From the IMG/VR virus record IMGVR_UViG_3300025073_000448: a stretch of 64,000 nucleotides of DNA. One strand, written 5' to 3'. A program made the translations under genes and the position numbers. Numbering within the stretch: the stretch's first letter is position 1; the number at the start of each line of letters is the position of its first letter. This DNA comes from a virus. Shown here in pieces: positions 1 to 64,000 of this stretch. The notes under the pieces are model-generated. The model saw only the letters and a list, made by a program, of their open reading frames with translations. It ran no database searches and had not been told where the DNA came from.

Positions 1-230
1 TGACAAACAAGGGCCCGGAGTGTGCCGCCATTCGTGAATCCTCTCCATCGACTGAATGGACAATGCGTGTAAATGCGCCGTTGTGAATACGAATCTACAA
101 ACCAGACTCGCCCTCTGGCGTCCACCTCCATCTTGGATACTCGGTTTTCATGATAAAAAAACCGCCTACCATTGGAAGCGATTGCCTCCAACGTCTGATT
201 GACCATATCCACCCGTTCATTTTTCGTCAT
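1..230 (-). CDS. Conserved phage hypothetical protein (runs off the window start)
   Basis: Manual translation MTKNERVDMVNQTLEAIASNGRRFFYHENRVSKMEVDARGRVWFVDSYSQRRIYTH..., open to base 1; resembles a phage protein family I recall. Confidence 0.7.
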   Translation of the reverse strand, partial: MTKNERVDMVNQTLEAIASNGRRFFYHENRVSKMEVDARGRVWFVDSYSQRRIYTHCPFSRWRGFTNGGTLRALVC

Positions 231-255
231 TCTTCCAACTCCTGGCCCAAGCGGC

Positions 256-477
256 CTAACATTGGCGATCAGGCGCGGCGGCCTTCTTGGCCTCTGTGGG
301 ACCGACTTCCTTGCTGGCCTCCGTCGCCTGCATTGCTGGGTTAGACGTGGCATCAACAATCATGGACACTACGTCCTGCTTATACTCATCGAGCCACGGC
401 ATCTCGCTCGTCACTCGCTTGGGTGACGACCACAACCAATCGTTTACCCATTTCCTAGCCTCCATGTAATCCATCAC
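256..477 (-). CDS. Hypothetical protein
   Basis: 73-aa ORF with a strong RBS (AAAGGAGG) upstream, co-oriented with neighbours. Confidence 0.7.
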   Translation of the reverse strand: MMDYMEARKWVNDWLWSSPKRVTSEMPWLDEYKQDVVSMIVDATSNPAMQATEASKEVGPTEAKKAAAPDRQC

Positions 478-516
478 TACCTCCTTTGCTGTCTAATACA
501 GTTTATCCACAATCCT

Positions 517-2814
517 TCACCACCCACCCCGAACCAGCATCCCACCCAAATTGCTCCACCGTTTACTCGTACTCGTCTCCCCGGTCTTAATGGCAATGTT
601 CAATGCCTTCTGCGTTCCCACCAATATCACATACCGCTGTGCCCTGGTAATTCCCGTGTATATTATGCTTCTCTGGAGCATAATGAAATTGGTGGTATGC
701 ACGGGGATAACAACCACAGGGAATTGCGACCCCTGACTCTTGTGAATTGTCATGGCGTATGCCATCTGCAACTGCTCAAAGTCCTTGGAAGCATACTCGA
801 CTTCCCGATCATCGATCATAACCACAACGGCACTCGCATCCCCTCCAAGCACAATCCCCATGTCCCCGTTGAACACCATCTTCTTGTAATCGTTCCTCGT
901 CTGGATGACCCTATCCCCTGTCAAAAAAGGCGTCCCGCCTATAGCCACCCCTTCGACGTTGATCACGGGGCGCAGTCTCCGGTTCAACTCAATCGTCCCG
1001 GCCGGCCCTTTCTTCATGGGGCACAGGACCTGGATATCCTTCAGGTCAAACCCATAGTGCGCGGAGAACTTCACGCATACCTTCTCTATCATGGGAGCAA
1101 TCCCGTGCTTGTCCTCCTCGGTCACGAAAAAGAAATCTGAGTCGCCGTCATTTTTGAGCTCAACCTTCTCGCCTCGGTTGATCCGCTGAGCGTTCCGGTT
1201 GATATAGCTCTTTGCGGCCTGGCGATGAAGCGTGGTGAGATGCACCGTGGGGATTATCCCCGATTCGATGATGTCTCCCAGCACCCTCCCGGCACTCACC
1301 GACGGCAATTGGGCCGGATCCCCCACGAGGATGAGCTGCGTCTTCTCGGGGTTGACCGCGGACAACAGGCTCGCCATGAGCTGCACGTCCACCATGGAGG
1401 TCTCATCAACCACGACCACATCCACATCGAGGGGGTTGTCCTGGTTGTGGCGGAATCCCACCTCGGGATGAAAGGCGAGCAGGCGGTGAATGGTCATGGC
1501 CGCACGACCACCGGTTGCCTCGGACATCCTCTTCGCGGCCTTTCCCGTGGGGGCGGCCAGGGCAATATTCAAATCTCGACCCATGGCTCGGATGATGAAG
1601 TTGATCAAGTGGGTTTTGCCAACTCCGGGCCCACCCGCTAGAACCATGATTTTTGAGGTCATGGCGAGGTCCAGGCCTCGAAGCTGGTCTTGGTCGAGGG
1701 AGTTGATTTCATCCGAGGAGAGCTCGCTTATCATGGCTGCATGGGGGGTTGAAACGAACTTTAGAAGGGACTGTGCCACGTCGATTTCCGCAGTCCACAT
1801 TTCTGCTGTGTAGATGTAGGTGGCGGCAGGGGAAGGTGAGGCCGGTGCTTTTAATTTATGTCCAGCCCATCCCGTAGCATCAAGCTCATCGACTATGTTG
1901 ATTGCTTCTTCAAGACTGATTGTGTCAGTCAAATCGACATCACCCTCGAAGGGGAGGGCTTCCTCCTTCGAGGCATTCCCATCCTTCAAAGCATCATCAT
2001 TCCCCGGCGTAAAATCCACCAGCTTCCCAGCAGCAATCATCTCGTTCAGCACCTCAACAACCTTCTCCTTCCCAGCCTCAAGGATCTCCACCGCCCGCTT
2101 GACCAGTTCCTCGAAGGGAAGACAGGTGTGCCCTTCTCCGCCGGATGCTTCCTGCAGAACATACCTGATGCCGGCCGTCAGGCGGCGCCTGCTTTCCTTT
2201 TTTATCCCGGTGGACACGGCAATGGCGTCGGCTTTCTTGAAGCCTATGCCCCACACGTCAGAAGCCAGGATATATGGATTGGCCTCGATCTGCTTCTTGG
2301 CCTTTTCTTTGGTGCCGTAGGTGTCGATCAAGCGATTCAGGAGAGATGGAGTCACCCCGTGAGTGCTGAAGTACACGTCAATCGTGCGATCCGACATAAT
2401 GGAAACATATTTCTCATGGATCTCCTGGGCTCGGGCTGGGGTGATGCCGTTTACTTCCGAGAGGCGCTGAGGTGAGTGCTCGATCACTTCGAAGAGGGCG
2501 GAGCCGAAGGCCTCCACGAGACGTCGCGAGACTATGGGACCTATCCATTTTAGCTTTATGGAAAGATATTGGATAATACCCATAGTATCTTTGGGGAGTT
2601 CTTTTGTTACGTTTATGGATTTGAATTGCTTTCCATATTTTGGGTGCTCTTCATATTTTCCTTCTACGATTACATAATCACCTACTTCACAATCACTAGG
2701 AAAAACACCAGTGACTGTTTCTTTGACTCCTCTCAACTGGACAAATTTCCATCCACCCTGATATGGCCTAGACATGTCCTTAATGGTTCCCTCTACCCTC
2801 TCTGTGGCATCCAC
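517..2814 (-). CDS. recD2: RecD2/TraA-family SF1B helicase
   Basis: N-terminal OB-like and HhH regions, Walker A GGPGVGKT, LAAPTGKAA, DETSM, GDPAQLPSV, YAMTIHKSQGSQF, YTGITRA. Confidence 0.93.
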   Translation of the reverse strand: MDATERVEGTIKDMSRPYQGGWKFVQLRGVKETVTGVFPSDCEVGDYVIVEGKYEEHPKYGKQFKSINVTKELPKDTMGIIQYLSIKLKWIGPIVSRRLVEAFGSALFEVIEHSPQRLSEVNGITPARAQEIHEKYVSIMSDRTIDVYFSTHGVTPSLLNRLIDTYGTKEKAKKQIEANPYILASDVWGIGFKKADAIAVSTGIKKESRRRLTAGIRYVLQEASGGEGHTCLPFEELVKRAVEILEAGKEKVVEVLNEMIAAGKLVDFTPGNDDALKDGNASKEEALPFEGDVDLTDTISLEEAINIVDELDATGWAGHKLKAPASPSPAATYIYTAEMWTAEIDVAQSLLKFVSTPHAAMISELSSDEINSLDQDQLRGLDLAMTSKIMVLAGGPGVGKTHLINFIIRAMGRDLNIALAAPTGKAAKRMSEATGGRAAMTIHRLLAFHPEVGFRHNQDNPLDVDVVVVDETSMVDVQLMASLLSAVNPEKTQLILVGDPAQLPSVSAGRVLGDIIESGIIPTVHLTTLHRQAAKSYINRNAQRINRGEKVELKNDGDSDFFFVTEEDKHGIAPMIEKVCVKFSAHYGFDLKDIQVLCPMKKGPAGTIELNRRLRPVINVEGVAIGGTPFLTGDRVIQTRNDYKKMVFNGDMGIVLGGDASAVVVMIDDREVEYASKDFEQLQMAYAMTIHKSQGSQFPVVVIPVHTTNFIMLQRSIIYTGITRAQRYVILVGTQKALNIAIKTGETSTSKRWSNLGGMLVRGGW

Positions 2815-2815
2815 T

Positions 2816-3661
2816 TCAAGACCCTCCTCTCTCCTCCCGCAACATACTTATTTCTTCCAGTGCTTGCATGTCAGATAACCCATTTTTAATCTTTGTATAA
2901 AATATGTCATGGCCGACATTAAATTCTTTCATCCAATCAGACAATATTTTTACTTTCCCGTTCCACGCTATAAATCTATTTTTGCGAGTATTTTTAGCTT
3001 GCATTGCGAGTGGTATCCACTCACAATTATTTGCATCATAGTTACCATTTACATTCTTTCTTTCAAGCGAATATCCACTTGGACATAAACCCATATCACT
3101 TAAAAATTGTTTAAAATTGTTAATCCATTCATCACATATAGTTATTCCACGTCCACCATAGCATTCATATCTATCAGCATTTTTATTAAGGCATCTTTTC
3201 TTCATATCTGCCCATGCATCATATTCTCTTGAATGATTTCTTTGTCTTGCATGTCCATGAATTACCTTGTTTTCCCACGTTTCACTTATCAAGCATCCGC
3301 AGCTTCTTGTATTCCCGAATAACCTGCCATATTCTACTGCCACCATATTTCCACAATCGCATCGACATTCCCATAATATCTTTCCGCTTCTATCTTTTCT
3401 GTTTGATTTACATAGCACAGTTAGCTTTCCGGTTTTCATTCCTGTAATATCATTTCCTGCTCTACGTTTATATTGTTTACACCCACATGATTTGGTGTTT
3501 CCTGTTTTTAAGGCATTCCCCTTCCATGTACCAATTAATCCGCACTCACATTGACACTCCCACATTATTTCATTCTTTTTGCCTCGCTTGTCACTTCTTT
3601 TCAGAACTAATATGTAACCAAATTTCTTTCCTGTTAAGTCAATGTAATTTCTTGTTTTCAT
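2816..3661 (-). CDS. HNH-type homing-endonuclease-like protein with two DLTGxKFG...WxCxCxCG...SCGC repeats
   Basis: Repeats plus YGGRGITICDEW and SLERKNVNGNYDANNCEW; AT-rich relative to flanks; start MKTRNY at 3661. Confidence 0.85.
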   Translation of the reverse strand: MKTRNYIDLTGKKFGYILVLKRSDKRGKKNEIMWECQCECGLIGTWKGNALKTGNTKSCGCKQYKRRAGNDITGMKTGKLTVLCKSNRKDRSGKILWECRCDCGNMVAVEYGRLFGNTRSCGCLISETWENKVIHGHARQRNHSREYDAWADMKKRCLNKNADRYECYGGRGITICDEWINNFKQFLSDMGLCPSGYSLERKNVNGNYDANNCEWIPLAMQAKNTRKNRFIAWNGKVKILSDWMKEFNVGHDIFYTKIKNGLSDMQALEEISMLREERGGS

Positions 3662-3785
3662 TGACGCGCCTCGCAGAAAATAAAAAAGCGCAAAGAGCTG
3701 CGAGGGATTCAACATCCCCTCTTGGCCTCACGACCAAAAGACTCTTTGCGCTAACTGGATATCGATATTTACTAATTACAGCCAT
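3639..3785 (-). CDS. Putative 48-aa leader uORF overlapping the HNH start
   Basis: GGAGG-8nt-ATG; MAVISKYRYPVSAKSLLVVRPRGDVESLAALCAFLFSARRVNENKKLH*; spans RNA element 1. Confidence 0.45.
   Translation of the reverse strand: MAVISKYRYPVSAKSLLVVRPRGDVESLAALCAFLFSARRVNENKKLH
3687..3752 (-). ncRNA. Three-way-junction RNA element 1
   Basis: 11-bp outer stem AGCGCAAAGAG/CTCTTTGCGCT, GUGA-tetraloop hairpin, GGGAU/AUCCC hairpin, followed by a U-tract. Confidence 0.65.
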
Positions 3786-3829
3786 TACGGAGGCCTCCGG
3801 TTGAATCTTCGCAATTCAGATCCTACCAA

Positions 3830-4879
3830 CTAAAACGGAGACTTCTCACCTGCTCCGCTTCCAGTCCCACCAGCAGCCCCACCCTTCTTGGCTTGGCCCG
3901 CGCCGGAATCCTTGGCGCCCGCGCTGGCCCCACCAGCAGGCTTCATGAACTCAGGCTCGCCGGGCCTGCTTTCTGCGCCGCCTACATCCCCGCCCGCTCC
4001 GCCATATCCTCCACCCGAGCCTCCTTCCCCGCCACTCCCACCCCCGGCCGCAGCAGCTTCCGCCGCCTCTTCCGCCTCAAACGTTGTCTGAACGCTGGCA
4101 TCCTTTAGGGACTCGACCGTCGGGATAATGATCTCGTTCAGCAGCACCTCGTCAACCGGCTTCGGCATGGTGAACTTTGCGCGGTAATGCTTCTGAGGCT
4201 CGAGTCGCTTCTCTAGGGATATCTCGGTCTGAAACATGAAGAAGGGCTTGCGGCGGAGCATGACGCTCGAGATGAAACCCTTGGTGGGTTTGATGCTTAC
4301 GCCGTGGAGCGTCGTCCAGAAGGGGACCCCATCATCGATTCCAATGCAGAGAAGATTATAAAGAGTTCCGCAGGGAGGCTTGGTCTTTCCGTCCTCGTCC
4401 CATGCTCCGAACTGGCATACTTGCTTGGGGCGATTCCCTGGCCCCATGACTGCACAAACCTTGGAAGGAGGGAATGGGTGGCGTGAATCAGGCTCCCAGA
4501 ACGTATATGATCGGCAAAGCAAGTCCTCTCCGTCTCCGGATGCCAGCCATTCGGAGTTTTTTCCCGTCTCTGCGATGAGATCTTGCATGTATGCATTTAC
4601 TTCCGTGGAGTTCTTGGTTCGATCCTGCTGACTCCATAGAGCTCGGCCTTTGTCGGCCTTCACGATCACTACATTCAGCGTTTCCACCTCTTCCCCGGTA
4701 AGATTGCAGAGAAAGTGACCCTCGGTTCCGGTTTTACTCGTCGGCTGCACCACCTTATAGCGCGGGATCACGAGATCGGACGCATCAAACGATTCCCACC
4801 CCGTATAGCCTTGAAGGCTTTCAGGGATTACTACAGCGCCTGCGGGGGAGTGGATAGCAAGATCCTTCGATTCACTCAT
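3830..4879 (-). CDS. Putative ssDNA-binding/annealing protein
   Basis: DLVIPRYKVVQ-type N-terminus, long Gly/Ala-rich tail ending ...SPF like an SSB tip, located in the recombination block. Confidence 0.5.
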   Translation of the reverse strand: MSESKDLAIHSPAGAVVIPESLQGYTGWESFDASDLVIPRYKVVQPTSKTGTEGHFLCNLTGEEVETLNVVIVKADKGRALWSQQDRTKNSTEVNAYMQDLIAETGKNSEWLASGDGEDLLCRSYTFWEPDSRHPFPPSKVCAVMGPGNRPKQVCQFGAWDEDGKTKPPCGTLYNLLCIGIDDGVPFWTTLHGVSIKPTKGFISSVMLRRKPFFMFQTEISLEKRLEPQKHYRAKFTMPKPVDEVLLNEIIIPTVESLKDASVQTTFEAEEAAEAAAAGGGSGGEGGSGGGYGGAGGDVGGAESRPGEPEFMKPAGGASAGAKDSGAGQAKKGGAAGGTGSGAGEKSPF

Positions 4880-4883
4880 GACA

Positions 4884-5384
4884 TTATTCCTTTTCTATTG
4901 GAAAGTTGAGACATGCAAATTCACCAAAGAACTCAACTGCTTTTGCGTCGTATGCTTTGGCGGCTTCAATTTCTTGGTGAGGCTGAAATGACCCAAGGTG
5001 ATATCTTTTTTTGTTAGTTTTTATTTGAGCATACCATCTGTTGTGATTTTTATCCCATGTAACTCCTTTGTATTGTGATATCCCGGTAGTTGTTCTAACG
5101 TTCTGCTGATTACATTGATGCGTTGCCTTCCTAAGATTGAATCTCTGATTGTTCAAGCCATTCCCGTCCCAATGATCCACCTCAATGTCTTCATTCGTCA
5201 ACAATAGTAATTCTCTGTGCATATATATTTTTGGATATCTGACCCCCTTAACAACCGGGGCATTTCGGACAGCATACCACTTATTCTTTGCCGGGTTTGC
5301 ATACCACCGCCACTGCATCAACCACTCCCAATCCTCATCATCAACCAGCGCCACCTTGCCCTGAGTCAAAGGTATTTCCTTCAT
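4884..5384 (-). CDS. HNH endonuclease with C-terminal AP2 domain
   Basis: MKEIPLTQGKVALVDDED, EVDHWDGNGLNNQRFNLR, YKGVTWDK...WYAQI...AAKAYD...FGEFACLNF. Confidence 0.92.
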   Translation of the reverse strand: MKEIPLTQGKVALVDDEDWEWLMQWRWYANPAKNKWYAVRNAPVVKGVRYPKIYMHRELLLLTNEDIEVDHWDGNGLNNQRFNLRKATHQCNQQNVRTTTGISQYKGVTWDKNHNRWYAQIKTNKKRYHLGSFQPHQEIEAAKAYDAKAVEFFGEFACLNFPIEKE

Positions 5385-5388
5385 GACA

Positions 5389-5523
5389 TCATCCCCCAAA
5401 AAAGAAATCGCGCGGATCATGGGTCACCGACTGTCGCTCATCAAGCAAGGAAAATGAGCGAGGCCCAGGAGTCTTTCTCTCCAGTCCACGATACGCGCGA
5501 TAGGGTATTCTATTCTTCTTCAT
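5389..5523 (-). CDS. Putative 44-aa leader uORF upstream of the HNH-AP2 gene
   Basis: AAGCAAGGAA RBS then ATG; MKKNRIPYRAYRGLERKTPGPRSFSLLDERQSVTHDPRDFFFGG*; stop lies 4 nt before the HNH ATG. Confidence 0.5.
   Translation of the reverse strand: MKKNRIPYRAYRGLERKTPGPRSFSLLDERQSVTHDPRDFFFGG
5407..5501 (-). ncRNA. Three-way-junction RNA element 2
   Basis: 16-bp outer stem (1 mismatch, 1 GU), GGAG-AGAAAGA-CUCC hairpin, CGCUCAU/AUGAGCG hairpin with a pyrimidine-rich loop, then a U-tract. Confidence 0.65.
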
Positions 5524-5572
5524 GGGATTCCTTGCTTCTTTGCCGGTGTCGAGTCGTGACTTCGACGGAATC

Positions 5573-5600
5573 ACGTTATCACTCACAGGAATGATGTCAA
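5573..5600 (-). promoter_or_regulatory. Sigma70-like promoter for the uORF/HNH-AP2 unit
   Basis: TTGACA-16nt-TAACGT with an extended TG. Confidence 0.55.
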
Positions 5601-5629
5601 TGAATTTGTTACACTTTGCTTGTGTTCGT

Positions 5630-6349
5630 TCAATCCACGATATAGGACTCAACCCTCCTGAAAAGCCCGGTCAGCAGATCGACATCCCACTTATTGTAAA
5701 GAAGGATATCCTCGTACATTCCCGCGAGGTACGCCGGGTAAACCTTGCTCCCATCCCACCCAGTCGGTTTTGCTCCCACCCCGAAGTAGGCGCACCAGTA
5801 TTCCATTTTCTTCAGGATAGGCTTATTGGAAAAAGGGGTTTTCATCCCAAGGGAAAGCTCGACATCAACGTGCGCCTTGTTTTCAAGTCGAGTGTCCACG
5901 AGCTTGAGATACATGGAATGCTTTATTGCGTGGACATCCAGCATCATGGATCTGCGGTGCAGCACTTGCGCGTCGAATGATTTTCCATTGAACGATACCA
6001 ATGTTATCCCCAACTGCATAGCCTCGCGCATCCAGTCCCATGCCGCAATCAGGAGCTTTTTTTCCTCTTCTTCGTTCGTGGCGAAAAGCTCCAGGTACTC
6101 CTCGCTCTTCGAATCATACCCCACGAAAGAGCAGGGCCGGCAGAACTCGGGCTTGACCCCCAGGTCCTTCTTGGACTTCTCCCTGAACTTGTCCCGCTCG
6201 GCGTTGATCTTTTTCTGTGCGGCCTCGGTCCCCCAATTTGCAGGAATGGCCACCTCTGCCGGGTCGAATATGGGGAGGCATTCCTCGGGGATGTTGTCCG
6301 CGGGGATCGTTTCCGCGTCAAAACTGCGAATGTGCATGAAGTCTGACAT
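5630..6349 (-). CDS. PolB-related DEDD 3'-5' exonuclease
   Basis: FDAET (ExoI), LVSFNGKSFD (ExoII), YNKWDV (ExoIII); start MSDFMH at 6349. Confidence 0.85.
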   Translation of the reverse strand: MSDFMHIRSFDAETIPADNIPEECLPIFDPAEVAIPANWGTEAAQKKINAERDKFREKSKKDLGVKPEFCRPCSFVGYDSKSEEYLELFATNEEEEKKLLIAAWDWMREAMQLGITLVSFNGKSFDAQVLHRRSMMLDVHAIKHSMYLKLVDTRLENKAHVDVELSLGMKTPFSNKPILKKMEYWCAYFGVGAKPTGWDGSKVYPAYLAGMYEDILLYNKWDVDLLTGLFRRVESYIVD

Positions 6350-6354
6350 TTTGA

Positions 6355-6729
6355 TTACTCTCCTTTCTCGGAATTCTCTTTCGTACCATCTTTCTCGCGC
6401 TCCAACACGGCCCATCCCTGCTTTTCAAAAGTCAAAACATACCCGTCCGGAACGGTGATAATTCTGCTTGGAAGCTGAAATATGATCTTCTTATCTTCTC
6501 CACCTGTCGCGCCCATCGCCGTGAAGCACGCATCAAAACCTGCGCTGTATGCTTCATGCCTAGATGACTCCATGGCTGTGGCATGTTTTGCCGTGAGGGC
6601 GGAAAGCTCCTCCTCGTGTTTCCTGTCGGTCATCCATGTAGAGAACATCATCGCCACATAGAATACCAACGTTACAATCCAAATCGAGAAAATCGGAACT
6701 TGACTCATGAAAAGCGTTTTTACTTTCAT
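6355..6729 (-). CDS. Hypothetical membrane protein
   Basis: N-terminal hydrophobic helix; preceded by a repeated RBS module. Confidence 0.7.
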   Translation of the reverse strand: MKVKTLFMSQVPIFSIWIVTLVFYVAMMFSTWMTDRKHEEELSALTAKHATAMESSRHEAYSAGFDACFTAMGATGGEDKKIIFQLPSRIITVPDGYVLTFEKQGWAVLEREKDGTKENSEKGE

Positions 6730-6777
6730 GGCGACTACTCTCCTTTCTCGGAATTTTTTTCCGACACACCATCACCT

Positions 6778-7113
6778 TCACTCCCTGGAATCACGCTCAA
6801 AAACAAAGGGTTGCGTTGTGGTGCATCCTTTCCATGGCCTTTCCACGCCACGGTACAAGCTCACTTTCCGAGCCATAAGCTCGATGATCAACCGATCAGA
6901 AGTGCCCTTGGGAAGATTGGTCGTGAGGGCCTCGGTCAGCATGGAGGCTTGCTGTCGGTAGAAGACTTCCATGTCTTCCAGGCTTCTGATCGGAGCATGA
7001 TTAATATCGGGAAGCTCGTCGCAAATTCTAATGACCACCCCCTTTACCGGCTCGTTAGTATAAATGGGCGCCGCCTTGAAGATCAAAACCACCTCGGGCT
7101 GTTCTTGTGGCAT
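6778..7113 (-). CDS. Hypothetical protein
   Basis: ORF preceded by the GAAAGGAGAGTAGTCAGCCATG junction module. Confidence 0.7.
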   Translation of the reverse strand: MPQEQPEVVLIFKAAPIYTNEPVKGVVIRICDELPDINHAPIRSLEDMEVFYRQQASMLTEALTTNLPKGTSDRLIIELMARKVSLYRGVERPWKGCTTTQPFVFERDSRE

Positions 7114-7119
7114 GGCTGA

Positions 7120-8943
7120 CTACTCTCCTTTCTCGGGCTCGGCAGTCTTCCGGCTCAGCCTCGGAGGAAGTTCTGAGCCTTGAAGGGAAGGGGGTGTTTT
7201 CTTGTCCGTTGAATCCAGAAAAGCAGGAGACGACAAGTCATTGTCGGATGAAGTCTTCAGCGTTGCGGCAACCATTTCTTCGCTGAAAGGATCGCCCGCT
7301 CCCTCTTCCCATCCGCCTTCTTCCTCGTCATTCTTTCCATTCCCAGCTTCACCTTCCCCGCCCTTCTTCCTCTTCCCCCTCTTCTTACGCTTATCTTCCA
7401 GAGCTTCCGGCTTTTCCGGCCTTCCCTCGACAGGCACGCCGTTCACCGCGACAACCTCCCCCTCCACGAGATGCCACCCATTCTCTTCCGGCTGCTCCGC
7501 GACCTTCGTCACAATGATATGCGCCCCGATCTTCGCGGCCCACTCCCGGAGCACTCGCTGGCTATCCAGGTCGAGCTCGGCCCACGCCTTGTCGATGGTC
7601 AGCAATCCGATGTCCGGGTGGGACGCCATGCATACAGCGCAACCCACGTGGATCTGCTCGGCTCCGGATGCTAAACTCAAAGGATGACCATTGTACGTGA
7701 CGACACCCTCGTCAAAGCCCAGCCCGAGAACCGGCATGCCGGCGGCCTCGATCAGCTCACCCTTGTAGTTTTTGAGTGCTGCCATGCGGTCAGTGTAGGA
7801 TTGCGAAACGGCGCGCTGTGTTTCGAGGGAGGTCGTCGACGCTTTCCATGAAGTAATGGCGTTGAAGGTCTTGTTAGTGGCGTCTGCGGTGGAGATGCGG
7901 GTGTCGACGTCTTGGAAGAGGGGGGCGAGGTCTTCCAGCGACAACAGCGCCTCCGTTTTCTCCACACGCTCTGCCCGCATTTCCGCAATGGCGACGAAAT
8001 GATTGTTTTGTTCCTCATAGAGCTTGACCAGCGCAAGCTTGAGGTTTTCGATCTGAGACAGAATATCCTGTATCTTTAGAGACTGTTCCGCGAATTCTGC
8101 TTCTTGGGATTGTATGCTTGTTGAGAGGGAATCGACCGCCTTACGCTGCTCATCCTGTTCTTTCTGCCGTTCTTCCAGCGCTTTCCGCTCTTCAAACAAA
8201 TCCTTGACCTTGACCTCCTCGACACTCTCCCACCCTTCAGGCGGCATAAAGCTGGCCTTCACCCCTTCGAGGCGCTTCACTTCGGCGTTCACTTCTTTAC
8301 GCAGCTCGAAGAGCTTCTTGTGCGCCCGGTCGAAGGCCCCCACGGAATCACGCAGGTGCTCGGCCTTGACGCCGGTAAAGCCGGATCGCTTCATGAATTC
8401 ATCGGGATCTGGGCGGAAGGTGATGAGGCGCTGGAGGGTCTCTATCTTCTCTGACTCATTCAGGCGATTGAAGGCGGTGGGGTCCTGGACGTTCTCTCCA
8501 AGCCTTGAAGAGAGGAACTCCTGCGGTGACGGAGCGATGAAGCCACCCTTGCCGATGATGCTGAGCGTGGTGGTATACCCTCCGGATGGAGATCCGTCTT
8601 TCCCTTCCTTGCGATTGATCACGCGCTTCACCAGATAATCCCCGAAGTCGATCAACCCCTCGGCCCGGTCGGTTCCGTCCCGGATGATGTCCGCGGAGAT
8701 GTGCTTTTCTCCGAGCAGCATTCCCCAGAGGCATTCAAGGAGGGAGCTTTTGCCCTGGCGGTTTTTGCCCGTGAGCAAGACTATGGGGTCGGCAGGATCG
8801 GGGCGAATGTCCACGACCTTGAGCTTCTTGAAGTTCTCGGCGTAGATCTGGACTACGCGGAGAGGGGTGGGGATGGGTGCGGTGGTGGTGGTTGAAGCAG
8901 GATTGTCTTTCATTTCTTCATTGTCTTGTGTCTTATTTGGCAT
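7120..8943 (-). CDS. SMC/SbcC(Rad50)-like ABC ATPase
   Basis: IYAENFKKL, Walker A TGKNRQGKSS, long coiled coil, signature LASGAEQ, Walker B LLTID; start MPNK at 8943. Confidence 0.88.
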   Translation of the reverse strand: MPNKTQDNEEMKDNPASTTTTAPIPTPLRVVQIYAENFKKLKVVDIRPDPADPIVLLTGKNRQGKSSLLECLWGMLLGEKHISADIIRDGTDRAEGLIDFGDYLVKRVINRKEGKDGSPSGGYTTTLSIIGKGGFIAPSPQEFLSSRLGENVQDPTAFNRLNESEKIETLQRLITFRPDPDEFMKRSGFTGVKAEHLRDSVGAFDRAHKKLFELRKEVNAEVKRLEGVKASFMPPEGWESVEEVKVKDLFEERKALEERQKEQDEQRKAVDSLSTSIQSQEAEFAEQSLKIQDILSQIENLKLALVKLYEEQNNHFVAIAEMRAERVEKTEALLSLEDLAPLFQDVDTRISTADATNKTFNAITSWKASTTSLETQRAVSQSYTDRMAALKNYKGELIEAAGMPVLGLGFDEGVVTYNGHPLSLASGAEQIHVGCAVCMASHPDIGLLTIDKAWAELDLDSQRVLREWAAKIGAHIIVTKVAEQPEENGWHLVEGEVVAVNGVPVEGRPEKPEALEDKRKKRGKRKKGGEGEAGNGKNDEEEGGWEEGAGDPFSEEMVAATLKTSSDNDLSSPAFLDSTDKKTPPSLQGSELPPRLSRKTAEPEKGE

Positions 8944-9160
8944 TTTCGGTTTTCCTTTCTTCAAGTCGCGTCTTGATGAATCCGTAGACCTTGGAAGACA
9001 TGAGCCGCTCCAGCCTGGAGATGATGGCATACTCCGTGCGGCCGTGTTTTTCCATCCTTTCATCCAGGAAGGACAGAAAAGCCGAAGTCAACTCCATGTC
9101 TTCCTCGTCGGTCCAGGGCTGGCCTTTCTTTGAGGAAGTTATCGTGGTTGATGTACCCAT
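8933..9160 (-). CDS. Small Myb/HTH-like hypothetical protein
   Basis: PWTDEEDxxL...HGRTEYAIISRL pattern. Confidence 0.6.
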   Translation of the reverse strand: MGTSTTITSSKKGQPWTDEEDMELTSAFLSFLDERMEKHGRTEYAIISRLERLMSSKVYGFIKTRLEERKTENAK

Positions 9161-9465
9161 GGCCTATCGTCCCCTTCATACTCTTCATCATCGTCATCAT
9201 AACGGCCTTGTCCGAAGTCTTTGGTGATTGAATTCCCTCCCTTCCACTTCCCCTTATCCTCATCCAACTCCCCGTGCCTATCCCGGTAGGCAAGCTCCGT
9301 CTGAATGGCCTTGATGGCGCGGTCGTTGCCGTTGGCCGGGTCGCAAAACCACGATTGTTCCAAGAGCCACTCGAGGTAGCCGCGCGGGATGTCCTCGACG
9401 GGCTTGCCTTTGTGGGCCTTGAAAGGGCAGATCCAGAGTGATTGTGCTTGAGGCGTTGGTGCCAT
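9139..9465 (-). CDS. DUF3820-like small protein
   Basis: PFKAHKGKPVEDIPRGYLEWL motif. Confidence 0.7.
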   Translation of the reverse strand: MAPTPQAQSLWICPFKAHKGKPVEDIPRGYLEWLLEQSWFCDPANGNDRAIKAIQTELAYRDRHGELDEDKGKWKGGNSITKDFGQGRYDDDDEEYEGDDRPWVHQPR

Positions 9466-9480
9466 AATGGTGGGTTCCTC

Positions 9481-9828
9481 CTATTTGAATGCACACTGGA
9501 AGGGGAGTCCGTGACAAAAAATGGTTTCTTCCGACTGGTGCCATGTCACCTTGCCGGTATCGGACCAATGCAGCATCTCCTCGACAAATCCACGCTCTAT
9601 GCCACGAACGACTCGAGTAAAAATTTCATGATACACTCTGTTCTTCCAAAAATACGTGGCTCTTTGGAGAAATTCTTCTCTATTGAAGCACCACGTTTCT
9701 TTATCGTTGTGAACTCCATGAATTGTAATGCCTTTGGTTCGGTCGCAACGGGCGACGTAGCATGGACCTTCTATTGCAGCCACGCGCACTTTCACGCCTA
9801 TGTACTGTTTCATTTCCGTGTCAGGCAT
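9481..9828 (-). CDS. Hypothetical protein
   Basis: ORF with GAAAGGAG RBS. Confidence 0.65.
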   Translation of the reverse strand: MPDTEMKQYIGVKVRVAAIEGPCYVARCDRTKGITIHGVHNDKETWCFNREEFLQRATYFWKNRVYHEIFTRVVRGIERGFVEEMLHWSDTGKVTWHQSEETIFCHGLPFQCAFK

Positions 9829-9886
9829 AAAATTGGCTACTCCTTTCGTAACTCTTTCACGGTTTAGAGCTTCTTTTTTTCTTTCT

Positions 9887-10216
9887 TCACTCCTCCAACT
9901 CCACCCGCAATCTCACCCTTGCCCAAGCCTCGCCGTTCCGAACGCTCAGCCGGTTCAGCTTGCGTTTGAGCTCGTGGTAGATTTCCATGCCGAAGAGGTC
10001 GGCGAAAGAGTCTTCGTGAAGGGCTATGAAGTCTTCCACGGTGTCCTGGGTGATGGGCTGGTTGTCTGGATGACGCATCGGGTCGTATTTTGCCCCATAG
10101 CCAGCAACGCTCTTCGCGGCATTCTCCCTTCCCAGGTGAACGAGGTTGCCGTGAAGGGTGGCGATTATGGTGATGGGGTCGGATGGGACATGGGATGATG
10201 GTGGCATGGTTGGCAT
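9887..10216 (-). CDS. Hypothetical protein
   Basis: AAGGAG RBS ahead of the ATG at 10216. Confidence 0.65.
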   Translation of the reverse strand: MPTMPPSSHVPSDPITIIATLHGNLVHLGRENAAKSVAGYGAKYDPMRHPDNQPITQDTVEDFIALHEDSFADLFGMEIYHELKRKLNRLSVRNGEAWARVRLRVELEE

Positions 10217-10244
10217 GGCTTGGCTCCTTCTTTTAAGGGTTGGC

Positions 10245-10811
10245 TTATTCTTCGATCTTCGCCAGCTTTCCGGAAGCGTGGAAGATTTCATGGCAATCAG
10301 AGCACAGAACTATCAAGTCGGTGAGTAACTCATGAAAGATCCGCTCATAGGTTCGGTGATGAACATTCAAAACCTTCCCGCCCGCTAGATTTTGAGCGTT
10401 GCAGACTTGGCATCGATACTCGGCCTCCTCGAGTTTTGCGCCTCTTACTGCGGACCACTCGGGGGACATGAGGTATTCGTGGTAGATTTGGCGTCTGGTC
10501 TTGGGCGGAGGAGGCGGAGCGGATGAAGTGGGTAGGGACGCAAGAATTCTATTTTTTGCTTTCAACATTACATACTGAGACCATCCAAACAATGTACCCA
10601 CAAAATCTTCCCACTGGTCTTTGGTTATATCAGACTCATTGATATAATTAGTTATATTATGGAGATCTCTATTGATAGCCGATATCCATGTGTCTCTTTT
10701 TGTAAATTTTTCATTTTCTTCCAGGCATTTCATGAAATCATCATCGTTGTAGATCTTCTTTTCGCGCAAGCTTTCCTTGCGACCCTTCTCAACAAACTCA
10801 TCAAGCGTCAT
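10245..10811 (-). CDS. HNH endonuclease (C-terminal HNH, unknown N-terminal domain)
   Basis: YLMSPEW...RCQVC...LNVHHRTYE...LIVLCSDCHEIFH; AAAGGA RBS before ATG 10811. Confidence 0.85.
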   Translation of the reverse strand: MTLDEFVEKGRKESLREKKIYNDDDFMKCLEENEKFTKRDTWISAINRDLHNITNYINESDITKDQWEDFVGTLFGWSQYVMLKAKNRILASLPTSSAPPPPPKTRRQIYHEYLMSPEWSAVRGAKLEEAEYRCQVCNAQNLAGGKVLNVHHRTYERIFHELLTDLIVLCSDCHEIFHASGKLAKIEE

Positions 10812-10930
10812 GATTTTGTCCTTTCTCTCAAAAGTTTTCTCATCAAAACACGCCCCCAAGAGGAATGCAAGCGAAAAATGAACATGATCAACATTATTTT
10901 CCGTGACTCCTCCAAACCCACAAAAAAAGA

Positions 10931-10958
10931 TTGACATGAATAGTAAGCTGGCCATAAT
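10931..10958 (+). promoter_or_regulatory. Rightward sigma70 promoter in a divergent intergenic region
   Basis: TTGACA-16nt-CATAAT. Confidence 0.65.
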
Positions 10959-10977
10959 GAGGGCGGAGGTTTTGAAA

Positions 10978-11169
10978 ATGCCGAAAATTCCGATGAAGCG
11001 AATTACAAAAAAAAGACTGCGCGAGGCCATAGATAAAGCTGGGAGCCTCGTGGCGTTGGCCGCCATCCTTGGAAAACATCGCGGGTCAATCTATGCTTAC
11101 CTGGCAAAACGCCAAGCCCCGGCCGGGGTCGTGGACAGCATAAATTCCTATATTGACCGAGATGCTTGA
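10978..11169 (+). CDS. Cro-like HTH protein
   Basis: GGAGGT RBS; AIDKAGSLVALAAILGKHRGSIYAYL; first gene after the divergent promoter. Confidence 0.65.
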   Translation: MPKIPMKRITKKRLREAIDKAGSLVALAAILGKHRGSIYAYLAKRQAPAGVVDSINSYIDRDA

Positions 11170-11190
11170 TTCCAGGGAGGCCGCGGCTAA

Positions 11191-13785
11191 ATGAACCTGA
11201 TCGCAGAGATAAAATCACGCATCGACTGCATTACTCTCTTTCGCAAGCTTTGGCCCAATAATTACCGTGAAGGGGGCAAGAACAACAGCCTTTGCCCGTT
11301 TCATGGAGATTCCAATGGGTCGCTCTTGGTTGAAGCGGACCACATACATTGCTTCGGGTGCGAGAAGCATCTCGACGTGATCGGCATATATCAAGAGCAC
11401 AGAGGAAAATCCGGGATAACCGGAAAAGAGATGGGGCAATTTCTCCGGGAGATTGCCAGGGAGCTTGACATCCCCCTTCCGGAGCACGCCACCACCTCCG
11501 CGAAAACAAGCAAAACAGACAAGAAGAAATCACCTCCGTCGCTGGACTATCTCATAAAAAGGTGGACTCAATTCTCTGCCACGCCACTATCCGAATCGGC
11601 CAGGAACTACCTGGAAAAAGAAAGAGCCATCCCTGGCACCGTACTCGATGAGTTGGCTCAAAAGAAGTTCATCGGGTTTTCTCCGCAGTCGGACAAGTAC
11701 GGAGAAACCATAGAATTCCCGGTTTTGGATTGGCCAGAGAAAACGCTTCTCTCTATTCAGCACGTCCCCGTTGGGGGAGGTGAAAAGAAGTTCGTAGAGC
11801 TTACCAAGCCCAAGGATGGCTTTTTTAAGCACGGGAACGGCGGGGATTTCTCCGTGATATCGGAAGCCGTTATCGACTCTCTTTCGATATATACCGCATG
11901 CAAGGACCAAATTTTCCTGGATGCTATTTCCATCCTTTCCGCGGGCTCCTATGCAAAAATAAAACTCATCCCGGTATCAGTCCCCATCTTCTTCATGGAT
12001 GACGATCCGGGCGGAATCATGGCCACCATTCTTGCCCTGCATCTTCTTGGCCCTGGAAGAGCGAAGCATGTTGATTGGTCCATTGCCGGGAATGAAGGCA
12101 AGGATGCCAATGATTTGCTGAAGAAAGGAAAGCGCGACCTCATCCTCAAAATGGTCAAAGGAGCTGTCGGAACCAAGGATGAGGATGATTTGCATCAATG
12201 CTTCAAGGGCCTGATTGCTAGGTGTCGAGAGAAGATAGATGCCAAGAAGTATAACAAGGAAGAGGGAAGGGAGAAGGATCATGTCAGGCTCAGTCGGATA
12301 GAGGCAGAGGTCAAAACGCCTTACAAGGAAATGGCGAAGAAAGACCCTGTGGCGGTGGCCACGCTTTCCTTCGAAGAGCACATGGCCGAGCTCAACAAGA
12401 TGCACGCCGTGATCATGCTCGGCGGGAAGTGCTGCATCCTCCACGAATACACCGACCCGATATCCAGAAGAGAGGACATAGATTTTTGGAGTGTCAACGA
12501 CTTTCATTACAAACACGCCCCCAGGCAGGTCTGGATTCCCAATGGAAGCGAAGGATCAAGGCAGATAGCGGCTACCAAGCTGTGGATCAAATCAAATCAG
12601 CGCAGGGAATATGACGGGCTCATTTTCGCCCCAGGAACACAGACGGAGAGATACTACAATCTATTCCGCGGCTTTGCGGTGACTCCCATCCAAGGCAGGT
12701 GGGCGCTGTTCAAGAGGCATATTGATCAAGTGATAGCCGGCGGGGATGCCGCCATATCGAAGTACATCCTGGCATGGATGGCCCACCTCCTACAACAGCC
12801 TGGTGGCGAGCGGCCGGGGACGGCTATCGTCCTTCGAGGAAAACAGGGAACGGGGAAGGGCTTCTTCGTTTCCCAGCTCGGAAAGATCCTCGGGCACCAC
12901 TTCCTGCACATTACCCAAGCATCCCACCTTACAGGAAAATTCAACTCGCACCTCAAGAGCGCCCTGCTTGTGTTCGTAGACGAGGCATTATGGGCCGGGG
13001 ACAAGCAAGGTGAATCCGTGCTCAAGGGGATTGTGACCGAGGACACTATCATGGTCGAGCACAAGGGTAAGGATACCGTCCGGATGAAAAACCATGTGAG
13101 CATCATCGTAGCGTCCAATAATGAGTGGGTTGTCCCGGCCGGACCCGAGGAAAGGAGATTCCTGGTCCTTGACGTGAAAGAGACTCACATGCAGGATCGG
13201 GAGTATTTCCAGGCGCTCTTCGATGAAATGAACAACGGCGGACGGGAGGCCATGCTGTATGATCTCCTGAATATGGGCGGGCTGGATAAGGTGGATCTTC
13301 GCACTATCCCAAGGACCGACGCGCAGCTTGATCAGATCTGCTATTCCATGACCGGGATTCAGAAATTCTGGATGGAGGTCCTCATGCGCGGGACGCTGCT
13401 TGCGGAGCACCACGAGTGGGAAGGTGTCGTTCAGACGGCGAAGCTCTACGGGGAGTATGCCGAGTTCTGCAAGACGATCAACGACCGGTATCCCCTGGCC
13501 GGGAATATGTTCACGAAGCAGCTCAAGAAGATGACTCCGGAGGGGAGTACGAAGAGGGCGAAAAAAACATTTCATCATAAGGAGGGAGAACGATATAGCA
13601 GCAAGGTGGAATGGTGTCTGTGGTTTGCAGACCTGAAAAAATGTCGGGAATCGTTTGACAAACTGATTCACAAGAGCATAATGTGGGGCGATGAAGCAGA
13701 AACGGAGACGATGGAGAAAGAGCTTACCCAAAGGAAAATAGACGCAGAGAAGGAAGAAAAGGCTAAAAAACAGCAGAAACAATAA
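11191..13785 (+). CDS. Primase-helicase (CHC2 zinc finger + TOPRIM + SF3/D5-like helicase + C-terminal domain)
   Basis: CPFHGD...HCFGC, EAVIDSLS, DDDPGG, KDANDLL, GKQGTGKG, FVDEA, IIVASNN, ERRFLV. Confidence 0.93.
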   Translation: MNLIAEIKSRIDCITLFRKLWPNNYREGGKNNSLCPFHGDSNGSLLVEADHIHCFGCEKHLDVIGIYQEHRGKSGITGKEMGQFLREIARELDIPLPEHATTSAKTSKTDKKKSPPSLDYLIKRWTQFSATPLSESARNYLEKERAIPGTVLDELAQKKFIGFSPQSDKYGETIEFPVLDWPEKTLLSIQHVPVGGGEKKFVELTKPKDGFFKHGNGGDFSVISEAVIDSLSIYTACKDQIFLDAISILSAGSYAKIKLIPVSVPIFFMDDDPGGIMATILALHLLGPGRAKHVDWSIAGNEGKDANDLLKKGKRDLILKMVKGAVGTKDEDDLHQCFKGLIARCREKIDAKKYNKEEGREKDHVRLSRIEAEVKTPYKEMAKKDPVAVATLSFEEHMAELNKMHAVIMLGGKCCILHEYTDPISRREDIDFWSVNDFHYKHAPRQVWIPNGSEGSRQIAATKLWIKSNQRREYDGLIFAPGTQTERYYNLFRGFAVTPIQGRWALFKRHIDQVIAGGDAAISKYILAWMAHLLQQPGGERPGTAIVLRGKQGTGKGFFVSQLGKILGHHFLHITQASHLTGKFNSHLKSALLVFVDEALWAGDKQGESVLKGIVTEDTIMVEHKGKDTVRMKNHVSIIVASNNEWVVPAGPEERRFLVLDVKETHMQDREYFQALFDEMNNGGREAMLYDLLNMGGLDKVDLRTIPRTDAQLDQICYSMTGIQKFWMEVLMRGTLLAEHHEWEGVVQTAKLYGEYAEFCKTINDRYPLAGNMFTKQLKKMTPEGSTKRAKKTFHHKEGERYSSKVEWCLWFADLKKCRESFDKLIHKSIMWGDEAETETMEKELTQRKIDAEKEEKAKKQQKQ

Positions 13786-13890
13786 GGGGAAAGACCGGGA
13801 GGGGAGTGGGGCACTTTCTTCTGAAGAGCAAAACAAAGATCATCAATCCATCCACGAAAATCAATTTTCTCAATAATTCCGCGAAACCAT

Positions 13891-14248
<358 letters not shown>

Positions 14249-14284
14249 TCCTATTTCCAATGCACGCTTTAGCCCATTTTTTTC

Positions 14285-14312
14285 TTGCATTGCATCGTAA
14301 AAAGCATATCAT
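14285..14312 (+). promoter_or_regulatory. Sigma70-like promoter
   Basis: TTGCAT-16nt-TATCAT. Confidence 0.55.
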
Positions 14313-14381
14313 CGAATCGTCGTCACGATTTCGCACATCATGGCGGTTTTGATACACCTCAAAAAAACCAGAGAGGATTCC

Positions 14382-14522
14382 ATGAAAAATACGAGCGCAA
14401 GGCAAGGATTCAGGAGCAAGACCTGGAGCATGGCACACATCGCAACCTCTCTGGTATTCTGTGCCGAGCGGCGACCCTTGCCTTGCGCTTCTATGTTCCA
14501 TGGAGGAGCGCAAAAACCATGA
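14382..14522 (+). CDS. Putative 46-aa leader uORF, ATGA-coupled to the next gene
   Basis: GAGAGGA RBS; MKNTSARQGFRSKTWSMAHIATSLVFCAERRPLPCASMFHGGAQKP*; spans RNA element 3. Confidence 0.5.
   Translation: MKNTSARQGFRSKTWSMAHIATSLVFCAERRPLPCASMFHGGAQKP
14394..14489 (+). ncRNA. Three-way-junction RNA element 3
   Basis: Perfect 14-bp outer stem AGCGCAAGGCAAGG/CCTTGCCTTGCGCT, UUCAGG-AGCAAGA-CCUGGA hairpin, GGCACA/UGUGCC hairpin with a 22-nt loop. Confidence 0.7.
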
Positions 14523-15136
14523 ATCAGACAGTAAATCAAGGGCACTTCCAACAAATCACAGACCTCACCTTCGAATCTTCGAAGTGCAGGTTCATGATTC
14601 ACCCAAACACTAACGACCTCTATGTTTCTTTGTTCGATCTACTCAGGCTACTCGGTGCTGCGGACGGCGCAAAGCATGTGATTGGCTCATTGGAAAGAGT
14701 TCAAGACGGGGAAAGCGATGGAATCCCAACACTTTTATCTAAGCTATCAATCCAGAGATCACAAAACATGACCGGGATTCAAAGATTCTGGTTTGAAGTG
14801 CTCATGCGCGGAAGCTTGTTGATCGAAGATGCTAGTTGGATTGGAGTGGTGCCAACACGCAAGCTGTATCGAGAATACCTGGAATTTTGCAAGAAAATTG
14901 GAGAAAAATTCCCCGTAGCCAACAACATTTTCACGAAGCACATCAAGAGTCTGACATTCCATGGAAGCGTAAAACGTATTCGAAAAATATTCCATTATGT
15001 CGGGCATCATCTTCCAACATCTGAGTGGTGTTTGCGCTTCGATGATCTCGATGCATGTCGAAAAGCCTTCAATGAAGCCATTGGACGCAACATAATGTGG
15101 AGAATTACCTCCTCTGGCAGAAAAGAGGATCTGTAG
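14519..15136 (+). CDS. Fusion of a Bro-N-like N-terminus with a paralog of the primase C-terminal domain
   Basis: LYVSLFDLLRLLG (Bro-N-like, weak); C-terminal ~113 aa about half identical to the primase C-terminus (MTGIQ.FW.EVLMRG...EWCL.F.DL..CR..F...I...IMW). Confidence 0.75.
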   Translation: MNQTVNQGHFQQITDLTFESSKCRFMIHPNTNDLYVSLFDLLRLLGAADGAKHVIGSLERVQDGESDGIPTLLSKLSIQRSQNMTGIQRFWFEVLMRGSLLIEDASWIGVVPTRKLYREYLEFCKKIGEKFPVANNIFTKHIKSLTFHGSVKRIRKIFHYVGHHLPTSEWCLRFDDLDACRKAFNEAIGRNIMWRITSSGRKEDL

Positions 15137-15138
15137 CC

Positions 15139-15726
15139 ATGGACATTGACGAGCTTGTGGCAATGGGAAGGGACGAGGAAGATACGGCGGTGAAGCAGGC
15201 CGAGCAGACCTCACAAGCCGAGCAGACCTCACAGGAATCCCTCGAAGGTGGGAATCCTCTCCTTCAAAGAAATACTTCCTCGGGAGCCGTGTCTTCCGTC
15301 CCAGGCTTCACCCCCATAACCCTCCCCCCAGGCTGGACCTTCCCCGCCCCCGACACCTCCGGCGCCCCGCTGAACCGCGTCATCAACGCAGCCTACCAGC
15401 AGATCCACGGGGTTTATGAGGCCGTGAAGGGGAAAGAATCCGCAGGCGAGTTGACCCCGGAGCGCGCGGCCGAGCTGATAAGGCGCTTCAACGCCGTCCT
15501 GAAATCCGAGAAGGTGACGAACGCCGAGGAAGCCATTACCCGGGAGTTCCGTTCCTTCCAGGATGCCGTCAAATCGATCCCCGTGGACCACAAGGGCAAG
15601 ATGGCGGCGGCGGGGAATGTGCGGGCCGGGTGCGCGTGGCTGGTGAAGTTTGTGCGGTGGTGGGTGTGGAGCGAGGAAGGAAAAGAAGAATCACCCCTTC
15701 ACGGCCAGGAAGGAGAGAAGCCATGA
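15139..15726 (+). CDS. Hypothetical protein
   Basis: ORF with RBS, start MDIDEL. Confidence 0.7.
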   Translation: MDIDELVAMGRDEEDTAVKQAEQTSQAEQTSQESLEGGNPLLQRNTSSGAVSSVPGFTPITLPPGWTFPAPDTSGAPLNRVINAAYQQIHGVYEAVKGKESAGELTPERAAELIRRFNAVLKSEKVTNAEEAITREFRSFQDAVKSIPVDHKGKMAAAGNVRAGCAWLVKFVRWWVWSEEGKEESPLHGQEGEKP

Positions 15727-16151
15727 AATTCCAAACAATCGAGATCACATTTCCAGTTCCAGTCGAGGCCCCGCCTGGATTGTTTCATGTCATAGAGACA
15801 CTCGTGGACATGATCTGCAAGAAGTACGAGGCAGACAACCCCACCAGGGTCATGTGGCCGGCGGGCGCGGGATCGAAACCCATCTTCTCGGACCACGACG
15901 CCGCTTTCCTTGGCATCAAGAAGGCTGTGAGTGGTGGTGAGCAGGGCGGCGACGAGCAAGGCGCCATGATCCCCGCGAAAGGGGAAGGGCCTATCTTTGA
16001 CGATTCAGTGTATCAGATCTCCGTGAGTGAGCGTGAGGACTTCGCCGGCAGGAACCCGAAGAACCCCAACGGGAAGAGACTTGCGCTGGAAGCTTATGTT
16101 CAGCGGAAGGACAATCGGGCAATACGAAAACGTGAAGAGATCGAGAAGTGA
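15723..16151 (+). CDS. Hypothetical protein
   Basis: ATGA-coupled, strong RBS GAAGGAG. Confidence 0.7.
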   Translation: MKFQTIEITFPVPVEAPPGLFHVIETLVDMICKKYEADNPTRVMWPAGAGSKPIFSDHDAAFLGIKKAVSGGEQGGDEQGAMIPAKGEGPIFDDSVYQISVSEREDFAGRNPKNPNGKRLALEAYVQRKDNRAIRKREEIEK

Positions 16152-16163
16152 CTCGATGCCAAG

Positions 16164-16328
16164 GTGACGGTTTGCTCAGATTGCCTACAGGCCTCCTGCT
16201 GGCAGGCCGAGCACATGTGTGCAACGGCAGGGAATGCTGGAACCATGCAGAAAACCCGGCGCGAATTGATTGCCCTGAATCGAGAGCACGTCAGCTACAT
16301 GAAGACCGACAAGGAATTGCAAGGGTAA
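16164..16328 (+). CDS. Small Cys-rich phage protein (54 aa, not in the ORF track)
   Basis: VTVCSDCLQASCWQAEHMCATAGNAGTMQKTRRELIALNREHVSYM, resembles a small phage protein family; GTG start with weak RBS. Confidence 0.55.
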   Translation: MTVCSDCLQASCWQAEHMCATAGNAGTMQKTRRELIALNREHVSYMKTDKELQG

Positions 16329-16407
16329 AATCTTGGAAGGGAAGAACCTTGAAGGGATCGAGCGACCCCCCCCTTTTTTTTCAAGGCCAGGGAGGAGAGA
16401 AGGCGGA

Positions 16408-16674
16408 ATGACAACGACATCACCAAAAATCAAAGCCTACTACGGCCCAGGCGGCGCGCTGGTCACGGATCGTCCCGTCGAGGGCGTCACTCACGAATTG
16501 AACGATGAAACGGCAAGGTATTATGGGTCGAAGCACTTCATTGCCGAGTCCATGACCCGGAAGGCTGCCGTTGCCATCGCCGTGGCACTTGGGCTCGAGT
16601 TGGTGGATGCTCCGTTTGTGGAGCCGAGGAAAGGATCACCACTTCAAGGCCAGGAAGGAGAGAAGGCGGCATGA
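16408..16674 (+). CDS. Hypothetical protein
   Basis: GGAGGAG RBS module. Confidence 0.7.
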   Translation: MTTTSPKIKAYYGPGGALVTDRPVEGVTHELNDETARYYGSKHFIAESMTRKAAVAIAVALGLELVDAPFVEPRKGSPLQGQEGEKAA

Positions 16675-17144
16675 GCGGCATGAGCGGCATGATGGCGAGC
16701 ATCGAAAACTACTACCAAGGCGACAAATACAAGTGGCTCGAAGGCCTTGGCGAAATCATCACTGGAGACATGAATCGGGAGACCATAGCATTTCGCACCG
16801 CCATGATGCCTGGATTATCTATCACCCTTGAAGGGGCGGGCTTGTGGTCCCTGACGCACGACGAAAGCGGGATGAAGCTGCACGGTGAGTATGAGCGACT
16901 TGCCGATGCCGTGACGGTGGCCGATGAGCTTGCATCGCGGATCGACTGGAGAGGGATCGTCATAAAGGACGTACCGAATCAAAAGATCCCCCATGAGATG
17001 TTTGATTTGTTGTTCGAAATCGAATGCACGGCCATGGACATTCAGGACCGGATTGATGCGGCAATGGACGGGAGTGGTGGTGGGGAGTTGGAGGAATACC
17101 TCGAAGGAAAGAGCATTCAAGGTAGGGAGGGGTTAGAGCCGTGA
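16671..17144 (+). CDS. Hypothetical protein
   Basis: ATGA-coupled, RBS module. Confidence 0.7.
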   Translation: MSGMSGMMASIENYYQGDKYKWLEGLGEIITGDMNRETIAFRTAMMPGLSITLEGAGLWSLTHDESGMKLHGEYERLADAVTVADELASRIDWRGIVIKDVPNQKIPHEMFDLLFEIECTAMDIQDRIDAAMDGSGGGELEEYLEGKSIQGREGLEP

Positions 17145-17416
17145 CAGAGCAGCAGGAAAGAGATCTCCAATCCGCACTGGTCGAGTGTCGGCGGTTTGTC
17201 AGTGCAGCGAAGTTGGCGCTCGAGAAGCACCGGGAAGAAGTGGAGTACAATCGCTTGGTCGAACAGTGCAGGGCCGAGGGGCAAAAAGTGGATATATATG
17301 GTCGATATGGTGCTTACCCGCGAAACGTATCGGCATCTCTGGCGGCAGCCAAGCGTGCAAGCATAGATCTATGGCGGGCGCTTTCTGTGTTTCGAAGGAG
17401 GAAGGATCGACAATGA
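17141..17416 (+). CDS. Hypothetical protein
   Basis: GTGA-coupled ORF. Confidence 0.65.
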   Translation: MTEQQERDLQSALVECRRFVSAAKLALEKHREEVEYNRLVEQCRAEGQKVDIYGRYGAYPRNVSASLAAAKRASIDLWRALSVFRRRKDRQ

Positions 17417-18702
17417 TAACCTCGACGTCAGCATCAGCATCGCTACCAGCGGCATCACCTACACCAACATCCATTCCACTCGAAAACCCCTGCAAGCTCT
17501 GCCATGAGCGCGAGGCAACCCCGGGACTCAGGACCTGCCCGACGTGTCGCGGGGAAGAGGAGGGGGCGATGTTTGATGACGTGGTGTTCGATGCAAGGAT
17601 GCGTGAAGGGAGCGCGCGCGAAGGTGGAGTGCGCGGAACAATGCCGATGCCACCAAAGAATGAGGCCCCAAAGAGAGAGAAGGCTCACAAGGCAAAAACT
17701 CCATCCCCTTCAAGGCCAATATCTTCCCTTTCAAAGCCAACATCATCGCAGGCCCTTCCAATTCAATCCGAACCACCCATCGCCACCCACTCTGCCACAT
17801 CCACCGCCCCGCCCCGCCCCTTAACCGGAATCTCCCTCGACGCCCAAGAAAAGTGGGAGCAGGCCCGCGCTGGATCCGGAACCAGCACTCGCAAGCCTCC
17901 GCCAAACAAAAAGCCCCGAGAGAAAGTGTATTGCGCCTGCGGGTGTGGCAAGGCCTTCGCCAGGGTGATCGGTGGGTACTGGGAGAGCAGGAAATATTAC
18001 AACGCGGAATGCAAGCGCAGACATTTCAAGCCTAATTTCGGCTGGCCAGGGGATGGCAGTGGCGGCGGCGGCGGCGAAAAAAATGGAGGCAAACCGGAAA
18101 AGTACACAATCACCCCCGAAGGGGACGAGCTCATAAAGCAGCTCTATGCCGAGAAGGTGGGGATGGACCGCAAAAGCCACGTCAAGGCCCTGGCCGAGCA
18201 GCTCGGTGTTCCTCCTTGGAAGGTTTCCCGCCGGGCGTCGGCGCTCGGGGTCCTGTTTTCACCAAGGGCGGAAGCTCCATGGAGCGATGAGGAGCTCGCC
18301 TGTCTCAAGGAAAATGCCCACTGGTCCCCCGTGGTCATTGCCAGAAACATGCGGAAGGCTGGATTCCAGCGGAGCGCCACGGCTGTTAAGGTGAAAATGA
18401 CGAGGCTTGGCGGGAAGGAAGTGGTGCTGAATGGGGAGAGCTTCACTTCTCGGGGACTGGGTAGGCTGTTCGGGGTGGACAGTCAAGCTGTTGTGCGGTG
18501 GATCGATCGGGGGTTGCTCATTGCCGAGCGGATGGGGACCGCGAGGACCGAGGCGCAGCATGGGGATATTTGGAGGATCAAGCGGGAGGATGTGCGGCGG
18601 TTTGTGCTGGCGCATGTGAACGTGATTGATTTCCGAAAAATTACTGATCGTTGGTGGTTCGTTGAGCTTGTGGCTGGGGTTGGGAGAGATGGGAATAAAT
18701 AG
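17413..18702 (+). CDS. Putative DNA-binding protein (zinc ribbons, Myb/SANT-like repeat, HTH)
   Basis: CKLC..CPTC, CACGCG, PWSDEELACL, LGRLFGVDSQAVVRWI; start MITSTS at 17413. Confidence 0.65.
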   Translation: MITSTSASASLPAASPTPTSIPLENPCKLCHEREATPGLRTCPTCRGEEEGAMFDDVVFDARMREGSAREGGVRGTMPMPPKNEAPKREKAHKAKTPSPSRPISSLSKPTSSQALPIQSEPPIATHSATSTAPPRPLTGISLDAQEKWEQARAGSGTSTRKPPPNKKPREKVYCACGCGKAFARVIGGYWESRKYYNAECKRRHFKPNFGWPGDGSGGGGGEKNGGKPEKYTITPEGDELIKQLYAEKVGMDRKSHVKALAEQLGVPPWKVSRRASALGVLFSPRAEAPWSDEELACLKENAHWSPVVIARNMRKAGFQRSATAVKVKMTRLGGKEVVLNGESFTSRGLGRLFGVDSQAVVRWIDRGLLIAERMGTARTEAQHGDIWRIKREDVRRFVLAHVNVIDFRKITDRWWFVELVAGVGRDGNK

Positions 18703-18703
18703 A

Positions 18704-18997
18704 ATGGGTTCATCGCAGGAAATCATCACCGTCCACGAAGTAACCTACGCATCCGGCGCCAAGCGGGTAAGCGTGCTCTGCAATGACGTCGAGGAGGTTC
18801 GCGGCATGGTGGATAAGTTTCTCGGCTCCTCTTCGCCAGGTGGCAACAGCGACCACGATCAGTCACTCAAAATCACAAGGAAGGCGATGTCGAGAAAAGA
18901 GTTCGATTCCCTTGAAGATTGGGATGGAGGTGGTGGAGGTGGTGGAGGAAAGGCCGGGAGGATGGAAGCCGGGAAGGGTGGGAGGCCAACGCCATGA
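18704..18997 (+). CDS. Hypothetical protein
   Basis: ORF bridging adjacent genes, coupled to the next gene. Confidence 0.55.
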   Translation: MGSSQEIITVHEVTYASGAKRVSVLCNDVEEVRGMVDKFLGSSSPGGNSDHDQSLKITRKAMSRKEFDSLEDWDGGGGGGGGKAGRMEAGKGGRPTP

Positions 18998-19497
18998 CGC
19001 CCCCCTCCCTCTTCACGGACCTCACCGTCATTTCTTGCCCCAACTGCAACGCGAATTATGCCGCCTCTCAGTCGATCTGCCCTCGGTGCCGGGGAATGGG
19101 TGGAAAGAAACATGAATGCGCTGACGGGGCTAAAAAGGGGGTTAATGGAGGTAATGACGTTGAAGGCAATGGAAGCAATCCCCCCCTCTTCGAGGCAACG
19201 GAAGGCCCCGAGCGAGACCTAGAGGAAGAGGTGGAGGCGTGGCTTGATGAGCAGCATTACTATTTTTTTCATGACAGATCAAAAAAAGCGAATTCCCCGG
19301 GCTTCCTTGATCTGGTGATTGCGCTTCCAAGAGCTGTCACTGCATGGCTCGAGTTAAAAAAGAAAAATGAGTACCCGACGAAGGAGCAAAAAGAAACGAT
19401 TCAGCATTTGAGCGCGCTTGGCCATCATGTTAAGGTGGCGAGAAGCTTGGAAGAGGTGAAGGCTTGGATTGAGGGATTGCTTGGAAGGGAGGAATAG
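18994..19497 (+). CDS. VRR-NUC domain nuclease with N-terminal zinc ribbon
   Basis: ERDLEEEV...PGFLDL...WLELK...PTKEQ...VARSLEEV. Confidence 0.85.
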   Translation: MTPPSLFTDLTVISCPNCNANYAASQSICPRCRGMGGKKHECADGAKKGVNGGNDVEGNGSNPPLFEATEGPERDLEEEVEAWLDEQHYYFFHDRSKKANSPGFLDLVIALPRAVTAWLELKKKNEYPTKEQKETIQHLSALGHHVKVARSLEEVKAWIEGLLGREE

Positions 19498-19503
19498 TGC
19501 CTC

Positions 19504-19593
19504 GTGTTCCCCACATGCGCGGGGATGAACCGATGATGATCGACGGGCTGGTCACAGTCAAGGTGTGTTCCCCACATGCGCGGGGATGAACCG
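19504..19593 (+). CRISPR. Type I-E-like CRISPR mini-array: 2 identical 29-nt repeats, 1 spacer of 32 nt, no cas genes
   Basis: GTGTTCCCCACATGCGCGGGGATGAACCG at 19504-19532 and 19565-19593; spacer ATGATGATCGACGGGCTGGTCACAGTCAAGGT. Confidence 0.93.
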
Positions 19594-19640
19594 GCATCGT
19601 TGTGGATGGATGGATGGGCGAGAAGGAGGGATATAAAACA

Positions 19641-20072
19641 ATGAACGCAAGGCCAACAATCGATCCAAGATACCTCTGTCAGCAGCATCTGAATGGTGCC
19701 CACTTTGAACACCACAAGCATGAGAAGAAGTGGACGGTCAAGAAGATGCGCCCCGGAAAATACCTCACCAACAATTGTTTCGAGCCGGCCAACTACAAAG
19801 CAAGGCATGACGAGTTCGTGGCGGAAATGCTGCGGCGCGGAGGAAACCACAACTCTCCGATTGAGCAGCCGGATTTTAGCTATTTGCCCGACGAGGAGCG
19901 CGAATGGAAGGCAGACCCGGAGGCCGCCAGACAGGCTCTCATGGATCGGTGTTGGGAGTACAGGACCATGATCTTGCATCGCGTGGACTTTTTGTCGATG
20001 ATGGAGGCCGGGGGTCAAGCACAAAAAGAAGCATGGAAGGAATCACGAAAAGGGAAAAGGAGCATGGAATGA
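19641..20072 (+). CDS. Pyrimidine-dimer DNA glycosylase/endonuclease V-like protein
   Basis: IDPRYLCQQHLNGAHFEHH...RHDEFVAEMLRRGGNHNSP matches the DenV-like (Pyr_excise) pattern. Confidence 0.65.
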   Translation: MNARPTIDPRYLCQQHLNGAHFEHHKHEKKWTVKKMRPGKYLTNNCFEPANYKARHDEFVAEMLRRGGNHNSPIEQPDFSYLPDEEREWKADPEAARQALMDRCWEYRTMILHRVDFLSMMEAGGQAQKEAWKESRKGKRSME

Positions 20073-20659
20073 ATCATCTCTTGCAAGAGGATGACTGCGC
20101 GCCGGATGCCCGAGAGTCATTCGACAAAGACATGAAATTCAGGTTTGGATTCGGTCTTGAGGAATTCAAGAAAAACGGCACCTTGACCTACCCGGATGAA
20201 CTTACCATGGAATGGAGGTACAAGGGGTTCGTGCTGTCCTATGCCGGGGATGCGCCGTGGCATGTTCTGGATTTGGATGAGGAGAACCGGGAAAACATAA
20301 TAGCTTTGAAATCCGGGTTGCTGGGGATGTCGAGAATGAGCGTGGAGTACACAGTCATCCCTCTTCCCTGCCGCCGCTGCAACAACACGGAGCGCGAGCA
20401 ACCCACGCCGGGCCTGTGCTCGTGGTGCCATGCCGTGGCCTATCCGGACTCGGACACCAGCGCCGAGCGCCAGGAGGAGATAGACCGGCGCATCCGGCAA
20501 ATGAAAGAAGTCCACGAGCTCGATATCGCGATGGATGAATACCAGCGCGCGCAATGGATCGAGGCCGGGAAGCGGATTTTAGGTGGAATGGTGCTGTCGG
20601 TGCCGGGCAGGGAAGGCACTGAATGCCGAGAAGGGGGAATCGGCCTTGGGCCAAAATAG
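20069..20659 (+). CDS. Hypothetical protein with zinc ribbon
   Basis: ATGA-coupled; CRRC...CSWC. Confidence 0.65.
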   Translation: MNHLLQEDDCAPDARESFDKDMKFRFGFGLEEFKKNGTLTYPDELTMEWRYKGFVLSYAGDAPWHVLDLDEENRENIIALKSGLLGMSRMSVEYTVIPLPCRRCNNTEREQPTPGLCSWCHAVAYPDSDTSAERQEEIDRRIRQMKEVHELDIAMDEYQRAQWIEAGKRILGGMVLSVPGREGTECREGGIGLGPK

Positions 20660-21260
20660 CGGAAGCAGCGGCAACGACCGCCAAGCCCCCAACGCCCGCG
20701 ATGCAGTCTCCCCAGACCGCCTCGTCTATTTAGGCTCTCTGGTCTCCCGTTGGGCCGAGTACGAATCAATCCGCATCGCCGGCAGGGCCTTTTCCCTTCC
20801 ACCGTCCATGCAGTGCCTGCGCTATGATGTTCACACCGGAGGCGTTCACGTCGTATCCGAGGGGCCGTGCTACATCGCCTCCACGGCGAAGAAGGAGCAC
20901 CGCATCGTTGAGGAGTTCGGATTTGCTTTCCGCGCGCTCGACACCCGGAATCAGGTTCTGATCCTGGTTGACCATTTCGACGGATTTGAAATTGTCGAGC
21001 AGCTCATGATATTCTCCGGGGACGGGGAGAGGCGGAGGTTTTTCGGGGAGATTTGCGGGGGAGGAAAAAGCGAAGGTAACAATGGTGAGGAAGGGAGTGG
21101 CGGGGAGAGAGGCGATGATGGCGGGTCCCGCTCTCCATCTTCAAGTGGAATACAGGCCCGGCTCGACCTGGCATGGACCGCACTTAATGTCGAGTGGAGG
21201 AAGCGGGAACGGGAGATGAAGGCCTTGAAGAGAGAAGAAATCAAGGACAGGGAGGGATAG
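20646..21260 (+). CDS. Hypothetical protein (start uncertain; TTG at 20646 has an RBS)
   Basis: Open frame filling the gap between neighbours. Confidence 0.5.
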   Translation: MGQNSGSSGNDRQAPNARDAVSPDRLVYLGSLVSRWAEYESIRIAGRAFSLPPSMQCLRYDVHTGGVHVVSEGPCYIASTAKKEHRIVEEFGFAFRALDTRNQVLILVDHFDGFEIVEQLMIFSGDGERRRFFGEICGGGKSEGNNGEEGSGGERGDDGGSRSPSSSGIQARLDLAWTALNVEWRKREREMKALKREEIKDREG

Positions 21261-21265
21261 GGGAG

Positions 21266-21952
21266 ATGAAAGACAATAGTGAATTCTTAATTGAGTCTTC
21301 CGTAGTGACTCCTCTTCTTTTGGATACATTGGATAATGAGAATATTTACCCGTCCATGGGACAAGTGTGTACATGGTCCAATGAGCAATGGGCTGCATAT
21401 CATTTACACCGTTCCATGATGCATTTTGATAAACCATACTTAATTTCCATGCGAGAAACCAGCCCAAGAAGGGCACAACGTTGTTGGCTTGGTCCGCTAT
21501 TGGTTTCATCGGGATGGGCAGACAATGAAAAATTTAGACCCAACAAGCATACATGGGACATTGCAACTTTGGCAATATACCTATACACTGCTGGTTCAAT
21601 TTCAGAAAAGACACATATTTATCATACTCAATATTGCAAAGAATATTATATAGTACGAAGTATTTTGGTGCGAAAACAACGAGACGCCGCAAAAATAACA
21701 TGTATTGTTTTTTCTAGAGACATCCTTAGATATTTTTACATTTACCATAGATATGATATGTCGTTTCTTCTAAGGGGCATGGCTAAGCTTGGCATTGATA
21801 TTGTTGCATTGCGACAAGACGTTGACGAGATCATGAGGTTTTTAATCAGGAAACCTGCAAGTAGAAATAGAATGAACAGTCTTGGTCAATGGGATTGGCG
21901 CCCTCCACCCAAGAAAGAATCTGATTTTGAATTTGTTTTTGGAGGTTATTAA
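21266..21952 (+). CDS. AT-rich hypothetical protein
   Basis: GGGGAG RBS; markedly lower GC than flanks. Confidence 0.65.
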   Translation: MKDNSEFLIESSVVTPLLLDTLDNENIYPSMGQVCTWSNEQWAAYHLHRSMMHFDKPYLISMRETSPRRAQRCWLGPLLVSSGWADNEKFRPNKHTWDIATLAIYLYTAGSISEKTHIYHTQYCKEYYIVRSILVRKQRDAAKITCIVFSRDILRYFYIYHRYDMSFLLRGMAKLGIDIVALRQDVDEIMRFLIRKPASRNRMNSLGQWDWRPPPKKESDFEFVFGGY

Positions 21953-21975
21953 ATAGAGAGTGGGAAGGATAAGCC

Positions 21976-22497
21976 ATGGCGCGCAGACCATCATCACAAG
22001 GAAAGCCAATCACTACCCTTCGAGGGGAAGTATCGGCATCAAAACCACCCGCGAAACCCGCACCGCAATCCTCCACACCCTCATCATCTTTCCCATCCTC
22101 CCCGCCATCCTCAATAGAAAAAACAGTATCCCGCCTCCTGAAATTCACCGCCTCGGCCTGCCATTCGGAGATCACGGACGCACTTCGTCACGAGATCCCG
22201 CGGCCAAACATCGCATCGCTCCCGCCCGTACCGGACCACACGCACCGCACACTCCGCTCCATCGGACGCAGGCTTTCCCCCTCGAGGCCGTTTTGTCCCG
22301 ATACCGTGAAAAAGCTCGTGGCCCAGGCCGGGTTGCCGGCGAAGCAGCTCCCGGGAAAAGGGTGGTGGGCGGTGAGGGATGATGACATTGAGGCTTGGAT
22401 TGAGGAGTATATGGCGCGTGAGGAGGGAGGTGGCGGAGTGGCGATGGAAGGCGAGAGACGTGACGGAGAAATGGAAAATAAAAAGAAAAAGCCTTGA
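21976..22497 (+). CDS. Excisionase/MerR-like HTH protein
   Basis: CPDTVKKLVAQAGLPAKQLPGKGWWAVRDDDIEAWI. Confidence 0.6.
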   Translation: MARRPSSQGKPITTLRGEVSASKPPAKPAPQSSTPSSSFPSSPPSSIEKTVSRLLKFTASACHSEITDALRHEIPRPNIASLPPVPDHTHRTLRSIGRRLSPSRPFCPDTVKKLVAQAGLPAKQLPGKGWWAVRDDDIEAWIEEYMAREEGGGGVAMEGERRDGEMENKKKKP

Positions 22498-22543
22498 AGG
22501 AGAGGAGGTGCAACGCCATGCCCTTCCCCTTCAAGGCTTTTTT
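22486..22543. terminator. Bidirectional terminator-like hairpin between convergent blocks (47-bp REP-like element)
   Basis: AAAAAGCCTTGAAGG...CCTTCAAGGCTTTTT, 15-bp arms with A and T tracts. Confidence 0.8.
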
Positions 22544-22569
22544 CTGCTTTCGATCTCTTGCCTTCGTGC

Positions 22570-23036
22570 TTACCTCCGCGCGCTCTCGCTCTTAACTCCG
22601 CCCCTACCCATCCCACCCATGACGGTCACGCGATCCCACTCGGGACGGATCGCAACGTAAGTCACATCCTCAAAAATGCACACCAGGTCTCCGCCGTCAA
22701 CCGGGAAAGGGTTGTTGCCGGGGTCTGCGGCGTGGTCTTTTCTGAAGATCTCGCGTCGCAGGAAGGCCGGGTACTCAGGGGAGAAGTGGAGAGGATCTCC
22801 CGAGGGTTGGGTGGTGGTGAGTATGGGGATCATGTGCTTGACGGCGAGGTGGCGGCACTTGTTCCAGGACCTCACGTTCTGATGCCAGTAGTAGTTTGCC
22901 AGGGGAAGGTGGAGCGGGGCCGAGAAATGATGGAGCGGGGCCGAGAAGGGGGGGGGGGAATTTCATTCTGCGTGGCGAGCTGGGTTGTAAGCTGCGTGGC
23001 GGGATGGGCGTCGTGTTTTTCTGTAATGGTCGTCAT
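22570..23036 (-). pseudogene. Gene split by a frameshift at a G11 homopolymer (possibly phase-variable)
   Basis: ORF from ATG 23036 (AAGGAG RBS) would join the 22570-ending frame if the run at 22948-22958 were 9 or 12 nt. Confidence 0.55.
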
Positions 23037-23087
23037 GGCATTTCTCCTTGTCGGTATTCTTGTGGGTTTACATTCAAGGCAATGTGC

Positions 23088-23405
23088 TCAGTCAACAATC
23101 TCATTCTCCAAAAACTTCTTCATCTTTTCTTCCCAGTATCGATCTTCCCGCCTCTTCCTCAGCACCTTCCTTCCCTCTTCTCCGTACCCTCCATTCTTCG
23201 CAACAATCTCTTCTCGCTTCCCTCGCATTTCGATCAGTCGCTCCCGCAAGCTGCTCACCACCACGAATCGCTTTCCTCCCTCGAGGGAGGACCGGACCTT
23301 CTCTTCGGTCATCATCATCCGGATCCACCGGTCGGTCATTCCGGTTGCGCGGGCGGCGGAGGCCGGTGAGAGGATTTGTTCGCCTTTTTGGTTGTAGAGT
23401 GGCAT
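23088..23405 (-). CDS. HTH DNA-binding protein
   Basis: LSPASAARATGMTDRWIRMM...GGKRFVVVSSL. Confidence 0.7.
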   Translation of the reverse strand: MPLYNQKGEQILSPASAARATGMTDRWIRMMMTEEKVRSSLEGGKRFVVVSSLRERLIEMRGKREEIVAKNGGYGEEGRKVLRKRREDRYWEEKMKKFLENEIVD

Positions 23406-23411
23406 GGCTGG

Positions 23412-23666
23412 TTATCCTTTCTTTCTCCGTATTATTATTGTTCGTTTGCGCTCAATGCGATTGACGCTCTCACCAGGGCTGGCAAGGGAGTTGGGAAGGG
23501 GAAGGGACGCGATTAGATCATCCACTTCCGGCTCTTCCATCTCGGCGGGCTTCGGGTCGTTGCGCTTCAGATCGTGGAGCCTGCCGATCAGGCGCAGGGC
23601 GTAGAGTGCCGAGCGCCATTGTGGAGTGTACTGGGTGGGGCTGGATTCATCTTCTAGGGGTGGCAT
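23412..23666 (-). CDS. Hypothetical protein
   Basis: GGAGGAG RBS before ATG 23666. Confidence 0.55.
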   Translation of the reverse strand: MPPLEDESSPTQYTPQWRSALYALRLIGRLHDLKRNDPKPAEMEEPEVDDLIASLPLPNSLASPGESVNRIERKRTIIIRRKKG

Positions 23667-23718
23667 GTTAAGAAATCTCCTCCTTAAAATGCTGAGCGGG
23701 TGTGGTTGAGGCACAGAG

Positions 23719-24060
23719 TTAGTCAGCAAGAGCGGAATTGAACCCTTCCCAGTATTCGCGGGCGTTGGGCTCAATCCCCGCGGCCTTCATCTCTATGTAA
23801 TCCTCGTCGGGTATGTCTTGCGTGGAGTTGACCATCTCATCCACGTTGACCGGATTGGCAACAGAAGGATTGTCTTCACTGCACCACCGACCATAGGCGC
23901 GTCCAAATTCACGGGCCGTCTTTTCGGGGCCAGGGCGGTAATCCAGATCGATGCCTTCGTACTCATTCCGGCAGCTCGGTTGGCAAAAAATGTTCGGATC
24001 ATCGTCATTGGGGACCTCAAACTTTTTGCCACATTGCATGCATTCTCTGATTTCGGTCAT
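23719..24060 (-). CDS. Hypothetical protein with N-terminal zinc finger
   Basis: CMQCGKKF...FCQPSC; RBS AAAGGGAG. Confidence 0.7.
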   Translation of the reverse strand: MTEIRECMQCGKKFEVPNDDDPNIFCQPSCRNEYEGIDLDYRPGPEKTAREFGRAYGRWCSEDNPSVANPVNVDEMVNSTQDIPDEDYIEMKAAGIEPNAREYWEGFNSALAD

Positions 24061-24177
24061 GGTTGTCTCTCCCTTTCTTGTTGGTCATCGTCACTGCTTC
24101 GCCTGCCTTCTCCCCGCGCTCCCGGTGTCCAGGTCGAGAGCGTAGGGGGAAATCAGGGGTTGAGACATGAGGGAGGG

Positions 24178-24591
24178 TTAACTGGCGACAGCGCGGACAA
24201 GCGCCACGGTTAAGGGCTCTTCGGCCTTGAGTGCTGTGTTCATCTGGTCGCACCATTGCCTGGCGATGACCATCAAACTTTCCCATGCGGCATCAGACCA
24301 CAATCCTTCGCGGTCTTCATCGTCAGCGGTGGAATATCGAGAATATTCAGGGCCGTCGTACCGATGATCCAAGCCGTAAGGATTGAAGGCGGCGAGGAAT
24401 TGGGAGAGCTTCCCGTCGTGTTTCTTGCCGTCAATGCCTTCCATTTTGTCTTTGAGCCAGAGTCCGTGATTCCCGGTTGACTTCATGCTGCCTTCTCGGA
24501 TGATGAGCGAGCCATCTTTGAGTCCCTTTGCCAGCCACCCCACCGTTCCCCGTGCCGTTCCGATTGCTTTGACTTCAATTTCCATCTTCAT
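24178..24591 (-). CDS. Hypothetical protein
   Basis: AAGGAG RBS; first gene after the leftward promoter. Confidence 0.7.
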   Translation of the reverse strand: MKMEIEVKAIGTARGTVGWLAKGLKDGSLIIREGSMKSTGNHGLWLKDKMEGIDGKKHDGKLSQFLAAFNPYGLDHRYDGPEYSRYSTADDEDREGLWSDAAWESLMVIARQWCDQMNTALKAEEPLTVALVRAVAS

Positions 24592-24658
24592 TTTCATCTC
24601 CTTTTCCAAACTTTTTTCGCCACCCTTCATTTTTCCGTGAAAATTAACCGTCAAAAAC

Positions 24659-24687
24659 ACCTTAATACTTCCGAAAACGGAAGTCAA
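24659..24687 (-). promoter_or_regulatory. Leftward sigma70 promoter with a palindromic operator in its spacer
   Basis: TTGACT-17nt-TAAGGT; ACTTCCG-AAAA-CGGAAGT dyad at 24667-24684. Confidence 0.6.
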
Positions 24688-25109
24688 GAATTATTTTTTG
24701 CGGAAACAATTCCCCAATAATTTCACGGAATATAAAATTGGTAAGGAAAAATCATAAAAAAACACAAGCAATTCCAGCAACATAGTTTTTATTGGTAAGG
24801 TCGTCCGACCTTTTAACGGTATGACCATTTGATGGTATGACCTTGAAGTGGAGAAGGATTCTTGTATTTTCCAGGACTTGACATCTTCGAGGCAAATGTG
24901 CAATCGTCCGCGCGTGGGGTCGGACCACGGCCGCCACGGGGACGCCGCAGGAGAGGTCCCACCCATGCTACGATGGGGAGATCCGTCCTTTTTCCGGGAA
25001 GAAGAGTAATCCCTTGTTTCCCTCCTCCTTTCAAGGACTTACTGAGCTTCTCGGAATGGTTCCCGACGAAAGTTTCAAGGCTTCACCCTTTCAACCCCCT
25101 CTTCCTCCA

Positions 25110-25167
25110 GGGGCGAGTGCTCCGCTCACAAATCGGCCTTACCCACCGATTCGGAGTTACTCGCCCC
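25110..25167 (+). other. Long irregular RNA hairpin in a non-coding region
   Basis: GGGGCGAGT/ACTCGCCCC, GCTCCG/CGGAGT and AATCGG/CCGATT nested stems, followed by a U-rich tail. Confidence 0.55.
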
Positions 25168-25382
25168 GCCTTTTCTTCGCTTCTGCACCGATTCCGCACT
25201 ACCCCGCCCTGATATACCCGCCTATCCCGACACAAATTCATTCCTTCAAGGTTTTTCTGGCCGTTTTGACCGCGCATCTGTATGATAATGCTCCAAGAAC
25301 AGTATTCTGCCGGGGAACGGATCGAGAACGGTGAGAAATACAGACACAGCAAGCCTTGAAGGGGAGGAGGGCTTAGAGAAAA

Positions 25383-26762
25383 ATGGGGGGAGATCGTCCA
25401 GCGTCACCGGCGTCGCCAGCATCATCGGCGCAGGCCAAGCGAGCGGGGAGCGCGGGCAGCTTTGTGAACTACCACGAAGACATCATGGGCTTCGCGTCGC
25501 CATGCTCGCTCATCGATGACTCAACGAGGTCCCTGGCGGCCGCCGTGCTCGCCCAAGCAGTGGAGGATGCAACGGTTGTGGCGCTCTGGCCCGTGAGCGG
25601 AATAGTCCACGAGACCTGGGAGCGGGACCTCTGGCTCGAGCTGGGTGCCTGGTTCCTTGATGGCGAGGATGGGGCCGAGTGGTTTGGCGGCGGGATCTGG
25701 CAGACGCTGGTCGGCGTGGTCCATAGCCGGGCACAAGCTCATGCGGTGAGCTGGAAAAGGACGAAGAACCGGCAGTATGGCGCCATATGGGGGACATGGA
25801 CCGAGCGCAACACCGTCGAGGCCGAGCGCGAAGCTCATCGTCAAGCCTGCCAGGAAGGACGGGAAGTCCCTGAAGCATACGTCCCTCCGGTTCGCAGAAT
25901 GCCATCCTCGGATCACTACACAACCCCCGCCCCACTTTCAAAGCAGTTCCTACAGCGTAACTACGGCCCGAAAATCAGCATCCTGTTTTGCAGTGATGCC
26001 CTCGACATGGAGCCCGCCACAATTCTCAGGCTCACGGCGCAGCGCATCATCCAGACGGCGATTCGGACCACGTTTCTCCGAGCTCGCCAAGTAGCCATGG
26101 CCGAGATTGCCGGGCGCCGTCCGGGGGATCTGTTTGGAGATGATTGGATTGCACTCCCCTCGGAAGAGTGGTTTTCGCTCGAGGCCCCCGGGATTCCTCC
26201 CTTCGAGGTTTTTCACGGGACTGGCAGGGCTGGCGGTGAAGTGAAAGAGGGCATCCAGCAAGATCAAATCCCGTTCACACTGGCATGGTGCTGCAGGCAT
26301 GCGCGGATTTCTCCCGATGTATTGCGCGGGAGAGTGGCTGAGGCCATGTATGCGAGCGTTGAGTTGGAGAGCGAGGAGTGGCGCGAAGCCTTGAAGGGTG
26401 GGGGCGATGGCGAGGAAGATGGCGTTACTGTTGACGTTGCCTCCGTTCTCCACTTGGTTTTCTCGGCTTCCCATCGAGCTTCGATGACGCTGGATGCGGA
26501 ACTGGACTTGCGCGGGATTTTGAGTGGTGGAATGAGAATGGCGAACATGGACAGGAGAATGAAGGAAGAAGCAGAAGAGGCGCTGAGGGAGGAAGTGTTA
26601 AAGGGGGAAACCTGGAAGGAAGTAGGCGAAGAGCAGATCGAGCCATCAGAATTTCTTCCCCTTCCAAGCTTGGAGGATCATGCGGCGGTTCGAGGCCCGG
26701 CGGTCGAGGCAATTTTGGCGATGGAGCTCCAGCGGTGGCAGCAGAACGTGGCGGCGGTTTAA
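25383..26762 (+). CDS. Hypothetical protein (start uncertain), possibly a late regulator
   Basis: Long ORF heading the late block; LAAAVLAQAVEDA-type phage motif. Confidence 0.6.
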   Translation: MGGDRPASPASPASSAQAKRAGSAGSFVNYHEDIMGFASPCSLIDDSTRSLAAAVLAQAVEDATVVALWPVSGIVHETWERDLWLELGAWFLDGEDGAEWFGGGIWQTLVGVVHSRAQAHAVSWKRTKNRQYGAIWGTWTERNTVEAEREAHRQACQEGREVPEAYVPPVRRMPSSDHYTTPAPLSKQFLQRNYGPKISILFCSDALDMEPATILRLTAQRIIQTAIRTTFLRARQVAMAEIAGRRPGDLFGDDWIALPSEEWFSLEAPGIPPFEVFHGTGRAGGEVKEGIQQDQIPFTLAWCCRHARISPDVLRGRVAEAMYASVELESEEWREALKGGGDGEEDGVTVDVASVLHLVFSASHRASMTLDAELDLRGILSGGMRMANMDRRMKEEAEEALREEVLKGETWKEVGEEQIEPSEFLPLPSLEDHAAVRGPAVEAILAMELQRWQQNVAAV

Positions 26763-26834
26763 GCTGCTGATCATGGCGCGCTAGAGCGTAAACCTTGATG
26801 AGAAATCATAATCTCCACGAGGGAGAGCGGCATA

Positions 26835-27179
26835 ATGGCAATGCAGAGGTCGAGTCACAATGGTAACCAAACCGAGTGTGAAACATGCGATTTTCATCCG
26901 GAGTTCGCGGCCCTGCTCACCACGGCCATGACCGATCTTAAATGGATCAGGTGGACTGGCTATGGCATCCTGTGCGTCACCGGTTCATTTCTGCTCACAA
27001 TCTGGTCGGTGTTATACCCTCAAATCATGAGCATAAATGAGCAGTTGCAGCACATGAGGATTGCGACGGAGGTCAACACTCGGGAGATCGCGGCGCTGAA
27101 AGTCGCGGATGGAGAGAGTAAAGACGATCGCCGGCAGATCCGGGCGAGCATTGAGAAGATTTGGAAAGGGGATAAGTGA
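26835..27179 (+). CDS. Single-TM membrane protein, lysis-module associated
   Basis: One TM helix plus coiled coil; position before holin-like genes. Confidence 0.6.
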   Translation: MAMQRSSHNGNQTECETCDFHPEFAALLTTAMTDLKWIRWTGYGILCVTGSFLLTIWSVLYPQIMSINEQLQHMRIATEVNTREIAALKVADGESKDDRRQIRASIEKIWKGDK

Positions 27180-27225
27180 GAACCGAATTAAAAACGTGGA
27201 AAAATCAAAAATGGGGGAAATCATC

Positions 27226-27708
27226 ATGAACAGCATGAACACGGAAAGAATCATCAAGCATAGTCATTTCTGGAACATCATGGTAGGAATCTTCGCCTTC
27301 ATGGCGCTCACCTCCACCTTCATGGCATCGCTTTCCATTCTTGGAGGATGCGCAGGCATGTCCGTGCAGGACACCGTTGAAAGCATTGCAGAGAAGGCTG
27401 GGTTCGCGGCCTATGCCTATCTTCCCGAGTATCGGCACGTCACGTTGACGACCTGCACCGTAAAGGATGTGATCCAGACTGGAGACGACCCGCTTGTCAT
27501 TCAGGGGCTAATCGAAGAGCAGATCGGCCAGATCTGGGTGGCGAGCACCAAGACCGACAAGGTTTTCGTGGCGCTTCTGCTTAATGACATGGTGCGCGTC
27601 ATGGGGCTTAAGAGCGAGAAGGCGCCCACAATGGAGCATGTGGCGAAGTGGCTTGGATTCCTGGATGCGTTCTGTGGCGGAGTGGACCTGGCTTCGAAGG
27701 TGAAGTGA
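27226..27708 (+). CDS. Putative lipoprotein (possible spanin-like)
   Basis: Hydrophobic stretch ending in lipobox-like ILGG-C. Confidence 0.55.
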   Translation: MNSMNTERIIKHSHFWNIMVGIFAFMALTSTFMASLSILGGCAGMSVQDTVESIAEKAGFAAYAYLPEYRHVTLTTCTVKDVIQTGDDPLVIQGLIEEQIGQIWVASTKTDKVFVALLLNDMVRVMGLKSEKAPTMEHVAKWLGFLDAFCGGVDLASKVK

Positions 27709-27733
27709 CGAAAGCGAGAGGCGGAGTGAAGCG

Positions 27734-28105
27734 ATGAAAGTCTCCTGGTGGCAACTACTCAAGGCGGCGCCCGAGGTCAAGGGCACGGTCGCAACGGTCG
27801 AGGGTAACAAGGACTGGTACAAGTCTCAATCGATCCTTTACCAACTCATCAAGACCGGAGTCACGCTGCTTTCCGCGCTGGGCCTTTATGGCGCGATGAG
27901 CGCGGAGGACATGCAGACCATCAGTACGGCGCTTGCGGTTGCCATCCCGGCCGTGTTGACGCTTTGTGATGGAGTAGCCGCCATCTGGATTCGGTTGCGG
28001 ACCAGCGGGGCCATTACCGGCACGGTTGAGGCTGCAAAGGTTGCCGAGATCGTGGCTGAGCGAAAGGTCGAGAGTTGCGATGCCGAGCAGCAGGGAGACG
28101 GGTGA
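27734..28105 (+). CDS. Putative holin
   Basis: KDWYKSQSI...two TM helices...IWIRLRTSGAI pattern. Confidence 0.65.
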   Translation: MKVSWWQLLKAAPEVKGTVATVEGNKDWYKSQSILYQLIKTGVTLLSALGLYGAMSAEDMQTISTALAVAIPAVLTLCDGVAAIWIRLRTSGAITGTVEAAKVAEIVAERKVESCDAEQQGDG

Positions 28106-28193
28106 TGGCACGGGAAGGGGAATTCTGATTCCAGTTACAAGATATTTTATTCATTCAACATCCAACAAATTTTCTTGCGGGAGAAAATACGAC

Positions 28194-28493
28194 ATGGCCA
28201 GTCAAGAGGGTAGCGGTAGCAATGGCAGCAGCAACAACGAGAATTATGGCAGCTCGGCACCAAACTCCGAACCCAAGGCGGTCTTCCACCTCCAGGCAAA
28301 GCTTTTCACGGACGGCCAGATCTCCGTCACGGGCTTCCCAAACGACCCCAACGCATTCTTCCAGCTCATGGCAGATATCAACCGTGCCGTTGTGAAGCAC
28401 TACATGCAGCAGTGCCGGGAAGGGAAGGATGCCGGGAGCCAGATCATGATCGCGCATCCCAAGATTTTCACGGGGCAGATGGGGAGAGAGTAA
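28194..28493 (+). CDS. Hypothetical protein
   Basis: GGGAG RBS before ATG 28194. Confidence 0.6.
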   Translation: MASQEGSGSNGSSNNENYGSSAPNSEPKAVFHLQAKLFTDGQISVTGFPNDPNAFFQLMADINRAVVKHYMQQCREGKDAGSQIMIAHPKIFTGQMGRE

Positions 28494-28494
28494 C

Positions 28495-29091
28495 ATGTCG
28501 GCGTCAAAAGCTCCTCCTCCCCTTCAAGGCTTGCAGCGTGGATTGCCTGGTGCTGGCGGCGTTGGCGCTGCAATTGGCGTTGATGCGTTGGACGGTCGTG
28601 CAACTGGCGGTGAAACATTGGGCGGCGCCGCAATCCCCCCCGACTCAATCTATCCCTACGGCATCCCGCCTGCACCGGAGCCGCCGCCGGTTGATATCCC
28701 TGCGTCCATAGCCAGGAACAACACGGCCGCCGACAATCTCAAGCAACTCCTCTTCCAGGCATCCCCGGATGTCGTGCTCGCGTTCAGGATCCTCTACTGC
28801 ATCGAGCAGCCCCAGGGCAACTACACGCGAGACTGGGCCATCAACACCGTGCGAGAGATCGCGGCCGGGATGGAAATGGCGAACCTCTTCCTTGCGGCGC
28901 TCGGCGGGAAGCTTTCTCACCATGACAGGGATTTCATCCTTTCCAGGATGCCTCGGAGCGAAAAGGTAGAGATGTCGGGCGAGTTGGGATTGAAGGCCTT
29001 GATTGCAAAGATCGACGGAAAGACCCGGGGACTGCCGGCCGAGAGGGGTGGGTGGCCGGATGAGCATGTTTATGAGGCCGAGAACGGCTAA
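28495..29091 (+). CDS. Candidate terminase small subunit
   Basis: Position upstream of TerL; C-terminal KVEMSGELGLKALIAKIDGKTRGLP typical of TerS tails. Confidence 0.45.
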   Translation: MSASKAPPPLQGLQRGLPGAGGVGAAIGVDALDGRATGGETLGGAAIPPDSIYPYGIPPAPEPPPVDIPASIARNNTAADNLKQLLFQASPDVVLAFRILYCIEQPQGNYTRDWAINTVREIAAGMEMANLFLAALGGKLSHHDRDFILSRMPRSEKVEMSGELGLKALIAKIDGKTRGLPAERGGWPDEHVYEAENG

Positions 29092-29170
29092 GAACGGCTG
29101 AGGGTGAAGCGCGAGAACGACTGACGGTGAAGTGTGGTCTGGTGAACTCCACCAAGAAGGAGAAAAATCC

Positions 29171-29608
29171 ATGGCGACAATGGACCTTAGCGACCTTTCT
29201 GCGGCTGAGCTTCTGACTCTTCTCCTGTGGGGCGAGGCCCGCGGGGAACCTCCCATGGGGAAGCTCGCCGTGGCCCATGTCGTTCTGAATCGTGCCCTTC
29301 ATCCTTCCTGGTGGGGAAACTCTGTAAAAAGCGTGATCCTGAAGCCCAAGCAGTTCTCTTGTTTCAATCCTGGCGACCCCAACCTTCCAGGACTGGAGCG
29401 CATGGTGACCCAAGGCTATTATGACCCGGCATGCCTTGTCGTGGCTCAGCTAGCGCTTGCCGGGGCGACTGTTGATCCGACGAAGGGAGCCACGCATTTC
29501 TGTGCGGTCGGGTGTGATCCAAGCTGGGCGGATGATGCCGAGAAGATGGAGTTTGTCGTGAAGATCAATCGGCACCGGTTTTATAAGGAAAGAAAGAAAG
29601 GGCGGTAA
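29171..29608 (+). CDS. Endolysin, SleB/Hydrolase_2 family cell-wall hydrolase
   Basis: LWGEARGE..GKLAVAHVVLNR...KPKQFSC...DPTKGATHF...HRFY. Confidence 0.9.
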   Translation: MATMDLSDLSAAELLTLLLWGEARGEPPMGKLAVAHVVLNRALHPSWWGNSVKSVILKPKQFSCFNPGDPNLPGLERMVTQGYYDPACLVVAQLALAGATVDPTKGATHFCAVGCDPSWADDAEKMEFVVKINRHRFYKERKKGR

Positions 29609-29611
29609 GGA

Positions 29612-31204
29612 GTGATGCAGGCGACACGGGCGGGATCTTCAATAGCCACATCATCTTCCACCCTTCCAAGCGAGGATTACCCCTTCCAAGAAGAGGAGGC
29701 CCTTGTTTCAAGCCAGTATTGGCGCCTGAATCACCTTTATTACGTCAAGAACGAGGATGGCAAAAAGGTGAGATTCCGCATGAACAAGCGGCAATTTCGC
29801 CTTTTGAAAAATCTTTGGCATAAAAACATTGTCCTGAAGTCCAGACAGCACGGCATAACAACCGCTGTAGATATCTTCTTCTTAGATTGCTGCCTCTTCA
29901 ATTCCTATGTAGAGGCTGGCATTATTGCCCATACCAATGAAGATGTTATAAAAATCTTCACAAACAAAGTCAGGTTTGCTTACGATAATCTGCCGAATCA
30001 GTTCAAGCAGGCCATTAAGCCCTCAAAAACCGAATCTAAAAACGAGCTCCACTTTGAAAACGACTCGTGTATTCGCGTCGGTCGGTCGATGCGAAGTGGG
30101 ACTTTACAATATTTGCACATAAGCGAGTTCGGGGAAATATGTGCCAAACATCCCGATAAAGCTCAAGAAATTGTAACCGGTGCCCTGAACACGGTTCACG
30201 TTGGCCAGATAACCATCATAGAATCTACGGCGAAGGGCCGGGCCGGGTATTTTTACGACTACTCGCAGAAGGCTCTGAATAACCAGCGTCAAGGGAATCG
30301 CCTTACCCAACTCGACTGGAAGATGCACTTCTTTGGATGGCCAGACGATCCCAAGAACGTGCTCTCCGACGAGGATGCGCGTATCGTTCCAGTCCCGCAA
30401 AGCATGATTCAGTATTTCGCCCTGACCGAGATGGCGTGCCCAGGCCTCAAGCTCACGCACAACCAAAAAGCCTGGTACATCAAGAAGAAAGAGGACCTAG
30501 GTGACAAGATCAAATCCGAGTATCCTTCCACACCAGAGGAAGCCTTCGAGCAGCAGATCGAGGGTGCTTTCTGGGCATCTGAGATGGCGAAGGTTCGGTC
30601 GGATGGTAGGATCTGCCGGGTGCCCTATCAGCCTAATTTGCTCGTTGATACCTGGTGGGACTTGGGATCTGGAATCAATGGGTATATGACGATTTGGTTT
30701 ACGCAAAATGTAATCAAGGAAATTCATGTCATTGATTATTACGAGTTTTCCGGAGAAGGTTTTTCTCACTATGTTGATATCTTGCGTCAAAAACAGTATC
30801 GCTATGGTATTCATCATGCTCCACACGACATAGAGGTTCATAACCTGGACGAAACAAGGCGGTCCAGGAAGACAATAGCGGCAGGTCTCGGTCTTCACTT
30901 TGAAACGATTCCAAGAGTAAAAAATAAAGCTGATTCAATTGAAGCCGCCCGCACCATTCTCCCTCTGTGTTGGTTCGATGAACATCGATGCGAGAAGGGC
31001 ATTATCCACTTGGAGAACTACCGAAGAAAGTGGAATGAGCCCATGCAGCAGTATTTGTCTTCCCCCGTTGAAGATGAGCACGCGCACGGGGCCGATGCCT
31101 TCCAGCAACTCGCCATGGGGCACCGATTCGATGTGGCGCTCGGCGGGAGCGGGGCGGAGACGCATGCCGGGGCTTGCAGGCCGTTCAAGGTTGGCAAGAT
31201 GTGA
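29612..31204 (+). CDS. terL: Terminase large subunit
   Basis: IVLKSRQHGITT, LHISEFG, IESTAKG, FFGW, WWDLG, HAPHD, HGADAF. Confidence 0.93.
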   Translation: MMQATRAGSSIATSSSTLPSEDYPFQEEEALVSSQYWRLNHLYYVKNEDGKKVRFRMNKRQFRLLKNLWHKNIVLKSRQHGITTAVDIFFLDCCLFNSYVEAGIIAHTNEDVIKIFTNKVRFAYDNLPNQFKQAIKPSKTESKNELHFENDSCIRVGRSMRSGTLQYLHISEFGEICAKHPDKAQEIVTGALNTVHVGQITIIESTAKGRAGYFYDYSQKALNNQRQGNRLTQLDWKMHFFGWPDDPKNVLSDEDARIVPVPQSMIQYFALTEMACPGLKLTHNQKAWYIKKKEDLGDKIKSEYPSTPEEAFEQQIEGAFWASEMAKVRSDGRICRVPYQPNLLVDTWWDLGSGINGYMTIWFTQNVIKEIHVIDYYEFSGEGFSHYVDILRQKQYRYGIHHAPHDIEVHNLDETRRSRKTIAAGLGLHFETIPRVKNKADSIEAARTILPLCWFDEHRCEKGIIHLENYRRKWNEPMQQYLSSPVEDEHAHGADAFQQLAMGHRFDVALGGSGAETHAGACRPFKVGKM

Positions 31205-31238
31205 TGATTGAAAATATAACTTCGAAGGGGAAATTAAT

Positions 31239-34200
31239 ATGGTAGGCGGTGGAGGACTCCAACAGGGGTGGATGAGGCAACAGGCGGTGCCGGTATTTCA
31301 GGTAGGACAAGCAGCGCCGCAACAAGCCCCTCCCCTTCAAGGCACATCACTACCTTCAAGGTTTCTCTCCCCTTCCCAGCCCTATCCGCCCTACCAGCCA
31401 CCTCCGCCGGCTTCTCTTCCCCCTCAGCCCTACATGCGCCTTATCTCAAATGATGAGCTGGATTATCATTCACGCATGCAAGTTCAGCAGGCCGATGCCG
31501 AGAAGCTCCAAAACCAGCAGCAAATACTTTCCATTGGAACCCACATTCGCACATGCTTCGAGGCCGCGCGAAACGCCAAGCAGCAATCCATCCAGCCCCG
31601 CCTCCTGAAATGCTTGCGGCAGCGCCTCGGGGAATACGAGGCCGACGAGCTCTCCCTCATTCAGTCCCGTGGCGGCTCGGAAGTCTTCATCATGATCACC
31701 AACATCAAATGTCGCGCGCTCGAAAGTTGGTGCCGTGACATCCTTCGCCCGCCAGGAGGGAAACCATTTTCTCTTAACGCGACCCCGATCCCCACGCTTT
31801 CGCCGCAACTAGAGCAGCGCTTGGTTGTCGAGGCTCAGCGCGAGATCCTTGAGGCCGGTGCTCCAATATCCTCCGAAGAGCTGCGGACTCGCATCGAGAA
31901 GATGAAGGAGAAGCTTTCCGCGACCTATGACGAGGAAGGGAAGAAGCGGGCGGACAAGCTCGAAGAGAAGACCGACGATGACTTCAAGGAGGGTGGGTGG
32001 TATTCCGCGCTCGATTCCTTGCTCTATGACATCGCCACTTTCCCCACGGCATTCTTGAAGGGCCCGACGATCCGCAGGAAAGCAAGGATTGTCTGGGACC
32101 ACTCACAAGACTTGATGAACCCGGAAATGCGTGTCGAAAAGAAGCTCGTGAAGGAATATGACCGCGTTTCCCCTTTCGACATCTTCCCTTCACCAGGGGC
32201 CCGGACCTTGCAGGATGGGTATCTCCTGGAGCGGGATTCCATTTCCAGGTCCGAGCTTGCATCCCTCGCCGGGACTCCAGGCTATCACTCCGAGCAGATT
32301 CGGCTTTGCTTGCAGCACTACGGGCGCACCGGTTACCGCGAGTGGGATTACCAGGATCAGGAGCGCGCTCGATTAGAGAGCCGGGAAGAGGAATACACTT
32401 CGGATCCTGAAGGGAAAATGGACTCTTTGATCTTCTGGGGCTCCGTCCAGGGAAGCTTGCTCATCGAATGGGGAATGAGGGAGCATGTAAGTGCCGAGCG
32501 CCGGCCGGGCGCCATGGTCACGAAGGTCGAGCCGATTGAGCCTGAAAGGGAATATCAGGTCTGTGCGCGGGCCGTTGGTCAATATGTCATCAAGGCCATA
32601 GTGAATCCCGACCCGCTTGGGAATCGCCCTTACTATTCCGCCAGCTTCGAAAACGTTCCTGGCTCGATTTGGGGGAAAGCCCTCCCGGAAGTCATGGCTC
32701 CAGAGCAGTATATGTGCAACGCCGCGGCGCGGTCGGTGGTCAATAATATGGGAATGGCGTGCCTGACTGGAGACACTGTTGTATATAGGCATGCGTCCAA
32801 TGGAAGGAAATATTCAGAAGTAACTCTCTTGGAGTTATGGAATAAAAAGAAGCTACACAATAGTGGTTTAAGGAGAATAAAACTTCGATCTCTCGATGAA
32901 GAAAACGGAACATTCATTTCCAATAGGATTGTTGATATTGTTGATAACGGGATAGCTGAAGTATACGAAATAAAAACAGAAAATGGTTATGTTATCAAGG
33001 CCACCGGAAATCACAGATTCATGAGGGATGATGGTGAATGGCAAGAGCTTGATAGCTTTGATGTTGGAGATCTTGTTGCTGTAAATGGACAAGTTGTGCC
33101 ACTTCCTAAAAAATGCATAGAATGTGGCGCCGACACTGCAACAAGAGGTGTTAGATGTCGATCTTGTGCGTCGAAAGCACATAATTCCAAATGGAATCAA
33201 GAACAAATCAGGAAGGCCAGCACAAACAAGGAAGCCAACGAAACCACGGCAAGAGCAAGGCATGAGTGCAAGATAGCAAGAAAGAATTTCTGTGAAGAAT
33301 GTGGAATTAATAATGAAGATAACTTAGATGTTAAATTGGAAGTCCATCACAAAGACAGAGATCCTTTTAACAACACAAAACAGAACCTACAATCTCTTTG
33401 CTCAAAATGTCATCATTCATTGCATGCATTCGAAGATAGCTTAGGGAATCCATACCTTCATAAATATTTAAGCTATGACAGAATTGTGTCGATAGATTTT
33501 GTTGGAAAAGAAAGAGTTTTTGACCTTTGTATGACTGGTCCCAACCACAACTTTGTTGCGAATGGATTTGTCTCTCACAACTCGGGACCGCAGGTTGCCA
33601 TAACCGATGCCTCGCGGCTCATGCCCGGCGAGAAATCAGACGAGTTTTCCCCCTGGAAGGTGTGGCAGTTCAAGCGGGACCCAAATGGGGGAAGCGCCAT
33701 CCCTATTCAGTTCTTCTCGCCAAACCCCATGACCGACATGCTCTTAAAAGTTTACGACTACTGGGCCAAGCAGGCGGGAGAGAGCACGGGGATACCGAAT
33801 TACGTGTACGGCATGTCGGAGAGCTCCGGGGCTGCTCGTACCGCCACGGGACTCAGCATGCTGATGAACGCCGCCGGGAAGGGGATAAAGTCCGTAATTT
33901 TCCACATTGACGACGGGATCACGGTGCCGTCGGTTAGACAGCACGCCTACCATGTCATGCTCTACGATTCAGACTCGACCCTGAAAGGGGATGTGTTCGT
34001 TGTCCCGCGTGGCAGTACGGCGCTCATAGTTGAGGAGCAGCGGCAGATCCGGCTGAACGAGTTCATGTCGTTGGCATTGAGGTCTCCGATCATCCTTGAA
34101 ATCCTTGGGAAGCCTGCGATGGCAGAGCTTGTGCGGAGTGCGGTGGAGAGCCTGGATATTGATCTTTCTGGGTTGATCCCGGATGAGGATGCGGTCGTTG

Positions 34201-34496
34201 CCGAGCAGGAGCAGCAGAAGGTGGTGGCCATGCTTGGCGTGCTTTCGGAGCGGCTCGGGATTCCCATGGAGGTCATGGCTCAGGCGCTGATGGAGGCCGG
34301 GCAGGGGCAGGGCGGCGGACAAGGTGGCGCGGGCGGTGGCAACGTCAGACAGTCCCCTCCCCTTCAAGGCGGAAACGGAGCGGCCGGCCCACCAATAATC
34401 GCACCGCAGCAGATGAATCAGGCTGGTGTTCGTGGAGGCGGGGCTGACTTCCAGGCAATGATGGCCCGTGCCGGAAATGGTGGGGGGGTGCAATAA
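31239..34496 (+). CDS. Portal protein interrupted by an intein
   Basis: Follows TerL; FLKGP, VSPFDIFPSPGA, FWGKAL-like and SGPQV...PWKVWQ portal motifs around the intein. Confidence 0.88.
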   Translation: MVGGGGLQQGWMRQQAVPVFQVGQAAPQQAPPLQGTSLPSRFLSPSQPYPPYQPPPPASLPPQPYMRLISNDELDYHSRMQVQQADAEKLQNQQQILSIGTHIRTCFEAARNAKQQSIQPRLLKCLRQRLGEYEADELSLIQSRGGSEVFIMITNIKCRALESWCRDILRPPGGKPFSLNATPIPTLSPQLEQRLVVEAQREILEAGAPISSEELRTRIEKMKEKLSATYDEEGKKRADKLEEKTDDDFKEGGWYSALDSLLYDIATFPTAFLKGPTIRRKARIVWDHSQDLMNPEMRVEKKLVKEYDRVSPFDIFPSPGARTLQDGYLLERDSISRSELASLAGTPGYHSEQIRLCLQHYGRTGYREWDYQDQERARLESREEEYTSDPEGKMDSLIFWGSVQGSLLIEWGMREHVSAERRPGAMVTKVEPIEPEREYQVCARAVGQYVIKAIVNPDPLGNRPYYSASFENVPGSIWGKALPEVMAPEQYMCNAAARSVVNNMGMACLTGDTVVYRHASNGRKYSEVTLLELWNKKKLHNSGLRRIKLRSLDEENGTFISNRIVDIVDNGIAEVYEIKTENGYVIKATGNHRFMRDDGEWQELDSFDVGDLVAVNGQVVPLPKKCIECGADTATRGVRCRSCASKAHNSKWNQEQIRKASTNKEANETTARARHECKIARKNFCEECGINNEDNLDVKLEVHHKDRDPFNNTKQNLQSLCSKCHHSLHAFEDSLGNPYLHKYLSYDRIVSIDFVGKERVFDLCMTGPNHNFVANGFVSHNSGPQVAITDASRLMPGEKSDEFSPWKVWQFKRDPNGGSAIPIQFFSPNPMTDMLLKVYDYWAKQAGESTGIPNYVYGMSESSGAARTATGLSMLMNAAGKGIKSVIFHIDDGITVPSVRQHAYHVMLYDSDSTLKGDVFVVPRGSTALIVEEQRQIRLNEFMSLALRSPIILEILGKPAMAELVRSAVESLDIDLSGLIPDEDAVVAEQEQQKVVAMLGVLSERLGIPMEVMAQALMEAGQGQGGGQGGAGGGNVRQSPPLQGGNGAAGPPIIAPQQMNQAGVRGGGADFQAMMARAGNGGGVQ
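32760..33581 (+). mobile_element. Intein (274 aa) carrying an HNH homing endonuclease
   Basis: Begins CLTGDT, ends HNFVANGFVSHN followed by Ser; internal CEECG...EVHHKDRDPFNN...NLQSLCSKCHHSLH; AT-rich. Confidence 0.92.
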
Positions 34497-34789
34497 TGAC
34501 CATGGCAAATGCAGCAACGATAACCCCCTCTCTTTATTTTCTCGAGCAACTCAATCCCGAGAAGGAAGAAGACCGGCGCGTGCTGCTGGCGATCTCCAAG
34601 CTATCCCAAGACCAGCAATTCAAAACCATCCTTCAATGGGAGCAGCGGCTTTACCGGGAAATGGCAATGCAATGCGTGGAGTGCAGCGGGGACGCCCTGG
34701 TGAGGTCTCAGGGGGCCGCTCGCATTCTTTCGGATATTTTGACGGCGAAACTTACGGCACTTGACGTGCTCCAGGGAAAAGGGAGATAG
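34496..34789 (+). CDS. Hypothetical head-module protein
   Basis: TAATG-coupled to the portal; RSQGAARIL motif. Confidence 0.7.
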   Translation: MTMANAATITPSLYFLEQLNPEKEEDRRVLLAISKLSQDQQFKTILQWEQRLYREMAMQCVECSGDALVRSQGAARILSDILTAKLTALDVLQGKGR

Positions 34790-34793
34790 GGCG

Positions 34794-35312
34794 ATGAAGA
34801 GAACAAAGGCTATCAAGACGAAGGCAAGCATGGCGAAGAAAAGAAGGTCCTCACCCTTCAAGGCAATTCCTGTGGGATTTTCAATCTTGGCCTCCATTCT
34901 CATCTTCATGGCATTCTTCGTGCTCCCGTCAGTCTCTCATGCCGTGGATTGCGCTCTCACTCCATTCACTCATGGCCACACCACGCGCTATGCAATAGCC
35001 TGGACATCGGACGGAGCTGGAGCTTACGCATGCACCACTACCATTCCCCTTCTTGGCCGCATTGACCAGTTCATCACAGATCCATCTGCTGATGCTCTCG
35101 CTCCGGATGCAGCTTATGACATTTCCCTTTCCGGGGCCGCTACGGGAATCGACCTTGATGGCGGGAGCCTGGACAATCGAAGCGCCACCGCGACCGAGGC
35201 GGCGCTGCCCGTGCTGGGAGAATTGTGGATTTTCGAGAAGGTTACGGTGGCCGTTAGTGCTGCCGGGGCCGCGAACGGCGGGGTGATCTACATTGATGTT
35301 GAGAGGCCATAG
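34794..35312 (+). CDS. Hypothetical protein with predicted signal peptide
   Basis: Basic N-terminus, hydrophobic core, SHA cleavage motif. Confidence 0.7.
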   Translation: MKRTKAIKTKASMAKKRRSSPFKAIPVGFSILASILIFMAFFVLPSVSHAVDCALTPFTHGHTTRYAIAWTSDGAGAYACTTTIPLLGRIDQFITDPSADALAPDAAYDISLSGAATGIDLDGGSLDNRSATATEAALPVLGELWIFEKVTVAVSAAGAANGGVIYIDVERP

Positions 35313-35352
35313 GAAGAACGGCCGCAGAAAGAGAAGTCAGCAAAGGAGTTGC

Positions 35353-38346
35353 ATGGGCATGAAATCATATAAATATTTGTTGTTTACATTTTTTATCGCA
35401 TGCTTTTTTGTCGTGTCATTTCATCTTCCTTGCTCTCATGCCGCGCGAGGCCGCATCCTCCTTTCTGAGCCTGATGGAAGTCCCAGCAAGAAGCCTGTTT
35501 ATGAGATCCAGGTCCCAAACGGTACGCTTACCGAAGCTGCCGGGATCGGGAGTATCGCTGTGGAACCTGCACAGACTCCTGCATCACAAGTCGAGGCCGA
35601 AGCAGGGACCGAAGCTGGCTTGAGATCGTGGTCGCCAGTGCGTATCTGGCAAGCTATTCTTGCGGCCACCGGCTGGACTTCAGACGGAACCACTACCAGC
35701 ACAACGCAGGACACTGGACGCATTTCGTATGTTCGGACAGAAGCGGCATTGATCGCGGCAAATGCCGATTCCGGCGTTAAAAAGATAACTCCGATGCTGC
35801 CGTACACATTGACGGCTCCGTTTGTGTTGGCTTCCGGGAAGACGTATGCTCCGCTTCCTGGGGCTATCGTCACGACATCTGCAGTGAACACATTTGACCT
35901 TTCAGCCGGGCACCTGGAGGACAACGGCGGGAAGATGTTTTCGAGTCTGCCTGGAGAGGTATTTGGATTATCCGAAGCACCTATTGAATCGTGGGGGGCT
36001 CTCCCAAATAGTGCCAGCTATGCGACACAAAATACTAATGCTTTTAAGTGCGCCCTATATAGCATGACTTATTATATCGGAGCCACTAAATATATTGGGG
36101 GGGTGTTGAATGTTGGTATAGGAGATTTTTATATTGACGATGAAATAACTGCTGATCCATCAGTTTACTACATTGGCAGCATTAATGGACAAGGAAGATC
36201 ATCTTCTATAATTCAAACAAATGCTGCAAAGTCCATATTTAATTTTCAAAAAGCTTATCGTATATCACTTAGTAATTTAATGCTTTCCGGTGGAATATCC
36301 GGCTTAATAGTTAACGGGACCAATGTGGATGAAAATGTTTCATCAATAGATGGTGTGCATTTTAGTGGTCAGACAAGTATATCACTTGATGCACAATCTG
36401 GTTTCACGTCAAGTGAGTTAAACGTTAAAAATTGTACGTTCTCTGGTGCTGCAACCTTTATATCCACTTATTGTGATTATACAAATATATTGCAGTCTTG
36501 GGCGTCAACCACTGGAGATGTTCCAGTATTCATTAACCACGGTGGAACTATCACAATCAAGAATCTAGTGGGTGTCCCGACTAACAGTGGAAGTAATTCT
36601 TGTTGGGTTCGTAATTACAACCATGCGTATCTTGAAAACAATAGATTTGGAAGTGAAGATGGGCGCGGCAGGACGGTTTTAGAGCAAATGGGAACAGGTG
36701 CAAGCATAAATGTTACAGCTATCAATAATTATTGTCCTGTCAACGATTATGCTTATAAGTTTTACGAACTACCGGCGCATTTAACTTTGAATGGCAATTA
36801 TGGCTATGATAATCTTGGGGAAGCCTATTGCAAGGGTATATGGGTGGATGCTTCTGCTAGTGCCACTAATGATCCTTCGGACTATGTTTTACGCGACAGG
36901 ATAGTGTTGAGATGGGTGTACTCAGCCGGTCAATCGACAACATTAACGTCTAAAATATTTGCATTGGGAGAAGCGGAAAAAATAAATATTCAATCTCCTA
37001 TTATAGAATTCTCTGATCTTGTGTCTTCATTTACCTCTCTTGCAATGCCAGAAAAAGCAGACAGCAATGTTAATATTACTGTCGGTACAGCGGCATACCC
37101 ACCGTTGGGTGGTGCCGTGCTTACTACTCTTACCGCTACTGACGATTCTGCTAGTTGGGCAACAAACCGTAATGATGTTGTGTCCAATCATGGCACCGCA
37201 GGAAACGCATATACGTGGGTGATTGATCTTGTAGTTACCGGAAATTCTGTTCCACCATACATGACTTGTTACATTCAAGGGCAATATAAACGTTTTGCTC
37301 TTAGGTCTGGTGTTAATATTCTATCCATTGTAGCATTGGAACCAAATCCACAAGAAGGATGGGAAATTGCCTTTTCTCAAATCACTTCTGGAACCGTGAT
37401 AGCCATAGGAAGAATAAGACAATTTCTCGGAATAAAAAATATAGAAACTGTGCATACGGTGTTCACTGATTCAAGCACAAATTCACCTACTTCAGATGCT
37501 TACCACCGATATGATCTTGGGGATAGGGTGAATTACACGAATCCAGTCAGTGCTGGCAAAATAGGCGCAATTGTAACAACCGCAGGGGACAACGGTGGAG
37601 AAGCATGGAAAACATGGGGACTTATCGACATCCAAATTGCCTCAAACACCGAGGCAGCCGCAGCTTCAAGTACGTCCGTGGCTTTAGTTCCTGGTAACAC
37701 TTACGGGACATTCACGGGGTCAACAGTCAGAGATGACCCCAAGCTCCCGGAAGCGTTTCAGGATCTTGAGACTGCGGTGGAGACCAAGGCTCCGCGCCTC
37801 ATGGATACCATTATTCTGACCGCACCATCCGGCGTTCACACCACAACCGATGACAGTGCGACGCTGATCCATGCCGACGATTCAAGCGCCACCTCTGCAA
37901 AAGTTGGTATGATGCTCTACAACGTCACAGATACATCAAGCTGCACGGTTACAGCCTCGACAGCCACCGGAGCAACCTGCACTCTTGCAGGTGGGACCGA
38001 CAACAACTGGGACATCAACGACGTCTATCAGTTCGGGCCTGGACCTGCTCAGTCCGGTTCGGTTTTCCATGCTTCCGTTGCCGGCACGATTCGGCATCCT
38101 GCAACTGCGAACTATTTTGCGTGTTACCGGACTGATGCTGCTGCCGTGTTGACCGTTGATATGGTGTCTGACGCGATGCAATTCAACGGTGATGTGGGCG
38201 GGTCATACTCGGCGGGTATTGGGGCCGGGGACTGCATAGATTCACCAGCGACGGCAGGGAGTTATATGTGCCTTCACAACCGATCCTCCACGGTAGCAGA
38301 TGGACTCAATTATAGAAACCAATGGGAGGACGGCGGGGCCAGCTAA
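35353..38346 (+). CDS. Tailspike/tail fibre with beta-helix-like central module and predicted signal peptide
   Basis: ASQVEAEAGTE fibre motif, WGA...NTNAFKCA, Asn/Ser/Gly-rich AT-rich core; N-terminus MGMKSYKYLLFTFFIACFFVVSFHLPCSHA. Confidence 0.7.
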   Translation: MGMKSYKYLLFTFFIACFFVVSFHLPCSHAARGRILLSEPDGSPSKKPVYEIQVPNGTLTEAAGIGSIAVEPAQTPASQVEAEAGTEAGLRSWSPVRIWQAILAATGWTSDGTTTSTTQDTGRISYVRTEAALIAANADSGVKKITPMLPYTLTAPFVLASGKTYAPLPGAIVTTSAVNTFDLSAGHLEDNGGKMFSSLPGEVFGLSEAPIESWGALPNSASYATQNTNAFKCALYSMTYYIGATKYIGGVLNVGIGDFYIDDEITADPSVYYIGSINGQGRSSSIIQTNAAKSIFNFQKAYRISLSNLMLSGGISGLIVNGTNVDENVSSIDGVHFSGQTSISLDAQSGFTSSELNVKNCTFSGAATFISTYCDYTNILQSWASTTGDVPVFINHGGTITIKNLVGVPTNSGSNSCWVRNYNHAYLENNRFGSEDGRGRTVLEQMGTGASINVTAINNYCPVNDYAYKFYELPAHLTLNGNYGYDNLGEAYCKGIWVDASASATNDPSDYVLRDRIVLRWVYSAGQSTTLTSKIFALGEAEKINIQSPIIEFSDLVSSFTSLAMPEKADSNVNITVGTAAYPPLGGAVLTTLTATDDSASWATNRNDVVSNHGTAGNAYTWVIDLVVTGNSVPPYMTCYIQGQYKRFALRSGVNILSIVALEPNPQEGWEIAFSQITSGTVIAIGRIRQFLGIKNIETVHTVFTDSSTNSPTSDAYHRYDLGDRVNYTNPVSAGKIGAIVTTAGDNGGEAWKTWGLIDIQIASNTEAAAASSTSVALVPGNTYGTFTGSTVRDDPKLPEAFQDLETAVETKAPRLMDTIILTAPSGVHTTTDDSATLIHADDSSATSAKVGMMLYNVTDTSSCTVTASTATGATCTLAGGTDNNWDINDVYQFGPGPAQSGSVFHASVAGTIRHPATANYFACYRTDAAAVLTVDMVSDAMQFNGDVGGSYSAGIGAGDCIDSPATAGSYMCLHNRSSTVADGLNYRNQWEDGGAS

Positions 38347-38397
38347 GGAGACGGTTGGGTGGGTGCGTTGATATTTTGTTGGAGCGGAGAAGGATTG

Positions 38398-38697
38398 ATG
38401 GGGAGAATACTGCTTACGATAGCTATCACCATCATTCTTGCGTCCTATTCCTTCGCGGCAGACATCCCGTTGGAGTGGGACGCCTCAGCCGGAGCGACCG
38501 GCTACAAGCTCCAGATCTCAACGACTAGGGGCCGGTCATGGGGAGAGATTCGGGACACGGGGAGCGCCAAGACCGAGTACGTTTGGCGTGGCGCTCCCGA
38601 TAAGGGGCTCTTGATGTTTCGGATCATGAGCTATAACGCCCATGGCAAGGCGTGGAATACCACCCATGGGGTTTGGGTTAAACCCCAACGAAAATAA
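38398..38697 (+). CDS. Fibronectin-III-like protein with signal peptide
   Basis: ...YSFA then LEWDASAGATGYKLQ...FRIMSYN. Confidence 0.7.
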   Translation: MGRILLTIAITIILASYSFAADIPLEWDASAGATGYKLQISTTRGRSWGEIRDTGSAKTEYVWRGAPDKGLLMFRIMSYNAHGKAWNTTHGVWVKPQRK

Positions 38698-38757
38698 TAT
38701 GCACCATGCACCATGCTACAGCCATAACAACGAAAAAAAGAAAAGGAGAACCACGAA

Positions 38758-40416
38758 ATGGAAAGAATTGACAAAAGAATTACCCAAAGCACCACCATCA
38801 CCAAAAGCAGCAAAAAGGAAACCCTCGGCAAGGTCCTCACTCTCTTCCTGGGGATTATTTGTTTTCTCGGGATCACAATCGCGGAGGCGGCTCGCTACGA
38901 AGTCCTCACCGTAAACAAGCTCGAGATTACCCGCGGCGGGAAAATTGTATCCATGGACAGTCTCGACGTGGACACTACAGGTGACATGATCTTTACGGTG
39001 ACAGCCAGTGCTGCCGGCGAGGACATGATTTTCGATCTCAACGGAAACCAAAACGCTTCCATTCTCATTTCAAGCGAAGGGTCAGGGGCCGATTCCGTAA
39101 AGGTGGAGACGCTAACCAATGGCGGCGACATCATCGTAAGCTCCGTGGACAACATTCAGATCACCAGCACTACGGCATCTGGGTTGATCGACATTGATGG
39201 CACGGCCGGGCTGGTTTACTCCATTGCAGAGGATGACACCACGGCCGACAACATCGATATCGGGTCTGCAAAGGATGACGTTGACATTGAAGGAGAGGAC
39301 ATTACCCTCGATACAGCCGATGATGGCAATGCAACGGTAGCCGATGACTGGACCTTTACCATGGAATCAGCCGGAGGCATTTTTGCTGTTACCGGTACGT
39401 CCGGTTTTACCATCAATATCGGCACCGACGACACCACGGCGGATACCATTAATATAGGCTCGGCAAAGGATGCCACCACCATCTACGGTAATGACCTGAT
39501 CTTGGACTCAGCGGACGACCTGGAATTCAACGTAGCCGATGATTACACTGTCCGAATGGAGACCGCAGGCGGTATCGCTTCGTTCGACGGGACCCTTGGG
39601 GCAGTTTATAGCATAGGAACGGACAATTCGGTTGCTGACGATATAGACATAGGTTCGGCCCTGGATGATGTGGATATCGAAGGCGAGGACATTACCCTCG
39701 ATACAGCCGATGATATGGACTTCGCGGTTGCCGACGATCTTACGGTATCCATGGAGAGCGCAGGGGGCATCTTTGCTGTAAACGGAACCTTGGGAGCCAC
39801 TTACAACATCGGAACGGACAATTCGGTAAAGGACACCATCACCATCGGTTCAGCTCTTGATGATGTGATTATAGCTGGTACACCCGGCGTAGAAGCTGGA
39901 GCCGGTGCCGGTGTCGTGGCTGCGGAAAGATGTGTTGGGGCGATATGCCAAACCGTCTTCACGTTGACCAATGCAACCATTGCAATCACCGATCCGGGCG
40001 GGGCCGCTGCTTACGGCGGGCTGAAAATCTACGACTTCCCCGAGGGCAGATTGCTCGCCATGGGTGTCGTGGCCGACCTCACTCTGACCGAGGCGTCAGG
40101 AACGATAGACGCTGCTTTTGACGGCGATATCTCGCTCGGCACTACGGCAGCAGAGGCTACCCCTACCCTGCATAATCCGACCACGGAAGACGACTGGGTC
40201 CCCACGGTGGCAACCACTCAGGCGGTAGCAAGTGTTGCTGCCGCTGATTTCCAAAGCACCGTCACCGAGCAGGTTTATCACGACGGTCACACAACGGCCA
40301 TCGATCTGTATCTAAACGTGGAAGTGGATGATGCCGACATCACGACCGGTGCGGCAGACTCTTTGACCGCCAATGGGACCATCACGGTTACTTGGATAAA
40401 TTTAGGGGATAATTAA
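38758..40416 (+). CDS. Acidic repeat protein with N-terminal TM/signal segment
   Basis: About 3.4 copies of a 65-aa Asp-rich repeat; C-terminal KIYDFPEG...LYLNV domain. Confidence 0.75.
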   Translation: MERIDKRITQSTTITKSSKKETLGKVLTLFLGIICFLGITIAEAARYEVLTVNKLEITRGGKIVSMDSLDVDTTGDMIFTVTASAAGEDMIFDLNGNQNASILISSEGSGADSVKVETLTNGGDIIVSSVDNIQITSTTASGLIDIDGTAGLVYSIAEDDTTADNIDIGSAKDDVDIEGEDITLDTADDGNATVADDWTFTMESAGGIFAVTGTSGFTINIGTDDTTADTINIGSAKDATTIYGNDLILDSADDLEFNVADDYTVRMETAGGIASFDGTLGAVYSIGTDNSVADDIDIGSALDDVDIEGEDITLDTADDMDFAVADDLTVSMESAGGIFAVNGTLGATYNIGTDNSVKDTITIGSALDDVIIAGTPGVEAGAGAGVVAAERCVGAICQTVFTLTNATIAITDPGGAAAYGGLKIYDFPEGRLLAMGVVADLTLTEASGTIDAAFDGDISLGTTAAEATPTLHNPTTEDDWVPTVATTQAVASVAAADFQSTVTEQVYHDGHTTAIDLYLNVEVDDADITTGAADSLTANGTITVTWINLGDN

Positions 40417-40458
40417 GCAAAGGTTGGCCTTGCGCTGATTGCGTACTGATAATACAAT

Positions 40459-40534
40459 GATCGCGCGGTCTAGGGAGAGATCCCCGAAGAGCCCATACTC
40501 CCGCATGGGCCTGGCCGCGCGATCTACTTTTTTT
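40459..40534 (+). ncRNA. Three-way-junction RNA element 4 (apparently stand-alone)
   Basis: 12-bp outer stem GATCGCGCGGTC/GGCCGCGCGATC, GGGA-GAGA-UCCC hairpin, GCCCAU-ACUCCCGC-AUGGGC hairpin, T7 tract. Confidence 0.65.
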
Positions 40535-40891
40535 CATATCTTCACTTCCATCCACGGGAGCCGTGGCAACACGTCGGTGGCGACTATCGGCGCTGTCTAG
40601 GCTCCAAATAATCATCAACCATCACATTACAATCAGCACCATCATTCACATCAACCACCACACACCTCAACGCATTGCCTTGAGCGGAACACCGTGGAGG
40701 AAGTGGCTTAGATCCATCCCTTCTCGGCTCCGCCAGGCACAACCAGAGAATACCTCGAAGGGAGGGAGTGGGACAGGCTCGCGGTTCCGGGCTCGCCATG
40801 TTGGTTGTGGATCATCCACGCCACGGTGAACACCCTTAGCGCGCGGCCTTGCTCCCCGCCCCACCCTTCAAGGCTCTCAAAAGGAGAAAGT

Positions 40892-42604
40892 ATGTCCGGC
40901 TTGAACGACGTAGTGAAACAGGCACAGCAGCAAATCGATGCCATTGAACACGCTTTGGGAATACCGCAGCAGACGCCCGGCGAGGGATCGCCCCCGGGCC
41001 AGGCGAACACGGCTCCCATGGGCGCTCAAGGCGGAGAAGGCGGCGGTGCCACGGCGCCACAACCAGCGCAACCCGGTCAGCAAGGGCAGCAGCAGCCAGG
41101 CCAGCCCGCACAGCAGCCCCAACAGCAACAGTCCCTTCCCTTCCAGGCTCAGCAGGATCAGCCTCAACCGGGTCAGCTTGCTCCGCAGCAGCAGACACAG
41201 CAGCAGATCACGACTGAAGACCGGAAATGGGAAAGCATGTACCGCACGGCAGAGCAGAAGTTCCAGGTCCTCCAGGGAAAGTACAACGCAGAGGTCCCGC
41301 GGCTGCAACACCAGCTCCGCGAGACCGAGCAGAGGGCTTCCACCTTCGAGGCCAAGGCTTCTACACTCGAGCAGCGTATGGTGCAGCTTGAACAGGCGAT
41401 GCAGGCAGGGCAAGGCGGAGCAGTGCAGGCCAGCCAGACAGGGCAAGGAAGTCAGGGCCAGCAGGGACAATTCAACCAGCAAGGCCAGCAAGGCAAGGCA
41501 GGGCAGGCAACACAGCAAGGCGCATCCGGTGCAAACGGGGGATTCCCGATAGACCTATCCGGAGTGGACTTCGAAACTCTCGCGGCCACTTACCCGGATG
41601 ATCTCGCCCCCATGATCAGGATCATGCCGCAGATGGTTCAGCACATGCAGTCCCAGGAAGGTGTCATAGCGAACCTGCAACAGCAACTCGCGGCGACAAC
41701 CGAGGGAATGCGAAAGGTTGTGACCAATGTGGAGCAGGTCAACGCCGAGCGTGCCGGCAATGCCCAGCGAGCTTTTCATGCCGAGCTTGGAAGGATTTGT
41801 CCCGAATGGCAGCAGATCGACAACATGCCCGATTTTCACAACTGGCTGGATCAACGGAAACCCATGTCGGTCAGAACATACCGGCAGGATGCCGAAGAGG
41901 CATGGGGGGCTGGTGACGCCGTGGCCGTCGCGGAGTGCTACAACGCCTTCAAGTCGGACTTTTTATCAAACCAGGGGCAGCGGCAGAATGGGCAGCAGCA
42001 AGGAAATGTGCAGAATCCTGGAAGCCAGCAGCCCCACAACAATCAACAGCCGCCCGATGGATCATGGCAGCAAGGGCAGGGTCAGCAGCAGGGCCAGCAG
42101 AACCAGCAGCAGGTCCAGCAAGGTCAACAAGGAAACAGTGGTCAGCAGCAGCAGATCGTGCAGCAGGGTCAGCAAGGGAATCCTCAGTCTCAACAGCAGA
42201 CATTCATGCAGTTCGATGAATTTGGGCAGCCCATCTACATAGGGCCCCAGGTCAACCAGCAGGTCCAGCAGGGACAGCAGCTCCAGCAAGGGAATCACGG
42301 GGGGCAGCAGCAAGGCCAAAATTATCAGCAGGGCCAGCTTCACAACCCCCTGGAGTACATGGTTGAACCGTCGCCAATGGCCGGGAACCCCCCGCAGGCC
42401 CCTCAACAGAAGAGGATTTACACGATTCAGGAAATCACGGACCACAACACCAGGATGACCAAAAACCCGAGATTGCTGCAAGATCCTACCTGGGCGGCCA
42501 TGGAAAAAGACATGGCCAACGCCGTCCTCGAAGGAAGGGTTGCGGGGCAGCTACCAGACATGCGCCTCCAATCCGGAGAAGCTCGGTTTGTGCAGGGGAT
42601 ATAG
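40892..42604 (+). CDS. Capsid scaffolding protein, Gln-rich
   Basis: AAGGAG RBS; FQVLQGKYNAEVPRL; C-terminal A..EGRV; directly upstream of the capsid gene. Confidence 0.75.
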   Translation: MSGLNDVVKQAQQQIDAIEHALGIPQQTPGEGSPPGQANTAPMGAQGGEGGGATAPQPAQPGQQGQQQPGQPAQQPQQQQSLPFQAQQDQPQPGQLAPQQQTQQQITTEDRKWESMYRTAEQKFQVLQGKYNAEVPRLQHQLRETEQRASTFEAKASTLEQRMVQLEQAMQAGQGGAVQASQTGQGSQGQQGQFNQQGQQGKAGQATQQGASGANGGFPIDLSGVDFETLAATYPDDLAPMIRIMPQMVQHMQSQEGVIANLQQQLAATTEGMRKVVTNVEQVNAERAGNAQRAFHAELGRICPEWQQIDNMPDFHNWLDQRKPMSVRTYRQDAEEAWGAGDAVAVAECYNAFKSDFLSNQGQRQNGQQQGNVQNPGSQQPHNNQQPPDGSWQQGQGQQQGQQNQQQVQQGQQGNSGQQQQIVQQGQQGNPQSQQQTFMQFDEFGQPIYIGPQVNQQVQQGQQLQQGNHGGQQQGQNYQQGQLHNPLEYMVEPSPMAGNPPQAPQQKRIYTIQEITDHNTRMTKNPRLLQDPTWAAMEKDMANAVLEGRVAGQLPDMRLQSGEARFVQGI

Positions 42605-42803
42605 GGGAGTGTGAGGCGGCGCAGTGGGTGCTGGGCGGAGAATGCGAGCTGGCAATGTAGCCTTCTCACAAAGATCAGCCAGGCACACGCCGCCTTCCAG
42701 TTCCATCCCCTTCAAGGCCGATTCAACTTTATCCAGAAACCCGAGAGGATGAGCCGCTGACCTTCTACATAATCTTGCAATTTCCCAAGAAGGAGATACT
42801 CTC

Positions 42804-43739
42804 ATGGCTTTCATTCCCGCAGCGGGACATCCCAATTATCAGGGGACTTTCATCCCCTATCTGTTCAGTCAGAAAGTGCTGGTCAGGCTGTATGATGCAC
42901 TTTGTCTTCCCTTTATCTCGAACACAGATTATCAAGGCGAGATCACCGGCTTTGGCAGCCAGGTCATCATCAGGAAAGACCCCGACATCAACATCTTCGA
43001 CACCGTGCCCGGCGCCGAGCTCCCCGTTCAGAAGCCGGATACCGACACGGAAACCCTGACCATCGACCGGGCCAAGGGCTGGAACTTCTTGGTCCACGAT
43101 TTCGACAAGGCCCAGAGCGACATCAACATCATCGACCGCTGGTCGGTGGTGGCGGTCGAAAACAAGAAGCGGGCGATTGAAACTCAGGTGTTCGGTGCCA
43201 TGTATGCCGACATCCACGCGGACAACCAGGGCACGACGGCCGGCACCAAGAGCGGCGCGTTCAACCTGGGAACGAGTGGGGCTCCAATCGCCATCGACAA
43301 GACCAACATCATCGACTACATCGTCCACCTCGGAACGGTGCTTGATGAGCAGAACATCCCGGAAGACGGCGGGTGGTGGATTCTTCTTCCGCCAATTTTC
43401 GAGAACATGATCAAGAGGAGCGACATAAAGGACGCTTCCCTTACCGGTGATGCGATGTCCACCCTCCGCAACGGGGGAAGAATCGGGCGCATCGACCGCT
43501 TCACAGCATACAAAACCAACAATGTCCCCTACGTCGCGGACGGCTCCGGCGTCACGGCCTACTACATCATGGCCGGCCACAAGATGGGGCTCACTTTCGC
43601 CATGCAGGTGGAGAAGTCCGAGGCCATCCCCAGCCCCACCACGTTTGGCAAGCTCATGCGCGGTTACGCCGTGTACGGCTTCGAAGTGGTGCGGCCCGAG
43701 GCCATTTCGCTCCTGTACGCCAATGCGGTGTTGACGTAA
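42804..43739 (+). CDS. Major capsid protein
   Basis: FIPYLFSQKVL...NTDYQGEI..FGSQVII, LTIDRAK, IGRIDRF, GYAVYGFEVVRPE. Confidence 0.9.
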   Translation: MAFIPAAGHPNYQGTFIPYLFSQKVLVRLYDALCLPFISNTDYQGEITGFGSQVIIRKDPDINIFDTVPGAELPVQKPDTDTETLTIDRAKGWNFLVHDFDKAQSDINIIDRWSVVAVENKKRAIETQVFGAMYADIHADNQGTTAGTKSGAFNLGTSGAPIAIDKTNIIDYIVHLGTVLDEQNIPEDGGWWILLPPIFENMIKRSDIKDASLTGDAMSTLRNGGRIGRIDRFTAYKTNNVPYVADGSGVTAYYIMAGHKMGLTFAMQVEKSEAIPSPTTFGKLMRGYAVYGFEVVRPEAISLLYANAVLT

Positions 43740-43760
43740 GGAGATCGCAGGACCGAGAAC

Positions 43761-43817
43761 AGTATGCCTTGAAGGAGAGGAGACAGCAACCCGCGCCCTT
43801 TCCCTTCAAGGCATACT
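43761..43817 (+). terminator. Hairpin after the capsid gene (second 47-bp REP-like element)
   Basis: AGTATGCCTTGAAGG/CCTTCAAGGCATACT, 15-bp perfect arms, T-rich tail. Confidence 0.7.
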
Positions 43818-43876
43818 TCATTTTCTATCATTTTCACCATCCTACCATCCCCTACCTTTAAGGAGGTATATCAATC

Positions 43877-44371
43877 ATGTCCAATTACGATGTGAGAGCA
43901 ACCGCCCTGAATGGGCTTGGAGGCACTTCCTTTAGTGTCCCTGCCTACGGCAATTCCCTGCGCTCGGTGGCGTACAAGAGATTCAGCTTTGCGGACCTCG
44001 TTACGGCCCCGGTGCAAAATGATGTTGTCGTTTTCATGACCATCCCGGCCAAGAGCCGGGTTCATAGCGCAAACCTCGTCGTGGTGACCCCGGAAGGAGA
44101 AGCGTCCACCATTCACATTGGAGACTATTCCGACCTCGTGGGCTCCGCCGTCGATGCCGATGGCTGGCTGAAGGGCGTCTCTATCAATGGCGTGGCCGGC
44201 ACCGGGGGAGGCACGGGCGGGAACACGGAGGCTTATGGTGCTGCCGGCGGCAAGTTTTATGCGGCTGAGGCCTACATGGCTATCACCTGTCCCGACAACC
44301 TCACGTACAATACGGCAGTCGTGGATATCTGGATTGACATCACCAAGTATTACGACGAGGAAGGCGATTAA
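43877..44371 (+). CDS. Capsid decoration/cement-like protein
   Basis: Position after the capsid gene; beta-rich, DVVVFMTIPA. Confidence 0.6.
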   Translation: MSNYDVRATALNGLGGTSFSVPAYGNSLRSVAYKRFSFADLVTAPVQNDVVVFMTIPAKSRVHSANLVVVTPEGEASTIHIGDYSDLVGSAVDADGWLKGVSINGVAGTGGGTGGNTEAYGAAGGKFYAAEAYMAITCPDNLTYNTAVVDIWIDITKYYDEEGD

Positions 44372-44544
44372 GATTCAGCATTTCAGGACATGACGAAGCA
44401 TTGGCCTGGAAGGGGAGATGGCAGGACCCACCTAAATGCGGCCACTTTTCTTCCAGGCATTCATCACATTCACCGTCATCATTACCATTTCTACCACCCC
44501 ACATCGAAGCGTAAAATGCGGGAGAAAGGCAGGACAGCACAACC

Positions 44545-45201
44545 ATGAAGCCGAAACCGAGAAACAAGCCACCCTTTTTGCAGCAGAAAACCACGGGGAG
44601 AGTTTTCGCATACACCGTTGAGCTTGAGCAGTACCGCACCGACATGGTGCCGTTTTGGGGAACCCAGGAAGAAGCGAATGCCGCGAATGAGCGGATCCGG
44701 CTGGACAGGGCCAGGAAGAGGAATGCCGCGGCCGTCGGGGTCGGGCTCACTCAGCCGGTCACTCAGTCTGCCGAGCCTGCCCCGCCCGTTGAAATGTCCC
44801 CCCCCTTCGCGGATCTTTTGCCGGCCGGGGCGCTCGGACCTCCCGAAGTAATACCTCCTTTATCCTCGAAGGGCGGGCTCCTTTCTTCCGGGGTCATCGT
44901 GGAGACTGATGAACAATCACCTCCAGTGATGCTTGCCAAGGGTGATTTTCTTTTGGAGCAACAGGCACTGGATGATGTAGATTTCGCGGAGCAAGTCACC
45001 TCTTCCAAACGAGGCATGGAATACCTGAAAACCATCGAAGGCGATATGTCAAAGCTCCGCGAGTACGGCCGGGAGAATTTCAACGTGAAGTTTCCCCCGA
45101 GCACGACCATGGATGTGATTTTCAAGGAGCTTGTTCTTATGGAGGCCGCAGGTCCCATGGAAACCATCGAGCTTGACGGCCCCGTTGACCCGCAGGAATA
45201 A
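44545..45201 (+). CDS. Hypothetical head-module protein
   Basis: ORF between decoration and adaptor genes. Confidence 0.7.
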   Translation: MKPKPRNKPPFLQQKTTGRVFAYTVELEQYRTDMVPFWGTQEEANAANERIRLDRARKRNAAAVGVGLTQPVTQSAEPAPPVEMSPPFADLLPAGALGPPEVIPPLSSKGGLLSSGVIVETDEQSPPVMLAKGDFLLEQQALDDVDFAEQVTSSKRGMEYLKTIEGDMSKLREYGRENFNVKFPPSTTMDVIFKELVLMEAAGPMETIELDGPVDPQE

Positions 45202-45249
45202 AGAGCATCTCAATTTAGTATTCCCTCCACCCTTCAAAGGAGTATTGCC

Positions 45250-45933
45250 GTGGCGTTGACCGCATACGATTTCATATCCCAGGAGTCAAGGATCGTTGAT
45301 GAGCTTCAAGAGGATATGTCCGATCCTACCCGCTACACTCAATCCATGCTCCTGCGGTACCTAAATGAGTCCCAGCGTCTCATCGTCTCCCTGCGTCCCG
45401 ACGCCACGGCAACACCCAAGAGCATGCAATGTGCCCCCGGAACCAAGCAGGTCATCCCTACCGGGGATGTTCGACTCATCGAAGTGATCAGGAACATGGG
45501 GAGCGACGACTTGACACCAGGACGTCCCATCATAAAGACCGATAAGGTGACGCTCGATAGGTACAGTTACGCTTTGAGCTGGCACACCGAGGCTGCTTCC
45601 ACTGTGATTCGGGAGTATGTTTTTGATGAAAGGTTTCCCAGGCATTTTTATGTGACGCCTCCGGTTCATGCCGCAACCCCTGTCTATGCTGAGGTTGTGG
45701 TTGCGGCGGCTCCGGTTGATTGCACTGGAGATACGAGCGAGATCGGGATTCCGGACATTTATCAGACTGCGCTGAATGAGGCTGTACTTTGGATGGCATT
45801 CTCCATGGACATAGACAGCGCTGCGAATCAGGCACGGGCTGCGTTTCACTTGCAGCATTTGTATCAGGTGCTTGGCGTCAAGATGCAGGCTGATAGCTGG
45901 GCGAACCCTCGAGTGCGGAGACCGGCGGCATAG
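45250..45933 (+). CDS. Head-tail adaptor (DUF6682-like)
   Basis: LLRYLNESQRLIVSLRPDA, GTKQVIP, FYVTPP, YQTALNEAV. Confidence 0.75.
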   Translation: MALTAYDFISQESRIVDELQEDMSDPTRYTQSMLLRYLNESQRLIVSLRPDATATPKSMQCAPGTKQVIPTGDVRLIEVIRNMGSDDLTPGRPIIKTDKVTLDRYSYALSWHTEAASTVIREYVFDERFPRHFYVTPPVHAATPVYAEVVVAAAPVDCTGDTSEIGIPDIYQTALNEAVLWMAFSMDIDSAANQARAAFHLQHLYQVLGVKMQADSWANPRVRRPAA

Positions 45934-46009
45934 GACCAGTGGTGTGGGGCTAGTGGTGTAGAGAAAGGCCAGCGGTGTGATGACGGGAATGAAAACAGAG
46001 ATAGGTGCA

Positions 46010-49000
46010 ATGATGACGATGAAAATGAAAAGCTCAACTCCAAGAATCCTTTCCTTTGTTCTGGTGGCCGCATTTCTGTTGCCTTCTTTTTGTCTTGCTC
46101 AGACATCCACGACGGCCGGCCCTGGCAGGATAACTCCGAACACCACCATTGTTCGAACGTTAGGTGAACTGACTGCGGCAACCACGGATGCCAACTACGG
46201 AATATTGGCTGGGAAGAGTTTCACTCTTACCGACAGCATGGAGATCCCCGTAACGAAGGTTTTCTCGCAGGCGCCTGGTGCGATCATTGACACGAATGGG
46301 CTCTTGCTCACCATTTATAACGACGGAGAACATCCACCGAACCAGCAGCGATTCGCTACAGGGAGTGAAGTTTCCTTTCCTGATGGCTCCACCGTGTACT
46401 CGGGATGGTTTGTTTCCTTGGTGGAAGCCGTGGATGCGCTGGGGCTTTCGCCGAATGTGAAGTTGGTGCAGAGCGAAGCTGAGACGCTTGGTGGTCCGGT
46501 GGTTATCCCTTCTGGGATGACGTTCACTGTTCTTCCCGGTGCAATACTTACAACGTCAGCCGCGAACACTCTAACCTTTGCATCCGGTTCTGTCCTTGAA
46601 GACAATGGCGGGCAGATGTTCAGTAGTCTCCCCGGCGAAGTCTTGATGCCATACGCCTTGGAAGTCAGACCGGAGTGGTGGGGAGCGATTACCACTTACG
46701 ACACCACGACCTATACTCACGCCGCAGCCAACCAAAACGCCATTTTTTGTGCGTACAAGGCCTTGTCGAATACTACCGGGGCGACACTTATCGGTGCATC
46801 GAAGATCAAATTCCGGGCCGGAAACTATGTGGTTGACGATGGATTTGACCTGACTGATGCCAGTCTGAGCGGTGGCTGGAAGACCATAATCTTTGAAGGT
46901 GAAGCGTGGAGAACCACGTTCATTACATTGCACAACGACTCGGCTACTTACCTCTTCAAGGATGACGACACCGGCAACGAGGGCCGGAGTTATGAGTTTA
47001 GGAATTTCCAGTTTAAGAATACCATCGCTTATGTTGCCGGCGTCTCTTGGCATCCAGCCACAGCCATCCAGTTGAAACATTGCCTCAATAGCAAATTTGA
47101 GAATCTGTATTTTCGTGAGTTCACTGAAGGTATGAACTTGGACGCGAATGTTGACGGTGCAGTGGTTCACAGTTCTATTTTCAACCAGGTAATCAATTGC
47201 AGGGCCGTGTACTGTAAACGCGGTTTCACGCTTGGGAATAACTCCAATAATTGGGTTATTTCTGACTCCAATGCCTATGGATGCTACTACACGGCCACTC
47301 CGCTCGAGGGGTGGGGCTTCTCGCTCTACAAGTCTAAGGGCGTTAGTTTTCTTGGTGCGAACGTTGAAGGCGGCGGGGCTTCCCCTGGATTCCTCATCAC
47401 GGCATCGTCTGGGGTGACAATTAGTGGCGGGGATATTGAGAATTACACCAACGGTCGCTCAATCATCGTGATGGGAGATTCGGTTGGCAATCTTGAGGAC
47501 ATCCGAGACTGGTCTACCGGGATCGTGGTTTCTGGTGTGAAATTTTGGAACGCTCTTGGCGTCGAGGTGAGGGATGGTGTTTCTGGTTTAACGATGACCG
47601 GGAATGGATGGACGAATAGTTATCCGGCATCCGGATCGGCTCCCGGAGCCCTCAACGCATTTCGTATAGTAAGCACCGCAAGTCCAAAGTACATTCGCGG
47701 AATAGAATACGATGACTCAAATGCTTGGCCTCACGGGATAGCTCCCACCGCCCATACCACAGTGGGCATGAACCACGCCGTGCGATACAACGGTCAGTCC
47801 TGGAAGTCGGCGGCCAACGCTCCCAACACGGCATACGGGACATGGACTCAGGGAAGCCGGGTGATGTGGACCGTCAATCCTGCCTTTTATTGGGTCGTGA
47901 AGGAGTCGGGGACACTCGGGACGCTCAACGCAGGCTGGACCACGGCGACCGGAACGAACGGAGCCACATCGCTTGTGCTTGATGACGCAACGGATGCATT
48001 CCCCGGCATGGTCGTGGACCTTACGATGGATGACGCCTCAACGCATACGGCTACCATTGGGACGTGCAACTATGACACGCTGGCGTGCTCGGTGTACCCG
48101 GCCCTCGACGCCAATATCACGGCGGGGGCTGTTGCCTACCATGCTCCCGTGTTTGTTCTGGAGGGTGAGGACAATACCTCTCAATCATTGGCCTACGCAA
48201 CGCCACGGTCAATTGATCTTTCTCTCGGGGGCGTGGTGCAGGTTGATGAGCTAACCGGTAACATAGAGTTGTCCAATCCGACGAACGGGCTAGTGGGAAC
48301 CAGATTTATTGTGGTTCTCTATGCCGATGCTACTCCTCGAACCATCACCTATGGGACGGCATATAGGGTCGGGGCTCCTTCAAGTATTGCCGCAAGTCAG
48401 TATCTCGCCCTTGAATTCATGCAGGCGGCAACGGGGGCCGGTGGGATTCGATTCATGGGTGTTCCGCTGGGTTACACGAACCTTACGGACTTCGACAATC
48501 AAACCGCTTGGCGAGTGTTCTATTCCAACGGGAGCGGAGATACGACTGAACTGGCACTCGGCGTTGACGGAACCTATCTGCGGAGTAATGGTGCAGCGGT
48601 CGCTCCGACGTTTGACACGCCGGCTTCGCTATCTGCGGCGTCCGTGAATGACGTCAACACAGGAACCAGCACGACAACCGCCGTAACCCCTGACGCTTTG
48701 GCCGGATCAAACATCGGGACGCGCATGGTCCACCTTCTTGTGACAGCCGATGACGCCGCTCTCGCTGTCGGTGATACGAGCGGAATGTTCCGAGTTCCTG
48801 CCGAGATGAACGGCATGGTTTTGGTGTCGGATGCGGTTCAAGTTGGAACCGTAAGCAGCGTGAACAACCCTACTTTCAAAGTTGAGAAATTCCGACTTTC
48901 AGCGGCAGCTACGCGGGACGCAGCGGTTCAGATGCTTTCCACAAATCTCACTATCGATGCGACCGAGTATGACTCGAAGGATGCCGCGACGCCTGCTGTT

Positions 49001-49123
49001 ATCTCTGCCGTAGCCGGGGCCGCTACTGTTTCAACCGGAGACACAATCAAGGCTTCGTGCGTCACGGAAGCAGGCACCGGAACCAAAGGCGGAGCCGTGA
49101 CTCTCGGATTCAGATCACCTTAA
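46010..49123 (+). CDS. Second tailspike with pectate-lyase-like beta-helix and predicted signal peptide
   Basis: RPEWWGA...NQNAIFCA, KIKFRAGNYVV, IIFEGE, beta-helix repeats; N-terminus ...LSFVLVAAFLLPSFCLA. Confidence 0.75.
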   Translation: MMTMKMKSSTPRILSFVLVAAFLLPSFCLAQTSTTAGPGRITPNTTIVRTLGELTAATTDANYGILAGKSFTLTDSMEIPVTKVFSQAPGAIIDTNGLLLTIYNDGEHPPNQQRFATGSEVSFPDGSTVYSGWFVSLVEAVDALGLSPNVKLVQSEAETLGGPVVIPSGMTFTVLPGAILTTSAANTLTFASGSVLEDNGGQMFSSLPGEVLMPYALEVRPEWWGAITTYDTTTYTHAAANQNAIFCAYKALSNTTGATLIGASKIKFRAGNYVVDDGFDLTDASLSGGWKTIIFEGEAWRTTFITLHNDSATYLFKDDDTGNEGRSYEFRNFQFKNTIAYVAGVSWHPATAIQLKHCLNSKFENLYFREFTEGMNLDANVDGAVVHSSIFNQVINCRAVYCKRGFTLGNNSNNWVISDSNAYGCYYTATPLEGWGFSLYKSKGVSFLGANVEGGGASPGFLITASSGVTISGGDIENYTNGRSIIVMGDSVGNLEDIRDWSTGIVVSGVKFWNALGVEVRDGVSGLTMTGNGWTNSYPASGSAPGALNAFRIVSTASPKYIRGIEYDDSNAWPHGIAPTAHTTVGMNHAVRYNGQSWKSAANAPNTAYGTWTQGSRVMWTVNPAFYWVVKESGTLGTLNAGWTTATGTNGATSLVLDDATDAFPGMVVDLTMDDASTHTATIGTCNYDTLACSVYPALDANITAGAVAYHAPVFVLEGEDNTSQSLAYATPRSIDLSLGGVVQVDELTGNIELSNPTNGLVGTRFIVVLYADATPRTITYGTAYRVGAPSSIAASQYLALEFMQAATGAGGIRFMGVPLGYTNLTDFDNQTAWRVFYSNGSGDTTELALGVDGTYLRSNGAAVAPTFDTPASLSAASVNDVNTGTSTTTAVTPDALAGSNIGTRMVHLLVTADDAALAVGDTSGMFRVPAEMNGMVLVSDAVQVGTVSSVNNPTFKVEKFRLSAAATRDAAVQMLSTNLTIDATEYDSKDAATPAVISAVAGAATVSTGDTIKASCVTEAGTGTKGGAVTLGFRSP

Positions 49124-49132
49124 GGAGAGACG

Positions 49133-50512
49133 ATGACCGGATTCTTGATTACATTCATTGGAATAGTTCTTTGGGTGTTATTTCAATCCACCAAGCGCAA
49201 TTACAATATGGTGAGCACGATTTGCGGAATCGTATTTTGGGTGCTGCTTATTGCTTTTCTGCCGGTTCACGCTACTGACGTGGTGAGCGAATTCGCCGAG
49301 ACCGAGAATCTTGGAGGCGGACTCCGCAAGATGACGATCCACTCCGCCCCGATAGGCTACGAGGAAGCCGGAAAGTGGAACCGAATCGAGACGGACTGGA
49401 CAGACTCTGGCGACGGCTCCCGACCCCACGCCATTACGAAGTCAAGGCTCATGACGACCGTTGGCGATGACGGAATGCGGAGGATTCATCCTACTCGGGA
49501 GTCCGGCAAATACATCGAGATTGGGTGTCCCTATGTGAAGCCAGCCGCGAATTGGGTAAAGGTCCCGTGGTCCGGAGCACAGCGAAGCGCAAACAGGATC
49601 ACTTGGACCCGCCCCGAAGCCGATATGAGCATTGTTCACGCCGGCCACTATCTCAAGCTCGACATTGAGTTGAAAGGGGGCTACGTGCCCCCAGGTGGGA
49701 AGTTCGCCTTCCCGGTTGGTATCCAGGGGCTCACCCGTTCGGGGAACCAGATCCTCGATGGCGAGAAAGTCGTCATGGTGCTCAGGAAGCCCGTGGCCTA
49801 TGACGCTGCCAATCCAACGGACGTGAGGGATATAAGCTCTCAATTCGTGGGCGTGAATGGGCAGACGTACATCCTGTTCACGCTTCCCGATTTGACGGGG
49901 ATGTCGATGCCGGTAGTAGATCCTACGTTGACGTTGCAACCGGACGGGGCGGCGGGAGAGGACACGTATCTAAGGAGTGATTCAGCCACATCCAACTACA
50001 GCACATTGACCACTCTAAGGGCCGGAGAATCTAATGCGGTGGCGTCCGTAAATAGGGCACTTCTACGGTTCAGTGCTACATCGCTTCCTGGTAGTATTAG
50101 GATAACGTCTGTTGGTTTAAGTTTAAATGTTCTGGAAGACATTTCTTCTAATGCACGAACTATGAGAGTTTTCCGTCTGCTCCGCTTATGGGTCGAATCG
50201 GAAGCCACTTGGAACATCTGGAAAACTGCCAATAATTGGTCTACTGCTGGCGGGTTTCATGCTAACGACTGTGAGCAAACCGATATTGGGAGCGTCGCAT
50301 TGTCGGCCACCGAAGGGGTGGGGTCGTGGATCACAATTCCGTTGTCAATCAACAGTAGAGTTGATCTAGGGCTTATCAATGGGCTAATGTTAAAAATGGA
50401 TACAGAAAACGACGACATGTATGGCTTCTGCTCTTCCGATCACGCCACCGCCGAGAATCGCCCCAAACTGGAGATCACATACCGATTCTTGAACCCGGTC
50501 ATTATGTTCTAA
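49133..50512 (+). CDS. DNRLRE-domain (carbohydrate-binding-like) protein with TM/signal segments
   Basis: LQPDGAAGEDTYL...NY...RALLRF...ENRPKLEITY. Confidence 0.75.
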   Translation: MTGFLITFIGIVLWVLFQSTKRNYNMVSTICGIVFWVLLIAFLPVHATDVVSEFAETENLGGGLRKMTIHSAPIGYEEAGKWNRIETDWTDSGDGSRPHAITKSRLMTTVGDDGMRRIHPTRESGKYIEIGCPYVKPAANWVKVPWSGAQRSANRITWTRPEADMSIVHAGHYLKLDIELKGGYVPPGGKFAFPVGIQGLTRSGNQILDGEKVVMVLRKPVAYDAANPTDVRDISSQFVGVNGQTYILFTLPDLTGMSMPVVDPTLTLQPDGAAGEDTYLRSDSATSNYSTLTTLRAGESNAVASVNRALLRFSATSLPGSIRITSVGLSLNVLEDISSNARTMRVFRLLRLWVESEATWNIWKTANNWSTAGGFHANDCEQTDIGSVALSATEGVGSWITIPLSINSRVDLGLINGLMLKMDTENDDMYGFCSSDHATAENRPKLEITYRFLNPVIMF

Positions 50513-50525
50513 GGAAGGATACCGA

Positions 50526-51242
50526 ATGCCAATTATCAGCTATTCATGGCCGGTGACGCACTGGATGTTACCGCCTGATTGCACCGAGCTTGAGATGGAT
50601 TCCCCAGACATTATCTGCTCTCGCATCGCTCACGCGACAGCCGAGCAGAAGCAGCACTTCCGAGACCGGGGAAAAATCATCTTGCACACAGTCACAGGAT
50701 TGTCGGCCCTCCTGGCTACGGACGGCGCACTTCTGGCCGCCATGATCGACGCCACGGAGGGACATCCCGTGGACGGTCTGAGCCTGGATGAGTTCTGTTT
50801 GGGGAAGTACACTCCCGCCCAGCGCACGGCTATCAAGACGGCAATCATGGCCTACCGGGAGAGGTATCCTCACATGTTGCTACATGCCTGGGTGGGGTAT
50901 TGTCTGACGACCATGGACGGCCCGACCGTGAAATTGCTCTATAACCTGTTCGATTGGGTGAGCCCTGAACTCTATATCAAGGAGGGCGATCCCATCACCA
51001 TGCAGGTGTTTTTGAGGCGATACCGGGCGCAGGTGGACTTGTCAAGAACATTGGTAGGCTTGGCCATCCATAAAGATTACCGGATCACAGAGACAGGCTG
51101 GCTTCCTCACCTGGCCGCGCAGATCCGGCGAGTGACGGCGCTTGGGTGCGCGGGTGTGGCCATGTGGGCTCCGGTGCATTTGCGGGATAGCGGGGAGCGA
51201 AAGGCAGTGGATGCTTTACTGTCTGGCGCAGTGGATAAATAG
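50526..51242 (+). CDS. Hypothetical protein, possible glycoside-hydrolase-like barrel
   Basis: DGLSLDE, DWVSPELY, GVAMW motifs (weak). Confidence 0.45.
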   Translation: MPIISYSWPVTHWMLPPDCTELEMDSPDIICSRIAHATAEQKQHFRDRGKIILHTVTGLSALLATDGALLAAMIDATEGHPVDGLSLDEFCLGKYTPAQRTAIKTAIMAYRERYPHMLLHAWVGYCLTTMDGPTVKLLYNLFDWVSPELYIKEGDPITMQVFLRRYRAQVDLSRTLVGLAIHKDYRITETGWLPHLAAQIRRVTALGCAGVAMWAPVHLRDSGERKAVDALLSGAVDK

Positions 51243-51272
51243 AAATAGAGGAAGAGAGGGGAAGCACCTACT

Positions 51273-51869
51273 ATGGCATACAACGATTTCCGAGCATACT
51301 TTACAAGCTCAGGCGTCCCCCTAGAGGGACTGTCTCCAACAATCACCCTGCGAGATATCTCCGACGGCTCCGTAGTCGTGAACGCGGCGGCGATGACCGA
51401 GAAGGGATCGGGGTGGTACGCCTACACCTACGCCGGGTATGACCTCTCTAAGGAATACGTCGGCTATTGCTACGCCGGCACGGATGCGGCAGATGAAGCA
51501 TACAAGCCAATCGGCACCGGGGACGTAGCTCTCGCGGCTCAAACTCTACTGACGACAGCCGTGAGTGTGAGTGCGACAGCCGGGACAGTTGCCGCCAAGC
51601 TCAACCTTGCGGCGACCGGAGGAAACCTCTCCGGGTCCGGCGCTATCTCCTGGCCGTACACCATCACGAACTCTGTTTCCGGGGCTCCCATCGCAGACGT
51701 GGATGTATGGATTTCAACGGACGAGGCCGGGAACAACGTAGTCGCATCCGGAAGAACCGACCAAACCGGGACAATTACATTCAACCTGGACGCGGGAACG
51801 GTCTATGTGTGGCGGCAGAAGAGCGGGTACAACTTCGCTCCGAATCCCGATACCGAGGTTGTTTCTTAG
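51273..51869 (+). CDS. Virion structural protein with carboxypeptidase-regulatory-like repeats
   Basis: GVPLEGL.PTIT and GAPIADVDVWI...SGRTDQTG...LDAG.VYVW. Confidence 0.65.
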   Translation: MAYNDFRAYFTSSGVPLEGLSPTITLRDISDGSVVVNAAAMTEKGSGWYAYTYAGYDLSKEYVGYCYAGTDAADEAYKPIGTGDVALAAQTLLTTAVSVSATAGTVAAKLNLAATGGNLSGSGAISWPYTITNSVSGAPIADVDVWISTDEAGNNVVASGRTDQTGTITFNLDAGTVYVWRQKSGYNFAPNPDTEVVS

Positions 51870-51912
51870 AATGGGAGGATGTGAACCAGTGCAGATGGAG
51901 GATAGTATATAA

Positions 51913-52590
51913 ATGGGCGGAACAGGGTCGGGAACATCAGTAACTCCGATAGGGTCGGTATCCTTCGATCTCTTCCTTCCGGAAGTCTTGCCGCACGTCC
52001 CTGGGTGTCCGGTGGTTATAGCTCTAAATGCCATAAGGAACGCATGTCGTGAGTTTTGCCGCATGTCAACGATATGGCGTGACTGGCTCGGCCCCCTCAC
52101 CTCGGTCGTGGATCAGCCGACGTACACGCTTCTCGTGGATGCCGGAACGGAGGTCGTGGTTCCAACGAAGGTAAGGTATGACGGGAACGACATAGATGCC
52201 GCGGCTAGAGAGGTCCTCGATCATCTCCTTCCGAACTGGGAATCAGCGGAGAGCGGGACACCCACGCAATACCTTGTCGAGACTCAAGGAACCATCAGGC
52301 TTTATGTTCCTCCCGACGAAGCGACGGCAGACATTATCGAGGTTGAGGCCGCACTCAAGCCGTCGGCTGTTGCCACGGCGGTTGGAGACGTCGTTTACAA
52401 TGACTGGCTAGAAACCATCGCAGCAGGAGCCATCTCACGCCTCATGAAAATCCCAAAGGCAGACTGGAGCGACATCAAGCTTGCCGTGTACTACGAAACG
52501 ATCTTTCAAGACGGGGTAGCCATGGCGAGACATACCGTCGATGTGGGCCATGTCAAGCGATCCAGGCAGGCCAAGATGATGCGGTGGTAA
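51913..52590 (+). CDS. Tail adaptor / tubular protein A-like
   Basis: FLPEVLPHVPGCP...AIRNACREFC, LKPS, IAAGAISRLM.IP..DWS. Confidence 0.75.
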   Translation: MGGTGSGTSVTPIGSVSFDLFLPEVLPHVPGCPVVIALNAIRNACREFCRMSTIWRDWLGPLTSVVDQPTYTLLVDAGTEVVVPTKVRYDGNDIDAAAREVLDHLLPNWESAESGTPTQYLVETQGTIRLYVPPDEATADIIEVEAALKPSAVATAVGDVVYNDWLETIAAGAISRLMKIPKADWSDIKLAVYYETIFQDGVAMARHTVDVGHVKRSRQAKMMRW

Positions 52591-52679
52591 CGAAAACCAT
52601 GATCCATCATTTTTAATTTCACCATCAACACCATCACCACAACCACTACTGCCCCTCCCTTCAAAGCAAAGGACATCCA

Positions 52680-53240
52680 ATGCCAAAGACACGATTCAAA
52701 AACTTTGCGGTATCCACCCTTCTGAACGCCATAACGAGATCGGCGGCAAGCCTTCAATGCCAGTCCGGGGATGCGAATAAGTTCTATGCCATAGGTTCGG
52801 GCGAGATTATGTGGATCACCCTGGAAGACGAGGACGGAAACAGGGAGATCATGAAATGCACCGCAAGGACGAGCAACACCTTTACGGTTTCCAGGGGCCA
52901 GCAAGGCACGGAAGCCAGGGCATGGGCAGCCGGCGTGTTGATCGAGGGCAGGCTCACGGCTTCCGACCTCGACACGATTCCGCAGGGCCTTGAGGTGGAA
53001 ACGAAGCCTTGGACGCCTGGTGCCATTGCAAGCGGTGCGGAGCTCGGGGTCGATGTCCCGGTAGCAGAGGCAGAGCTTGGTGATTTCGTGATCGCATCGG
53101 CAAGCGTCGATCTTCAGGGCATGAAGCCGAGCTGCTACATAGAATCGGCCAATATCGCTCATTACATCCTTCGAAACGACACCGGGGCGCCCATTACCCT
53201 TGGGACATTCACCATCTATGTTCGGGTGATCAAGAAGTAG
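52680..53240 (+). CDS. Short tail-fibre-like protein
   Basis: FKNFAVSTL..AI, EIMKCTAR..NTFTVSRGQQGT.ARAW.AG. Confidence 0.7.
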   Translation: MPKTRFKNFAVSTLLNAITRSAASLQCQSGDANKFYAIGSGEIMWITLEDEDGNREIMKCTARTSNTFTVSRGQQGTEARAWAAGVLIEGRLTASDLDTIPQGLEVETKPWTPGAIASGAELGVDVPVAEAELGDFVIASASVDLQGMKPSCYIESANIAHYILRNDTGAPITLGTFTIYVRVIKK

Positions 53241-53280
53241 CTCGAGGCAAGAGGTAGTTCAGCGCAATAAATCCTTGATC

Positions 53281-53324
53281 GATCAATTCTTGACTGGATC
53301 AATTCTTGACTGGATCAATTCTTG
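53281..53324 (+). repeat. 16-bp tandem repeat x2.75
   Basis: GATCAATTCTTGACTG at 53281 and 53297, partial copy at 53313. Confidence 0.9.
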
Positions 53325-53346
53325 GAAGGAAGGAGCACCCACCTTC

Positions 53347-55785
53347 ATGGCAACTCTCGTGTTCAAGGGATTCTCGGGCGAGGTCCCGCGCCTCTCCCCG
53401 AAAGACCTTGCCAACAATCAGGCGACCTACGCGAAGAACTGCAAGCTTTACTCCGGGAAGATCATGCCGCTCCGGAGCTATGTCGATATCCTGAACCTTG
53501 GCGCCCTTGCTTCTCCCCCGCTCTCCATTTACAAATTCGGCTCCATTCCGTACTGGCTCTACTGGACATCCGACGTGAACGTAGTGAAGAGCCCGTTAGC
53601 CGATGTGGACGACAGAACCTACGTCACCGGGATGGATGTTCCCCGCGTTTTCGATTCCACCATGATCACGGGGCACACCGCGGCATCAACAAGCCTCACA
53701 TCCTACCGGCTTGGAGTTCCGCGCCCGGACAAGGCCCCCATCATCGAGCGGGAGATGCTCTACAAGATAGACAAGAATTCCGTCAAGGGCGGGATTGGCA
53801 TGTCGGCCGTCGGATATCACGCCATATGCCTTGGAGGAGAGCCCGAGAAAATAGAGCGCGTCACCGATGAGCAGCAATCCATCGCCTACGTCTACACCAA
53901 CGTCAACAGTTGGGGCGAGGAAGGGGCGGAATCCCCTCCTTCAAGGATAATCGATCATTGGGCCGGAACGGACAGAAAAGAAAGCCTGAATGCCACCACG
54001 GGGTTATGGGCGGTCGCCGCCGGCGGTACTGATGAGTGGCGGTTTGTCGGGTCTCTCGATCTCATTCCATCATCCGTTTCCGTGAAGGGGGCGGCTTATC
54101 TTCGAAATGGAGTCGCCGGCGAGCTTCGTGTCGGCGAGTGGGCATGGACCGGGACCTCCATCATTATCCGCCTGGCTGAGTCCGACCCGGACCCCAACAA
54201 CCTGGAAGACGACGACATCGAAGCCGGGTGGCAGCGGTATGTTGACGTTTCGGGGTTCGTTGACACCTACGAGAATGATGCCGGGGAATCCGTTGCGCTG
54301 AGCGCCGAGCATCACATAACGAAGCGAAGGATCTACCGGGTAAACACGGGATCATCGGCGGCGGCCTATCAGTTTGTTGATGAAATCGACGTCGCTGACA
54401 CCACATACAGGGACGTGATTTTGTCGGCCGACCTCGGGGAGGTCCTCGCCACGTCCACTTACCTTCCTCCGCCCGAAGACTTGATAGGCATCATCCCCCT
54501 TCCAGGCGGAGGCATGGCCGGATTCAGGCAGGGAGAAAACTCGAACGAGCTGTGTCTGTGCGTTCCGTACAAGTGCTATGCCTGGCCGTCCGGATACCGG
54601 GAGACGGTCAATTCATCCATTATCGCAATCGGGTCATCGGGAAATACCATCGTGATCGGAACCGACAAGGAGACCCTGCTCTACACCGGTCTCGATCCTG
54701 CATCCATGGCTTTTGATGACAACTCCATTCAGAAGCCGTGCCTTTCGAAGCGCGGGATGGTGACAACGGAAAGCGGGGTATTTTTCCCCACGGTCGATGG
54801 GGTTCTGGTGGTGGGGCCCGGGGGAGCAAGGGTTGCAACGAACGATATTTTCAGAGAGCGCGAGTGGCGCATGATGCAGCCCGAGACCATGCTCTCGTTC
54901 TTTTTGAATCAGAACTATGTGGCATACCATGATTATGATTTCGATCTGAATTTCATGGCAGACCAGGAAGCCAGGCGCGCGGATAATGTTGAGATCTATT
55001 TTGGTGAAGGGGAGATCGTCGGCTCGATTGGAAGCCACGGGATAGGGATGCGCGCCATCGGGTCGAGCCTGATAAAATCCGTGTATATTGACATGATACA
55101 GAGCGGGACCGGCGGGCTTGGCAGCGGAGACAGCGGAGACAGCGGGGAAGGTTTCCTTATTGGAGGTGGAATCTCTGAGGGAACGCTCATTCGTCTCGAT
55201 CATTCCCTTGCAGGATACTTGAGCCATGAAGAAGGTCTTCTTTACGTGGTTCAGAAGATCTCGGGGAATTATGTGATCCGGAAGCTCGACGGCCACGAGA
55301 CGCAAAACATGCTCTGCACCTGGACGAGCAAGGTCCATGAATTTCCGGGGCTCGTAAACTTCGGGGCCGCGAAGGTGGTTGCCGACTACGGAGATCCGGT
55401 TCCGGCGGCGAAGCGGGCCGCTTATGATGCGTACCGGGATGCCGTTATCGCCGCGAATGAGGCGCTCATGGATAGCGATGAGGGGGTGGGCGGGTCCATA
55501 GACGCTTTTGATATGAATGATGTGGCCGTGAACGACGATAAACTGAAAGATGTTCCGGTCGAGATGGCCGATGACCCAACGTTGCTTTTCAGGCTGTTTG
55601 TGGCAGATCGCGGTGGGAGTGTGCTCAAGCTCAAGTATCAGAAAATGGTTTCAGCGAACACGCCCTTCCGTCTTCCCGGAAAGTACCGGGGGAGGAAAGG
55701 GAAGATCAGCATTGTAAGCGATATCGATGTCGAGGAGGTGCGGCTTGCCACCAGCATTGAAGAGCTTGTTCATGTTGGAGGGTAG
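53347..55785 (+). CDS. Tail nozzle / tubular protein B-like
   Basis: FKGFSGEVPRL...AKNCKLYSG, YVYTNVNSWGEEG..SPPS, RRIYR, PYAWP-like, CLSKRGMV. Confidence 0.8.
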   Translation: MATLVFKGFSGEVPRLSPKDLANNQATYAKNCKLYSGKIMPLRSYVDILNLGALASPPLSIYKFGSIPYWLYWTSDVNVVKSPLADVDDRTYVTGMDVPRVFDSTMITGHTAASTSLTSYRLGVPRPDKAPIIEREMLYKIDKNSVKGGIGMSAVGYHAICLGGEPEKIERVTDEQQSIAYVYTNVNSWGEEGAESPPSRIIDHWAGTDRKESLNATTGLWAVAAGGTDEWRFVGSLDLIPSSVSVKGAAYLRNGVAGELRVGEWAWTGTSIIIRLAESDPDPNNLEDDDIEAGWQRYVDVSGFVDTYENDAGESVALSAEHHITKRRIYRVNTGSSAAAYQFVDEIDVADTTYRDVILSADLGEVLATSTYLPPPEDLIGIIPLPGGGMAGFRQGENSNELCLCVPYKCYAWPSGYRETVNSSIIAIGSSGNTIVIGTDKETLLYTGLDPASMAFDDNSIQKPCLSKRGMVTTESGVFFPTVDGVLVVGPGGARVATNDIFREREWRMMQPETMLSFFLNQNYVAYHDYDFDLNFMADQEARRADNVEIYFGEGEIVGSIGSHGIGMRAIGSSLIKSVYIDMIQSGTGGLGSGDSGDSGEGFLIGGGISEGTLIRLDHSLAGYLSHEEGLLYVVQKISGNYVIRKLDGHETQNMLCTWTSKVHEFPGLVNFGAAKVVADYGDPVPAAKRAAYDAYRDAVIAANEALMDSDEGVGGSIDAFDMNDVAVNDDKLKDVPVEMADDPTLLFRLFVADRGGSVLKLKYQKMVSANTPFRLPGKYRGRKGKISIVSDIDVEEVRLATSIEELVHVGG

Positions 55786-55825
55786 GGGGGGGGTCGGAGG
55801 GTAGGAAATCGGAAAGTAGGAAATC

Positions 55826-56773
55826 ATGGCAAAAATCACCAAGATAAAATCAATCGGGAACATCCCGCTCAACATAGATCCAGACGTTCGCCGCATCCTC
55901 ACGGCCTTGAAGGAGAGGGCCGAGATCCTGTTTGGAGATCGCGCCTCCGATTCCGGTGAAAAGTACCAGAGCTATGCCGAGTTTGTTGAATCGCTTGAAT
56001 CCGTCAACCAGGCGCTGTCCGGAAAAGCTGAAACCGATCACGGCCACGAAGAAACGTATTACACCAAGGAATCCACGGACAAGAGATTGTCCGAGATGAG
56101 GATCTTGGATTTAGAGGATGTTGGGTTTGAAACCGGGACCGAGAACGCCGGCAAAATCCTCTTTGTAAGCAGGGAAAGCGGGGCCGTTGACGTGATCCCA
56201 GGGGTGATGATTGGCGAGGAAGGAAACGTGGAGCTCTCCGATGGCGCCGTTTCCTTCGAGGACATTTCCGTGTCCGGCCTTTCTCTTTCCGATCCGATAG
56301 CTCCTGCGGTAGGGCCAGGGCTCATTCCGGTGTTCGCGGCTGGGAATTGCATAGGGGTCGGCTTCGACGGGGCCGGCGCGCTCGAGGAGAAGCACGGAGA
56401 AATCCTCCTTCCAGGAAAATACTTGGAAGGGTCGGACGTCGTCCCGTTCGTTTCCTGGATGCCCGCGGTTGCCGGGGCCGGGGATGTTAAATGGCAGCTC
56501 GAGTATTCCTGGCAGAATGACGGAGAGGCTTTCGCGGCTCCGACGACCGTTGATGTCGTTTCAACATCATCAGGAACAGCATGGCAGCCAGAGCGGGCCG
56601 CATTCGCCGCTGTTTCCGGGAGCGGCATGCTGGTCAGGTCCAAGATAGTTTTCAGAGTTTTCAGGGATTCCGTGGATGGTGATGACACCTATGGGAGCGA
56701 TGCCGTGCTTCTTGATGTTGGGTTTACGATTCAGGTTGACGGATTCGGGATGAAGACCGCGGACTCTAAATAA
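55826..56773 (+). CDS. Tail-associated structural protein
   Basis: ILTALKERAEIL N-terminus; beta-sandwich-like C-terminus GDVKWQLEYSW. Confidence 0.7.
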   Translation: MAKITKIKSIGNIPLNIDPDVRRILTALKERAEILFGDRASDSGEKYQSYAEFVESLESVNQALSGKAETDHGHEETYYTKESTDKRLSEMRILDLEDVGFETGTENAGKILFVSRESGAVDVIPGVMIGEEGNVELSDGAVSFEDISVSGLSLSDPIAPAVGPGLIPVFAAGNCIGVGFDGAGALEEKHGEILLPGKYLEGSDVVPFVSWMPAVAGAGDVKWQLEYSWQNDGEAFAAPTTVDVVSTSSGTAWQPERAAFAAVSGSGMLVRSKIVFRVFRDSVDGDDTYGSDAVLLDVGFTIQVDGFGMKTADSK

Positions 56774-56862
56774 AACGGAATGCCGATAAACGGAATGCCG
56801 ATAAACGGAATGCCGATAAACGGAATGCCGATAAACGGAATGCCGATAAACGGAATGCCGAT
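56773..56862 (+). repeat. Six perfect tandem copies of a 15-bp quasi-palindromic unit
   Basis: (AAACGGAATGCCGAT)6, intergenic. Confidence 0.95.
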
Positions 56863-56885
56863 AAAAAAAGAAAGGATTCCCCTTC

Positions 56886-57755
56886 ATGGCGACTACGATT
56901 CCGAATCTCCAAGCTGATTTCATGAATCGGTACACGAGCGAGGTTCCCCCAATGCCGGGGCTTATGGGCGGTCTCACCGGGCAGGGTGGTGCGGCGGGTG
57001 GCGGCGGTGGAAGGACTGGCGGGATTGGACTGGTGCAGAATCGGTCTGCTTCTCGGTGGGGAGGAGGGGGCCTCGGGAGTGGTGGTGAAGCTGGCACTGC
57101 CGGCGGCGTGGCTTCCCAAAGTCAAACCCAAATAGATCCCTTGTCCTTTAATGCCAATGTTGGCGGAGGACTTTCCGGGCCAGGCGCAACCGGAGATCTT
57201 GCCGGGGACCTTGATGCCGGGATTCCAGGACATCATAGCGCGGAAGATTATGGCGGGGTTATTGGCGACATTCATTCAGGACTTCAAAGCGCCCTTGGCT
57301 ATGGTATCAATGCGGGGCTCACTGGCGCATTATCCCAGGCCGCTGCATATTCGCAGCAGGGTCCAAAAGACAAAACGGACGTCGATAAGCCGAGCACGAT
57401 GGCTGCAATGGCTCCAATGGGCTTCGGCGTGTTCGGAGGCACCCCTCTTTCTGGGATACTTGGAATGGTCGGGACGCTTGCCGATAAGATGGGATTTGGT
57501 TTCGATCCAGCGATCTCTGGCGAGGACCTTGGTGGGTACGGGCTCGGGGATGCGTTTGGCGGCGTTGCTGGCGTTGCCGGATTGAGTGGATATGGTGGCA
57601 TTGGTGATCTAGGCGGGTACAGTTCCGCTGACTACGGAGGGACTTTCGGCGGGGGCTATAGTGCTGGAGACATGGGTGGATTCGGAGAGGGAAGCATAGG
57701 CGCTGGAAACAGCCAGGGAGCCGGTGACGAGGGTGATGGAGGATCTACTTGGTAA
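56886..57755 (+). CDS. Gly-rich putative internal virion (ejection) protein
   Basis: AAAGGA RBS; composition and position. Confidence 0.6.
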   Translation: MATTIPNLQADFMNRYTSEVPPMPGLMGGLTGQGGAAGGGGGRTGGIGLVQNRSASRWGGGGLGSGGEAGTAGGVASQSQTQIDPLSFNANVGGGLSGPGATGDLAGDLDAGIPGHHSAEDYGGVIGDIHSGLQSALGYGINAGLTGALSQAAAYSQQGPKDKTDVDKPSTMAAMAPMGFGVFGGTPLSGILGMVGTLADKMGFGFDPAISGEDLGGYGLGDAFGGVAGVAGLSGYGGIGDLGGYSSADYGGTFGGGYSAGDMGGFGEGSIGAGNSQGAGDEGDGGSTW

Positions 57756-57821
57756 GAAAGCCTTCTGGTAACAATTCTTGACCGGACTTACTCATCATTT
57801 GAATGAAAAGGGAGAAAGCTC

Positions 57822-59102
57822 ATGGACTGGGGTGGAGCACTAAGTGGCGCGGCAACCATAGGAAGCTCGGTTTTCAGCTATCTCAACGGCAAGAAGGCCA
57901 TGGGAATGGCCGAGGATATGTACGGGGCGTCGCAGGAGCTTACCGAAGCTCAGGCCGCCCTGATTATGCAAATGATGGGGCAGTCCGGAGAACAGTGGGA
58001 ATACTGGAAGAAATTCGAGCTTCCCATTCAAAGGCAGCTCTCGAAGGACTACTTGAATACCTACCTCCCCATGCAAAAGCAGGTGGCCAGGGCATACATG
58101 CGCGACCAGCTCCCGCTGGAGCACAAGATCATGGTGCAGGCGCAGGAAGAACCGAAGTATGACACGCTCATGGGCCAGGCCGCTGCCGATGTTGCACAGG
58201 GCTTCGACAACACCCGGGAGCAATCCGAGCGCGCCCTTGGCCGGTATGGCATCAACCCGAATTCCGGGAGGTTTGCCGACGCTCAGAGACAGCAGGATCT
58301 CGCGCAATCAGCCATGACCGCCGGGGCAAGAACGACGGCTCGGGACAAGGCGGATGAGGTGAGTTGGGGGAGGCGCATTCAGGCAGCCGGGATCAAGCGC
58401 GGGCTGGCCTATCCTTCACCAAGCTCGGGATTTGCAAACATGGCTACGACAACCCAGGGTCAGGCACTGGCCGGCGCCGGAAATGCCGCGAGCCAGTACG
58501 CGAGCCTCGGAAATACGGCGGCCGAATACGGAGCGCAGAGCATGTACGGGCTCGGGCAGGGATTGAATCAGCTCACGGGGAGCGGGAGCGGGTCGCTTCA
58601 GGGAATGTGGAATAACATTTCAGGGCTGTTCAAGGAATACGGCGGGCCGGTTCGGGAAGGAGAGCGGTATATTGTCGGTGAAGCCGGGCCGGAAGAGTTC
58701 GTTGCGCCCGCTGACGGGATGATCGTTCCAAATCCTGCGACCATGGAGCAGATGGGGCGGTGGCAGGGCGGGGGCGGGGGCGGCGGCGGAATAATGGATG
58801 GCGGCGGAATGATGGGCGGTGGCGGTATTCCTGGAAGGGGCAGGGGCCTCATGAGTGCCGACGGTGAAGGATATGGCGAAGGCGGTTATGGCGCAGGAAA
58901 CAGGCAAGCCCCTCCCCTTCAAGGCGGATTCCCCAAAAACGTGCCCTGCAGAACGGCTAATCATGAAGATCCTCCCATGGATATGATTCAGGCCGGGGAG
59001 ATTTCGGAATTGCTGAGAAAGCTGGTTGAGCTTTCCGGGGGGAAGTCCTTGATGGGGAGTGGTGCTCCGCTTTCCGGGGAGATTGTTTTGCGGCAGGGGT
59101 AG
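57822..59102 (+). CDS. Putative ejection/DNA-transfer protein
   Basis: AAADVAQGF...LGRYGINPNSGRF; Gly/Ala-rich; GGPV..YIVGEAGPE motif. Confidence 0.7.
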   Translation: MDWGGALSGAATIGSSVFSYLNGKKAMGMAEDMYGASQELTEAQAALIMQMMGQSGEQWEYWKKFELPIQRQLSKDYLNTYLPMQKQVARAYMRDQLPLEHKIMVQAQEEPKYDTLMGQAAADVAQGFDNTREQSERALGRYGINPNSGRFADAQRQQDLAQSAMTAGARTTARDKADEVSWGRRIQAAGIKRGLAYPSPSSGFANMATTTQGQALAGAGNAASQYASLGNTAAEYGAQSMYGLGQGLNQLTGSGSGSLQGMWNNISGLFKEYGGPVREGERYIVGEAGPEEFVAPADGMIVPNPATMEQMGRWQGGGGGGGGIMDGGGMMGGGGIPGRGRGLMSADGEGYGEGGYGAGNRQAPPLQGGFPKNVPCRTANHEDPPMDMIQAGEISELLRKLVELSGGKSLMGSGAPLSGEIVLRQG

Positions 59103-59204
59103 GAACTGAATCGAGCAATGCTATTTCATTTTTACCCTAATTATTGAACCATAAAATAAAATGACCACTCACAATAACCGTGAATCGCAATAAGGAGAAA
59201 GTCC

Positions 59205-61460
59205 ATGGCTGGATGGGGAGGCATCGTATCCGGTACGGCTCCGAGCTTGATGTATAAAGGCTACCAGGACGCACAAACGCAGGAGCTTGGCCAGCAGCGG
59301 GCGGGCCTCGTAAACCAGGGACTGCAAAGCGAGATCGACCAGCAGAAAGCAAATGAGCCGCTAGTGAATGCCGAGCGCGGGCTCAAGATGGAAGGGCTCG
59401 AGGAGCAGAAGAACTACAACGCCTTCATGCGTGATTTCCTTCCCGTGGCAAAGCGGGCCGTGGCGACGCAGGACCCCCAAGTCGTGGCCGACATGCTGAG
59501 CTATGACGGGTATGTACCCGACGGAAGGAAGTACAAGGGCGGCGTCAAGGTTGATCCGAGAACTGGAGTGAAGGCGTTCACCCTTACCGATGATGCCGGG
59601 AATGCACAGGAGTTCGGCAGCATCAACGAGATGTTGGAAGTCCCCATTGCCCTGGCTAATCCCAAGAACTTCATGGGATGGATAGAGGCAAGCCGGCAGA
59701 GCAGGGCCAAGGAAGCTCAGTGGATGAAGGACAGGGCATGGGACGTTCGGAAGATGGGGATTGAGCGGGCCAATAAGCTCGAGGAGTTGGATGTCGGGCA
59801 CGGGTACAAGCTTGACGAGGCAACGCATCAGGGAAGCATCGATGTTCAAAAGGCCAGGCTTACCCCGACCCCCGAAGAGAAGAACACCATGATGTATGTA
59901 GAGTCCCTCGGGGTCGATCCCGTTCAGGCCAACATGATCATGCACTCCGTGAGCCGGGGGGATGATGCCGCATATCAGCGCGCGGTGCTGGCGGCGGCCG
60001 GGAACATCTTCCAGAATTCTTTCGATACCGAGTCGGCACAGAAGAAGGTTGATGGGCTGAAGGCTTATGCCGACAAGCTCAGAAAGTCTTCCTTGTGGGG
60101 TGCTGGCGGTGCTGGTGGTGGCGGTGAAGGTGGGGTGGGGAGTGCTGGGCAGGAAGGTCAAGCAGTCCATGGAGATCCTCAATCGGTTTATGATCAGATC
60201 AGGACGAAGTATCCCAACAAGTCCGAAGCAGAGATCAAGAAGGCGGCAGAGGCCATATCTCAGAAACTATCGCAGGGTGGAGGCGGCGGTGGGGCGACTG
60301 GCGGTGGAGTAGGGGGCGCTCCGGGTGAAGCGTTACCCTCGAAGGGAGGAGGCCTATCCCCTTCAAAGCAACGCACCATCCAAGAGCTTGACCAGATCGA
60401 GACGACCATCCCGAGTCAGAACATGATCAGGAAACCCATACCTCGTCCCCAGGGACAGCCAGAACAGCAACAGCCCGGACAGCAGCAAGTGCAAAATCGC
60501 GGGCTTTCCGATACGATCCTTTCGGCGCTTTCACCGAGCGCGGCCTATGCAGGAGAGCCCCAGGCTCAACAGCAACCCCTTTCCACGGGAACGGAAATTG
60601 GTGCGGCGGGCACAAGTCCAAACGCATCGCTTCCCATGCTTTCTGAGCGAGCTAATCGGTTTCTCTTTCAAGGATCGGAAGGGGAAGGCAGCGATGTGGG
60701 TGGTGGCGGCGTCAACGGAAATGTGTCGAGAAGGCCGGTATGGGGCGAAGGTGCGGCATCGGGGCTCATGATGTCCCAGTATGCCCCCGAAGCATGGCAG
60801 GGAATGTCCTCCGGGGAGCAGGCGAGATATGAAATGGAAAGGCCGGGCGAGATATCGCGGTGGCAAGGCGGCGGGGGCAACGGTGGTGGCGGAGGCGGTC
60901 TTCAATCCAATACCATTCGACAGCCAATCCCTCAGGCTGAGAATATTCAGTCCAACATGATCAGACAGCCCATGCCTTCGCCTGTTCAGTCAAATATCGT
61001 AAGGCAGCCAATGCCGTCACAGGTTCAATCCAACACGATCCGAAGGCCAATCCCTCAGGCATCAATATCATCGCAGCAGCAAGCTTCTCCCCAGCAGTCT
61101 CAGCAGCAAACTCCCTCCCAGCAGCGTCTGATAACCGACAAGTGGGGCGATCAGGTAATCCCTGGAAGGGGAACGCCGGTTCTCTGGCACGAGCTCCCCG
61201 TGAGAGACAGGGCCGAGGACGTGCAGCAAGTGGTGAGCGGAGAGCGATCCATGGGGGCAAGGAAGGACAAAGCCATTTTCGAGGCTTTTGCCCTGGCGAA
61301 CGAAGATCCGGCGCTTGCGGCCGAGGTGCTGGCCATGGGGATGAAGGTGGGAAAGATCCCGCCTATTTTCATGTGGGAGAGCGATAATACTGCGCTGCCT
61401 GAGTATCAGCAGGGAGGAGGAAATATTGGTGGCGGATTAGCCGGCGGAATGAGACAATAG
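59205..61460 (+). CDS. Putative internal virion protein, Q/P/G-rich
   Basis: AAGGAG RBS; position; short tandem peptide repeats. Confidence 0.7.
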   Translation: MAGWGGIVSGTAPSLMYKGYQDAQTQELGQQRAGLVNQGLQSEIDQQKANEPLVNAERGLKMEGLEEQKNYNAFMRDFLPVAKRAVATQDPQVVADMLSYDGYVPDGRKYKGGVKVDPRTGVKAFTLTDDAGNAQEFGSINEMLEVPIALANPKNFMGWIEASRQSRAKEAQWMKDRAWDVRKMGIERANKLEELDVGHGYKLDEATHQGSIDVQKARLTPTPEEKNTMMYVESLGVDPVQANMIMHSVSRGDDAAYQRAVLAAAGNIFQNSFDTESAQKKVDGLKAYADKLRKSSLWGAGGAGGGGEGGVGSAGQEGQAVHGDPQSVYDQIRTKYPNKSEAEIKKAAEAISQKLSQGGGGGGATGGGVGGAPGEALPSKGGGLSPSKQRTIQELDQIETTIPSQNMIRKPIPRPQGQPEQQQPGQQQVQNRGLSDTILSALSPSAAYAGEPQAQQQPLSTGTEIGAAGTSPNASLPMLSERANRFLFQGSEGEGSDVGGGGVNGNVSRRPVWGEGAASGLMMSQYAPEAWQGMSSGEQARYEMERPGEISRWQGGGGNGGGGGGLQSNTIRQPIPQAENIQSNMIRQPMPSPVQSNIVRQPMPSQVQSNTIRRPIPQASISSQQQASPQQSQQQTPSQQRLITDKWGDQVIPGRGTPVLWHELPVRDRAEDVQQVVSGERSMGARKDKAIFEAFALANEDPALAAEVLAMGMKVGKIPPIFMWESDNTALPEYQQGGGNIGGGLAGGMRQ

Positions 61461-61518
61461 CGGCACCCATGAAGCATTCGCATTTGGTTCTCCCTCGAAA
61501 GGAAAGGATCACCCACCC

Positions 61519-64000
61519 ATGGCCTACGATGGACGCATCATCGATGAAATGGCGGCTGAGCTTCTCGGCCCTCCCGCGACCGCCGCAACACAGCCAGCGA
61601 CTACCGCAACGCCCATTGATACCGCATTACCTGAAGCACCGGCAGCACCGGTCAGCCCCACCATCCCCGACGCCGCGCCGATGGTCCAGGAGGATTCAAT
61701 GGGCACGACAGAACAGCCATTCATTCCATCGCAAGCCTCACCAGTCTTCCAGGCTCCGCAAGCCTCACCCACGTCACCCCAGCCCCCCCCCACCTTCAAG
61801 GCATCCCAAATCGACGCCCTGGCCGAGCAGATCTTCGGCCCCGCCCCGGAGCCGCGCACGGCGACAACGCGACGCATGGCATCGGCATCTCGCGGACTGG
61901 CTGGCGGTCTTTCCGATGGCGGCATGGGCATTGGACCGCAAGGTGGGGTAGTCCGCGGCTACGACATATCAAGATACGCGACCGATCCACGCCACGAGCA
62001 GAGCGTAGCCAGATATGCAAACGAGCTTTCCAGTCTCAATTCCATCGAAGCCATAGACGCCCATATTCAATCCGTGGCCCCTGGAAGCCCCGTAACCGGT
62101 TCAATGGTGGCTTCCTCTGCCAGCAGGTACAACGTTGATCCCTTTGTCGTTCTGGCGCTCATGAGGCAGGATAGTTCATACGGAACGCTCGGAAAGGGAG
62201 CCAGGACATTCAATCCCGGAAATGTTGGAAATGACGATGCCGGGAACATGAAGAACTTCGGCGACTGGCAGCGGGGCGTTGACGCCGTGGCCGGATGGCT
62301 CTCTCGACACAAAGCCGGTTCTAGCGGCGGTCTCCTCGGCCTCCAACCCTTCACGGCCAACGCCCCGCCGGCATCCCTGGAAACGCGCCGCCGCGCCCTC
62401 GGCTTGATCGGGATGCAGACTCCGGAGGACATTGCCGCGCAGAAGCGAAGAGAAGCTTGGGAAAGCTCCGTTGACGACATGGCTACCGAGATCCTCGGAC
62501 CTCCCGGGGTTGGTATGGCGGAAAAAGACAAGGAATCCACCGAAGCAAAACTCGCAGGAATGGGGGTTATAGGAAAAGCCCTCGCCACGGGCGGTATAGC
62601 CGGGGTCGCTTCCCTTCTGAGATCATACCGCCATGAAGGGCCGAGAGCCGAAGCTGAATCCATCGACAAGGCCATCAAATACTTCGAGCGTCCGGCAAAT
62701 GAATTTGCAAAAGCGCACGAAGACGACAAGCGCACCATCTTCGGGATCAAGCTCAAGGACATAGCCGATCTTGCTCCTGGTTTGGGTGCTACCGCCGGGA
62801 CTCTGGCCGTTGCAGTCCCCGTTGCCGTAGCAACGACCGCAGCCACGGCACCCTTTCTTGGTCCTGCATCCCCGTGGGTGGGCCGCTCGGCCGGTATGGC
62901 GGCGGCGGCCGCAACACTCCCTATCGCAAAGCGTGCCGACGAGGACCAACTGTTCGAGAGCATAAAGGACGTGCTTGACAACGAATCCATGAAGCAGCGC
63001 GGAAGCAAGCTCACTCAGGACGAGCTCGACGCCGTAAGGGAGAAATACAAGGAGAAGATCAGTCAGCATGGATGGTGGGAAGGCCTGACCGAATCGGCCG
63101 ATACCGCATTGGATTTTGCGATCAGCCTCACCCCGGCCAAGAAGTTCATGGCGCCGGTTGCGAAGTTGTTCCAGTCTCCTTCAGTTCAAGCTCTCCTAAA
63201 AAACCGCATCGTTGGAATGGCCGGAAAGCTCACGGCAATGATGGGGTCGGAAATGGCGCAGGAGGCTGTAACTGCTGCCGGTGTTCCTGGAATGCGCGAT
63301 ACCCTTGGCGGCGGGCAGGCGGACATAGAGCACGCCGTTGGATTGAGGAAGCCATACCAAGGATGGGTGGAGGAAGCCATCCCCGCAGCAAAACAGGCCG
63401 CGCTCCAGACAGCCATCACATTCCCTCTCTTTCAGGCTGGCGGGCATCTTGCCCGGAAGTACCGGGATCGAGGGAAAGGCGGGGAGAGTGATGCCGGAAG
63501 AGAAGATAGTACCGAACACCCCTCGACCCCTCCTTCCGAACAAGAATCTATCACAGAATCATCTCCGCCGCAAGCCCCACAACCCCCTCCTTCGCGGACC
63601 TACCTCCAAGGCATCGACAAGCAGCCGCTCCCCACGACGAGATTGGACCTGGAAGCCGAGTATCAATACCTTGAAGGGATAGCCAAGTCCCCGCCGCAAA
63701 ACCTCGACGTCGAGGCATTTAGGAGGCGAAGAAGCCAGATCGTCAACGCGCTCAACGCAGAGAATTTGTATGATCAACGTCTTGCTCCTAGAGTCCAAAT
63801 GCCGACGAAAGCACAGCTGGAGCAGGCTTGGCTCGGGACACAGGATTCTTTGTTTGCCGAGACAGAAACTCCATCGCAAGCAAAGCCAGAGACTCAACAA
63901 CCAGAAGCCACACAATCAACAAATCCCAAGGAGGCATGGCGCGGAATAGTTCCGAATCTCTTGAAAATGTCCAAGGATGAAATGGTCCGGTATGCACAGG
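61519..64000 (+). CDS. Large internal virion protein with lysozyme-like domain (runs off the window end)
   Basis: Manual translation open to the end; SASRYNVDPFVVLALMRQDSSYG...FNPGNVG. Confidence 0.75.
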   Translation, partial: MAYDGRIIDEMAAELLGPPATAATQPATTATPIDTALPEAPAAPVSPTIPDAAPMVQEDSMGTTEQPFIPSQASPVFQAPQASPTSPQPPPTFKASQIDALAEQIFGPAPEPRTATTRRMASASRGLAGGLSDGGMGIGPQGGVVRGYDISRYATDPRHEQSVARYANELSSLNSIEAIDAHIQSVAPGSPVTGSMVASSASRYNVDPFVVLALMRQDSSYGTLGKGARTFNPGNVGNDDAGNMKNFGDWQRGVDAVAGWLSRHKAGSSGGLLGLQPFTANAPPASLETRRRALGLIGMQTPEDIAAQKRREAWESSVDDMATEILGPPGVGMAEKDKESTEAKLAGMGVIGKALATGGIAGVASLLRSYRHEGPRAEAESIDKAIKYFERPANEFAKAHEDDKRTIFGIKLKDIADLAPGLGATAGTLAVAVPVAVATTAATAPFLGPASPWVGRSAGMAAAAATLPIAKRADEDQLFESIKDVLDNESMKQRGSKLTQDELDAVREKYKEKISQHGWWEGLTESADTALDFAISLTPAKKFMAPVAKLFQSPSVQALLKNRIVGMAGKLTAMMGSEMAQEAVTAAGVPGMRDTLGGGQADIEHAVGLRKPYQGWVEEAIPAAKQAALQTAITFPLFQAGGHLARKYRDRGKGGESDAGREDSTEHPSTPPSEQESITESSPPQAPQPPPSRTYLQGIDKQPLPTTRLDLEAEYQYLEGIAKSPPQNLDVEAFRRRRSQIVNALNAENLYDQRLAPRVQMPTKAQLEQAWLGTQDSLFAETETPSQAKPETQQPEATQSTNPKEAWRGIVPNLLKMSKDEMVRYAQ

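Follow-up and report, generated by a model that had tools for sequence, protein, structure and literature searches.

Two RNA elements of an uncultured groundwater phage, E2 and E3, are in our judgement rather more probably than otherwise two copies of one previously uncatalogued, self-locking cis-regulatory mRNA leader, a translational governor coupled to an upstream open reading frame (uORF). The window analysed comprises 64,000 nt of IMG/VR virus record IMGVR_UViG_3300025073_000448. Four elements of the window (E1–E4), described by the initial annotation as sequence-unrelated RNAs of one architecture, are all present and each is predicted to fold as a three-way junction, with z-scores against dinucleotide shuffles of −5.28, −2.88, −4.82 and −4.75 for E1 to E4, respectively. 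The shared architecture, a long outer stem around two hairpins, was recovered in both MFE and centroid structures. The T-rich runs after E1 (TTTTTTATTTT), E2 (TTCTTTTTT) and E4 (TACTTTTTTT) are there, and that of E3 is weak, as had been claimed. Also as described, E1, E2 and E3 lie in uORFs of 48, 44 and 46 codons, respectively, which start with ATG behind a good Shine-Dalgarno sequence and stop close to the start of the next gene. Comparison of the sequences nevertheless shows that E1–E4 do not form a single family.

Results

E2 and E3 have a common layout. A sigma-70-type promoter-like site is followed by a strong Shine-Dalgarno sequence and the ATG of a 44–46-codon uORF; within the uORF lie a 15-bp P1 around hairpin 1 (AG(A/C)AAGA) and hairpin 2; then come a U-rich run and the Shine-Dalgarno sequence of the gene proper, whose start codon lies ≤4 nt from the uORF stop.

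In E2 (all features on the minus strand) the promoter-like site (TTGACA, 16-nt spacer, TAACGT; 5573..5600) precedes the uORF Shine-Dalgarno region AAGCAAGGAA (5528..5537), by complementarity the 5′ strand of a pseudoknot, and the 44-codon uORF (5389..5523; ATG at 5523, stop TGA 5391-5389). The three-way junction (5407..5501), as judged from folding, its register with E3 and a covariance model match, consists of P1 (5501-5486 with 5422-5407), hairpin 1 with loop AGAAAGA (5484-5466) and hairpin 2 (5461-5434; anti-Shine-Dalgarno loop 5452-5443). The U-rich run (5406-5398) and the Shine-Dalgarno sequence GGGGGA (5397-5392), together at 5392..5406, lead into a homing-endonuclease-type HNH-AP2 gene (4884..5384), whose ATG lies 4 nt 3′ of the uORF stop. 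The gene was assigned by PHROG HNH families; its Pfam AP2 and HNH_3 matches both fall slightly under the cut-offs. Leader and gene together form one insertion: both are missing in the relatives L001 and L002, and the ~745-bp segment missing in L001 (window ~5625-4880) contains the promoter-like site. The N-terminal extension of P0002 preserves the U-run and HNH Shine-Dalgarno region and implies a further copy in the context of E2.

In E3 (plus strand) a promoter-like site (TTGCAT, 16-nt spacer, TATCAT; 14285..14312), like that of E2 a sequence reading only, is followed by the uORF Shine-Dalgarno region ACCAGAGAGG (14367..14376), again by complementarity the 5′ strand of the pseudoknot, and by the 46-codon uORF (14382..14522), the stop of which overlaps the gene start (ATGA). 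Folding and covariation place the three-way junction at 14393..14490, with P1 (14393-14407 with 14476-14490), hairpin 1 with loop AGCAAGA (14409-14427) and hairpin 2 (14428-14469; anti-Shine-Dalgarno loop 14446-14455). The downstream gene (14519..15136) combines an N-terminal module with a copied primase C-terminal domain (PHROG primase C-terminal matches; Pfam Pox_D5 at 22.8 bits), and we read its product as a DNA-binding, winged-helix-like protein of the primase C-terminal type. Its ortholog P0242 is 51% identical and has the same synteny. The L102 phage carries an ortholog of E3 at the equivalent place (primase 73% identical, leader DNA 68.5%), with TTGCAT, 16 nt and TAAAAT at a distance matching the promoter-like site of E3.

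The description of the elements as unrelated in sequence proved wrong for E2 and E3. A covariance model (R2) built from E3 and its L102 ortholog only, with E2 left out, found E2 at 46.6 bits (E about 9e-11); the other non-self matches in the window reached at most 20.5 bits, and the antisense strand of E3 itself scored 31.6. The covariation check that the initial annotation had called for gave 93.9% of cells paired, with compensatory changes on both sides in 14 of 28 pairs; none of 500 shuffles scored as high, and slid controls gave 26–51%. The compensatory substitutions keep P1, both hairpins and the pairing of the Shine-Dalgarno region with the hairpin-2 loop, and six G-U pairs indicate the sense strand. 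The reading frame in which the conserved nucleotides fall differs among the copies, so conservation is at the level of RNA. The covariation draws on few independent events, since the full sequences number three and come from two related phages. These comparisons indicate that E2 and E3 are homologous; no further members were found in IMG/VR, JGI metagenomes, GTDB genomes or GenBank phages.

Unpaired nucleotides are also kept between the otherwise diverged paralogs, even across reading frames. They could point to a factor-responsive switch, in which the AG(A/C)AAGA loop and the 3′ junction CGG(C/U)GACCC bind a small ligand or a protein, perhaps the encoded DNA-binding product itself; binding would decide whether the Shine-Dalgarno:loop lock forms. 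Riboswitches and protein operators typically have this anatomy, in which a three-way junction carries a pseudoknot across a ribosome-binding site. However, with three sequences constraint is inseparable from recent common descent, no metabolic gene is linked, and simple autoregulation is hard to square with two downstream proteins that are unrelated. We regard such a switch as decidedly unlikely.

The complementarity between loop and ribosome-binding site proposed in the initial annotation is real (10 nt in E2, 10 nt in E3 and 8 nt + 8 nt in E1), and for E2 and E3 the opposition of an anti-Shine-Dalgarno loop to the ribosome-binding site of a coupled uORF is backed by covariation. Ten consecutive nucleotides of the large hairpin-2 loop match the uORF Shine-Dalgarno region as a perfect complement in E2 (5452-5443 with 5537-5528; duplex −15.0 kcal/mol), E3 (14446-14455 with 14367-14376; −19.5 kcal/mol) and L102 (ACCCGAGGTG with CACCTCGGGT), at an equivalent position of each leader, and the L102 pair differs from that of E3 by three compensatory double changes. 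Shuffles attained this length 10–17 times in 20000 for the three leaders (12 for E2, 17 for E3).

Loop and target lie ~80 nt apart on one molecule, so intramolecular pairing should win kinetically, and the cis reading is the simpler one. The same complementarity could alternatively serve silencing in trans, by an antisense RNA of the CI/c4 kind. A small RNA would accumulate, either as a leader that terminates at the U run or as a 65–95-nt junction released by processing, and its hairpin-2 loop would silence the uORF ribosome-binding site on other transcripts of that cassette and so block the coupled gene. Each copy has a private Shine-Dalgarno/anti-Shine-Dalgarno pair (AAGCAAGGAA, ACCAGAGAGG, ACCCGAGGTG), as specificity in trans would need; each is also flanked, as a small RNA gene would be, by a promoter-like site on the 5′ side and a U run on the 3′ side; and the logic is that of c4-icd-ant in bacteriophage P1. 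Against this, the U run of E3 is weak, and permissive Rfam searches with E1–E3 matched neither C4 nor another family. We consider action in trans unlikely.

The uORF is open in all copies, and three of the four have stops in the other frames; the exception is E3, where one other frame is also stop-free. In E2 the other two frames have 2 and 5 stops (probability of an open frame after shuffling, 0.12). The L102 uORF has 44 codons, with an ATG context and ATGA overlap identical to those of E3, yet its peptide is unrelated, and non-triplet indels shift the frame across the junction but still restore the overlap. The uORF is kept open, whereas the peptide is not conserved. That the short frames encode functional micro-proteins, the RNA folds being incidental, is highly improbable: the frames are open and have good Shine-Dalgarno and ATG signals, but the peptides are unrelated between orthologs, the junction frame differs too, and base-pairing rather than codons governs the nucleotide changes.

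In the MFE folds of all full leaders the uORF start region pairs with the Shine-Dalgarno region of the gene. In that of E2, the U run pairs with the A/G-rich uORF codons 2–4, and the HNH Shine-Dalgarno sequence with AUCCC just 5′ of the uORF AUG.

E1 (minus strand) seems to be an independent analogue: within a uORF lies a branched junction of terminator-like form, one strand of which is complementary to the HNH Shine-Dalgarno sequence. Its predicted junction (3687..3752) carries a GUGA tetraloop hairpin and a GUUGA hairpin, and the T-rich run TTTTTTATTTT is at 3687-3677. The 48-codon uORF (3639..3785; Shine-Dalgarno GGAGG at 3798-3794) stops 22 nt within the HNH gene, with a probability of 0.046 of being open after shuffling. 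One 8-nt complement adjoins the uORF Shine-Dalgarno sequence; the other is on the HNH Shine-Dalgarno region CUGCGAGG (3669..3676), which is complementary to junction strand CCUCGCAG (3705-3698). These lengths, from a single sequence, were attained by 170 of 20000 shuffles. The endonuclease gene (2816..3661, probable start ATG 3661) matches PHROG HNH families (E 1.7e-71), its closest homologs being just 37–49% identical. E1 scored at background with the E2/E3 models R1 and R2 (17.2 and 15.7 bits), and searches for it found no Rfam match and no homolog.

E4 (40459..40534, plus strand, including the U tract) matches the int-alpA model, Rfam RF02996, over its full length (1-71), scoring 33.2 bits where the gathering threshold is 35.8 (E = 4e-5 in a 500-nt search, 0.005 in the whole window), and keeps the int-alpA junction letters CUAG, CGAA-AGC and GCCUG. 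A promoter-like site (TTGGCC 40424-40429, 18-nt spacer, GATAAT 40448-40453) would start the transcript at the first bases of E4. The stretch is identical in the relative G002; the next gene begins 355 nt downstream and there is no uORF. This near-threshold match suggests that E4 stands apart as an RNA of the int-alpA type, equipped with a putative promoter and terminator of its own. The GNRA-type hairpin attributed to all four elements holds for E1 (GUGA) and E4 (GAGA) but not for E2 and E3, where the conserved 7-nt loop is AG(A/C)AAGA. The idea of a single reused module survives, through covariation, for E2 and E3; E4 is int-alpA-like and E1 is without comparative support. Such elements were not enriched upstream of 46 other HNH genes.

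E1 and E4 score no better in R1 and R2 than the ordinary hairpin terminators of the same phage, and T runs directly follow the GC-rich stem ends in E1, E2 and E4; a U tract also closes the int-alpA consensus. The elements might, then, be only branched intrinsic terminators or insulators: E1 and E2 would block read-through into the inserted HNH genes, E4 would close an operon, and neither uORFs nor loop complements would play any part in translation. Terminators at homing-endonuclease genes are documented (PMC2988022). However, this reading leaves unexplained the compensatory upkeep of the Shine-Dalgarno:loop pairing and an open uORF ending on a gene start. In addition, the U tracts of E3 and its ortholog are poor, the standard terminator-like hairpins of the phage are simple CCTTGAAGG-type stems, and strong terminators would be polar on essential-looking genes directly after both HNH genes. 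There is, we think, little chance that termination is the whole function.

Discussion

We favour a cis-acting leader for E2 and E3. Once the junction has folded, the hairpin-2 loop would capture the uORF ribosome-binding site while, in the predicted folds, the uORF spacer and AUG pair with the Shine-Dalgarno region of the downstream gene, so that both initiation sites would be closed. To translate the uORF, a ribosome would have to load in the ~80-nt window before the loop is transcribed; translating, it would open P1 and reach the gene through termination-reinitiation. We infer this kinetic 'one-shot' step. Such a brief loading window would mean very little protein per transcript. The role of the leader is thus probably to hold output very low, as would be fitting for a selfish HNH nuclease that is toxic and for a DNA-binding fusion copying the primase C-terminal domain.

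The leader is perhaps also an attenuator. In E2, P1 and the nine-letter T-rich run (eight U) probably terminate untranslated transcripts too; an efficient terminator there would have a polar effect on the next gene (349 aa), which starts 4 nt after the HNH gene. In the predicted structures the pseudoknot and an extended P0 helix, which shows no variation between the E3 orthologs, may be sterically exclusive. As the downstream genes have Shine-Dalgarno sequences of their own, coupling to the uORF may not be obligatory.

Comparison with known systems

The c4 RNA of bacteriophages P1 and P7 (icd-ant) and the CI RNA of P4 (Rfam C4, RF01695) are operon-encoded RNAs whose antisense loop acts against the ribosome-binding site of a small ORF needed for the next gene. 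The kinship with CI/c4 suggested in the initial annotation stands as logic, in that here too an antisense loop from within the operon is directed at the ribosome-binding site of a small upstream ORF; pairing in cis is the simpler account of it. Kinship by sequence did not hold up, since none of E1–E4 matched Rfam C4/CI even at E up to 5–10 and there is no covariance-model similarity. Unlike in c4/CI, the loop here is encoded within the small ORF, 3′ of its target, one loop/target pair takes the place of two, and neither processing nor action in trans is evident.

In the maturation gene of MS2, long-range pairing in the equilibrium fold closes the Shine-Dalgarno sequence, and only nascent RNA is translated. 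In hok/mok/sok, a toxic gene is translated only via a coupled upstream ORF with a masked ribosome-binding site; in repZ/repA of IncI-alpha and IncB plasmids (repY/repZ), a pseudoknot between a loop and the region of a ribosome-binding site is combined with an obligatory leader peptide. E2 and E3 have no sequence or model relationship to any of these. The pseudoknot activates in rep but would repress in E2 and E3, and hok and rep have a separate antisense RNA, of which none is evident at E2 and E3.

The int-alpA RNA (Rfam RF02996) comes from a survey that assigned it no function (Weinberg et al. 2017, PMC5737381). Its GC-rich outer stem, two hairpins and U tract are the very architecture first described for these elements, but E1–E3 do not match it at all.

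Homing-endonuclease genes of T4-type phages (I-TevI/II/III, segB and mobE among the examples reviewed) are under multi-layer restraint by terminators, structures sequestering the ribosome-binding site and translational coupling (PMC2988022). As there, a selfish nuclease gene inserted between phage genes would here be restrained by RNA structure over a ribosome-binding site, with a terminator-like stem and U run and a stop/start overlap as further restraints. Unlike there, the masked site belongs to a dedicated 44–46-codon uORF rather than to the nuclease or a neighbouring real gene, and the masking strand is a hairpin loop within a three-way junction, forming a putative pseudoknot. The module here would have its own promoter, whereas in the T4 family a late promoter bypasses the structure, and the same module serves a non-nuclease gene too.

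Results

We analysed the folding of the four RNA elements E1 (3687-3752, minus strand), E2 (5407-5501, minus strand), E3 (14393-14490, plus strand) and E4 (40459-40534, plus strand). In agreement with the initial annotation, the minimum free energy (MFE) and centroid structures of each consist of a long outer stem (P1) around two hairpins; MFEs were -37.3, -42.2, -49.3 and -38.8 kcal/mol, and z-scores against shuffles -5.28, -2.88, -4.82 and -4.75, for E1, E2, E3 and E4, respectively. The T-rich runs were also correctly described, being clear directly after E1, E2 and E4 and weak after E3. A GNRA-type hairpin had been assigned to all four elements; GNRA tetraloops are present in E1 and E4 only, and in E2 and E3 the loop reads AG(A/C)AAGA. 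The upstream short frames (uORFs) reported for E1, E2 and E3 do exist: they comprise 48, 44 and 46 codons, respectively, each with a good Shine-Dalgarno (SD) sequence, and stop 22 nt past the probable ATG of the next gene (E1), 4 nt short of it (E2) or in an ATGA overlap with it (E3). E1 and E2 precede HNH genes, whose longest-ORF starts (3715 and 5420) fall within the structures; translation probably begins at 3661 and 5384.

It is possible that these structures are simple terminators. A GC-rich stem followed by a U tract can be seen in the sequence of E1, E2 and E4, and is weak in E3 and in its relative on contig L102; all four elements branch, their arms lying 44-79 nt apart, and none is a simple short-loop terminator hairpin.

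We compared E3 with its relatives. Among 5.8 billion proteins the product of the E3 gene has one non-identical homolog (P0242, 51% identity). It is encoded on L102, from a more distant phage that keeps the gene order primase, ~670-nt spacer, gene, with DNA identity to the window of 73% in the primase gene and 68.5% in the leader. The L102 leader (L102:2345-2505) folds like E3. When E2, E3 and L102 were aligned, register was held along the entire 15-bp outer helix, standard pairs made up 93.9% of cells, and 14 of 28 pairs had changed on both sides. None of 500 shuffles attained any of five structure measures, and sliding the partners by 1-3 columns reduced pairing to 26-51%. The unpaired letters common to all three are the hairpin-1 loop AG(A/C)AAGA, the 5' junction GGA(C/U)U and the 3' junction CGG(C/U)GACCC; a bound factor possibly controls the leader.

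A covariance model built from the E3 orthologs alone (R2) scored E2 at 46.6 bits (rough E 9e-11). The next-best scores were those of the E3 antisense strand (31.6 bits), two plain hairpins (20.5 and 18.1 bits), E4 (16.9 bits) and E1 (15.7 bits). Since the model finds E2 far above E1, E4 and plain hairpins, E2 and E3 form a family, of which E1 and E4 are not detectable members. The elements had been described as four sequence-unrelated members of a single family; instead, E2 and E3 are homologous, E1 and E4 stand at plain-hairpin level in R2, and E4 is a near-member of another family, int-alpA. We conclude that E2 and E3 represent one genuine small new leader family, with strong comparative support.

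The same three leaders bear out the proposal of an anti-RBS loop controlling a coupled uORF. In each, the large hairpin-2 loop contains 10 nt perfectly complementary to the uORF SD region, which ends 4-5 nt ahead of the uORF ATG: SD region AAGCAAGGAA and loop UUCCUUGCUU in E2, ACCAGAGAGG and CCUCUCUGGU in E3, and ACCCGAGGUG and CACCUCGGGU in L102. Shuffling of the 60-nt leader produced a 10-nt complement in 12, 17 and 10 per 20000 trials for E2, E3 and L102, respectively. The best SD:loop duplex begins at leader position 42-43 in all three (-15 to -21 kcal/mol). Between E3 and L102, 3 of the 10 pairs had changed on both sides and none was broken. It is possible that the E2/E3 RNA acts in trans. 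As for the pairing within the leader, it is selected, and this is the strongest single result. E2, E3 and L102 thus all combine a 10-nt anti-SD loop with a uORF ending at the gene start; the E1 complement is only 8 nt long and lies beside the SD, and E4 has no uORF.

The uORF is open in all copies, with stops in the other frames in three of four; E3 has one further stop-free frame. The probability of an open frame after shuffling is 0.05-0.14 per copy. The peptides are unrelated between copies. In L102 the frame across the junction is displaced by one additional A behind the ATG and by indels further on, and the ATGA on the gene start is restored; the conserved nucleotides fall in different reading frames in different copies. 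A frame that is kept open while its peptides are unrelated and its conserved nucleotides change frame suggests that translation of the uORF, rather than its product, is what matters.

MFE folds of the full leaders lengthen the outer helix, so that the uORF spacer and AUG are predicted to pair with the SD region of the downstream gene (UUCCAUG with CAUGGAG in both E3 copies; AUCCC with GGGAU in E2), and the A-rich uORF codons 2-4 with the U-rich run. The predicted fold of E1 follows the same logic, CCUC after the uORF SD lying opposite GAGG of the HNH gene. The extended helix is invariant between the E3 orthologs and is therefore a prediction only; it may also compete sterically with the SD:loop pseudoknot.

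A small 5' hairpin is predicted at the start of each leader of the E2/E3 type, just past the promoter-like site (14315-14330; L102:2311-2340; 5565-5545, minus strand), and could serve to stabilise the transcript. The interval 13786-14260, which separates the primase gene from the E3 promoter-like site, is AT-rich and non-coding. It contains repeated words of the GGACCAG/GGGCCAGTT type, T runs, a hairpin formed by the palindrome TGGACCAG (13897-13919) and, at 14160-14190, an (ATA)n tract; a similar (TA)n tract is present in L102. This stretch may be an origin or regulatory region.

The window derives from an uncultured double-stranded-DNA phage; contigs identical to the examined stretch are known from metagenomes of groundwater and other sources. 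The minus strand carries the replication and recombination module (1-11066), and the plus strand the primase and virion genes; no tRNA or tmRNA genes were found in the window. In the replication module, two IMG/VR relatives, L001 (G002) and L002 (G003), are 75-94% identical to the window at the DNA level. In L001 just 80 nt separate the exonuclease gene from the one that follows, and both the HNH-AP2 gene and E2 are absent there; the promoter-like site, the leader and the nuclease gene are thus one insertion of ~745 bp. Other contigs with the E2 cassette are 100% identical. An HNH-AP2 homolog that is 86% identical (P0002), and has the same 345-349-aa gene behind it, was annotated with 12 additional residues, MDCAISFFGDDV, compared with MIRAISFLGDDV in the window. 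These residues show that the 3' arm, U run and SD are conserved in that copy; two of its three 3'-arm changes are wobble-compatible. The four HNH-AP2 homologs at ~57% identity lack the leader: three either overlap the gene upstream or directly adjoin it, and the 233-nt spacer of the fourth has no match to R1, a model of the E2/E3 type.

We searched for further members. R1 found nothing in the two relatives or in 95 loci, including 80 HNH neighbourhoods. Motif patterns gave only two chance matches in IMG/VR, four chance matches in GTDB genomes, and the L102 contig alone in JGI metagenomes; blastn against GenBank phages returned nothing meaningful, and primase-based locus searches nothing. For 46 other HNH genes, the upstream 130 nt show hardly more structure than control windows (mean z -0.74 versus -0.19), without enrichment of T runs. 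Enrichment before HNH genes was thus not seen in either the 46 upstream regions or the 80 neighbourhoods, and on the 46-gene comparison we rejected such leaders as a general trait of that HNH family. The E2/E3 module is specific to its lineage and does not characterise HNH genes as such. A third HNH-domain gene of the window (10245-11066, minus strand), the first of the minus-strand operon, lacks a leader of the E2/E3 type, and its upstream fold is unrelated.

E1 has the best terminator signature of the four elements and two 8-nt complements, one beside the uORF SD (reached by shuffles in 170 of 20000 trials) and one on the HNH SD. Its HNH gene has no homologs above ~49% identity; for want of a homolog, E1 stays a plausible, unverified analogue of E2 and E3. 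At the equivalent position L001 has a hairpin of the CCTTGAAGG type, and L001:7104-7898 holds two unrelated small genes (155 and 93 aa) where the window has E1 and the HNH gene; this junction seems to act as an exchangeable slot. The window has 24 sites with CCTTGAAGG or its complement, from 4809 to 63677, versus 0.88 expected. Where copies are paired, they make long simple hairpins with T runs behind them (22486-22542 and 43761-43817), which look like the ordinary terminators of the phage, bidirectional at 22486-22542.

We searched Rfam with all four elements. The window-wide search gave no family at the gathering score, and E4 with int-alpA (RF02996) was the only match in permissive searches: 33.2 bits, below the gathering score of 35.8, with E-values of 1.6e-5 (200 nt), 4e-5 (500 nt) and 0.005 (whole window). 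E1, E2 and E3 had no int-alpA match at E up to 5-10. Membership of the CI/c4 family, as initially proposed, was not borne out: C4/CI (RF01695) gave no match at the gathering score, none for the four regions at E up to 5-10, and none in the whole window at E up to 1. The E4 alignment covers the three-way junction at full length, spanning model positions 1-71, and keeps CUAG, CGAA-AGC, GCCUG and the U run; the sole non-standard model pair lies in hairpin 1. E4 is probably a diverged member of int-alpA, a motif that is catalogued but has no known function.

int-alpA RNAs usually lie between int and alpA, or directly head an accessory gene. E4 departs from this context: it follows a virion-module gene of 552 aa, the next gene (Q-rich, coiled-coil) starts ~355 nt further on, and there is neither a uORF nor a nearby gene downstream. 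From a promoter-like site (TTGGCC, 18 nt, GATAAT) the transcript would begin at the first bases of E4. The best nearby target of its hairpin-2 loop is the 6-nt CGGGAG at 40555-40560, which is at chance level; likewise, the 8-mer noted elsewhere in the genome is, by arithmetic, about the chance expectation in 128 kb. The ~355-nt gap is non-coding and partly C/A-rich and G-poor; just past E4, such a tract at 40600-40680 is apparently unstructured and in composition resembles a Rho-utilisation site. Across the E4 region (39600-41400, virion module) G002 is 100% identical to the window, versus only 75-94% in the replication module (1-11120), which points to recent modular recombination.

Discussion

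Conserved in leaders of the E2/E3 type are the junction, the SD:loop pairing and an open uORF abutting the gene start. We propose that the fold would shut the ribosome site of the uORF, and perhaps the gene's own site too. Translation of the uORF would then be left to ribosomes that load before the loop is transcribed; only these would melt P1 and reinitiate at the gene, so that output per transcript would be small. In E2, transcripts that escape translation may also be terminated by the helix and the T-rich run of nine letters (eight U).

It is a speculative and rather unlikely extension that E2/E3, E1 and int-alpA-type RNAs such as E4 make up one broad, fast-diverging class of portable three-way-junction leaders, put by phages and satellites on selfish or accessory genes, in which an anti-SD loop locks the leader ORF and expression is metered by co-transcriptional ribosome loading, or unlocked by an unknown factor binding the conserved loop and junction. 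If it were true, the orphan int-alpA motif would gain a function.

To our knowledge, it is mainly from T4-type phages that we understand how selfish nuclease genes are restrained in the compact operons of phages. The leader described here adds a compact promoter-to-gene module that appears to travel with its gene, leader and HNH gene forming a single insertion, and whose key pairing, between a hairpin loop and the ribosome site of a dedicated leader frame, has compensatory evolution behind it. At ~170 nt, it offers a clean small system for testing kinetic translation control and uORF coupling, and could double as a very-low-output expression part. It also suggests a possible function for the uncharacterised int-alpA architecture.

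C4/CI RNAs carry a loop complementary to the RBS of a small ORF of their own operon, and the 10-nt loop:uORF SD pairing of E2 and E3 is alike in working mode, not in descent. The c4-icd-ant operon, hok/mok and the leader of the MS2 maturation gene resemble E2/E3 in logic. For homing-endonuclease genes of T4-type phages (PMC2988022), such devices are documented separately; in our reading of E2 and E3 they are combined.

Follow-up and report, generated by a model that had tools for sequence, protein, structure and literature searches.

We found a previously uncatalogued leader RNA, built around a conserved three-way junction, in front of an HNH-family nuclease gene of an uncultured tailed phage. 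A related phage has a homologous leader ahead of an unrelated nuclease gene, and the compensatory changes between the two indicate that the junction is a real, selected RNA. The leader, which we call E1, also carries a run of U residues, a small ORF that stays open through the whole structure and two conserved complementarities to ribosome-binding regions. It probably keeps the output of the nuclease gene low.

The analysed stretch of DNA, referred to here as the window, is 64 kb long and forms part of the phage genome. The nearest relative among the records compared is G001, an 89-kb IMG/VR record with about 81-92% identity across shared genes. The AT-rich, homing-endonuclease-like gene of the HNH family (2816-3661, minus strand, 281 aa) lies in a variable slot between a Pam3 gp34-like gene upstream (4879-3830, minus strand, stop codon 3832-3830) and a RecD2 helicase gene downstream (2814-517, minus strand). 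Its product matches phrog_374 (“HNH endonuclease”) with an E-value of 1.7e-71, and a Pfam scan found no Pfam domain in it. Relatives of the protein number in the thousands, at 50% identity or less, and 12 contigs carry the identical protein. In G001, the same slot holds two other small, unrelated ORFs, and the similarity between the window and G001 stops exactly at the upstream stop codon and restarts inside the helicase gene. Given the different slot contents and these breaks at the slot edges, the nuclease gene and its 170-nt leader are an insertion. The helicase gene now takes its start codon and its ribosome site from the 3′ end of this insertion.

The leader cassette of about 145 nt (3821-3677, minus strand, as are all further E1 features) comprises the start of the small ORF, the junction and the U-run. 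The small ORF has 48 codons (3785-3639, with its ATG at 3785 and its stop codon at 3641-3639), and spans the whole junction and the U-run. Its Shine-Dalgarno region (3799-3788) includes GGAGG (3798-3794) and then a conserved CCUCCG. An upstream site that we call T1 (3814-3800, core 3807-3800) ends 1 nt ahead of this GGAGG and is complementary to the loop and 3′ arm of hairpin 2. The junction itself (66 nt, 3752-3687) was identified by fold prediction, covariation and a covariance model, R1. It consists of a 12-bp basal stem (3752-3741 with 3698-3687), a 9-bp hairpin 1 with a GNRA loop, GUGA (3740-3719), a 5-bp hairpin 2 with the 5-nt loop GUUGA (3718-3704) and a single-stranded 5-nt joiner (3703-3699). 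Directly 3′ of the basal stem is the U-run (3686-3677; six U, A, four U), followed by the Shine-Dalgarno region of the nuclease gene (3676-3669), whose GAGG (3672-3669) lies 7 nt before the ATG at 3661. This region is complementary to 3705-3698. In the partition function, 24 of the 26 junction pairs have probabilities of 0.9-1.0 and the outermost basal pair has 0.8, so that the three-way junction dominates the predicted ensemble.

A scan of G001 with a descriptor located the homologous leader on the minus strand of L092, at about 8880-8710. Behind it is another, canonical HNH gene (phrog_1271, 173 aa), elsewhere in G001 at a place whose syntenic counterpart is outside the window. The two nucleases are unrelated (phrog_374 versus phrog_1271), and both match only HNH-endonuclease PHROG families. 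The junctions align without gaps, with 46 of 48 cells paired (95.8%) in the two-leader alignment. Compensatory double changes occur in 10 of 24 junction pairs, as against 0-3 in slid controls. Conservation is nearly letter-for-letter in the GNRA loop with its closing pairs, in the first four and last five bases of the basal stem and in the U-run. The start region of the small ORF, from the Shine-Dalgarno sequence through the ATG and the next codon, is identical at 21 of 23 bases. Sequence similarity ends directly after the U-run, so that the leader is a module separable from the gene behind it.

Model R1 assigns 101.6 and 99.7 bits to the two homologues and only 9.1 bits to the opposite strand of E1. 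This difference (101.6 versus 9.1 bits), together with the G-U pairs, places the RNA on the sense strand of the nuclease gene; a structure on the opposite strand or at the level of DNA was rejected on the same grounds. The covariation statistics are weak because only two homologous sequences are known, from one small phage group, and for the long-range helix 27-57 of 500 shuffles reach the observed covariation values.

Both complementarities draw on one 16-nt segment inside the junction. It begins with the loop and 3′ arm of hairpin 2 (3713-3704), continues through the joiner (3703-3699) and takes in one base, the first (3698), of the 3′ arm of the basal stem. A sequence-only reading of this DNA, which did not mention the junction or the U-run directly behind it, had inferred from the pairings of this segment and a palindrome at the small-ORF RBS that three mutually exclusive folds form a translational switch. 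All the pairings that it described are present at the positions given. Pairing of the segment with T1 (fold B) has the eight perfect Watson-Crick pairs claimed, 3713-3706 with 3807-3800, but five further pairs rather than six (3702-3698 with 3814-3810, including one G-U pair, across a 2x3 internal loop). The pairing of 3705-3698 with 3676-3669 (fold C) is a perfect 8-bp helix that covers the GAGG, exactly as described, and the sequence of 3676-3669 occurs nowhere else in the window. We also confirmed that 3799-3788, which holds the GGAGG of the 48-codon ORF, is a perfect 12-nt palindrome; this is so in E1 only, the homologue fitting at 10 of 12 positions and thus not keeping the palindrome.

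The proposed exclusivity of three folds is not borne out. The junction holds the ensemble, with helix probabilities of 0.8-1.0, and the pairs of folds B and C have a probability of 0.0. When fold B is imposed, the ensemble free energy worsens by 12.5 kcal/mol, and when fold C is imposed, by 9.6 kcal/mol. In nested-structure thermodynamics, the alternative folds are therefore energetically negligible, and the predicted ensemble is not that of an equilibrium three-state switch; as such a switch, the proposal falls by the refuting outcome that the sequence-only reading had itself named. In simulated transcription, fold B transiently reaches 0.8-0.9 at 3′ ends of 3705-3693, but in the window this requires a transcript start near 3812. 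In longer transcripts that come from the upstream gene, T1 is predicted to be trapped in a local 5′ hairpin with 3829-3818, which lies just after the upstream stop codon; this counts against the translation-coupled scheme proposed below. This 5′ hairpin is not conserved in the homologue, where fold B reaches only 0.2-0.4. Because folds B and C are negligible, the pairings need a ribosome that opens the junction, a contact between the loop and a strand on the folded junction, or action in trans. Overall, the earlier interpretation is partly supported, in that both complementarities are conserved features and not accidents.

The nuclease Shine-Dalgarno region is only partly paired in the junction state, with an unpaired probability of 0.3-0.6. 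When the 5′ arm is removed, which mimics a ribosome, this region is predicted to pair with the 3′ half of the junction in both homologues.

In chance tests with control windows drawn from the two phages, both complementarities proved rarer than chance. The 8-nt complement of hairpin 2 in the 43 nt ending at the small-ORF ATG is matched by 0.6% of 20,000 control windows. An 8-nt complement of the junction core in the 23 nt ending at the nuclease ATG is matched in 1.4% of the random windows and in 3 of 203 windows at ORF starts; a 15-nt junction probe gives 1.6% and again 3 of 203.

The helix between the hairpin-2 loop and T1 is paired in 15 of 16 cells in the two homologues, and three of its eight pairs are changed on both sides. 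Loop and site letters differ at 3-4 positions between the homologues, and the loop is 5 nt long in E1 and 4 nt in the homologue. The position of T1 relative to the AUG of the small ORF is nearly constant (-22 to -15 versus -21 to -15). The 15-nt junction segment pairs with its own Shine-Dalgarno region at -14.9 kcal/mol in E1 and -15.8 kcal/mol in the homologue, a strength that 3 of 203 ORF-start controls reach in each leader, and the combinations across leaders are weaker (-10.2 and -5.6). Since the Shine-Dalgarno regions of the two nuclease genes are non-homologous, this match has been re-created with different letters. With the whole core as a probe, the complementarity of junction and Shine-Dalgarno region is not above chance in the homologue. 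Additional trans targets of the loop did not emerge, as its 8-mer occurs elsewhere at chance frequency and never at ribosome sites.

The window contains three further elements of this general kind. E2 precedes an HNH-AP2 gene that is absent from G001, and the loop of its hairpin 2 complements the Shine-Dalgarno region of its small ORF perfectly over 10 nt. E3 precedes a non-nuclease gene, and its hairpin-2 loop stands in the same relation to the small-ORF Shine-Dalgarno region. When hairpin 2 is compared with the ribosome-site window of the small ORF, the null fractions are 0.6% for E1, 2% for the homologue, 0.2% for E2 and 0.05% for E3. The joint chance of a complementarity between loop and site in all four leaders is far below 1e-6. 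The complementarity between junction and Shine-Dalgarno region is not above chance in E2 and E3.

E4 (40459-40524) stands alone, with a U-run and no ORF behind it. A target proposed for it at 28176-28183 is unsupported, with the 7-mer found 17 times versus 13 expected. Model R1 does not detect E2 or E3, and detects E4 only weakly (E about 1). E2, E3 and E4 are analogues or distant kin of E1, and not demonstrable homologues.

All four leaders (E1, E2 and E3 in the window and the homologue in G001) keep a small ORF of 38-46 codons open across the junction as far as the main start codon. In E1, it is open through all 41 codons up to the nuclease ATG, as are 11% of shuffles, and the other frames are closed after 2-3 codons. 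Per leader, 11-19% of shuffles reach the observed openness, and the product of these fractions is about 3e-4. The frames relate to the main start in different ways: the stop codon of E1 is 20 nt beyond the nuclease ATG, the homologue's ORF is in frame with the nuclease gene, that of E2 stops 4 nt before the ATG and that of E3 overlaps it as ATGA. The encoded peptides are unrelated among the leaders, and in the two homologues covarying stem positions always come with a changed amino acid. What matters is probably the translation of the small ORF and not its peptide product.

The G+C-rich 12-bp basal stem, which ends in GCGCU and is directly followed by the U-tract, has the pattern of an intrinsic terminator, and from sequence the two together look like one. 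Branched intrinsic terminators are atypical, which counts against this assignment. Expression of RecD2 also counts against it, as it requires transcription through or past the predicted terminator. The sole candidate promoter is a promoter-like site at 2910-2882, inside the nuclease gene, which matches the sigma-70 consensus at 9 of 12 positions and could serve the helicase gene. Our scan with the sigma-70 consensus alone found no promoter-like site on the minus strand between 3830 and 3661, including the stretch from the U-run to the nuclease ATG, and a sigma-70 promoter of E1's own was rejected. TTGCAT-type sites in the homologue and in E3 fall below the threshold of the promoter scan, and their common word does not serve this phage as a general promoter motif.

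The analysis shows a conserved fold, two complementarities that are also conserved, an open frame and a U-run; termination, coupling and the order of events are inferred. We tentatively favor, at slightly less than an even chance, a portable leader that is a translation-coupled terminator and whose loop is antisense to the ribosome site of its own small ORF. The cassette would accompany free-standing HNH nuclease genes within this group of phages. Its small ORF would initiate strongly, and the U-run would make the basal stem of the junction an intrinsic terminator. If no ribosome follows the polymerase, the junction would fold and transcription would stop before the nuclease gene. A ribosome on the small ORF would instead hold the 5′ arm open and allow read-through. 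The same ribosome would then reach the nuclease start, which would couple the two translations; the small ORF stops 20 nt past the ATG in E1, is in frame with the gene in the homologue, and has its stop within 4 nt of the ATG or overlapping it in E2 and E3.

Two further steps would restrain expression in the favored scheme. In the open junction, the freed 3′ half would pair with the nuclease Shine-Dalgarno region and so prevent uncoupled initiation. In the folded junction, the loop of hairpin 2 would pair at the ribosome-binding region of the small ORF and throttle further initiation. The throttling junction could belong to the same RNA (in cis) or to terminated leader RNAs (in trans, as in P1 c4). 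The net effect would be very low, pulse-like synthesis of the nuclease.

In a possible but rather unlikely alternative, E1 is a c4-like antisense RNA that works in trans. The junction would be released when transcription terminates at its U-run, perhaps with 5′ processing, and would repress other copies of the leader by binding the neighbor of the small-ORF ribosome site and the nuclease Shine-Dalgarno region, with a private “immunity” specificity for each cassette. C4 antisense RNAs (Rfam RF01695) have a mature length of about 77 nt, are released by RNase P and act in trans. The c4 of phages P1 and P7 is a three-stem RNA cut from the operon that it controls (Citron & Schuster 1990, via PMC5320573 and PMC8198154). 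One of its loops binds an upstream sequence for specificity and another occludes the RBS, and a difference of 4 nt suffices to change the specificity (PMC5320573).

The logic of this alternative matches that of P1/P7 c4 (PMC5320573). E1 is a three-stem RNA in its own transcript with segments complementary to RBS-adjacent sites, and, like c4 with its icd-ant targets, it lies inside the operon that it would control, with exposed elements beside and at the RBS. Also as in c4, translation of the small ORF would, in our proposal, gate the distal gene, and a few letters of loop and site would create a new specificity. The divergence of the homologues at 3-4 loop and site positions, with weaker cross-pairs, fits this, and the negligible weight of cis alternatives at equilibrium favors contacts mediated by the loop. 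However, the loops of hairpin 2 are so short (5 nt, and 4 nt in the homologue) that full pairing requires opening of the stem, and trans action alone leaves the open ORF through the RNA unexplained. There is also no similarity to c4 in sequence or by covariance model: neither C4, c4-2 nor c4-a1b1 was matched at E<=1, at E<=5 in the whole window, or at E<=10 with the element alone and with the homologue. Moreover, unlike c4, the RNA of E1 is embedded in the small ORF and has its own U-run at the 3′ end, its target site is upstream of the RNA, and its gene is homing-endonuclease-like, whereas c4 controls an antirepressor.

The orphan E4 also bears on trans action, as it stands alone with a U-run and comes close to a known small RNA. 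Against the whole length of the Rfam int-alpA model, it (40463-40534) reaches 33.2 bits, slightly under the threshold of 35.8 bits. In the Weinberg 2017 collection, int-alpA (RF02996) is reportedly associated with prophage and integrase regions. It is a candidate sRNA of unknown function. E1 itself does not match int-alpA at E<=10. Like the int-alpA consensus, it has two hairpins enclosed by a basal stem, with a U-run and a G-rich stretch following in that order. Unlike int-alpA, it has no conserved joiner sequences, as two of its joiners have 0 nt and the third is an unrelated 5-nt sequence, and its stems are longer and its hairpin 1 has a GNRA loop.

It is improbable that E1 is simply a terminator or an element that stabilizes a 3′ end, whether it came with the cassette or serves the upstream operon, and that its complementarities and ORF have no regulatory role. 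The very stable stem with its U-run and the energetically negligible alternative folds would suit such an element, as would the gene-less E4. Terminators are also present in the 5′ ends of the T4 genes mobE and segF (PMC2988022). However, a terminator needs neither conserved branches nor a GNRA loop nor an upstream ORF start. It likewise does not account for a complementarity of loop and site that covaries and recurs in four leaders beyond what chance would give, for the match between junction and Shine-Dalgarno region re-created on a non-homologous gene, or for a frame kept open four times.

The T-even homing endonuclease genes provide a related comparison. Hairpins that sequester the RBS are known for I-TevI, I-TevII, I-TevIII and segB and for mobE of Aeh1 (PMC2988022). 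As in those cases, E1 belongs to a selfish nuclease gene with a 5′ RNA structure, which we propose to be silencing, and has a terminator-like element at the gene start. The host gene downstream may likewise have a promoter inside the 3′ end of the inserted gene: a promoter after mobE serves nrdB, which parallels the candidate site at 2910-2882 for the helicase gene. In the T-even phages, however, the ground state is a simple hairpin that holds the Shine-Dalgarno sequence, and late promoters bypass the hairpin. The predicted ground state of E1 is by contrast a branched junction that does not hold the Shine-Dalgarno region (probability of helix C 0.0), and E1 has in addition a read-through small ORF and an antisense loop. 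No T-even-type promoter that would give transcripts without the inhibitory arm was found at 3830-3661, in a scan with the sigma-70 consensus only.

In leaders of the trp type and the erm/cat type, the position of a ribosome on a short ORF can decide termination or unmask the next start. E1 resembles such leader-peptide attenuators in that a short ORF with its own Shine-Dalgarno sequence overlaps a predicted terminator. It differs from them in having an ORF that spans the whole terminator instead of stopping before it. As a candidate antiterminator pairing, fold B is favored transiently and only for transcripts with a start near 3812, and it reaches 0.2-0.4 in the homologue; a stable antiterminator does not appear to be conserved. 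Signs of a leader-peptide attenuator, namely a run of regulatory codons or a stalling peptide, are not evident in the small ORF. In sum, E1 is best filed as antisense and attenuator control applied to homing-endonuclease genes.

We consider it very unlikely that three comparable cis folds toggle the nuclease Shine-Dalgarno region, perhaps with the terminating ribosome of the upstream gene deciding between the 5′ hairpin, fold B and the junction. Every helix that this would require exists in the sequence, and fold B does form transiently in the simulation (0.8-0.9, 3′ end 3705-3693) if 3829-3818 is absent. Yet the penalties of 12.5 and 9.6 kcal/mol and the pair probabilities of 0 argue against it, as do the lack of conservation of the 5′ hairpin, the low level of fold B in the homologue (only 0.2-0.4) and a junction state that leaves the Shine-Dalgarno region only partly paired. 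Least probable, to the point of being hardly credible, is a protein-binding or guide-type RNA that partners the nuclease, in the manner of HEARO/omega RNA, a large structured RNA adjoining an IscB-type (RuvC+HNH) ORF: although E1 is a compact junction with a conserved GNRA loop, associated in its two homologous forms with two unrelated HNH genes, it has no Rfam match to HEARO or any other family, the nucleases are small (173 and 281 aa) and mutually unrelated, which makes a shared RNA partner unlikely, sister elements are found ahead of a non-nuclease gene or with no gene behind them, and the RNA overlaps a predicted translated frame and a terminator.

Searches for known families and for additional relatives gave no further homologue. 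No known Rfam family matched E1 at E<=1 or, with the element alone, at E<=10, and the homologue was also without a match. A tRNA-like or tmRNA identity was rejected, as ARAGORN finds none. The exact hairpin-2 word has no matches in the viral contigs, and a pattern of ORF start plus stem start found only G001 and its near-duplicate. When the ORF-start word alone was used against viral contigs and genomes, all other matches were coding sequence without a junction. Among the matches listed in a metagenome scan, two unrelated abundant gut sequences predominate and there is no further homologue. A stem pattern of the E2/E4 type gave random GC-rich matches only. Queries with the helicase, the gp34-like protein and the HNH protein led to the same two relatives only. 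Model R1 finds nothing else in the window, in the whole of G001 or in 80 loci with relatives of the nuclease.

E1 and its sisters may, though we regard this as somewhat doubtful, represent undescribed “governor” cassettes that combine a terminator, a translated leader and a self-targeting antisense RNA in one element. Each cassette may have a private code of loop and site, on a fold common to c4 and int-alpA-type small RNAs. If this is true, it suggests that the function of orphan int-alpA RNAs is antisense control directed at an RBS, and it offers a testable lead for orphan three-way-junction sRNAs of this type. With these cassettes, antisense control of the c4 type would be found in a new setting, and synthetic gene control would gain a compact part that can be re-coded. 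A homing-endonuclease gene has to be expressed at a bare minimum, and its restraint has been described mainly in T4-like phages. If a separable RNA module of about 145 nt, combining a terminator, a small ORF that is read through and a self-complementary loop, moves from one nuclease gene to another, unrelated one, this would be a new way of solving the problem of restraint.

The plan of Element 1, the leader of the inserted HNH-family nuclease gene, is repeated in two further places in the window, Element 2 (5389-5600, minus strand) and Element 3 (14285-14522, plus strand), in both of which a three-way junction is traversed by a small ORF. In each, 10 nt of perfect complementarity link the Shine-Dalgarno region of the small ORF to the loop of hairpin 2, the second hairpin of the junction. 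The small ORF of Element 2 stops 4 nt upstream of the main ATG, while that of Element 3 has a stop that overlaps it. The gene behind Element 2 is an HNH-AP2 gene (4884-5384), which G001, the nearest related phage record, lacks.

Element 4 (40459-40534, plus strand) is a stand-alone three-way-junction RNA with a U-run, and an identical copy occurs in locus L090 of G001 (4573-4638). It matches the full Rfam int-alpA model (RF02996) at 33.2 bits (E 0.005), just below the threshold of 35.8 bits. A candidate target of Element 4 at 28176-28183 lacks statistical support (7-mer count of 17 versus 13 expected).

Other repeats and hairpins also occur. A repeated CCCCTTCAAGGC-type word makes up long near-perfect hairpins at 22486-22542 and 43761-43817, with T-runs after them; further copies of the motif lie at 17692, 31319, 34346, 42694 and 58901, and in G001 the word is also found after the gp34-like gene. 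These hairpins resemble a family of terminators that are strong and partly bidirectional, or else a signal specific to the phage. At 56758-56877 (plus strand), a 15-nt unit, AAACGGAATGCCGAT, is repeated in tandem six to seven times in an iteron-like array. Two identical 29-nt type I-E-like CRISPR repeats, 61 nt apart from start to start and enclosing one spacer (19504-19593, plus strand), are accompanied by no cas genes.

At the 3′ boundary of the nuclease gene (2814-2845, minus strand), its last codons form the purine-rich ribosome site of the RecD2 helicase, whose GTG start is overlapped by the nuclease stop. The first ~25 helicase residues are unlike those of the G001 counterpart, so the insertion has replaced the N-terminus of the helicase. 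A promoter-like site lies nearby (2910-2882).

A homologous leader precedes a different, unrelated HNH gene in G001 locus L092 (minus strand). There, at 8821-8186, the HNH-gene AUG is in frame with the “small ORF” AUG 38 codons upstream, with no stop between; therefore, leader translation would yield an N-terminally extended nuclease. Translation from the leader AUG would thereby read through the terminator-like junction into the nuclease.

What the first reader, a model, noticed from the sequence alone, without database searches (positions are those of the whole stretch)
4809..63677. Genome-wide palindromic motif CCTT(C/G)AAGG at roughly 50-fold excess
SEEN: exact copies at about 4809, 7178, 16347, 16826, 17707, 22492, 22528, 25243, 25354, 26389, 28521, 31334, 31353, 34361, 34855, 40865, 42709, 43767, 43803, 53938, 55905, 58916, 61793 and 63669. 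About 0.5 copies are expected under uniform composition. Many near-copies exist (CTTCGAGG, CTTCAAAG). Copies often carry a C-rich flank (CCCCTCCCCTTCAAGGC), lie in gene ends, junctions and low-complexity linkers, force peptides such as PPLQG into unrelated proteins, and occur in both orientations. KNOWN: mycobacteriophage L5 stoperators and DNA-uptake sequences are dispersed motifs of this kind. INFERENCE: binding sites for a phage or host protein (repressor, nucleoid, segregation or packaging factor), or footprints of a tiny mobile repeat.
Basis: partly seen in the sequence, partly recalled or inferred. Interest (0 to 1): 0.8.

Follow-up and report, generated by a model that had tools for sequence, protein, structure and literature searches.

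The report
Phage-wide directional DNA word CCTTCAAGG
A small group of related aquifer phages carries dozens of copies of one 15-16-letter DNA word, kept by selection on the DNA itself, which is most likely the docking site of an unidentified phage-specific factor.

Summary
All 24 exact CCTT(C/G)AAGG copies are at the stated coordinates. Expected counts are 0.7 (dinucleotide shuffles), 0.7-5.5 (Markov order 1-5) and about 1 coding copy (protein-preserving codon shuffle, 18 observed).

The word is directional, not a true palindrome: pyrimidine tract, CCTTC, A (also G or C), AGG, C. Counting those variants, the window holds 49 members.

It is a lineage trait. This phage has 31 copies in 77.6 kb, an 89-kb relative 37, and a third relative 9 in 21.6 kb. 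Phages with 60% and 51% identical terminase have 1 and 0. About 800 sampled Alphaproteobacteria and Desulfobacterota genomes show nothing comparable.

Sites persist at homologous positions (15/22 against 9.9 expected; 5/8 against about 1 at 80% identity). They cluster near gene boundaries, and in genes they sit in variable Pro/Gly linkers. Orientation relative to transcription is weak. Only a few inverted pairs form hairpins, one of them terminator-like.

Best reading (about 0.35): dispersed recognition sites for a lineage-specific, probably phage-encoded, DNA-binding factor. No reader was identified. Rivals are a host-driven uptake-like word, an RNA element, or spreading repeats. This scan has noted comparable phage-wide words in other phages.

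The parts
4809..4817 (-). motif copy, coding, 62 nt into the 349-aa gene 3830-4879(-); reads SLQG
   Evidence: The relative keeps the amino acids with synonymous non-motif codons.
7178..7186 (-). motif copy, coding, 58 nt before the stop of gene 7120-9063(-); reads PPSLQG
   Evidence: Exact in the relative.
16347..16355 (-). motif copy in intergenic region 16152-16407, opposite to the flanking + strand genes
   Evidence: gene calls. Unaligned in the relative.
16826..16834 (-). motif copy, coding, antisense in gene 16671-17144(+)
   Evidence: Not conserved in the relative.
17707..17715 (+). motif copy in a low-complexity Pro/Ser linker of gene 17569-18702; a degenerate tandem copy follows at 17728
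   Evidence: The relative has both copies exact, 21 nt apart.
22489..22537 (.). hairpin built from inverted copies 22492(-) and 22528(+), flanked by an A-run and a T-run, between convergent genes; the 5' copy contains the TGA stop of gene 21976-22497
   Evidence: folds at -35.8 kcal/mol; pair probability 1.0. The hairpin is kept in the relative although one arm has lost a base.
25243..25251 (+). motif copy in the 790-nt divergent intergenic region 24592-25382
   Evidence: Exact in the relative; one mismatch in L063.
25354..25362 (-). motif copy 25 nt upstream of the start of the 459-aa gene 25383-26762; its purine-rich complement GAAGGGGAGGAGGG supplies the ribosome-binding site
   Evidence: Exact in the relative and in L063.
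26389..26397 (-). motif copy, coding, antisense in gene 25383-26762
   Evidence: Exact in the relative; one mismatch in L063.
28521..28529 (+). motif copy 26 nt into gene 28495-29091; reads PPPLQG in an N-terminal segment that the motif-free relative L064 lacks
   Evidence: Exact in L063; the relative has the CCTTCCAGG variant.
31334..31361 (+). two direct copies (31334 and 31353), 19 nt apart, at the 5' end of the portal ORF just after the terminase gene; the relative and L063 each have one copy here
   Evidence: Read as a local tandem duplication.
34361..34369 (+). motif copy in the Gly-rich C-terminal linker of the portal protein; reads QSPPLQG
   Evidence: Kept in the relative and in L063. 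The motif-free L064 has GGAMGGG at the same place.
34855..34863 (+). motif copy near the 5' end of gene 34761-35312; reads SPFKA just before a hydrophobic segment
   Evidence: Exact in the relative and in L063 with diverged flanks.
40865..40873 (+). intergenic motif copy 18 nt upstream of the ATG at 40892, just before the AAGGAG ribosome-binding site
   Evidence: Exact in the relative.
42709..42717 (+). intergenic motif copy between the stop at 42604 and the start at 42804
   Evidence: The core is exact in the relative while the flanks differ.
43764..43812 (.). hairpin built from inverted copies 43767(-) and 43803(+) in intergenic region 43740-43876
   Evidence: folds at -35.6 kcal/mol. The hairpin is kept in the relative with one arm mutated.
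53938..53946 (+). motif copy, coding, mid-gene in 53275-55785; reads SPPSR
   Evidence: The relative has the CCTTCGAGG variant.
55905..55913 (-). motif copy, coding, antisense, 79 nt into gene 55826-56773
   Evidence: Exact in the relative.
58916..58924 (+). motif copy, coding, 178 nt before the stop of gene 57822-59102; reads QAPPLQG; shares a 20-21-nt identical context with 34361 and 31334
   Evidence: Exact in the relative.
61793..61801 (+). motif copy in a Pro-rich stretch near the 5' end of the giant ORF that starts at 61519
   Evidence: Exact in the relative.
63669..63677 (-). motif copy, coding, antisense in the giant ORF
   Evidence: Unaligned in the relative.
23088..23405 (-). candidate reader only: 105-aa excisionase-type winged-helix (HTH_17-like) protein confined to this clade
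   Evidence: 90-93% identical in all three motif-bearing genomes, against 65-80% for its neighbours. HTH_17-like by atlas features and predicted structure. No homologue outside its own cluster in the protein collection. No evidence links it to the motif.

Best explanation
The window is part of a roughly 90-kb tailed phage with an SU10-like portal, known only from metagenomes. Its genome and those of its two nearest known relatives carry about 0.4 exact copies per kb (about 0.8 per kb with one-letter variants) of a directional 15-16-nt DNA word: pyrimidine tract, CCTTC, A (also G or C), AGG, C. I propose that these are recognition sites for a lineage-specific sequence-reading factor, most likely a phage-encoded DNA-binding protein that binds an asymmetric site as a monomer. 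That would make them a dispersed network of regulatory or architectural sites, in the manner of operators and stoperators. Copies persist where they do least damage to proteins: intergenic DNA, gene ends and Pro/Gly-rich linkers. They cluster at likely control regions. A few inverted pairs have been co-opted as stem-loops, one of which looks like a bidirectional terminator. Shown: the enrichment, the asymmetry, nucleotide-level conservation, restriction to the lineage, and the placement. Inferred: that a protein reads the word, that it acts on DNA, and that the phage encodes it.
For: The enrichment survives all nulls. The word is asymmetric in its flank and in its core, as expected for a monomeric reader and not for a symmetric dimer or a typical restriction site. 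It tracks the phage lineage: 37 sites in the 89-kb relative against 2 for the reversed control, 9 in 21.6 kb of L063, and 1 and 0 in relatives with 60% and 51% identical terminase. Positional conservation is 15/22 against 9.9 expected versus the relative, with core identity 0.93 against 0.82 in flanks, and 5/8 against about 1 expected at 80% DNA identity versus L063. Synonymous third positions inside the motif are 0.83 conserved against 0.56 in flanks, p=0.02. Sites are kept while the surrounding linker diverges: 42709 and 34855, the portal C-terminus, and the MucR-like gene. Sites lie near gene boundaries. Clusters occur at large intergenic or control regions: 25243/25354, and four sites within 285 nt around a gene start, conserved in the relative. 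Orientation is nearly random relative to transcription, and density inside a 4576-aa ORF equals the genome average, which favours reading on double-stranded DNA over RNA. Candidate host groups are not enriched. The phage encodes clade-restricted DNA-binding candidates: a 105-aa HTH_17-like orphan, two further HTH_17-like proteins, and a Ros/MucR zinc-finger protein whose DNA-binding domain is nearly identical in both phages.
Against: No reader was identified and no binding was tested. Pfam and PHROGs find no repressor, integrase, ParB/KorB-like protein or sigma factor. Co-occurrence tests were uninformative: the HTH orphan exists only in this clade, and a phage whose MucR-like domain is 55% identical has 1 site in 126 kb. 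Conservation against the closer relative is only modest, and site turnover is visible. That pattern would also fit a motif selected for density or driven by a copying process. The host is unknown, so a host factor or host-driven process is not excluded. Only three distinct genomes carry the word.
Confidence: 0.35

Rival explanations
1. Host-driven iterated word, like DNA uptake sequences or HIP1. The host chromosome carries the same word at high density because of an uptake, repair or recombination bias, and the phage has acquired it by living in that host or benefits from carrying it.
For: The distribution closely resembles uptake sequences. It has a short core with weaker flanks, both orientations with one favoured in reading frames, a bias toward gene termini (compare PMC2346458), placement in variable linkers, inverted pairs that form stem-loops, and turnover with roughly constant density. 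Restriction to one clade could simply reflect a host switch. Recently acquired DNA lacks the word: the low-GC segment around 35.6-37.6 kb and the HNH gene insertions.
Against: Nothing comparable was found in the genomes searched. The two MAGs sharing the CRISPR repeat have 10-19 per Mb. Among 401 sampled Alphaproteobacteria the maximum is 80 per Mb, and that genome's flanks are unlike the phage's. Among 401 sampled Desulfobacterota the 11-mer reaches at most about 7 per Mb, against about 200 per Mb in the phage. A bacterial contig encoding the closest cellular MucR homologue has 0 in 20.9 kb. The capped metagenome scan with the extended word returned scattered singletons and no sample rich in hits. 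These are samples, and the host is not identified.
Confidence: 0.2
2. RNA-level element. The word acts in transcripts as a protein or ribonuclease recognition site, as a pairing partner of ribosome-binding sites (its pyrimidine tract resembles an anti-Shine-Dalgarno sequence), or as half of a terminator or stabiliser hairpin.
For: In the window, sense copies outnumber antisense copies 16:8, and 10:5 among copies shared with the relative. Sites near start codons are mostly sense, 19:8. Inverted pairs fold into strong hairpins that are conserved despite arm mutations. One copy supplies a ribosome-binding site. The flank is slightly more paired than in shuffled contexts, 0.53 against 0.47, p=0.012.
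Against: Lone copies are no more paired than control positions, p=0.20. Only 5 of 68 flanks are strongly paired. Orientation in the relative is about 20:17, and it is mixed inside one giant ORF. The tolerated variants are not limited to wobble-compatible changes. Rfam finds nothing.
Confidence: 0.15
3. Self-propagating short repeat. Copies spread by local duplication, gene conversion or recombination between short homologies, and may serve as junctions for module exchange. They are tolerated rather than selected for a reader.
For: Subfamilies share 18-22 identical bases at unrelated loci: 34361/58916/31334, 25354/28521 and 17707/42709. Two local tandem duplications of 19-21 nt create extra copies. 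Close pairs are more frequent than chance. GC-rich bacteria have hairpin repeat elements with the same core.
Against: Differences between genomes at sites are mostly point substitutions in place rather than clean insertions. Sites are not enriched at alignment breakpoints between the window and the relative: my hand count gives 4 of 24 within 130 nt, with about 5.5 expected. Third-position conservation argues for selection on the sequence. No transposase-like gene was seen, although this was not searched exhaustively.
Confidence: 0.1
4. A word linked to DNA modification or restriction: the site of a methyltransferase, another modifying enzyme or a nicking enzyme, kept or amplified by the associated repair or protection system.
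For: HIP-type iterated words have been linked to orphan methyltransferases (PMC4390886, seen). The phage lineage carries variable modification-like genes next to the MucR-like gene: PAPS-reductase family in the window's phage and a weak radical-SAM match in the relative. It also has many HNH nucleases.
Against: No methyltransferase was found in the window or the relative. The DUF4942 protein of L063 is not shared. The word is asymmetric and 15-16 nt long, unlike typical type II sites. Phages usually lose restriction sites rather than gain them, which is general knowledge.
Confidence: 0.05

Closest known systems
Stoperators and operators of Cluster A mycobacteriophages (L5 gp71-type immunity repressor)
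   Same: More than twenty dispersed copies of a short asymmetric site in one phage genome, in control regions and short intergenic spaces. In that system a monomeric protein reads them (PMC9283540; PMC6550527). Copy number (24-37) and asymmetry match here.
   Different: Stoperator orientation correlates strikingly with the direction of transcription. Here it does not (16:8 and about 20:17). Half the copies lie inside genes, including deep inside a giant ORF. No homologue of the Cluster A repressor, no integrase and no sign of lysogeny was found. The word and the phage group are unrelated to Cluster A.
DNA uptake sequences (Neisseriaceae DUS, Pasteurellaceae USS)
   Same: A 9-12-nt core with weaker flanks at about 0.4-1 per kb. 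Both orientations occur with one favoured in reading frames, and there is a bias toward gene termini (PMC2346458). Copies sit in tolerant protein segments. Inverted pairs form stem-loops after genes (from my own knowledge of that literature).
   Different: Those are properties of bacterial chromosomes tied to competence. Here the word is seen only in a phage lineage, no carrier host was found among about 800 sampled genomes, and the sequence matches no uptake sequence I know of.
HIP1 and other highly iterated palindromes of cyanobacteria (PMC4390886)
   Same: A very short word at high, fairly even density in coding and non-coding DNA and in all reading frames.
   Different: HIP1 is a true palindrome linked to methyltransferases and is genome-wide in the host. 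This word is functionally asymmetric, and no methyltransferase was found.
REP/BIME-type extragenic palindromes and intrinsic terminators
   Same: The pairs at 22489-22537 and 43764-43812 (and 5037-5103 in the relative) are intergenic stem-loops. The first has flanking A and T runs like a bidirectional terminator.
   Different: Most copies are single, half are inside genes, and they are not base-paired above background.
Phage-wide words noted earlier in this scan (e1-5327722, KorB-like operator lattice; e1-3296627, primase-linked word; e1-3263117, frame-locked dyad)
   Same: Dozens of copies of one short word spread through a phage genome and its relatives, absent from host DNA.
   Different: Here there is no ParB/KorB-like protein, no strand switch at the candidate origin (23:19 to the right and 2:4 to the left), no single reading frame, and no true dyad symmetry.

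Membership tests
Cluster A mycobacteriophage stoperators | More than twenty dispersed copies of a short asymmetric site in the phage genome | tested here: met
   24 in the window, 31 in 77.6 kb of this phage, 37 in the relative. Asymmetry of flank and core.
Cluster A mycobacteriophage stoperators | Site orientation strikingly correlated with the direction of transcription (PMC9283540) | tested here: not met
   16 sense to 8 antisense in the window. About 20:17 in the relative, and mixed inside one giant ORF.
Cluster A mycobacteriophage stoperators | Sites lie in promoter regions and short intergenic spaces | tested here: inconclusive
   Intergenic DNA and gene boundaries are enriched (12/24 intergenic, p=0.004; 20/24 within 200 nt of a boundary). 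About half the copies are inside coding sequence.
Cluster A mycobacteriophage stoperators | Read by an L5 gp71-type immunity repressor in a temperate phage | tested here: not met
   Pfam and PHROGs scans of about 60 proteins found no repressor or integrase family match. Only generic HTH_17-like and Ros/MucR proteins were found.
DNA uptake sequences | Hundreds to thousands of copies in the host chromosome | tested here: inconclusive
   Not found in 2 MAGs sharing the CRISPR repeat, 401 Alphaproteobacteria or 401 Desulfobacterota sampled. The host itself is unknown.
DNA uptake sequences | Bias toward gene termini, with one orientation favoured in reading frames (PMC2346458) | tested here: met
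DNA uptake sequences | Recognised by a competence receptor during DNA uptake | not testable with these tools
   Needs the host and uptake assays.
Highly iterated palindromes (HIP1 type) | True palindrome | tested here: not met
   Variants 3' of the central C total 55 copies against 9 for their mirror images. The flanks are not complementary.
Highly iterated palindromes (HIP1 type) | A partner methyltransferase recognises part of the word | tested here: not met
   No methyltransferase family match in the window or the relative. The DUF4942 protein of L063 is not shared.
REP-type extragenic palindromes / intrinsic terminators | Each unit folds as a stem-loop in non-coding DNA | tested here: not met
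   True only for the inverted pairs. Lone copies are not paired above controls (p=0.20), and 5 of 68 flanks are strongly paired.
Polar words (Chi, KOPS) and primase recognition words | Strand preference tied to replication direction, switching at the origin | tested here: not met
   The family splits 23:19 to the right of the candidate origin and 2:4 to the left. In the relative, 20 copies are on one strand and 17 on the other, with no positional pattern.

The most novel reading that the evidence does not exclude
This phage lineage has evolved its own 'self' word, a phage counterpart of bacterial uptake or Chi-type sequences. A phage-encoded machine reads it to tell phage DNA from host DNA or to organise it. 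That machine could be the Ros/MucR-like zinc-finger protein, a winged-helix orphan, the packaging apparatus or a nuclease-protection system.
Probability: 0.12. Interest if true: 0.8.

Novelty: new variant of a known kind. Interest (0 to 1): 0.55.

Why it matters
Dispersed genome-wide words are well understood in only a few phages, mainly the stoperators of Cluster A mycobacteriophages. This is a clean, statistically robust case in an uncultured phage lineage. The word is asymmetric, is written into protein linkers in all three frames, is conserved through about 20% DNA divergence, and was not found in sampled candidate host genomes. If a phage protein reads it, the system would be a second, mechanistically different example of genome-wide site networks in phages, because it is indifferent to orientation and tolerated inside genes. 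It would also be directly testable with four or five small candidate proteins. If instead the host carries the word, it would mark an unrecognised uptake- or repair-linked sequence in an uncultured bacterium and would give a sequence-based way to assign the phage to its host.

Tried and rejected
(1) General RNA hairpin or terminator reading. Lone copies are not paired above controls. The flank effect is small and driven by a few hairpins.

(2) Sigma-70 promoter or short-loop terminator association. Both scans are at chance level and none coincide with sites.

(3) Rfam. No family in the window.

(4) Host-derived word. The CRISPR-repeat route gave two alphaproteobacterial MAGs that carry the phage's repeat variant only sporadically and are not enriched. 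Sampling of a class and a phylum was negative. One of the 401 alphaproteobacterial genomes (G044) is unpublished, and the conclusion does not depend on it.

The records behind the interesting loci are not held.

(6) MucR co-occurrence. A phage with a 55% identical domain has 1 site in 126 kb. The 69% homologue turned out to be the window's own phage.

(7) Co-occurrence for the 105-aa HTH and the 459-aa protein. No carriers exist outside the clade.

(8) DUF4942 as a shared modification enzyme. It is absent from the window and the relative.

(9) Primase or Chi-like polarity. There is no strand switch.

(10) Recombination-junction reading. My hand count shows no enrichment at alignment breakpoints.

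(11) Extra clade contigs (L200-L208) are identical to the window and add no diversity.

(12) Literature search for the word itself returned only primers.

No whole genome is held.

Full report
WHAT THE WINDOW IS

The window is phage DNA. It encodes a RecD-like helicase, a primase-helicase, several HNH endonucleases, a large terminase, a portal with an inserted HNH/intein segment, a cell-wall hydrolase and a long structural module. Genes run leftward up to about 11 kb and mostly rightward after that.

A collinear 89,432-bp relative exists in IMG/VR (IMGVR_UViG_3300025009_000068) at 70-99% DNA identity. A third, more divergent relative is L063, with terminase 88% identical and about 80% DNA identity over aligned parts. 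L209 overlaps the first 7,091 bases of the window at 100% identity and extends the same phage 13.6 kb to the left.

THE OBSERVATION

Expected counts are:
- 0.74 under dinucleotide shuffles;
- 0.7, 1.6, 2.4, 2.3 and 5.5 under Markov orders 1 to 5, with a largest single simulation of 14;
- about 1 coding copy, against 18 observed, when synonymous codons are shuffled within each gene so that every protein and its codon usage are kept.

ANATOMY

When each site is oriented so that its centre is C, the six bases on the 5' side are 86% pyrimidine with almost no G, and the base on the 3' side is C in 45 of 61 sites from the window and the relative.

The core is also lopsided. CCTTCGAGG and CCTTCCAGG together have 55 copies, whereas their mirror images CCTCCAAGG and CCTGCAAGG have 9. 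C-to-T changes are tolerated at the first two positions, but the mirrored G-to-A change at the last position is not. All enriched variants share the pyrimidine flank.

The unit is therefore a directional word of about 15-16 nt: pyrimidine tract, CCTTC, A (also G or C, never T), AGG, C. With the A, G and C forms the window holds 49 members, 39 of them with at least five of six flank pyrimidines. Subfamilies share 18-22 identical bases at unrelated loci.

DISTRIBUTION AMONG GENOMES

| Genome | Terminase identity to window | Exact sites |
|---|---|---|
| Window's phage (window + L209 extension) | same phage | 31 in 77.6 kb |
| 89-kb relative | 82-83% | 37, against 2 for the reversed-pattern control |
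| L063 | 88% | 9 in 21.6 kb |
| L064 | 60% | 1 in 19.2 kb |
| L065 (prophage-like locus, Desulfobacteraceae MAG) | 51% | 0 in 21.6 kb |

The word is a trait of a narrow lineage.

SELECTION

Of 22 window sites that align to the relative, 15 are exact there, against 9.9 expected from the local frequency of conserved 9-mers. Per-base identity is about 0.93 in the core and 0.82 in the flanks.

Against L063, 5 of 8 alignable sites are kept where about 1 is expected (counting 34361, which is offset by a 1-nt indel in its flank). Of the other three, 25243 and 26389 are one mismatch away in L063, and 31353 has no motif-like counterpart there.

Third codon positions inside the word are 0.83 conserved, against 0.56 in neighbouring codons versus L063 (p=0.02). 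The effect is in the same direction but not significant versus the closer relative.

Several sites keep the core while their flanks or the encoded linker diverge: 42709, 31353 and 34855; the portal C-terminus, where the motif-free relative has GGAMGGG in place of QSPPLQG; and the GLEG position of the MucR-like gene. Differences between genomes are mostly point changes. Two places show 19-21-nt tandem duplications that add a copy.

PLACEMENT

With my own rough gene calls, 12 of 24 window sites are intergenic against 23.5% expected, and 20 of 24 lie within 200 nt of a gene boundary against 43% expected (p about 7e-5). The relative gives 25 of 37 against 39% expected (p about 3e-4). Independent gene calls attached to an identical contig confirm the map between 13 and 33 kb.

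Coding copies use all three frames and encode PPLQG/SLQG, PSR or FKA in Pro/Gly-rich, poorly conserved segments.

Clusters occur in the 790-nt divergent region 24592-25382. Four sites also lie within 285 nt around the start of a gene left of the window, an arrangement conserved in the relative. Density inside the relative's 4,576-aa ORF, 0.44 per kb, equals the genome average.

ORIENTATION

Relative to transcription, the window has 16 sense and 8 antisense copies, and the relative about 20 and 17. There is no strand switch at the candidate origin. This argues against a stoperator-like, promoter-like, primase-like or Chi-like mechanism, all of which need polarity. It also weakens RNA-level readings.

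STRUCTURE

The inverted pairs at 22489-22537 and 43764-43812, and others in the relative, fold at -31 to -43 kcal/mol. They stay folded in the orthologue even where one arm has mutated. The first is flanked by an A-run and a T-run between convergent genes, like a bidirectional terminator.

Lone copies are no more paired than random positions, p=0.20. The pyrimidine flank is only slightly more paired than in shuffled contexts, and only 5 of 68 flanks are strongly paired. Hairpins are a minority use of the word.

HOST

No tRNA gene and no whole genome are available. A phage-borne mini-array of two type I-E-like repeats is real. Its exact repeat occurs only as a sporadic variant in arrays of an Acetobacteraceae MAG and a Rhodobacter MAG, and neither genome is enriched.

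The lineage encodes a Ros/MucR zinc-finger protein. Its nearest named homologues are in Syntrophobacteraceae and other Thermodesulfobacteriota MAGs, in line with the distant terminase homologues.

Sampling 401 Alphaproteobacteria gave at most 80 sites per Mb, against 375-415 per Mb in the phages, and that genome's flanks are different. Sampling 401 Desulfobacterota with the 11-mer CCCTTCAAGGC gave at most about 7 per Mb, against about 200 per Mb in the phage. These are samples, and the host is not identified. One sampled genome (G044) is unpublished, and nothing here rests on it.

CANDIDATE READERS

Family searches find no repressor, integrase, ParB/KorB-like protein, sigma factor or methyltransferase. 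What the lineage does have:
- a 105-aa excisionase-type winged-helix orphan, 90-93% identical in all three motif-bearing genomes;
- two more weak HTH_17 matches;
- the MucR-like protein, whose zinc-finger domain is almost identical in the two phages.

None could be tied to the word. Co-occurrence tests found no informative carriers outside the clade.

VERDICT

The most likely mechanism is a set of recognition sites on double-stranded DNA for a lineage-specific, probably phage-encoded, asymmetric reader, with pairs co-opted as stem-loops (confidence about 0.35). A host-driven uptake- or HIP-like word (0.2), an RNA element (0.15), a spreading repeat (0.1) and a modification-linked word (0.05) remain open.

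The word works most like stoperators or uptake sequences but fails a defining test of each: orientation for the first, and no carrier host found so far for the second. It is best filed as a new variant of the known kind 'dispersed genome-wide recognition words'. Similar phage-wide words were noted by this scan in other phages.

Noticed in passing
window 31239-34496, insert at about 32758-33582: The portal gene carries an in-frame insert of about 824 bp with an HNH endonuclease match. The 89-kb relative lacks it. The gene call on an identical contig carries Pfam Intein_splicing. This is an intein with a homing endonuclease inside the portal protein.
   Followed up: partly
window 19504-19593: A phage-borne CRISPR mini-array: two identical 29-nt type I-E-like repeats around one 32-nt spacer, with no cas genes. 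The spacer has no exact match in IMG/VR. The exact repeat occurs only as a sporadic variant in two alphaproteobacterial MAG arrays.
   Followed up: partly
window 2816-3715(-), 4884-5420(-), 10245-11066(-): Three free-standing HNH endonuclease genes, one with an AP2 DNA-binding domain. The first two have no counterpart in the relative, so they look like recently inserted homing endonucleases. None contains the motif.
   Followed up: partly
L175:1560-1700 and 2350-2440; L157:1-150; L067:1-140; L167:1-170; L119:150-330: Unrelated GC-rich (61-65%) bacterial metagenome contigs carry long hairpin repeats of about 90-140 nt. A C-rich arm (CCCCATCCCC...CCCTCC-CCTTCAAGG) pairs with a G-rich arm and shares the phage word's core and flank. 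They fold at -47 to -79 kcal/mol, have no Rfam match, and sit next to tRNA and SRP RNA genes. This looks like an undescribed REP/MITE-like family. Any relation to the phage word is unknown.
   Followed up: partly
L209:10001-10663 (3.4 kb left of the window start) and L060:8840-9418(-): The phage lineage encodes a Ros/MucR-family zinc-finger regulator (PF05443, E 4e-24). The N-terminal and zinc-finger domains are conserved, the linker is variable, and the motif sits at the same GLEG position in both phages. The nearest named homologues are in Syntrophobacteraceae and other Thermodesulfobacteriota MAGs.
   Followed up: partly
L209:11079-11696, and the region around L060:4866-5594(-) in the relative: Next to the MucR-like gene the two phages carry different small enzyme genes: PAPS-reductase family in the window's phage and a weak radical-SAM match in the relative. 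This may be a variable DNA- or nucleotide-modification module.
   Followed up: no
window 61519-63999 (runs off the end); about 9001-22731 in the relative's own coordinates (loci L056-L057): A giant ORF of 4,576 aa in the relative, with no family match for the part in the window. It carries six motif copies in mixed orientation.
   Followed up: no
window about 35563-37639: A segment inside the 1017-aa gene 35293-38346 with no counterpart in the relative. The surrounding 36-40 kb has lower GC (0.48) and no motif family members. It looks like a recently exchanged module, possibly a host-recognition part.
   Followed up: no
L194 and L197 (both ends of the 89,432-bp relative): The first 37 residues of the MucR-like protein are encoded at both ends of the contig. 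The record's ends therefore overlap, so the genome is circular, circularly permuted or terminally redundant, although IMG/VR classes it as linear.
   Followed up: no
window 14519-15136 and 11191-13785: A 205-aa protein with a weak Pox_D5 match follows the primase-helicase after a 733-nt gene-free stretch (13786-18). That stretch has no motif copy and lies at the turn of the cumulative GC skew. It is a candidate replication origin region.
   Followed up: no

Follow-up and report, generated by a model that had tools for sequence, protein, structure and literature searches.

Natural compensatory changes indicate that a hairpin loop and the Shine-Dalgarno region of a short leader ORF, located upstream of a predicted homing endonuclease gene of the HNH-AP2 type, form a genuine RNA control element by pairing with each other. 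Both lie on the minus strand of a 64,000-nt stretch of viral DNA (hereafter the window), the loop within a three-way-junction RNA at 5407-5501 that is supported by folding and covariation. The best reading, to which we assign a probability of roughly 60%, is that the two stretches pair in cis as a pseudoknot that would block the leader ORF, and that translation of the endonuclease would be coupled to that of the leader ORF. The evidence comes from only three distinct copies of the element (the window and contigs L007 and L012) and two of a paralogous leader, all from one group of groundwater phages.

The whole cassette (4880-5625, minus strand) consists of a promoter, the leader and the HNH-AP2 gene. 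Its upstream neighbour is a DNA_pol_B_exo2-type exonuclease gene ending at 5630, and its downstream neighbour a Pam3-gp34-like gene starting at 4879; in this part of the window all genes are carried by the minus strand. The promoter and the leader occupy a 245-nt gap that separates the exonuclease stop codon from the HNH start. The HNH_3-AP2 endonuclease gene itself (4884-5384, 166 aa) matches the HNH endonuclease family phrog_99 (E = 2e-33), and its Pfam scores are slightly below threshold for both AP2 (32.7 bits, cut-off 33.3) and HNH_3 (18.9 bits, cut-off 24.8). The DH...N...N motif is intact in the translation, HNH-AP2 homologs carry PF00847 and PF13392, and purifying selection on the gene is evident. 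Among the 3703 homologs of the protein, only two clusters exceed 58% identity. From the family motif and the presence and absence of the gene in related phages, the cassette gene is classed as a free-standing, predicted HNH-AP2 homing endonuclease.

The original prediction was of a self-contained cassette, made of promoter, leader ORF, RNA and HNH-AP2 gene, and suggested following its presence and absence in related phages. This comparison bears the prediction out. The cassette is missing as a block from a close relative, G001 (the nearest virus record), and from contig L122, which match the window up to 5626 and again from 4854. Only ~127 unrelated nt lie between the two matching segments, so promoter, leader and HNH gene are absent as one unit. 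The window type, L007 and L012 have the cassette, each time between these two genes. L007, whose HNH protein is 86% identical to that of the window, ends 177 nt upstream of the HNH start. L012 provides the full context: homology with the window begins at 5616, just past the exonuclease stop codon, and continues at ~79% nucleotide identity over leader, HNH gene and gp34-like gene, whereas the adjoining exonuclease shares only 31% protein identity with that of the window. Two independent observations, the G001/L122 boundary and the start of L012 homology, thus define the left edge of the cassette. The presence/absence pattern agrees with a cassette that would be mobile as a unit. In the phage collection, no DNA match to the cassette was found.

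The HNH ORF is flanked by a short direct repeat of 8 nt, ATGTCATG, at 5382-5389 and 4877-4884 (minus strand), which spans the starts of both the HNH gene and its downstream neighbour, start codons included. At the empty site of G001 (L001:1557-1612), an ATG is found 18 codons upstream, in frame with the gp34-like gene. The first ~8 codons of the G001 gp34-like gene differ from those of the window; thus the sequence beside the insertion point has diverged.

Conserved boxes support the view that the cassette has a promoter of its own, probably weak and of the sigma-70 type. The -35 box TTGACA (5595-5600) is separated by 16 nt from TAACGT (5578-5573), and a TG one base upstream of the latter makes an extended -10 of the form TG-n-TAACGT (TGATAACGT, 5573-5581). 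Transcription is predicted to start near 5566, giving a leader of ~190 nt. The -35 box and the extended -10 are identical in L012, while 7 spacer positions, in a 10-nt stretch, differ between the two sequences; the promoter originally proposed is thus present, and its boxes are kept across a diverged spacer. The -10 box is poor, as it matches only 3/6 positions, and it is for this reason that the site was not among the promoters listed in a scan of the window. In the paralogous leader and its homolog in L025, TTGCAT is followed after 16 nt by TATCAT or TAAAAT, and the spacer is unrelated in sequence. A 38-nt block at 5544-5581 (minus strand), running from the extended -10 to the first ~25 transcribed bases, is fully identical between the window and L012, as against only 83% identity for the HNH coding sequence. 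It holds short inverted repeats (GTCGA...TCGAC and AGTC..GACT) and could be an operator or a 5' RNA hairpin.

The junction RNA is composed of three helices. P1 joins 5501-5486 to 5422-5407, P2 joins 5484-5479 to 5471-5466 and is closed by a 7-nt loop (5478-5472), and P3 joins 5461-5453 to 5442-5434; the junction strand J3/1 occupies 5433-5423. The fold of 5501-5407 has a z-score of -3.1. Covariation is seen at 3/16 pairs of P1, which is 97.9% paired over the three copies, at 2/6 pairs of P2 and at 5/9 pairs of P3. When P2, P3 and the pseudoknot were taken together, none of 500 shuffles reached the observed covariation. Counts for these three helices were made on a trimmed alignment (A7), because realignment to the covariance model built from the three copies (R1) left a 3-nt gap in P3 of L012. 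P1-P3 contain ~11 G-U cells, which would be A-C mismatches on the other strand and thus indicate an RNA of the same sense as the HNH gene. The reverse strand scored only 9-15 bits with R1.

Unpaired bases are conserved as well, in both paralog groups, namely the P2 loop and the motif CGGYGAC in J3/1. The P2 loop reads A-GNRA-GA in four of the five leaders and CUUG in L007. A hammerhead-like core was considered and rejected, the GAUGAG box in P3 being conserved neither in L007 nor in L012. Directly 3' of P1 lies a U-rich tract (5398-5406) that is invariant in the three copies, and U-rich runs are also found 3' of P1 in the paralog. The base of P1 (AUCGCGCG with CGCGCGAU) is GC-rich and followed by UUCUUUUUU, with an A-rich stretch 5' of P1. 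The U-rich tract can either base-pair with the A-rich sequence that follows the leader AUG or serve as a terminator tail. P1 base, A-rich and U-rich tracts together have the anatomy of an intrinsic terminator, with ribosome-dependent read-through as a possible consequence; the 'loop' of such a terminator would be a 63-nt branched structure, outside the rules of the terminator scan applied here.

Junctions followed by a U-run occur four times in the window. One of them, at 40440-40545 (plus strand, z = -4.3), is preceded by a promoter-like GATAAT and has a U7 run and no ORF behind it; it shares the terminal AUCGCGCG / CGCGCGAU of its outer stem with the cassette leader, is not matched by R1 and may be a stand-alone small RNA. 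Another, at 3670-3765 (minus strand, z = -4.5), which R1 does not match either, lies upstream of a second HNH endonuclease gene (2816-3715, minus strand, 299 aa, phrog_374, E = 5e-72). At the position of this second gene, contigs L013-L016 have a 48-aa and a 281-aa gene.

The P3 loop, UUCCUUGCUU (5443-5452), is an anti-Shine-Dalgarno sequence and would form the 3' strand of the pseudoknot. Its 5' strand is the Shine-Dalgarno region of the leader ORF, AAGCAAGGAA (SD1, 5537-5528), located 4 nt before the leader ATG (5523-5521). The original prediction had described the loop as a perfect 10-nt complement of this ribosome-binding site, and both coordinates and sequence are confirmed: UUCCUUGCUU is the whole 10-nt loop of a 9-bp hairpin (5461-5434) and the exact complement of SD1. 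The probability of the loop being unpaired is 0.99 in the nested ensemble. As the complementarity ends exactly at the borders of the loop, P3 and the pseudoknot can coexist. Taken in one sequence alone, the match is suggestive only, since a perfect 10-nt inverted repeat arises in 88 of 3000 dinucleotide shuffles (2.9%) of the 245-nt leader and ~18 such repeats are expected per window (perfect 10-nt inverted repeats within 200 nt: 38 observed, 17.8 +/- 5 expected). No second perfect target of the loop was found in the window, and the sites with one mismatch are generic SD-like sequences.

The comparison of homologous cassettes is more telling. Complementarity, whose loss there would have spoken against the pairing, is kept in both. 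In L012, SD1 reads AGUUGAGGAA and the loop UUCCUCAACU; each side carries four changes relative to the window, all of them compensatory, and all 10 pairs are retained, as in the window copy (10/10). L007 (AACCAAGGAA with UGCCUUGGUU) retains 9/10 pairs, with one double change and one mismatch. Over alignment A7, 4/10 pairs of the pseudoknot helix are changed on both sides and 96.7% of its cells are paired. When helix partners are slid against each other (P2, P3 and pseudoknot), the paired cells drop to 33-51%. The calculated energies of the loop/SD1 duplexes range from -11.5 to -16.8 kcal/mol for cognate and from -3.6 to -7.9 kcal/mol for non-cognate combinations. The changes are not evenly spread over the contact. 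SD1 positions 2-5 covary with the loop, while the AGGAA core is invariant. The invariant half thus consists of the SD core and a UUCCU that mimics the ribosomal anti-SD, and the covarying half corresponds to the nucleotides 5' of the SD, on which ribosome binding places no constraint. Across five leaders, the longest perfect complement of the loop at any position in the leader is always 8-10 nt long and ends 4-6 nt before the leader AUG.

The leader ORF (5389-5523, 44 codons) has an open frame and an unconserved peptide. Its stop codon, TGA (5391-5389), is separated from the HNH AUG by 4 nt. When the window is compared with L007, differences at codon positions 1/2/3 number 12/12/11 in the leader ORF and 19/11/45 in the HNH gene, and the leader ORF has 3 synonymous and 20 non-synonymous codons. 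This flat pattern argues that the RNA, not the peptide, is under selection. The leader ORF gave no match to Pfam or PHROG and, on its substitution pattern and the lack of family matches, was rejected as a protein gene. The frame is open in all five leaders (three copies of the cassette and two paralog leaders): L007 keeps the 44 codons, and the deletions of 9 nt and 3 nt in L012 are in frame. In the window and L007, a +1 shift at a U6-7 / G4-5 run separates the leader frame from the HNH frame. L012 has lost 1 nt of the U/G run, so that leader ORF and HNH gene form a single frame, called as a 208-aa protein (L012:2187-2813, P0122). Both leaders of the paralog group have the sequence AUGA, in which the start of the next gene and the stop of the leader ORF overlap. 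The open frame and the stop/start arrangement would fit a translated frame that hands ribosomes over to the downstream gene.

The start region of the HNH gene, read from the sequence as GGGGGA, 7 nt and AUG (5382-5397), may be held in the same fold. The unpaired probability of the HNH SD is 0.29-0.41 in the three copies. Its pairing partners and register differ between copies, and its bases are invariant and show no covariation. The original prediction had also paired UCAUUUUCC (5457-5449) with the HNH ribosome-binding site GGGGGAUGA (5397-5389), which in the window gives 9 bp with 3 G-U. This second pairing did not hold up in the comparison: two pairs are lost in L007 and two in L012, with no compensatory change. 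The -35 region (5587-5601) is in turn complementary to the HNH SD/AUG (5383-5397), over 12 bp in the window and over 9 bp with a bulge in L012. This pairing appears in the minimum-energy folds of the read-through RNA of both, again with no compensatory changes. Such folds could hide the HNH start on read-through transcripts from the exonuclease operon.

A paralogous leader was recognized by R1 in the same window, at 14334-14514 (plus strand, 37 bits), and a homolog of it in L025 (L025:1320-1503, 53 bits). In the window it precedes a 205-aa non-nuclease gene (14519-15136), and its boxes are TTGCAT, 16 nt and TATCAT. G001, searched for both leaders, has neither, and it is also without the 205-aa gene. 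The paralog leaders have 10-nt loop/SD1 matches of their own (ACCAGAGAGG with CCUCUCUGGU and ACCCGAGGUG with CACCUCGGGU), each of which ends 5 nt before the leader AUG. The leaders share one order of parts: SD1, leader AUG, A-rich stretch, P1, P2 with its A-GNRA-GA loop, P3, J3/1 with CGGYGAC, the 3' strand of P1, a U-rich run and the next start. The leader peptides of the paralogs are unrelated.

As judged from these searches, the leader family comes so far only from one group of groundwater phages. Rfam was searched with the whole window at the gathering threshold, with 4800-5750 at E <= 10 and with L012 and L007 at E <= 5, and gave only noise-level matches. A scan of the viral collection with a leader pattern gave none. 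In the metagenome, the pattern had a single match (L018), which on inspection was random high-GC coding sequence and was judged unrelated. Scans with family signatures gave 6 viral and 92 genome-contig matches; 80 of these loci were scorable, and R1 rejected all those scored. A relaxed viral pattern gave at least 119 matches; 80 loci were scored with R1 and all were rejected. HNH relatives at 54-58% identity (L009-L011) adjoin their upstream gene and have no leader. The HNH-AP2 gene of L008, at 54% protein identity, has an unrelated leader (L008:1020-1170, z = -4.6), which is made of TTGACA, 16 nt, TATACT, a long branched stem, a U6 run and an SD. This suggests that leaders combining a promoter, a structure and a U-run may recur before endonucleases of this HNH-AP2 family.

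Loop and SD1 are complementary within one transcript, and a cis pseudoknot is for this reason simpler than an action in trans. In the reading we favour, the anti-SD of the P3 loop would pair with SD1 and its 5' flank, and loading of the 30S subunit on the folded leader would be blocked. The HNH SD would lie in the base of the same fold. The nuclease would then be made mainly when a ribosome enters the leader ORF, most plausibly co-transcriptionally, before P3 exists; this ribosome would melt the fold and terminate beside the HNH start, which would result in translational coupling. The GC-rich base of P1 and the A-rich and U-rich tracts may in addition stop transcription that is not followed by a ribosome. 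The net effect would be a built-in throttle on a potentially harmful nuclease; autorepression, as originally proposed, is conjecture. Two features of the geometry speak against this scheme. A 10-nt loop with all its bases paired is strained, so that either the helix is limited to perhaps ~6-8 pairs or P3 has to open at its top. Transcription also reaches SD1 ~75 nt ahead of the loop; a cis lock can thus not stop the first ribosome from loading.

The same complementarity might instead serve an antisense RNA of the c4 type acting in trans, which we hold to be unlikely. The junction RNA, once freed by processing or because transcription terminates at the U-tract, would block SD1 on other transcripts, whether of the same phage or of another phage that co-infects the cell and carries this cassette, and the variable half of the loop would set specificity. 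Antisense recognition typically involves complementarity that is limited to a loop, the duplex energies of cognate and non-cognate combinations lie far apart, and the unit of promoter, junction and U7 that has no ORF at 40459-40535 suggests that such RNAs may stand alone in this phage. However, target and loop reside on the same molecule, where pairing in cis should outcompete pairing in trans; the window offers no second perfect target, and Rfam C4 does not match. A further possibility, unlikely in our judgement, is a regulated switch, in which the junction would bind a protein (HNH-AP2 itself or a phage or host factor) or a small ligand that stabilizes or opens the pseudoknot, so that expression would respond to a signal and not be constitutively throttled. 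Riboswitches commonly use an SD-sequestering pseudoknot as their expression platform. The bases conserved outside helices in both paralog groups (P2 loop and CGGYGAC) would suit such a switch, and I-TevI, according to a reference cited in PMC3014915, represses its own promoter. Riboswitches are recognized by a conserved pocket and a wide phylogenetic spread, whereas this leader has a very narrow distribution, the viral, metagenome and genome pattern and signature scans having yielded no further copies among the loci scored or inspected. Moreover, nothing points to a particular ligand or protein, the genes downstream of the two paralogs are unrelated to each other, and the conserved junction bases could be purely architectural.

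It is quite improbable that the junction is chiefly a branched intrinsic terminator insulating the cassette from the upstream operon, with the loop/SD1 pairing only preventing translation of terminated, stop-less leaders. The A-rich tract, GC-rich P1 base and U-rich tail would suit this role, as would the four junction-plus-U-run elements of the window; the leader stop codon lies downstream of the U-tract, and a terminated RNA would thus be a non-stop message. But a strong terminator would also cut off the gp34-like gene, which directly follows the exonuclease gene in G001, and the U-runs of the paralogs are weak. Finally, the RNA pairing might be incidental, either because the leader ORF encodes a functional small protein or because the inverted repeat represents paired protein-binding sites on the DNA. 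We consider this very improbable, even though the leader frame is open over 87 codons in the window and inverted DNA sites for one protein would co-vary too. The lack of codon-position bias, with 3 synonymous against 20 non-synonymous codons, the unrelated peptides of the paralogs and the absence of Pfam or PHROG matches argue against a protein. The G-U cells of P1-P3, the low score of the reverse strand with R1 and the exact coincidence of the repeat with a hairpin loop argue against DNA sites.

The cis pseudoknot with leader coupling thus remains our preferred reading. More tentatively, and with a good deal of doubt, it might be extended to a translation-sensing gate formed by a junction within a leader ORF and serving as a portable module of accessory ('moron') genes. 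A ribosome would have only a short time to load on SD1, until transcription reaches the anti-SD loop. Once loaded, it would melt the branched terminator and pass to the downstream gene; otherwise the RNA would lock and terminate. The variable half of the loop would make each lock orthogonal, and a resident cassette could silence an incoming copy in trans, a c4-like immunity between competing cassettes.

The element is, in the logic of its predicted control, akin to several known systems and a member of none. In the c4 system, exposed bases block ribosome binding at a short upstream ORF that the downstream gene requires for its expression; c4 RNA is processed by RNase P and acts in trans. Like c4 of phages P1 and P7, the junction is a small structured RNA in the same operon as its target, with exposed bases complementary to a leader-ORF ribosome site and covarying complementary blocks that set specificity; the coupling would be the counterpart here of the dependence on the upstream ORF. 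It differs in that the target is upstream of the RNA, the RNA lies inside the ORF it would control, and the downstream gene is a nuclease and not an antirepressor. The Rfam C4 family (RF01695) was not matched at the gathering threshold in the window, at E <= 10 in 4800-5750 or at E <= 5 in L012 and L007. The P1 c4 RNA blocks the icd-ant operon, located downstream in the same operon, as PMC8198154 cites from Citron and Schuster (1990). The int-alpA RNA motif (RF02996) is likewise a folded leader in phage or mobile DNA with a loop complementary to a nearby ribosome site, but its architecture differs and it does not match at E <= 10 over 4800-5750; searches for int-alpA, HEARO and other catalogued HNH-associated RNAs in Rfam gave only noise-level matches to unrelated families.

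Leader ORFs also govern the replication of plasmids. In the repY-repZ system of IncI-alpha/IncB plasmids and in CopA-tap-repA of plasmid R1, replication control is coupled to a leader peptide: ribosomes translating the leader ORF unfold a structure that masks the start further downstream. In repZ a pseudoknot activates translation and leaves the SD free. In our reading, too, leader-ORF translation would open a hidden start, and a loop pairs with a distant stretch beside a ribosome site. Unlike in repZ, the pairing covers the SD core of the leader ORF and should therefore repress, and unlike in plasmid replication control there is no separate antisense gene. Among phage homing endonucleases, structures that sequester the translation start are a documented control of I-TevI, mobE and segB (PMC3014915). 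As in these T-even genes and T4 gene e, an RNA structure may here bury the ribosome site of the endonuclease and limit its expression, and the promoter may fall in the 5' arm of a long-range helix, here that of the -35 region with the HNH SD/AUG, which shows no covariation. The T-even structures are simple hairpins over the gene's own SD, whereas here the contact that covaries is a loop/SD pseudoknot on a separate leader ORF, which itself spans a three-way junction, and the endonuclease appears to be coupled to this ORF.

A homing endonuclease has to be expressed enough to spread and not so much as to harm its carrier. One cassette here combines a promoter, a leader ORF, a three-way junction that is possibly terminator-like and a loop mimicking the anti-SD, in an element that is uncatalogued in Rfam. 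The same design stands before an unrelated DNA-binding gene in the same phage, and it therefore looks like a reusable module and not a one-off. Its covarying, cognate-specific loop/SD1 pairs are material for the study of SD-masking pseudoknots, of leader coupling and of their interplay with termination, and could serve as orthogonal translational locks.
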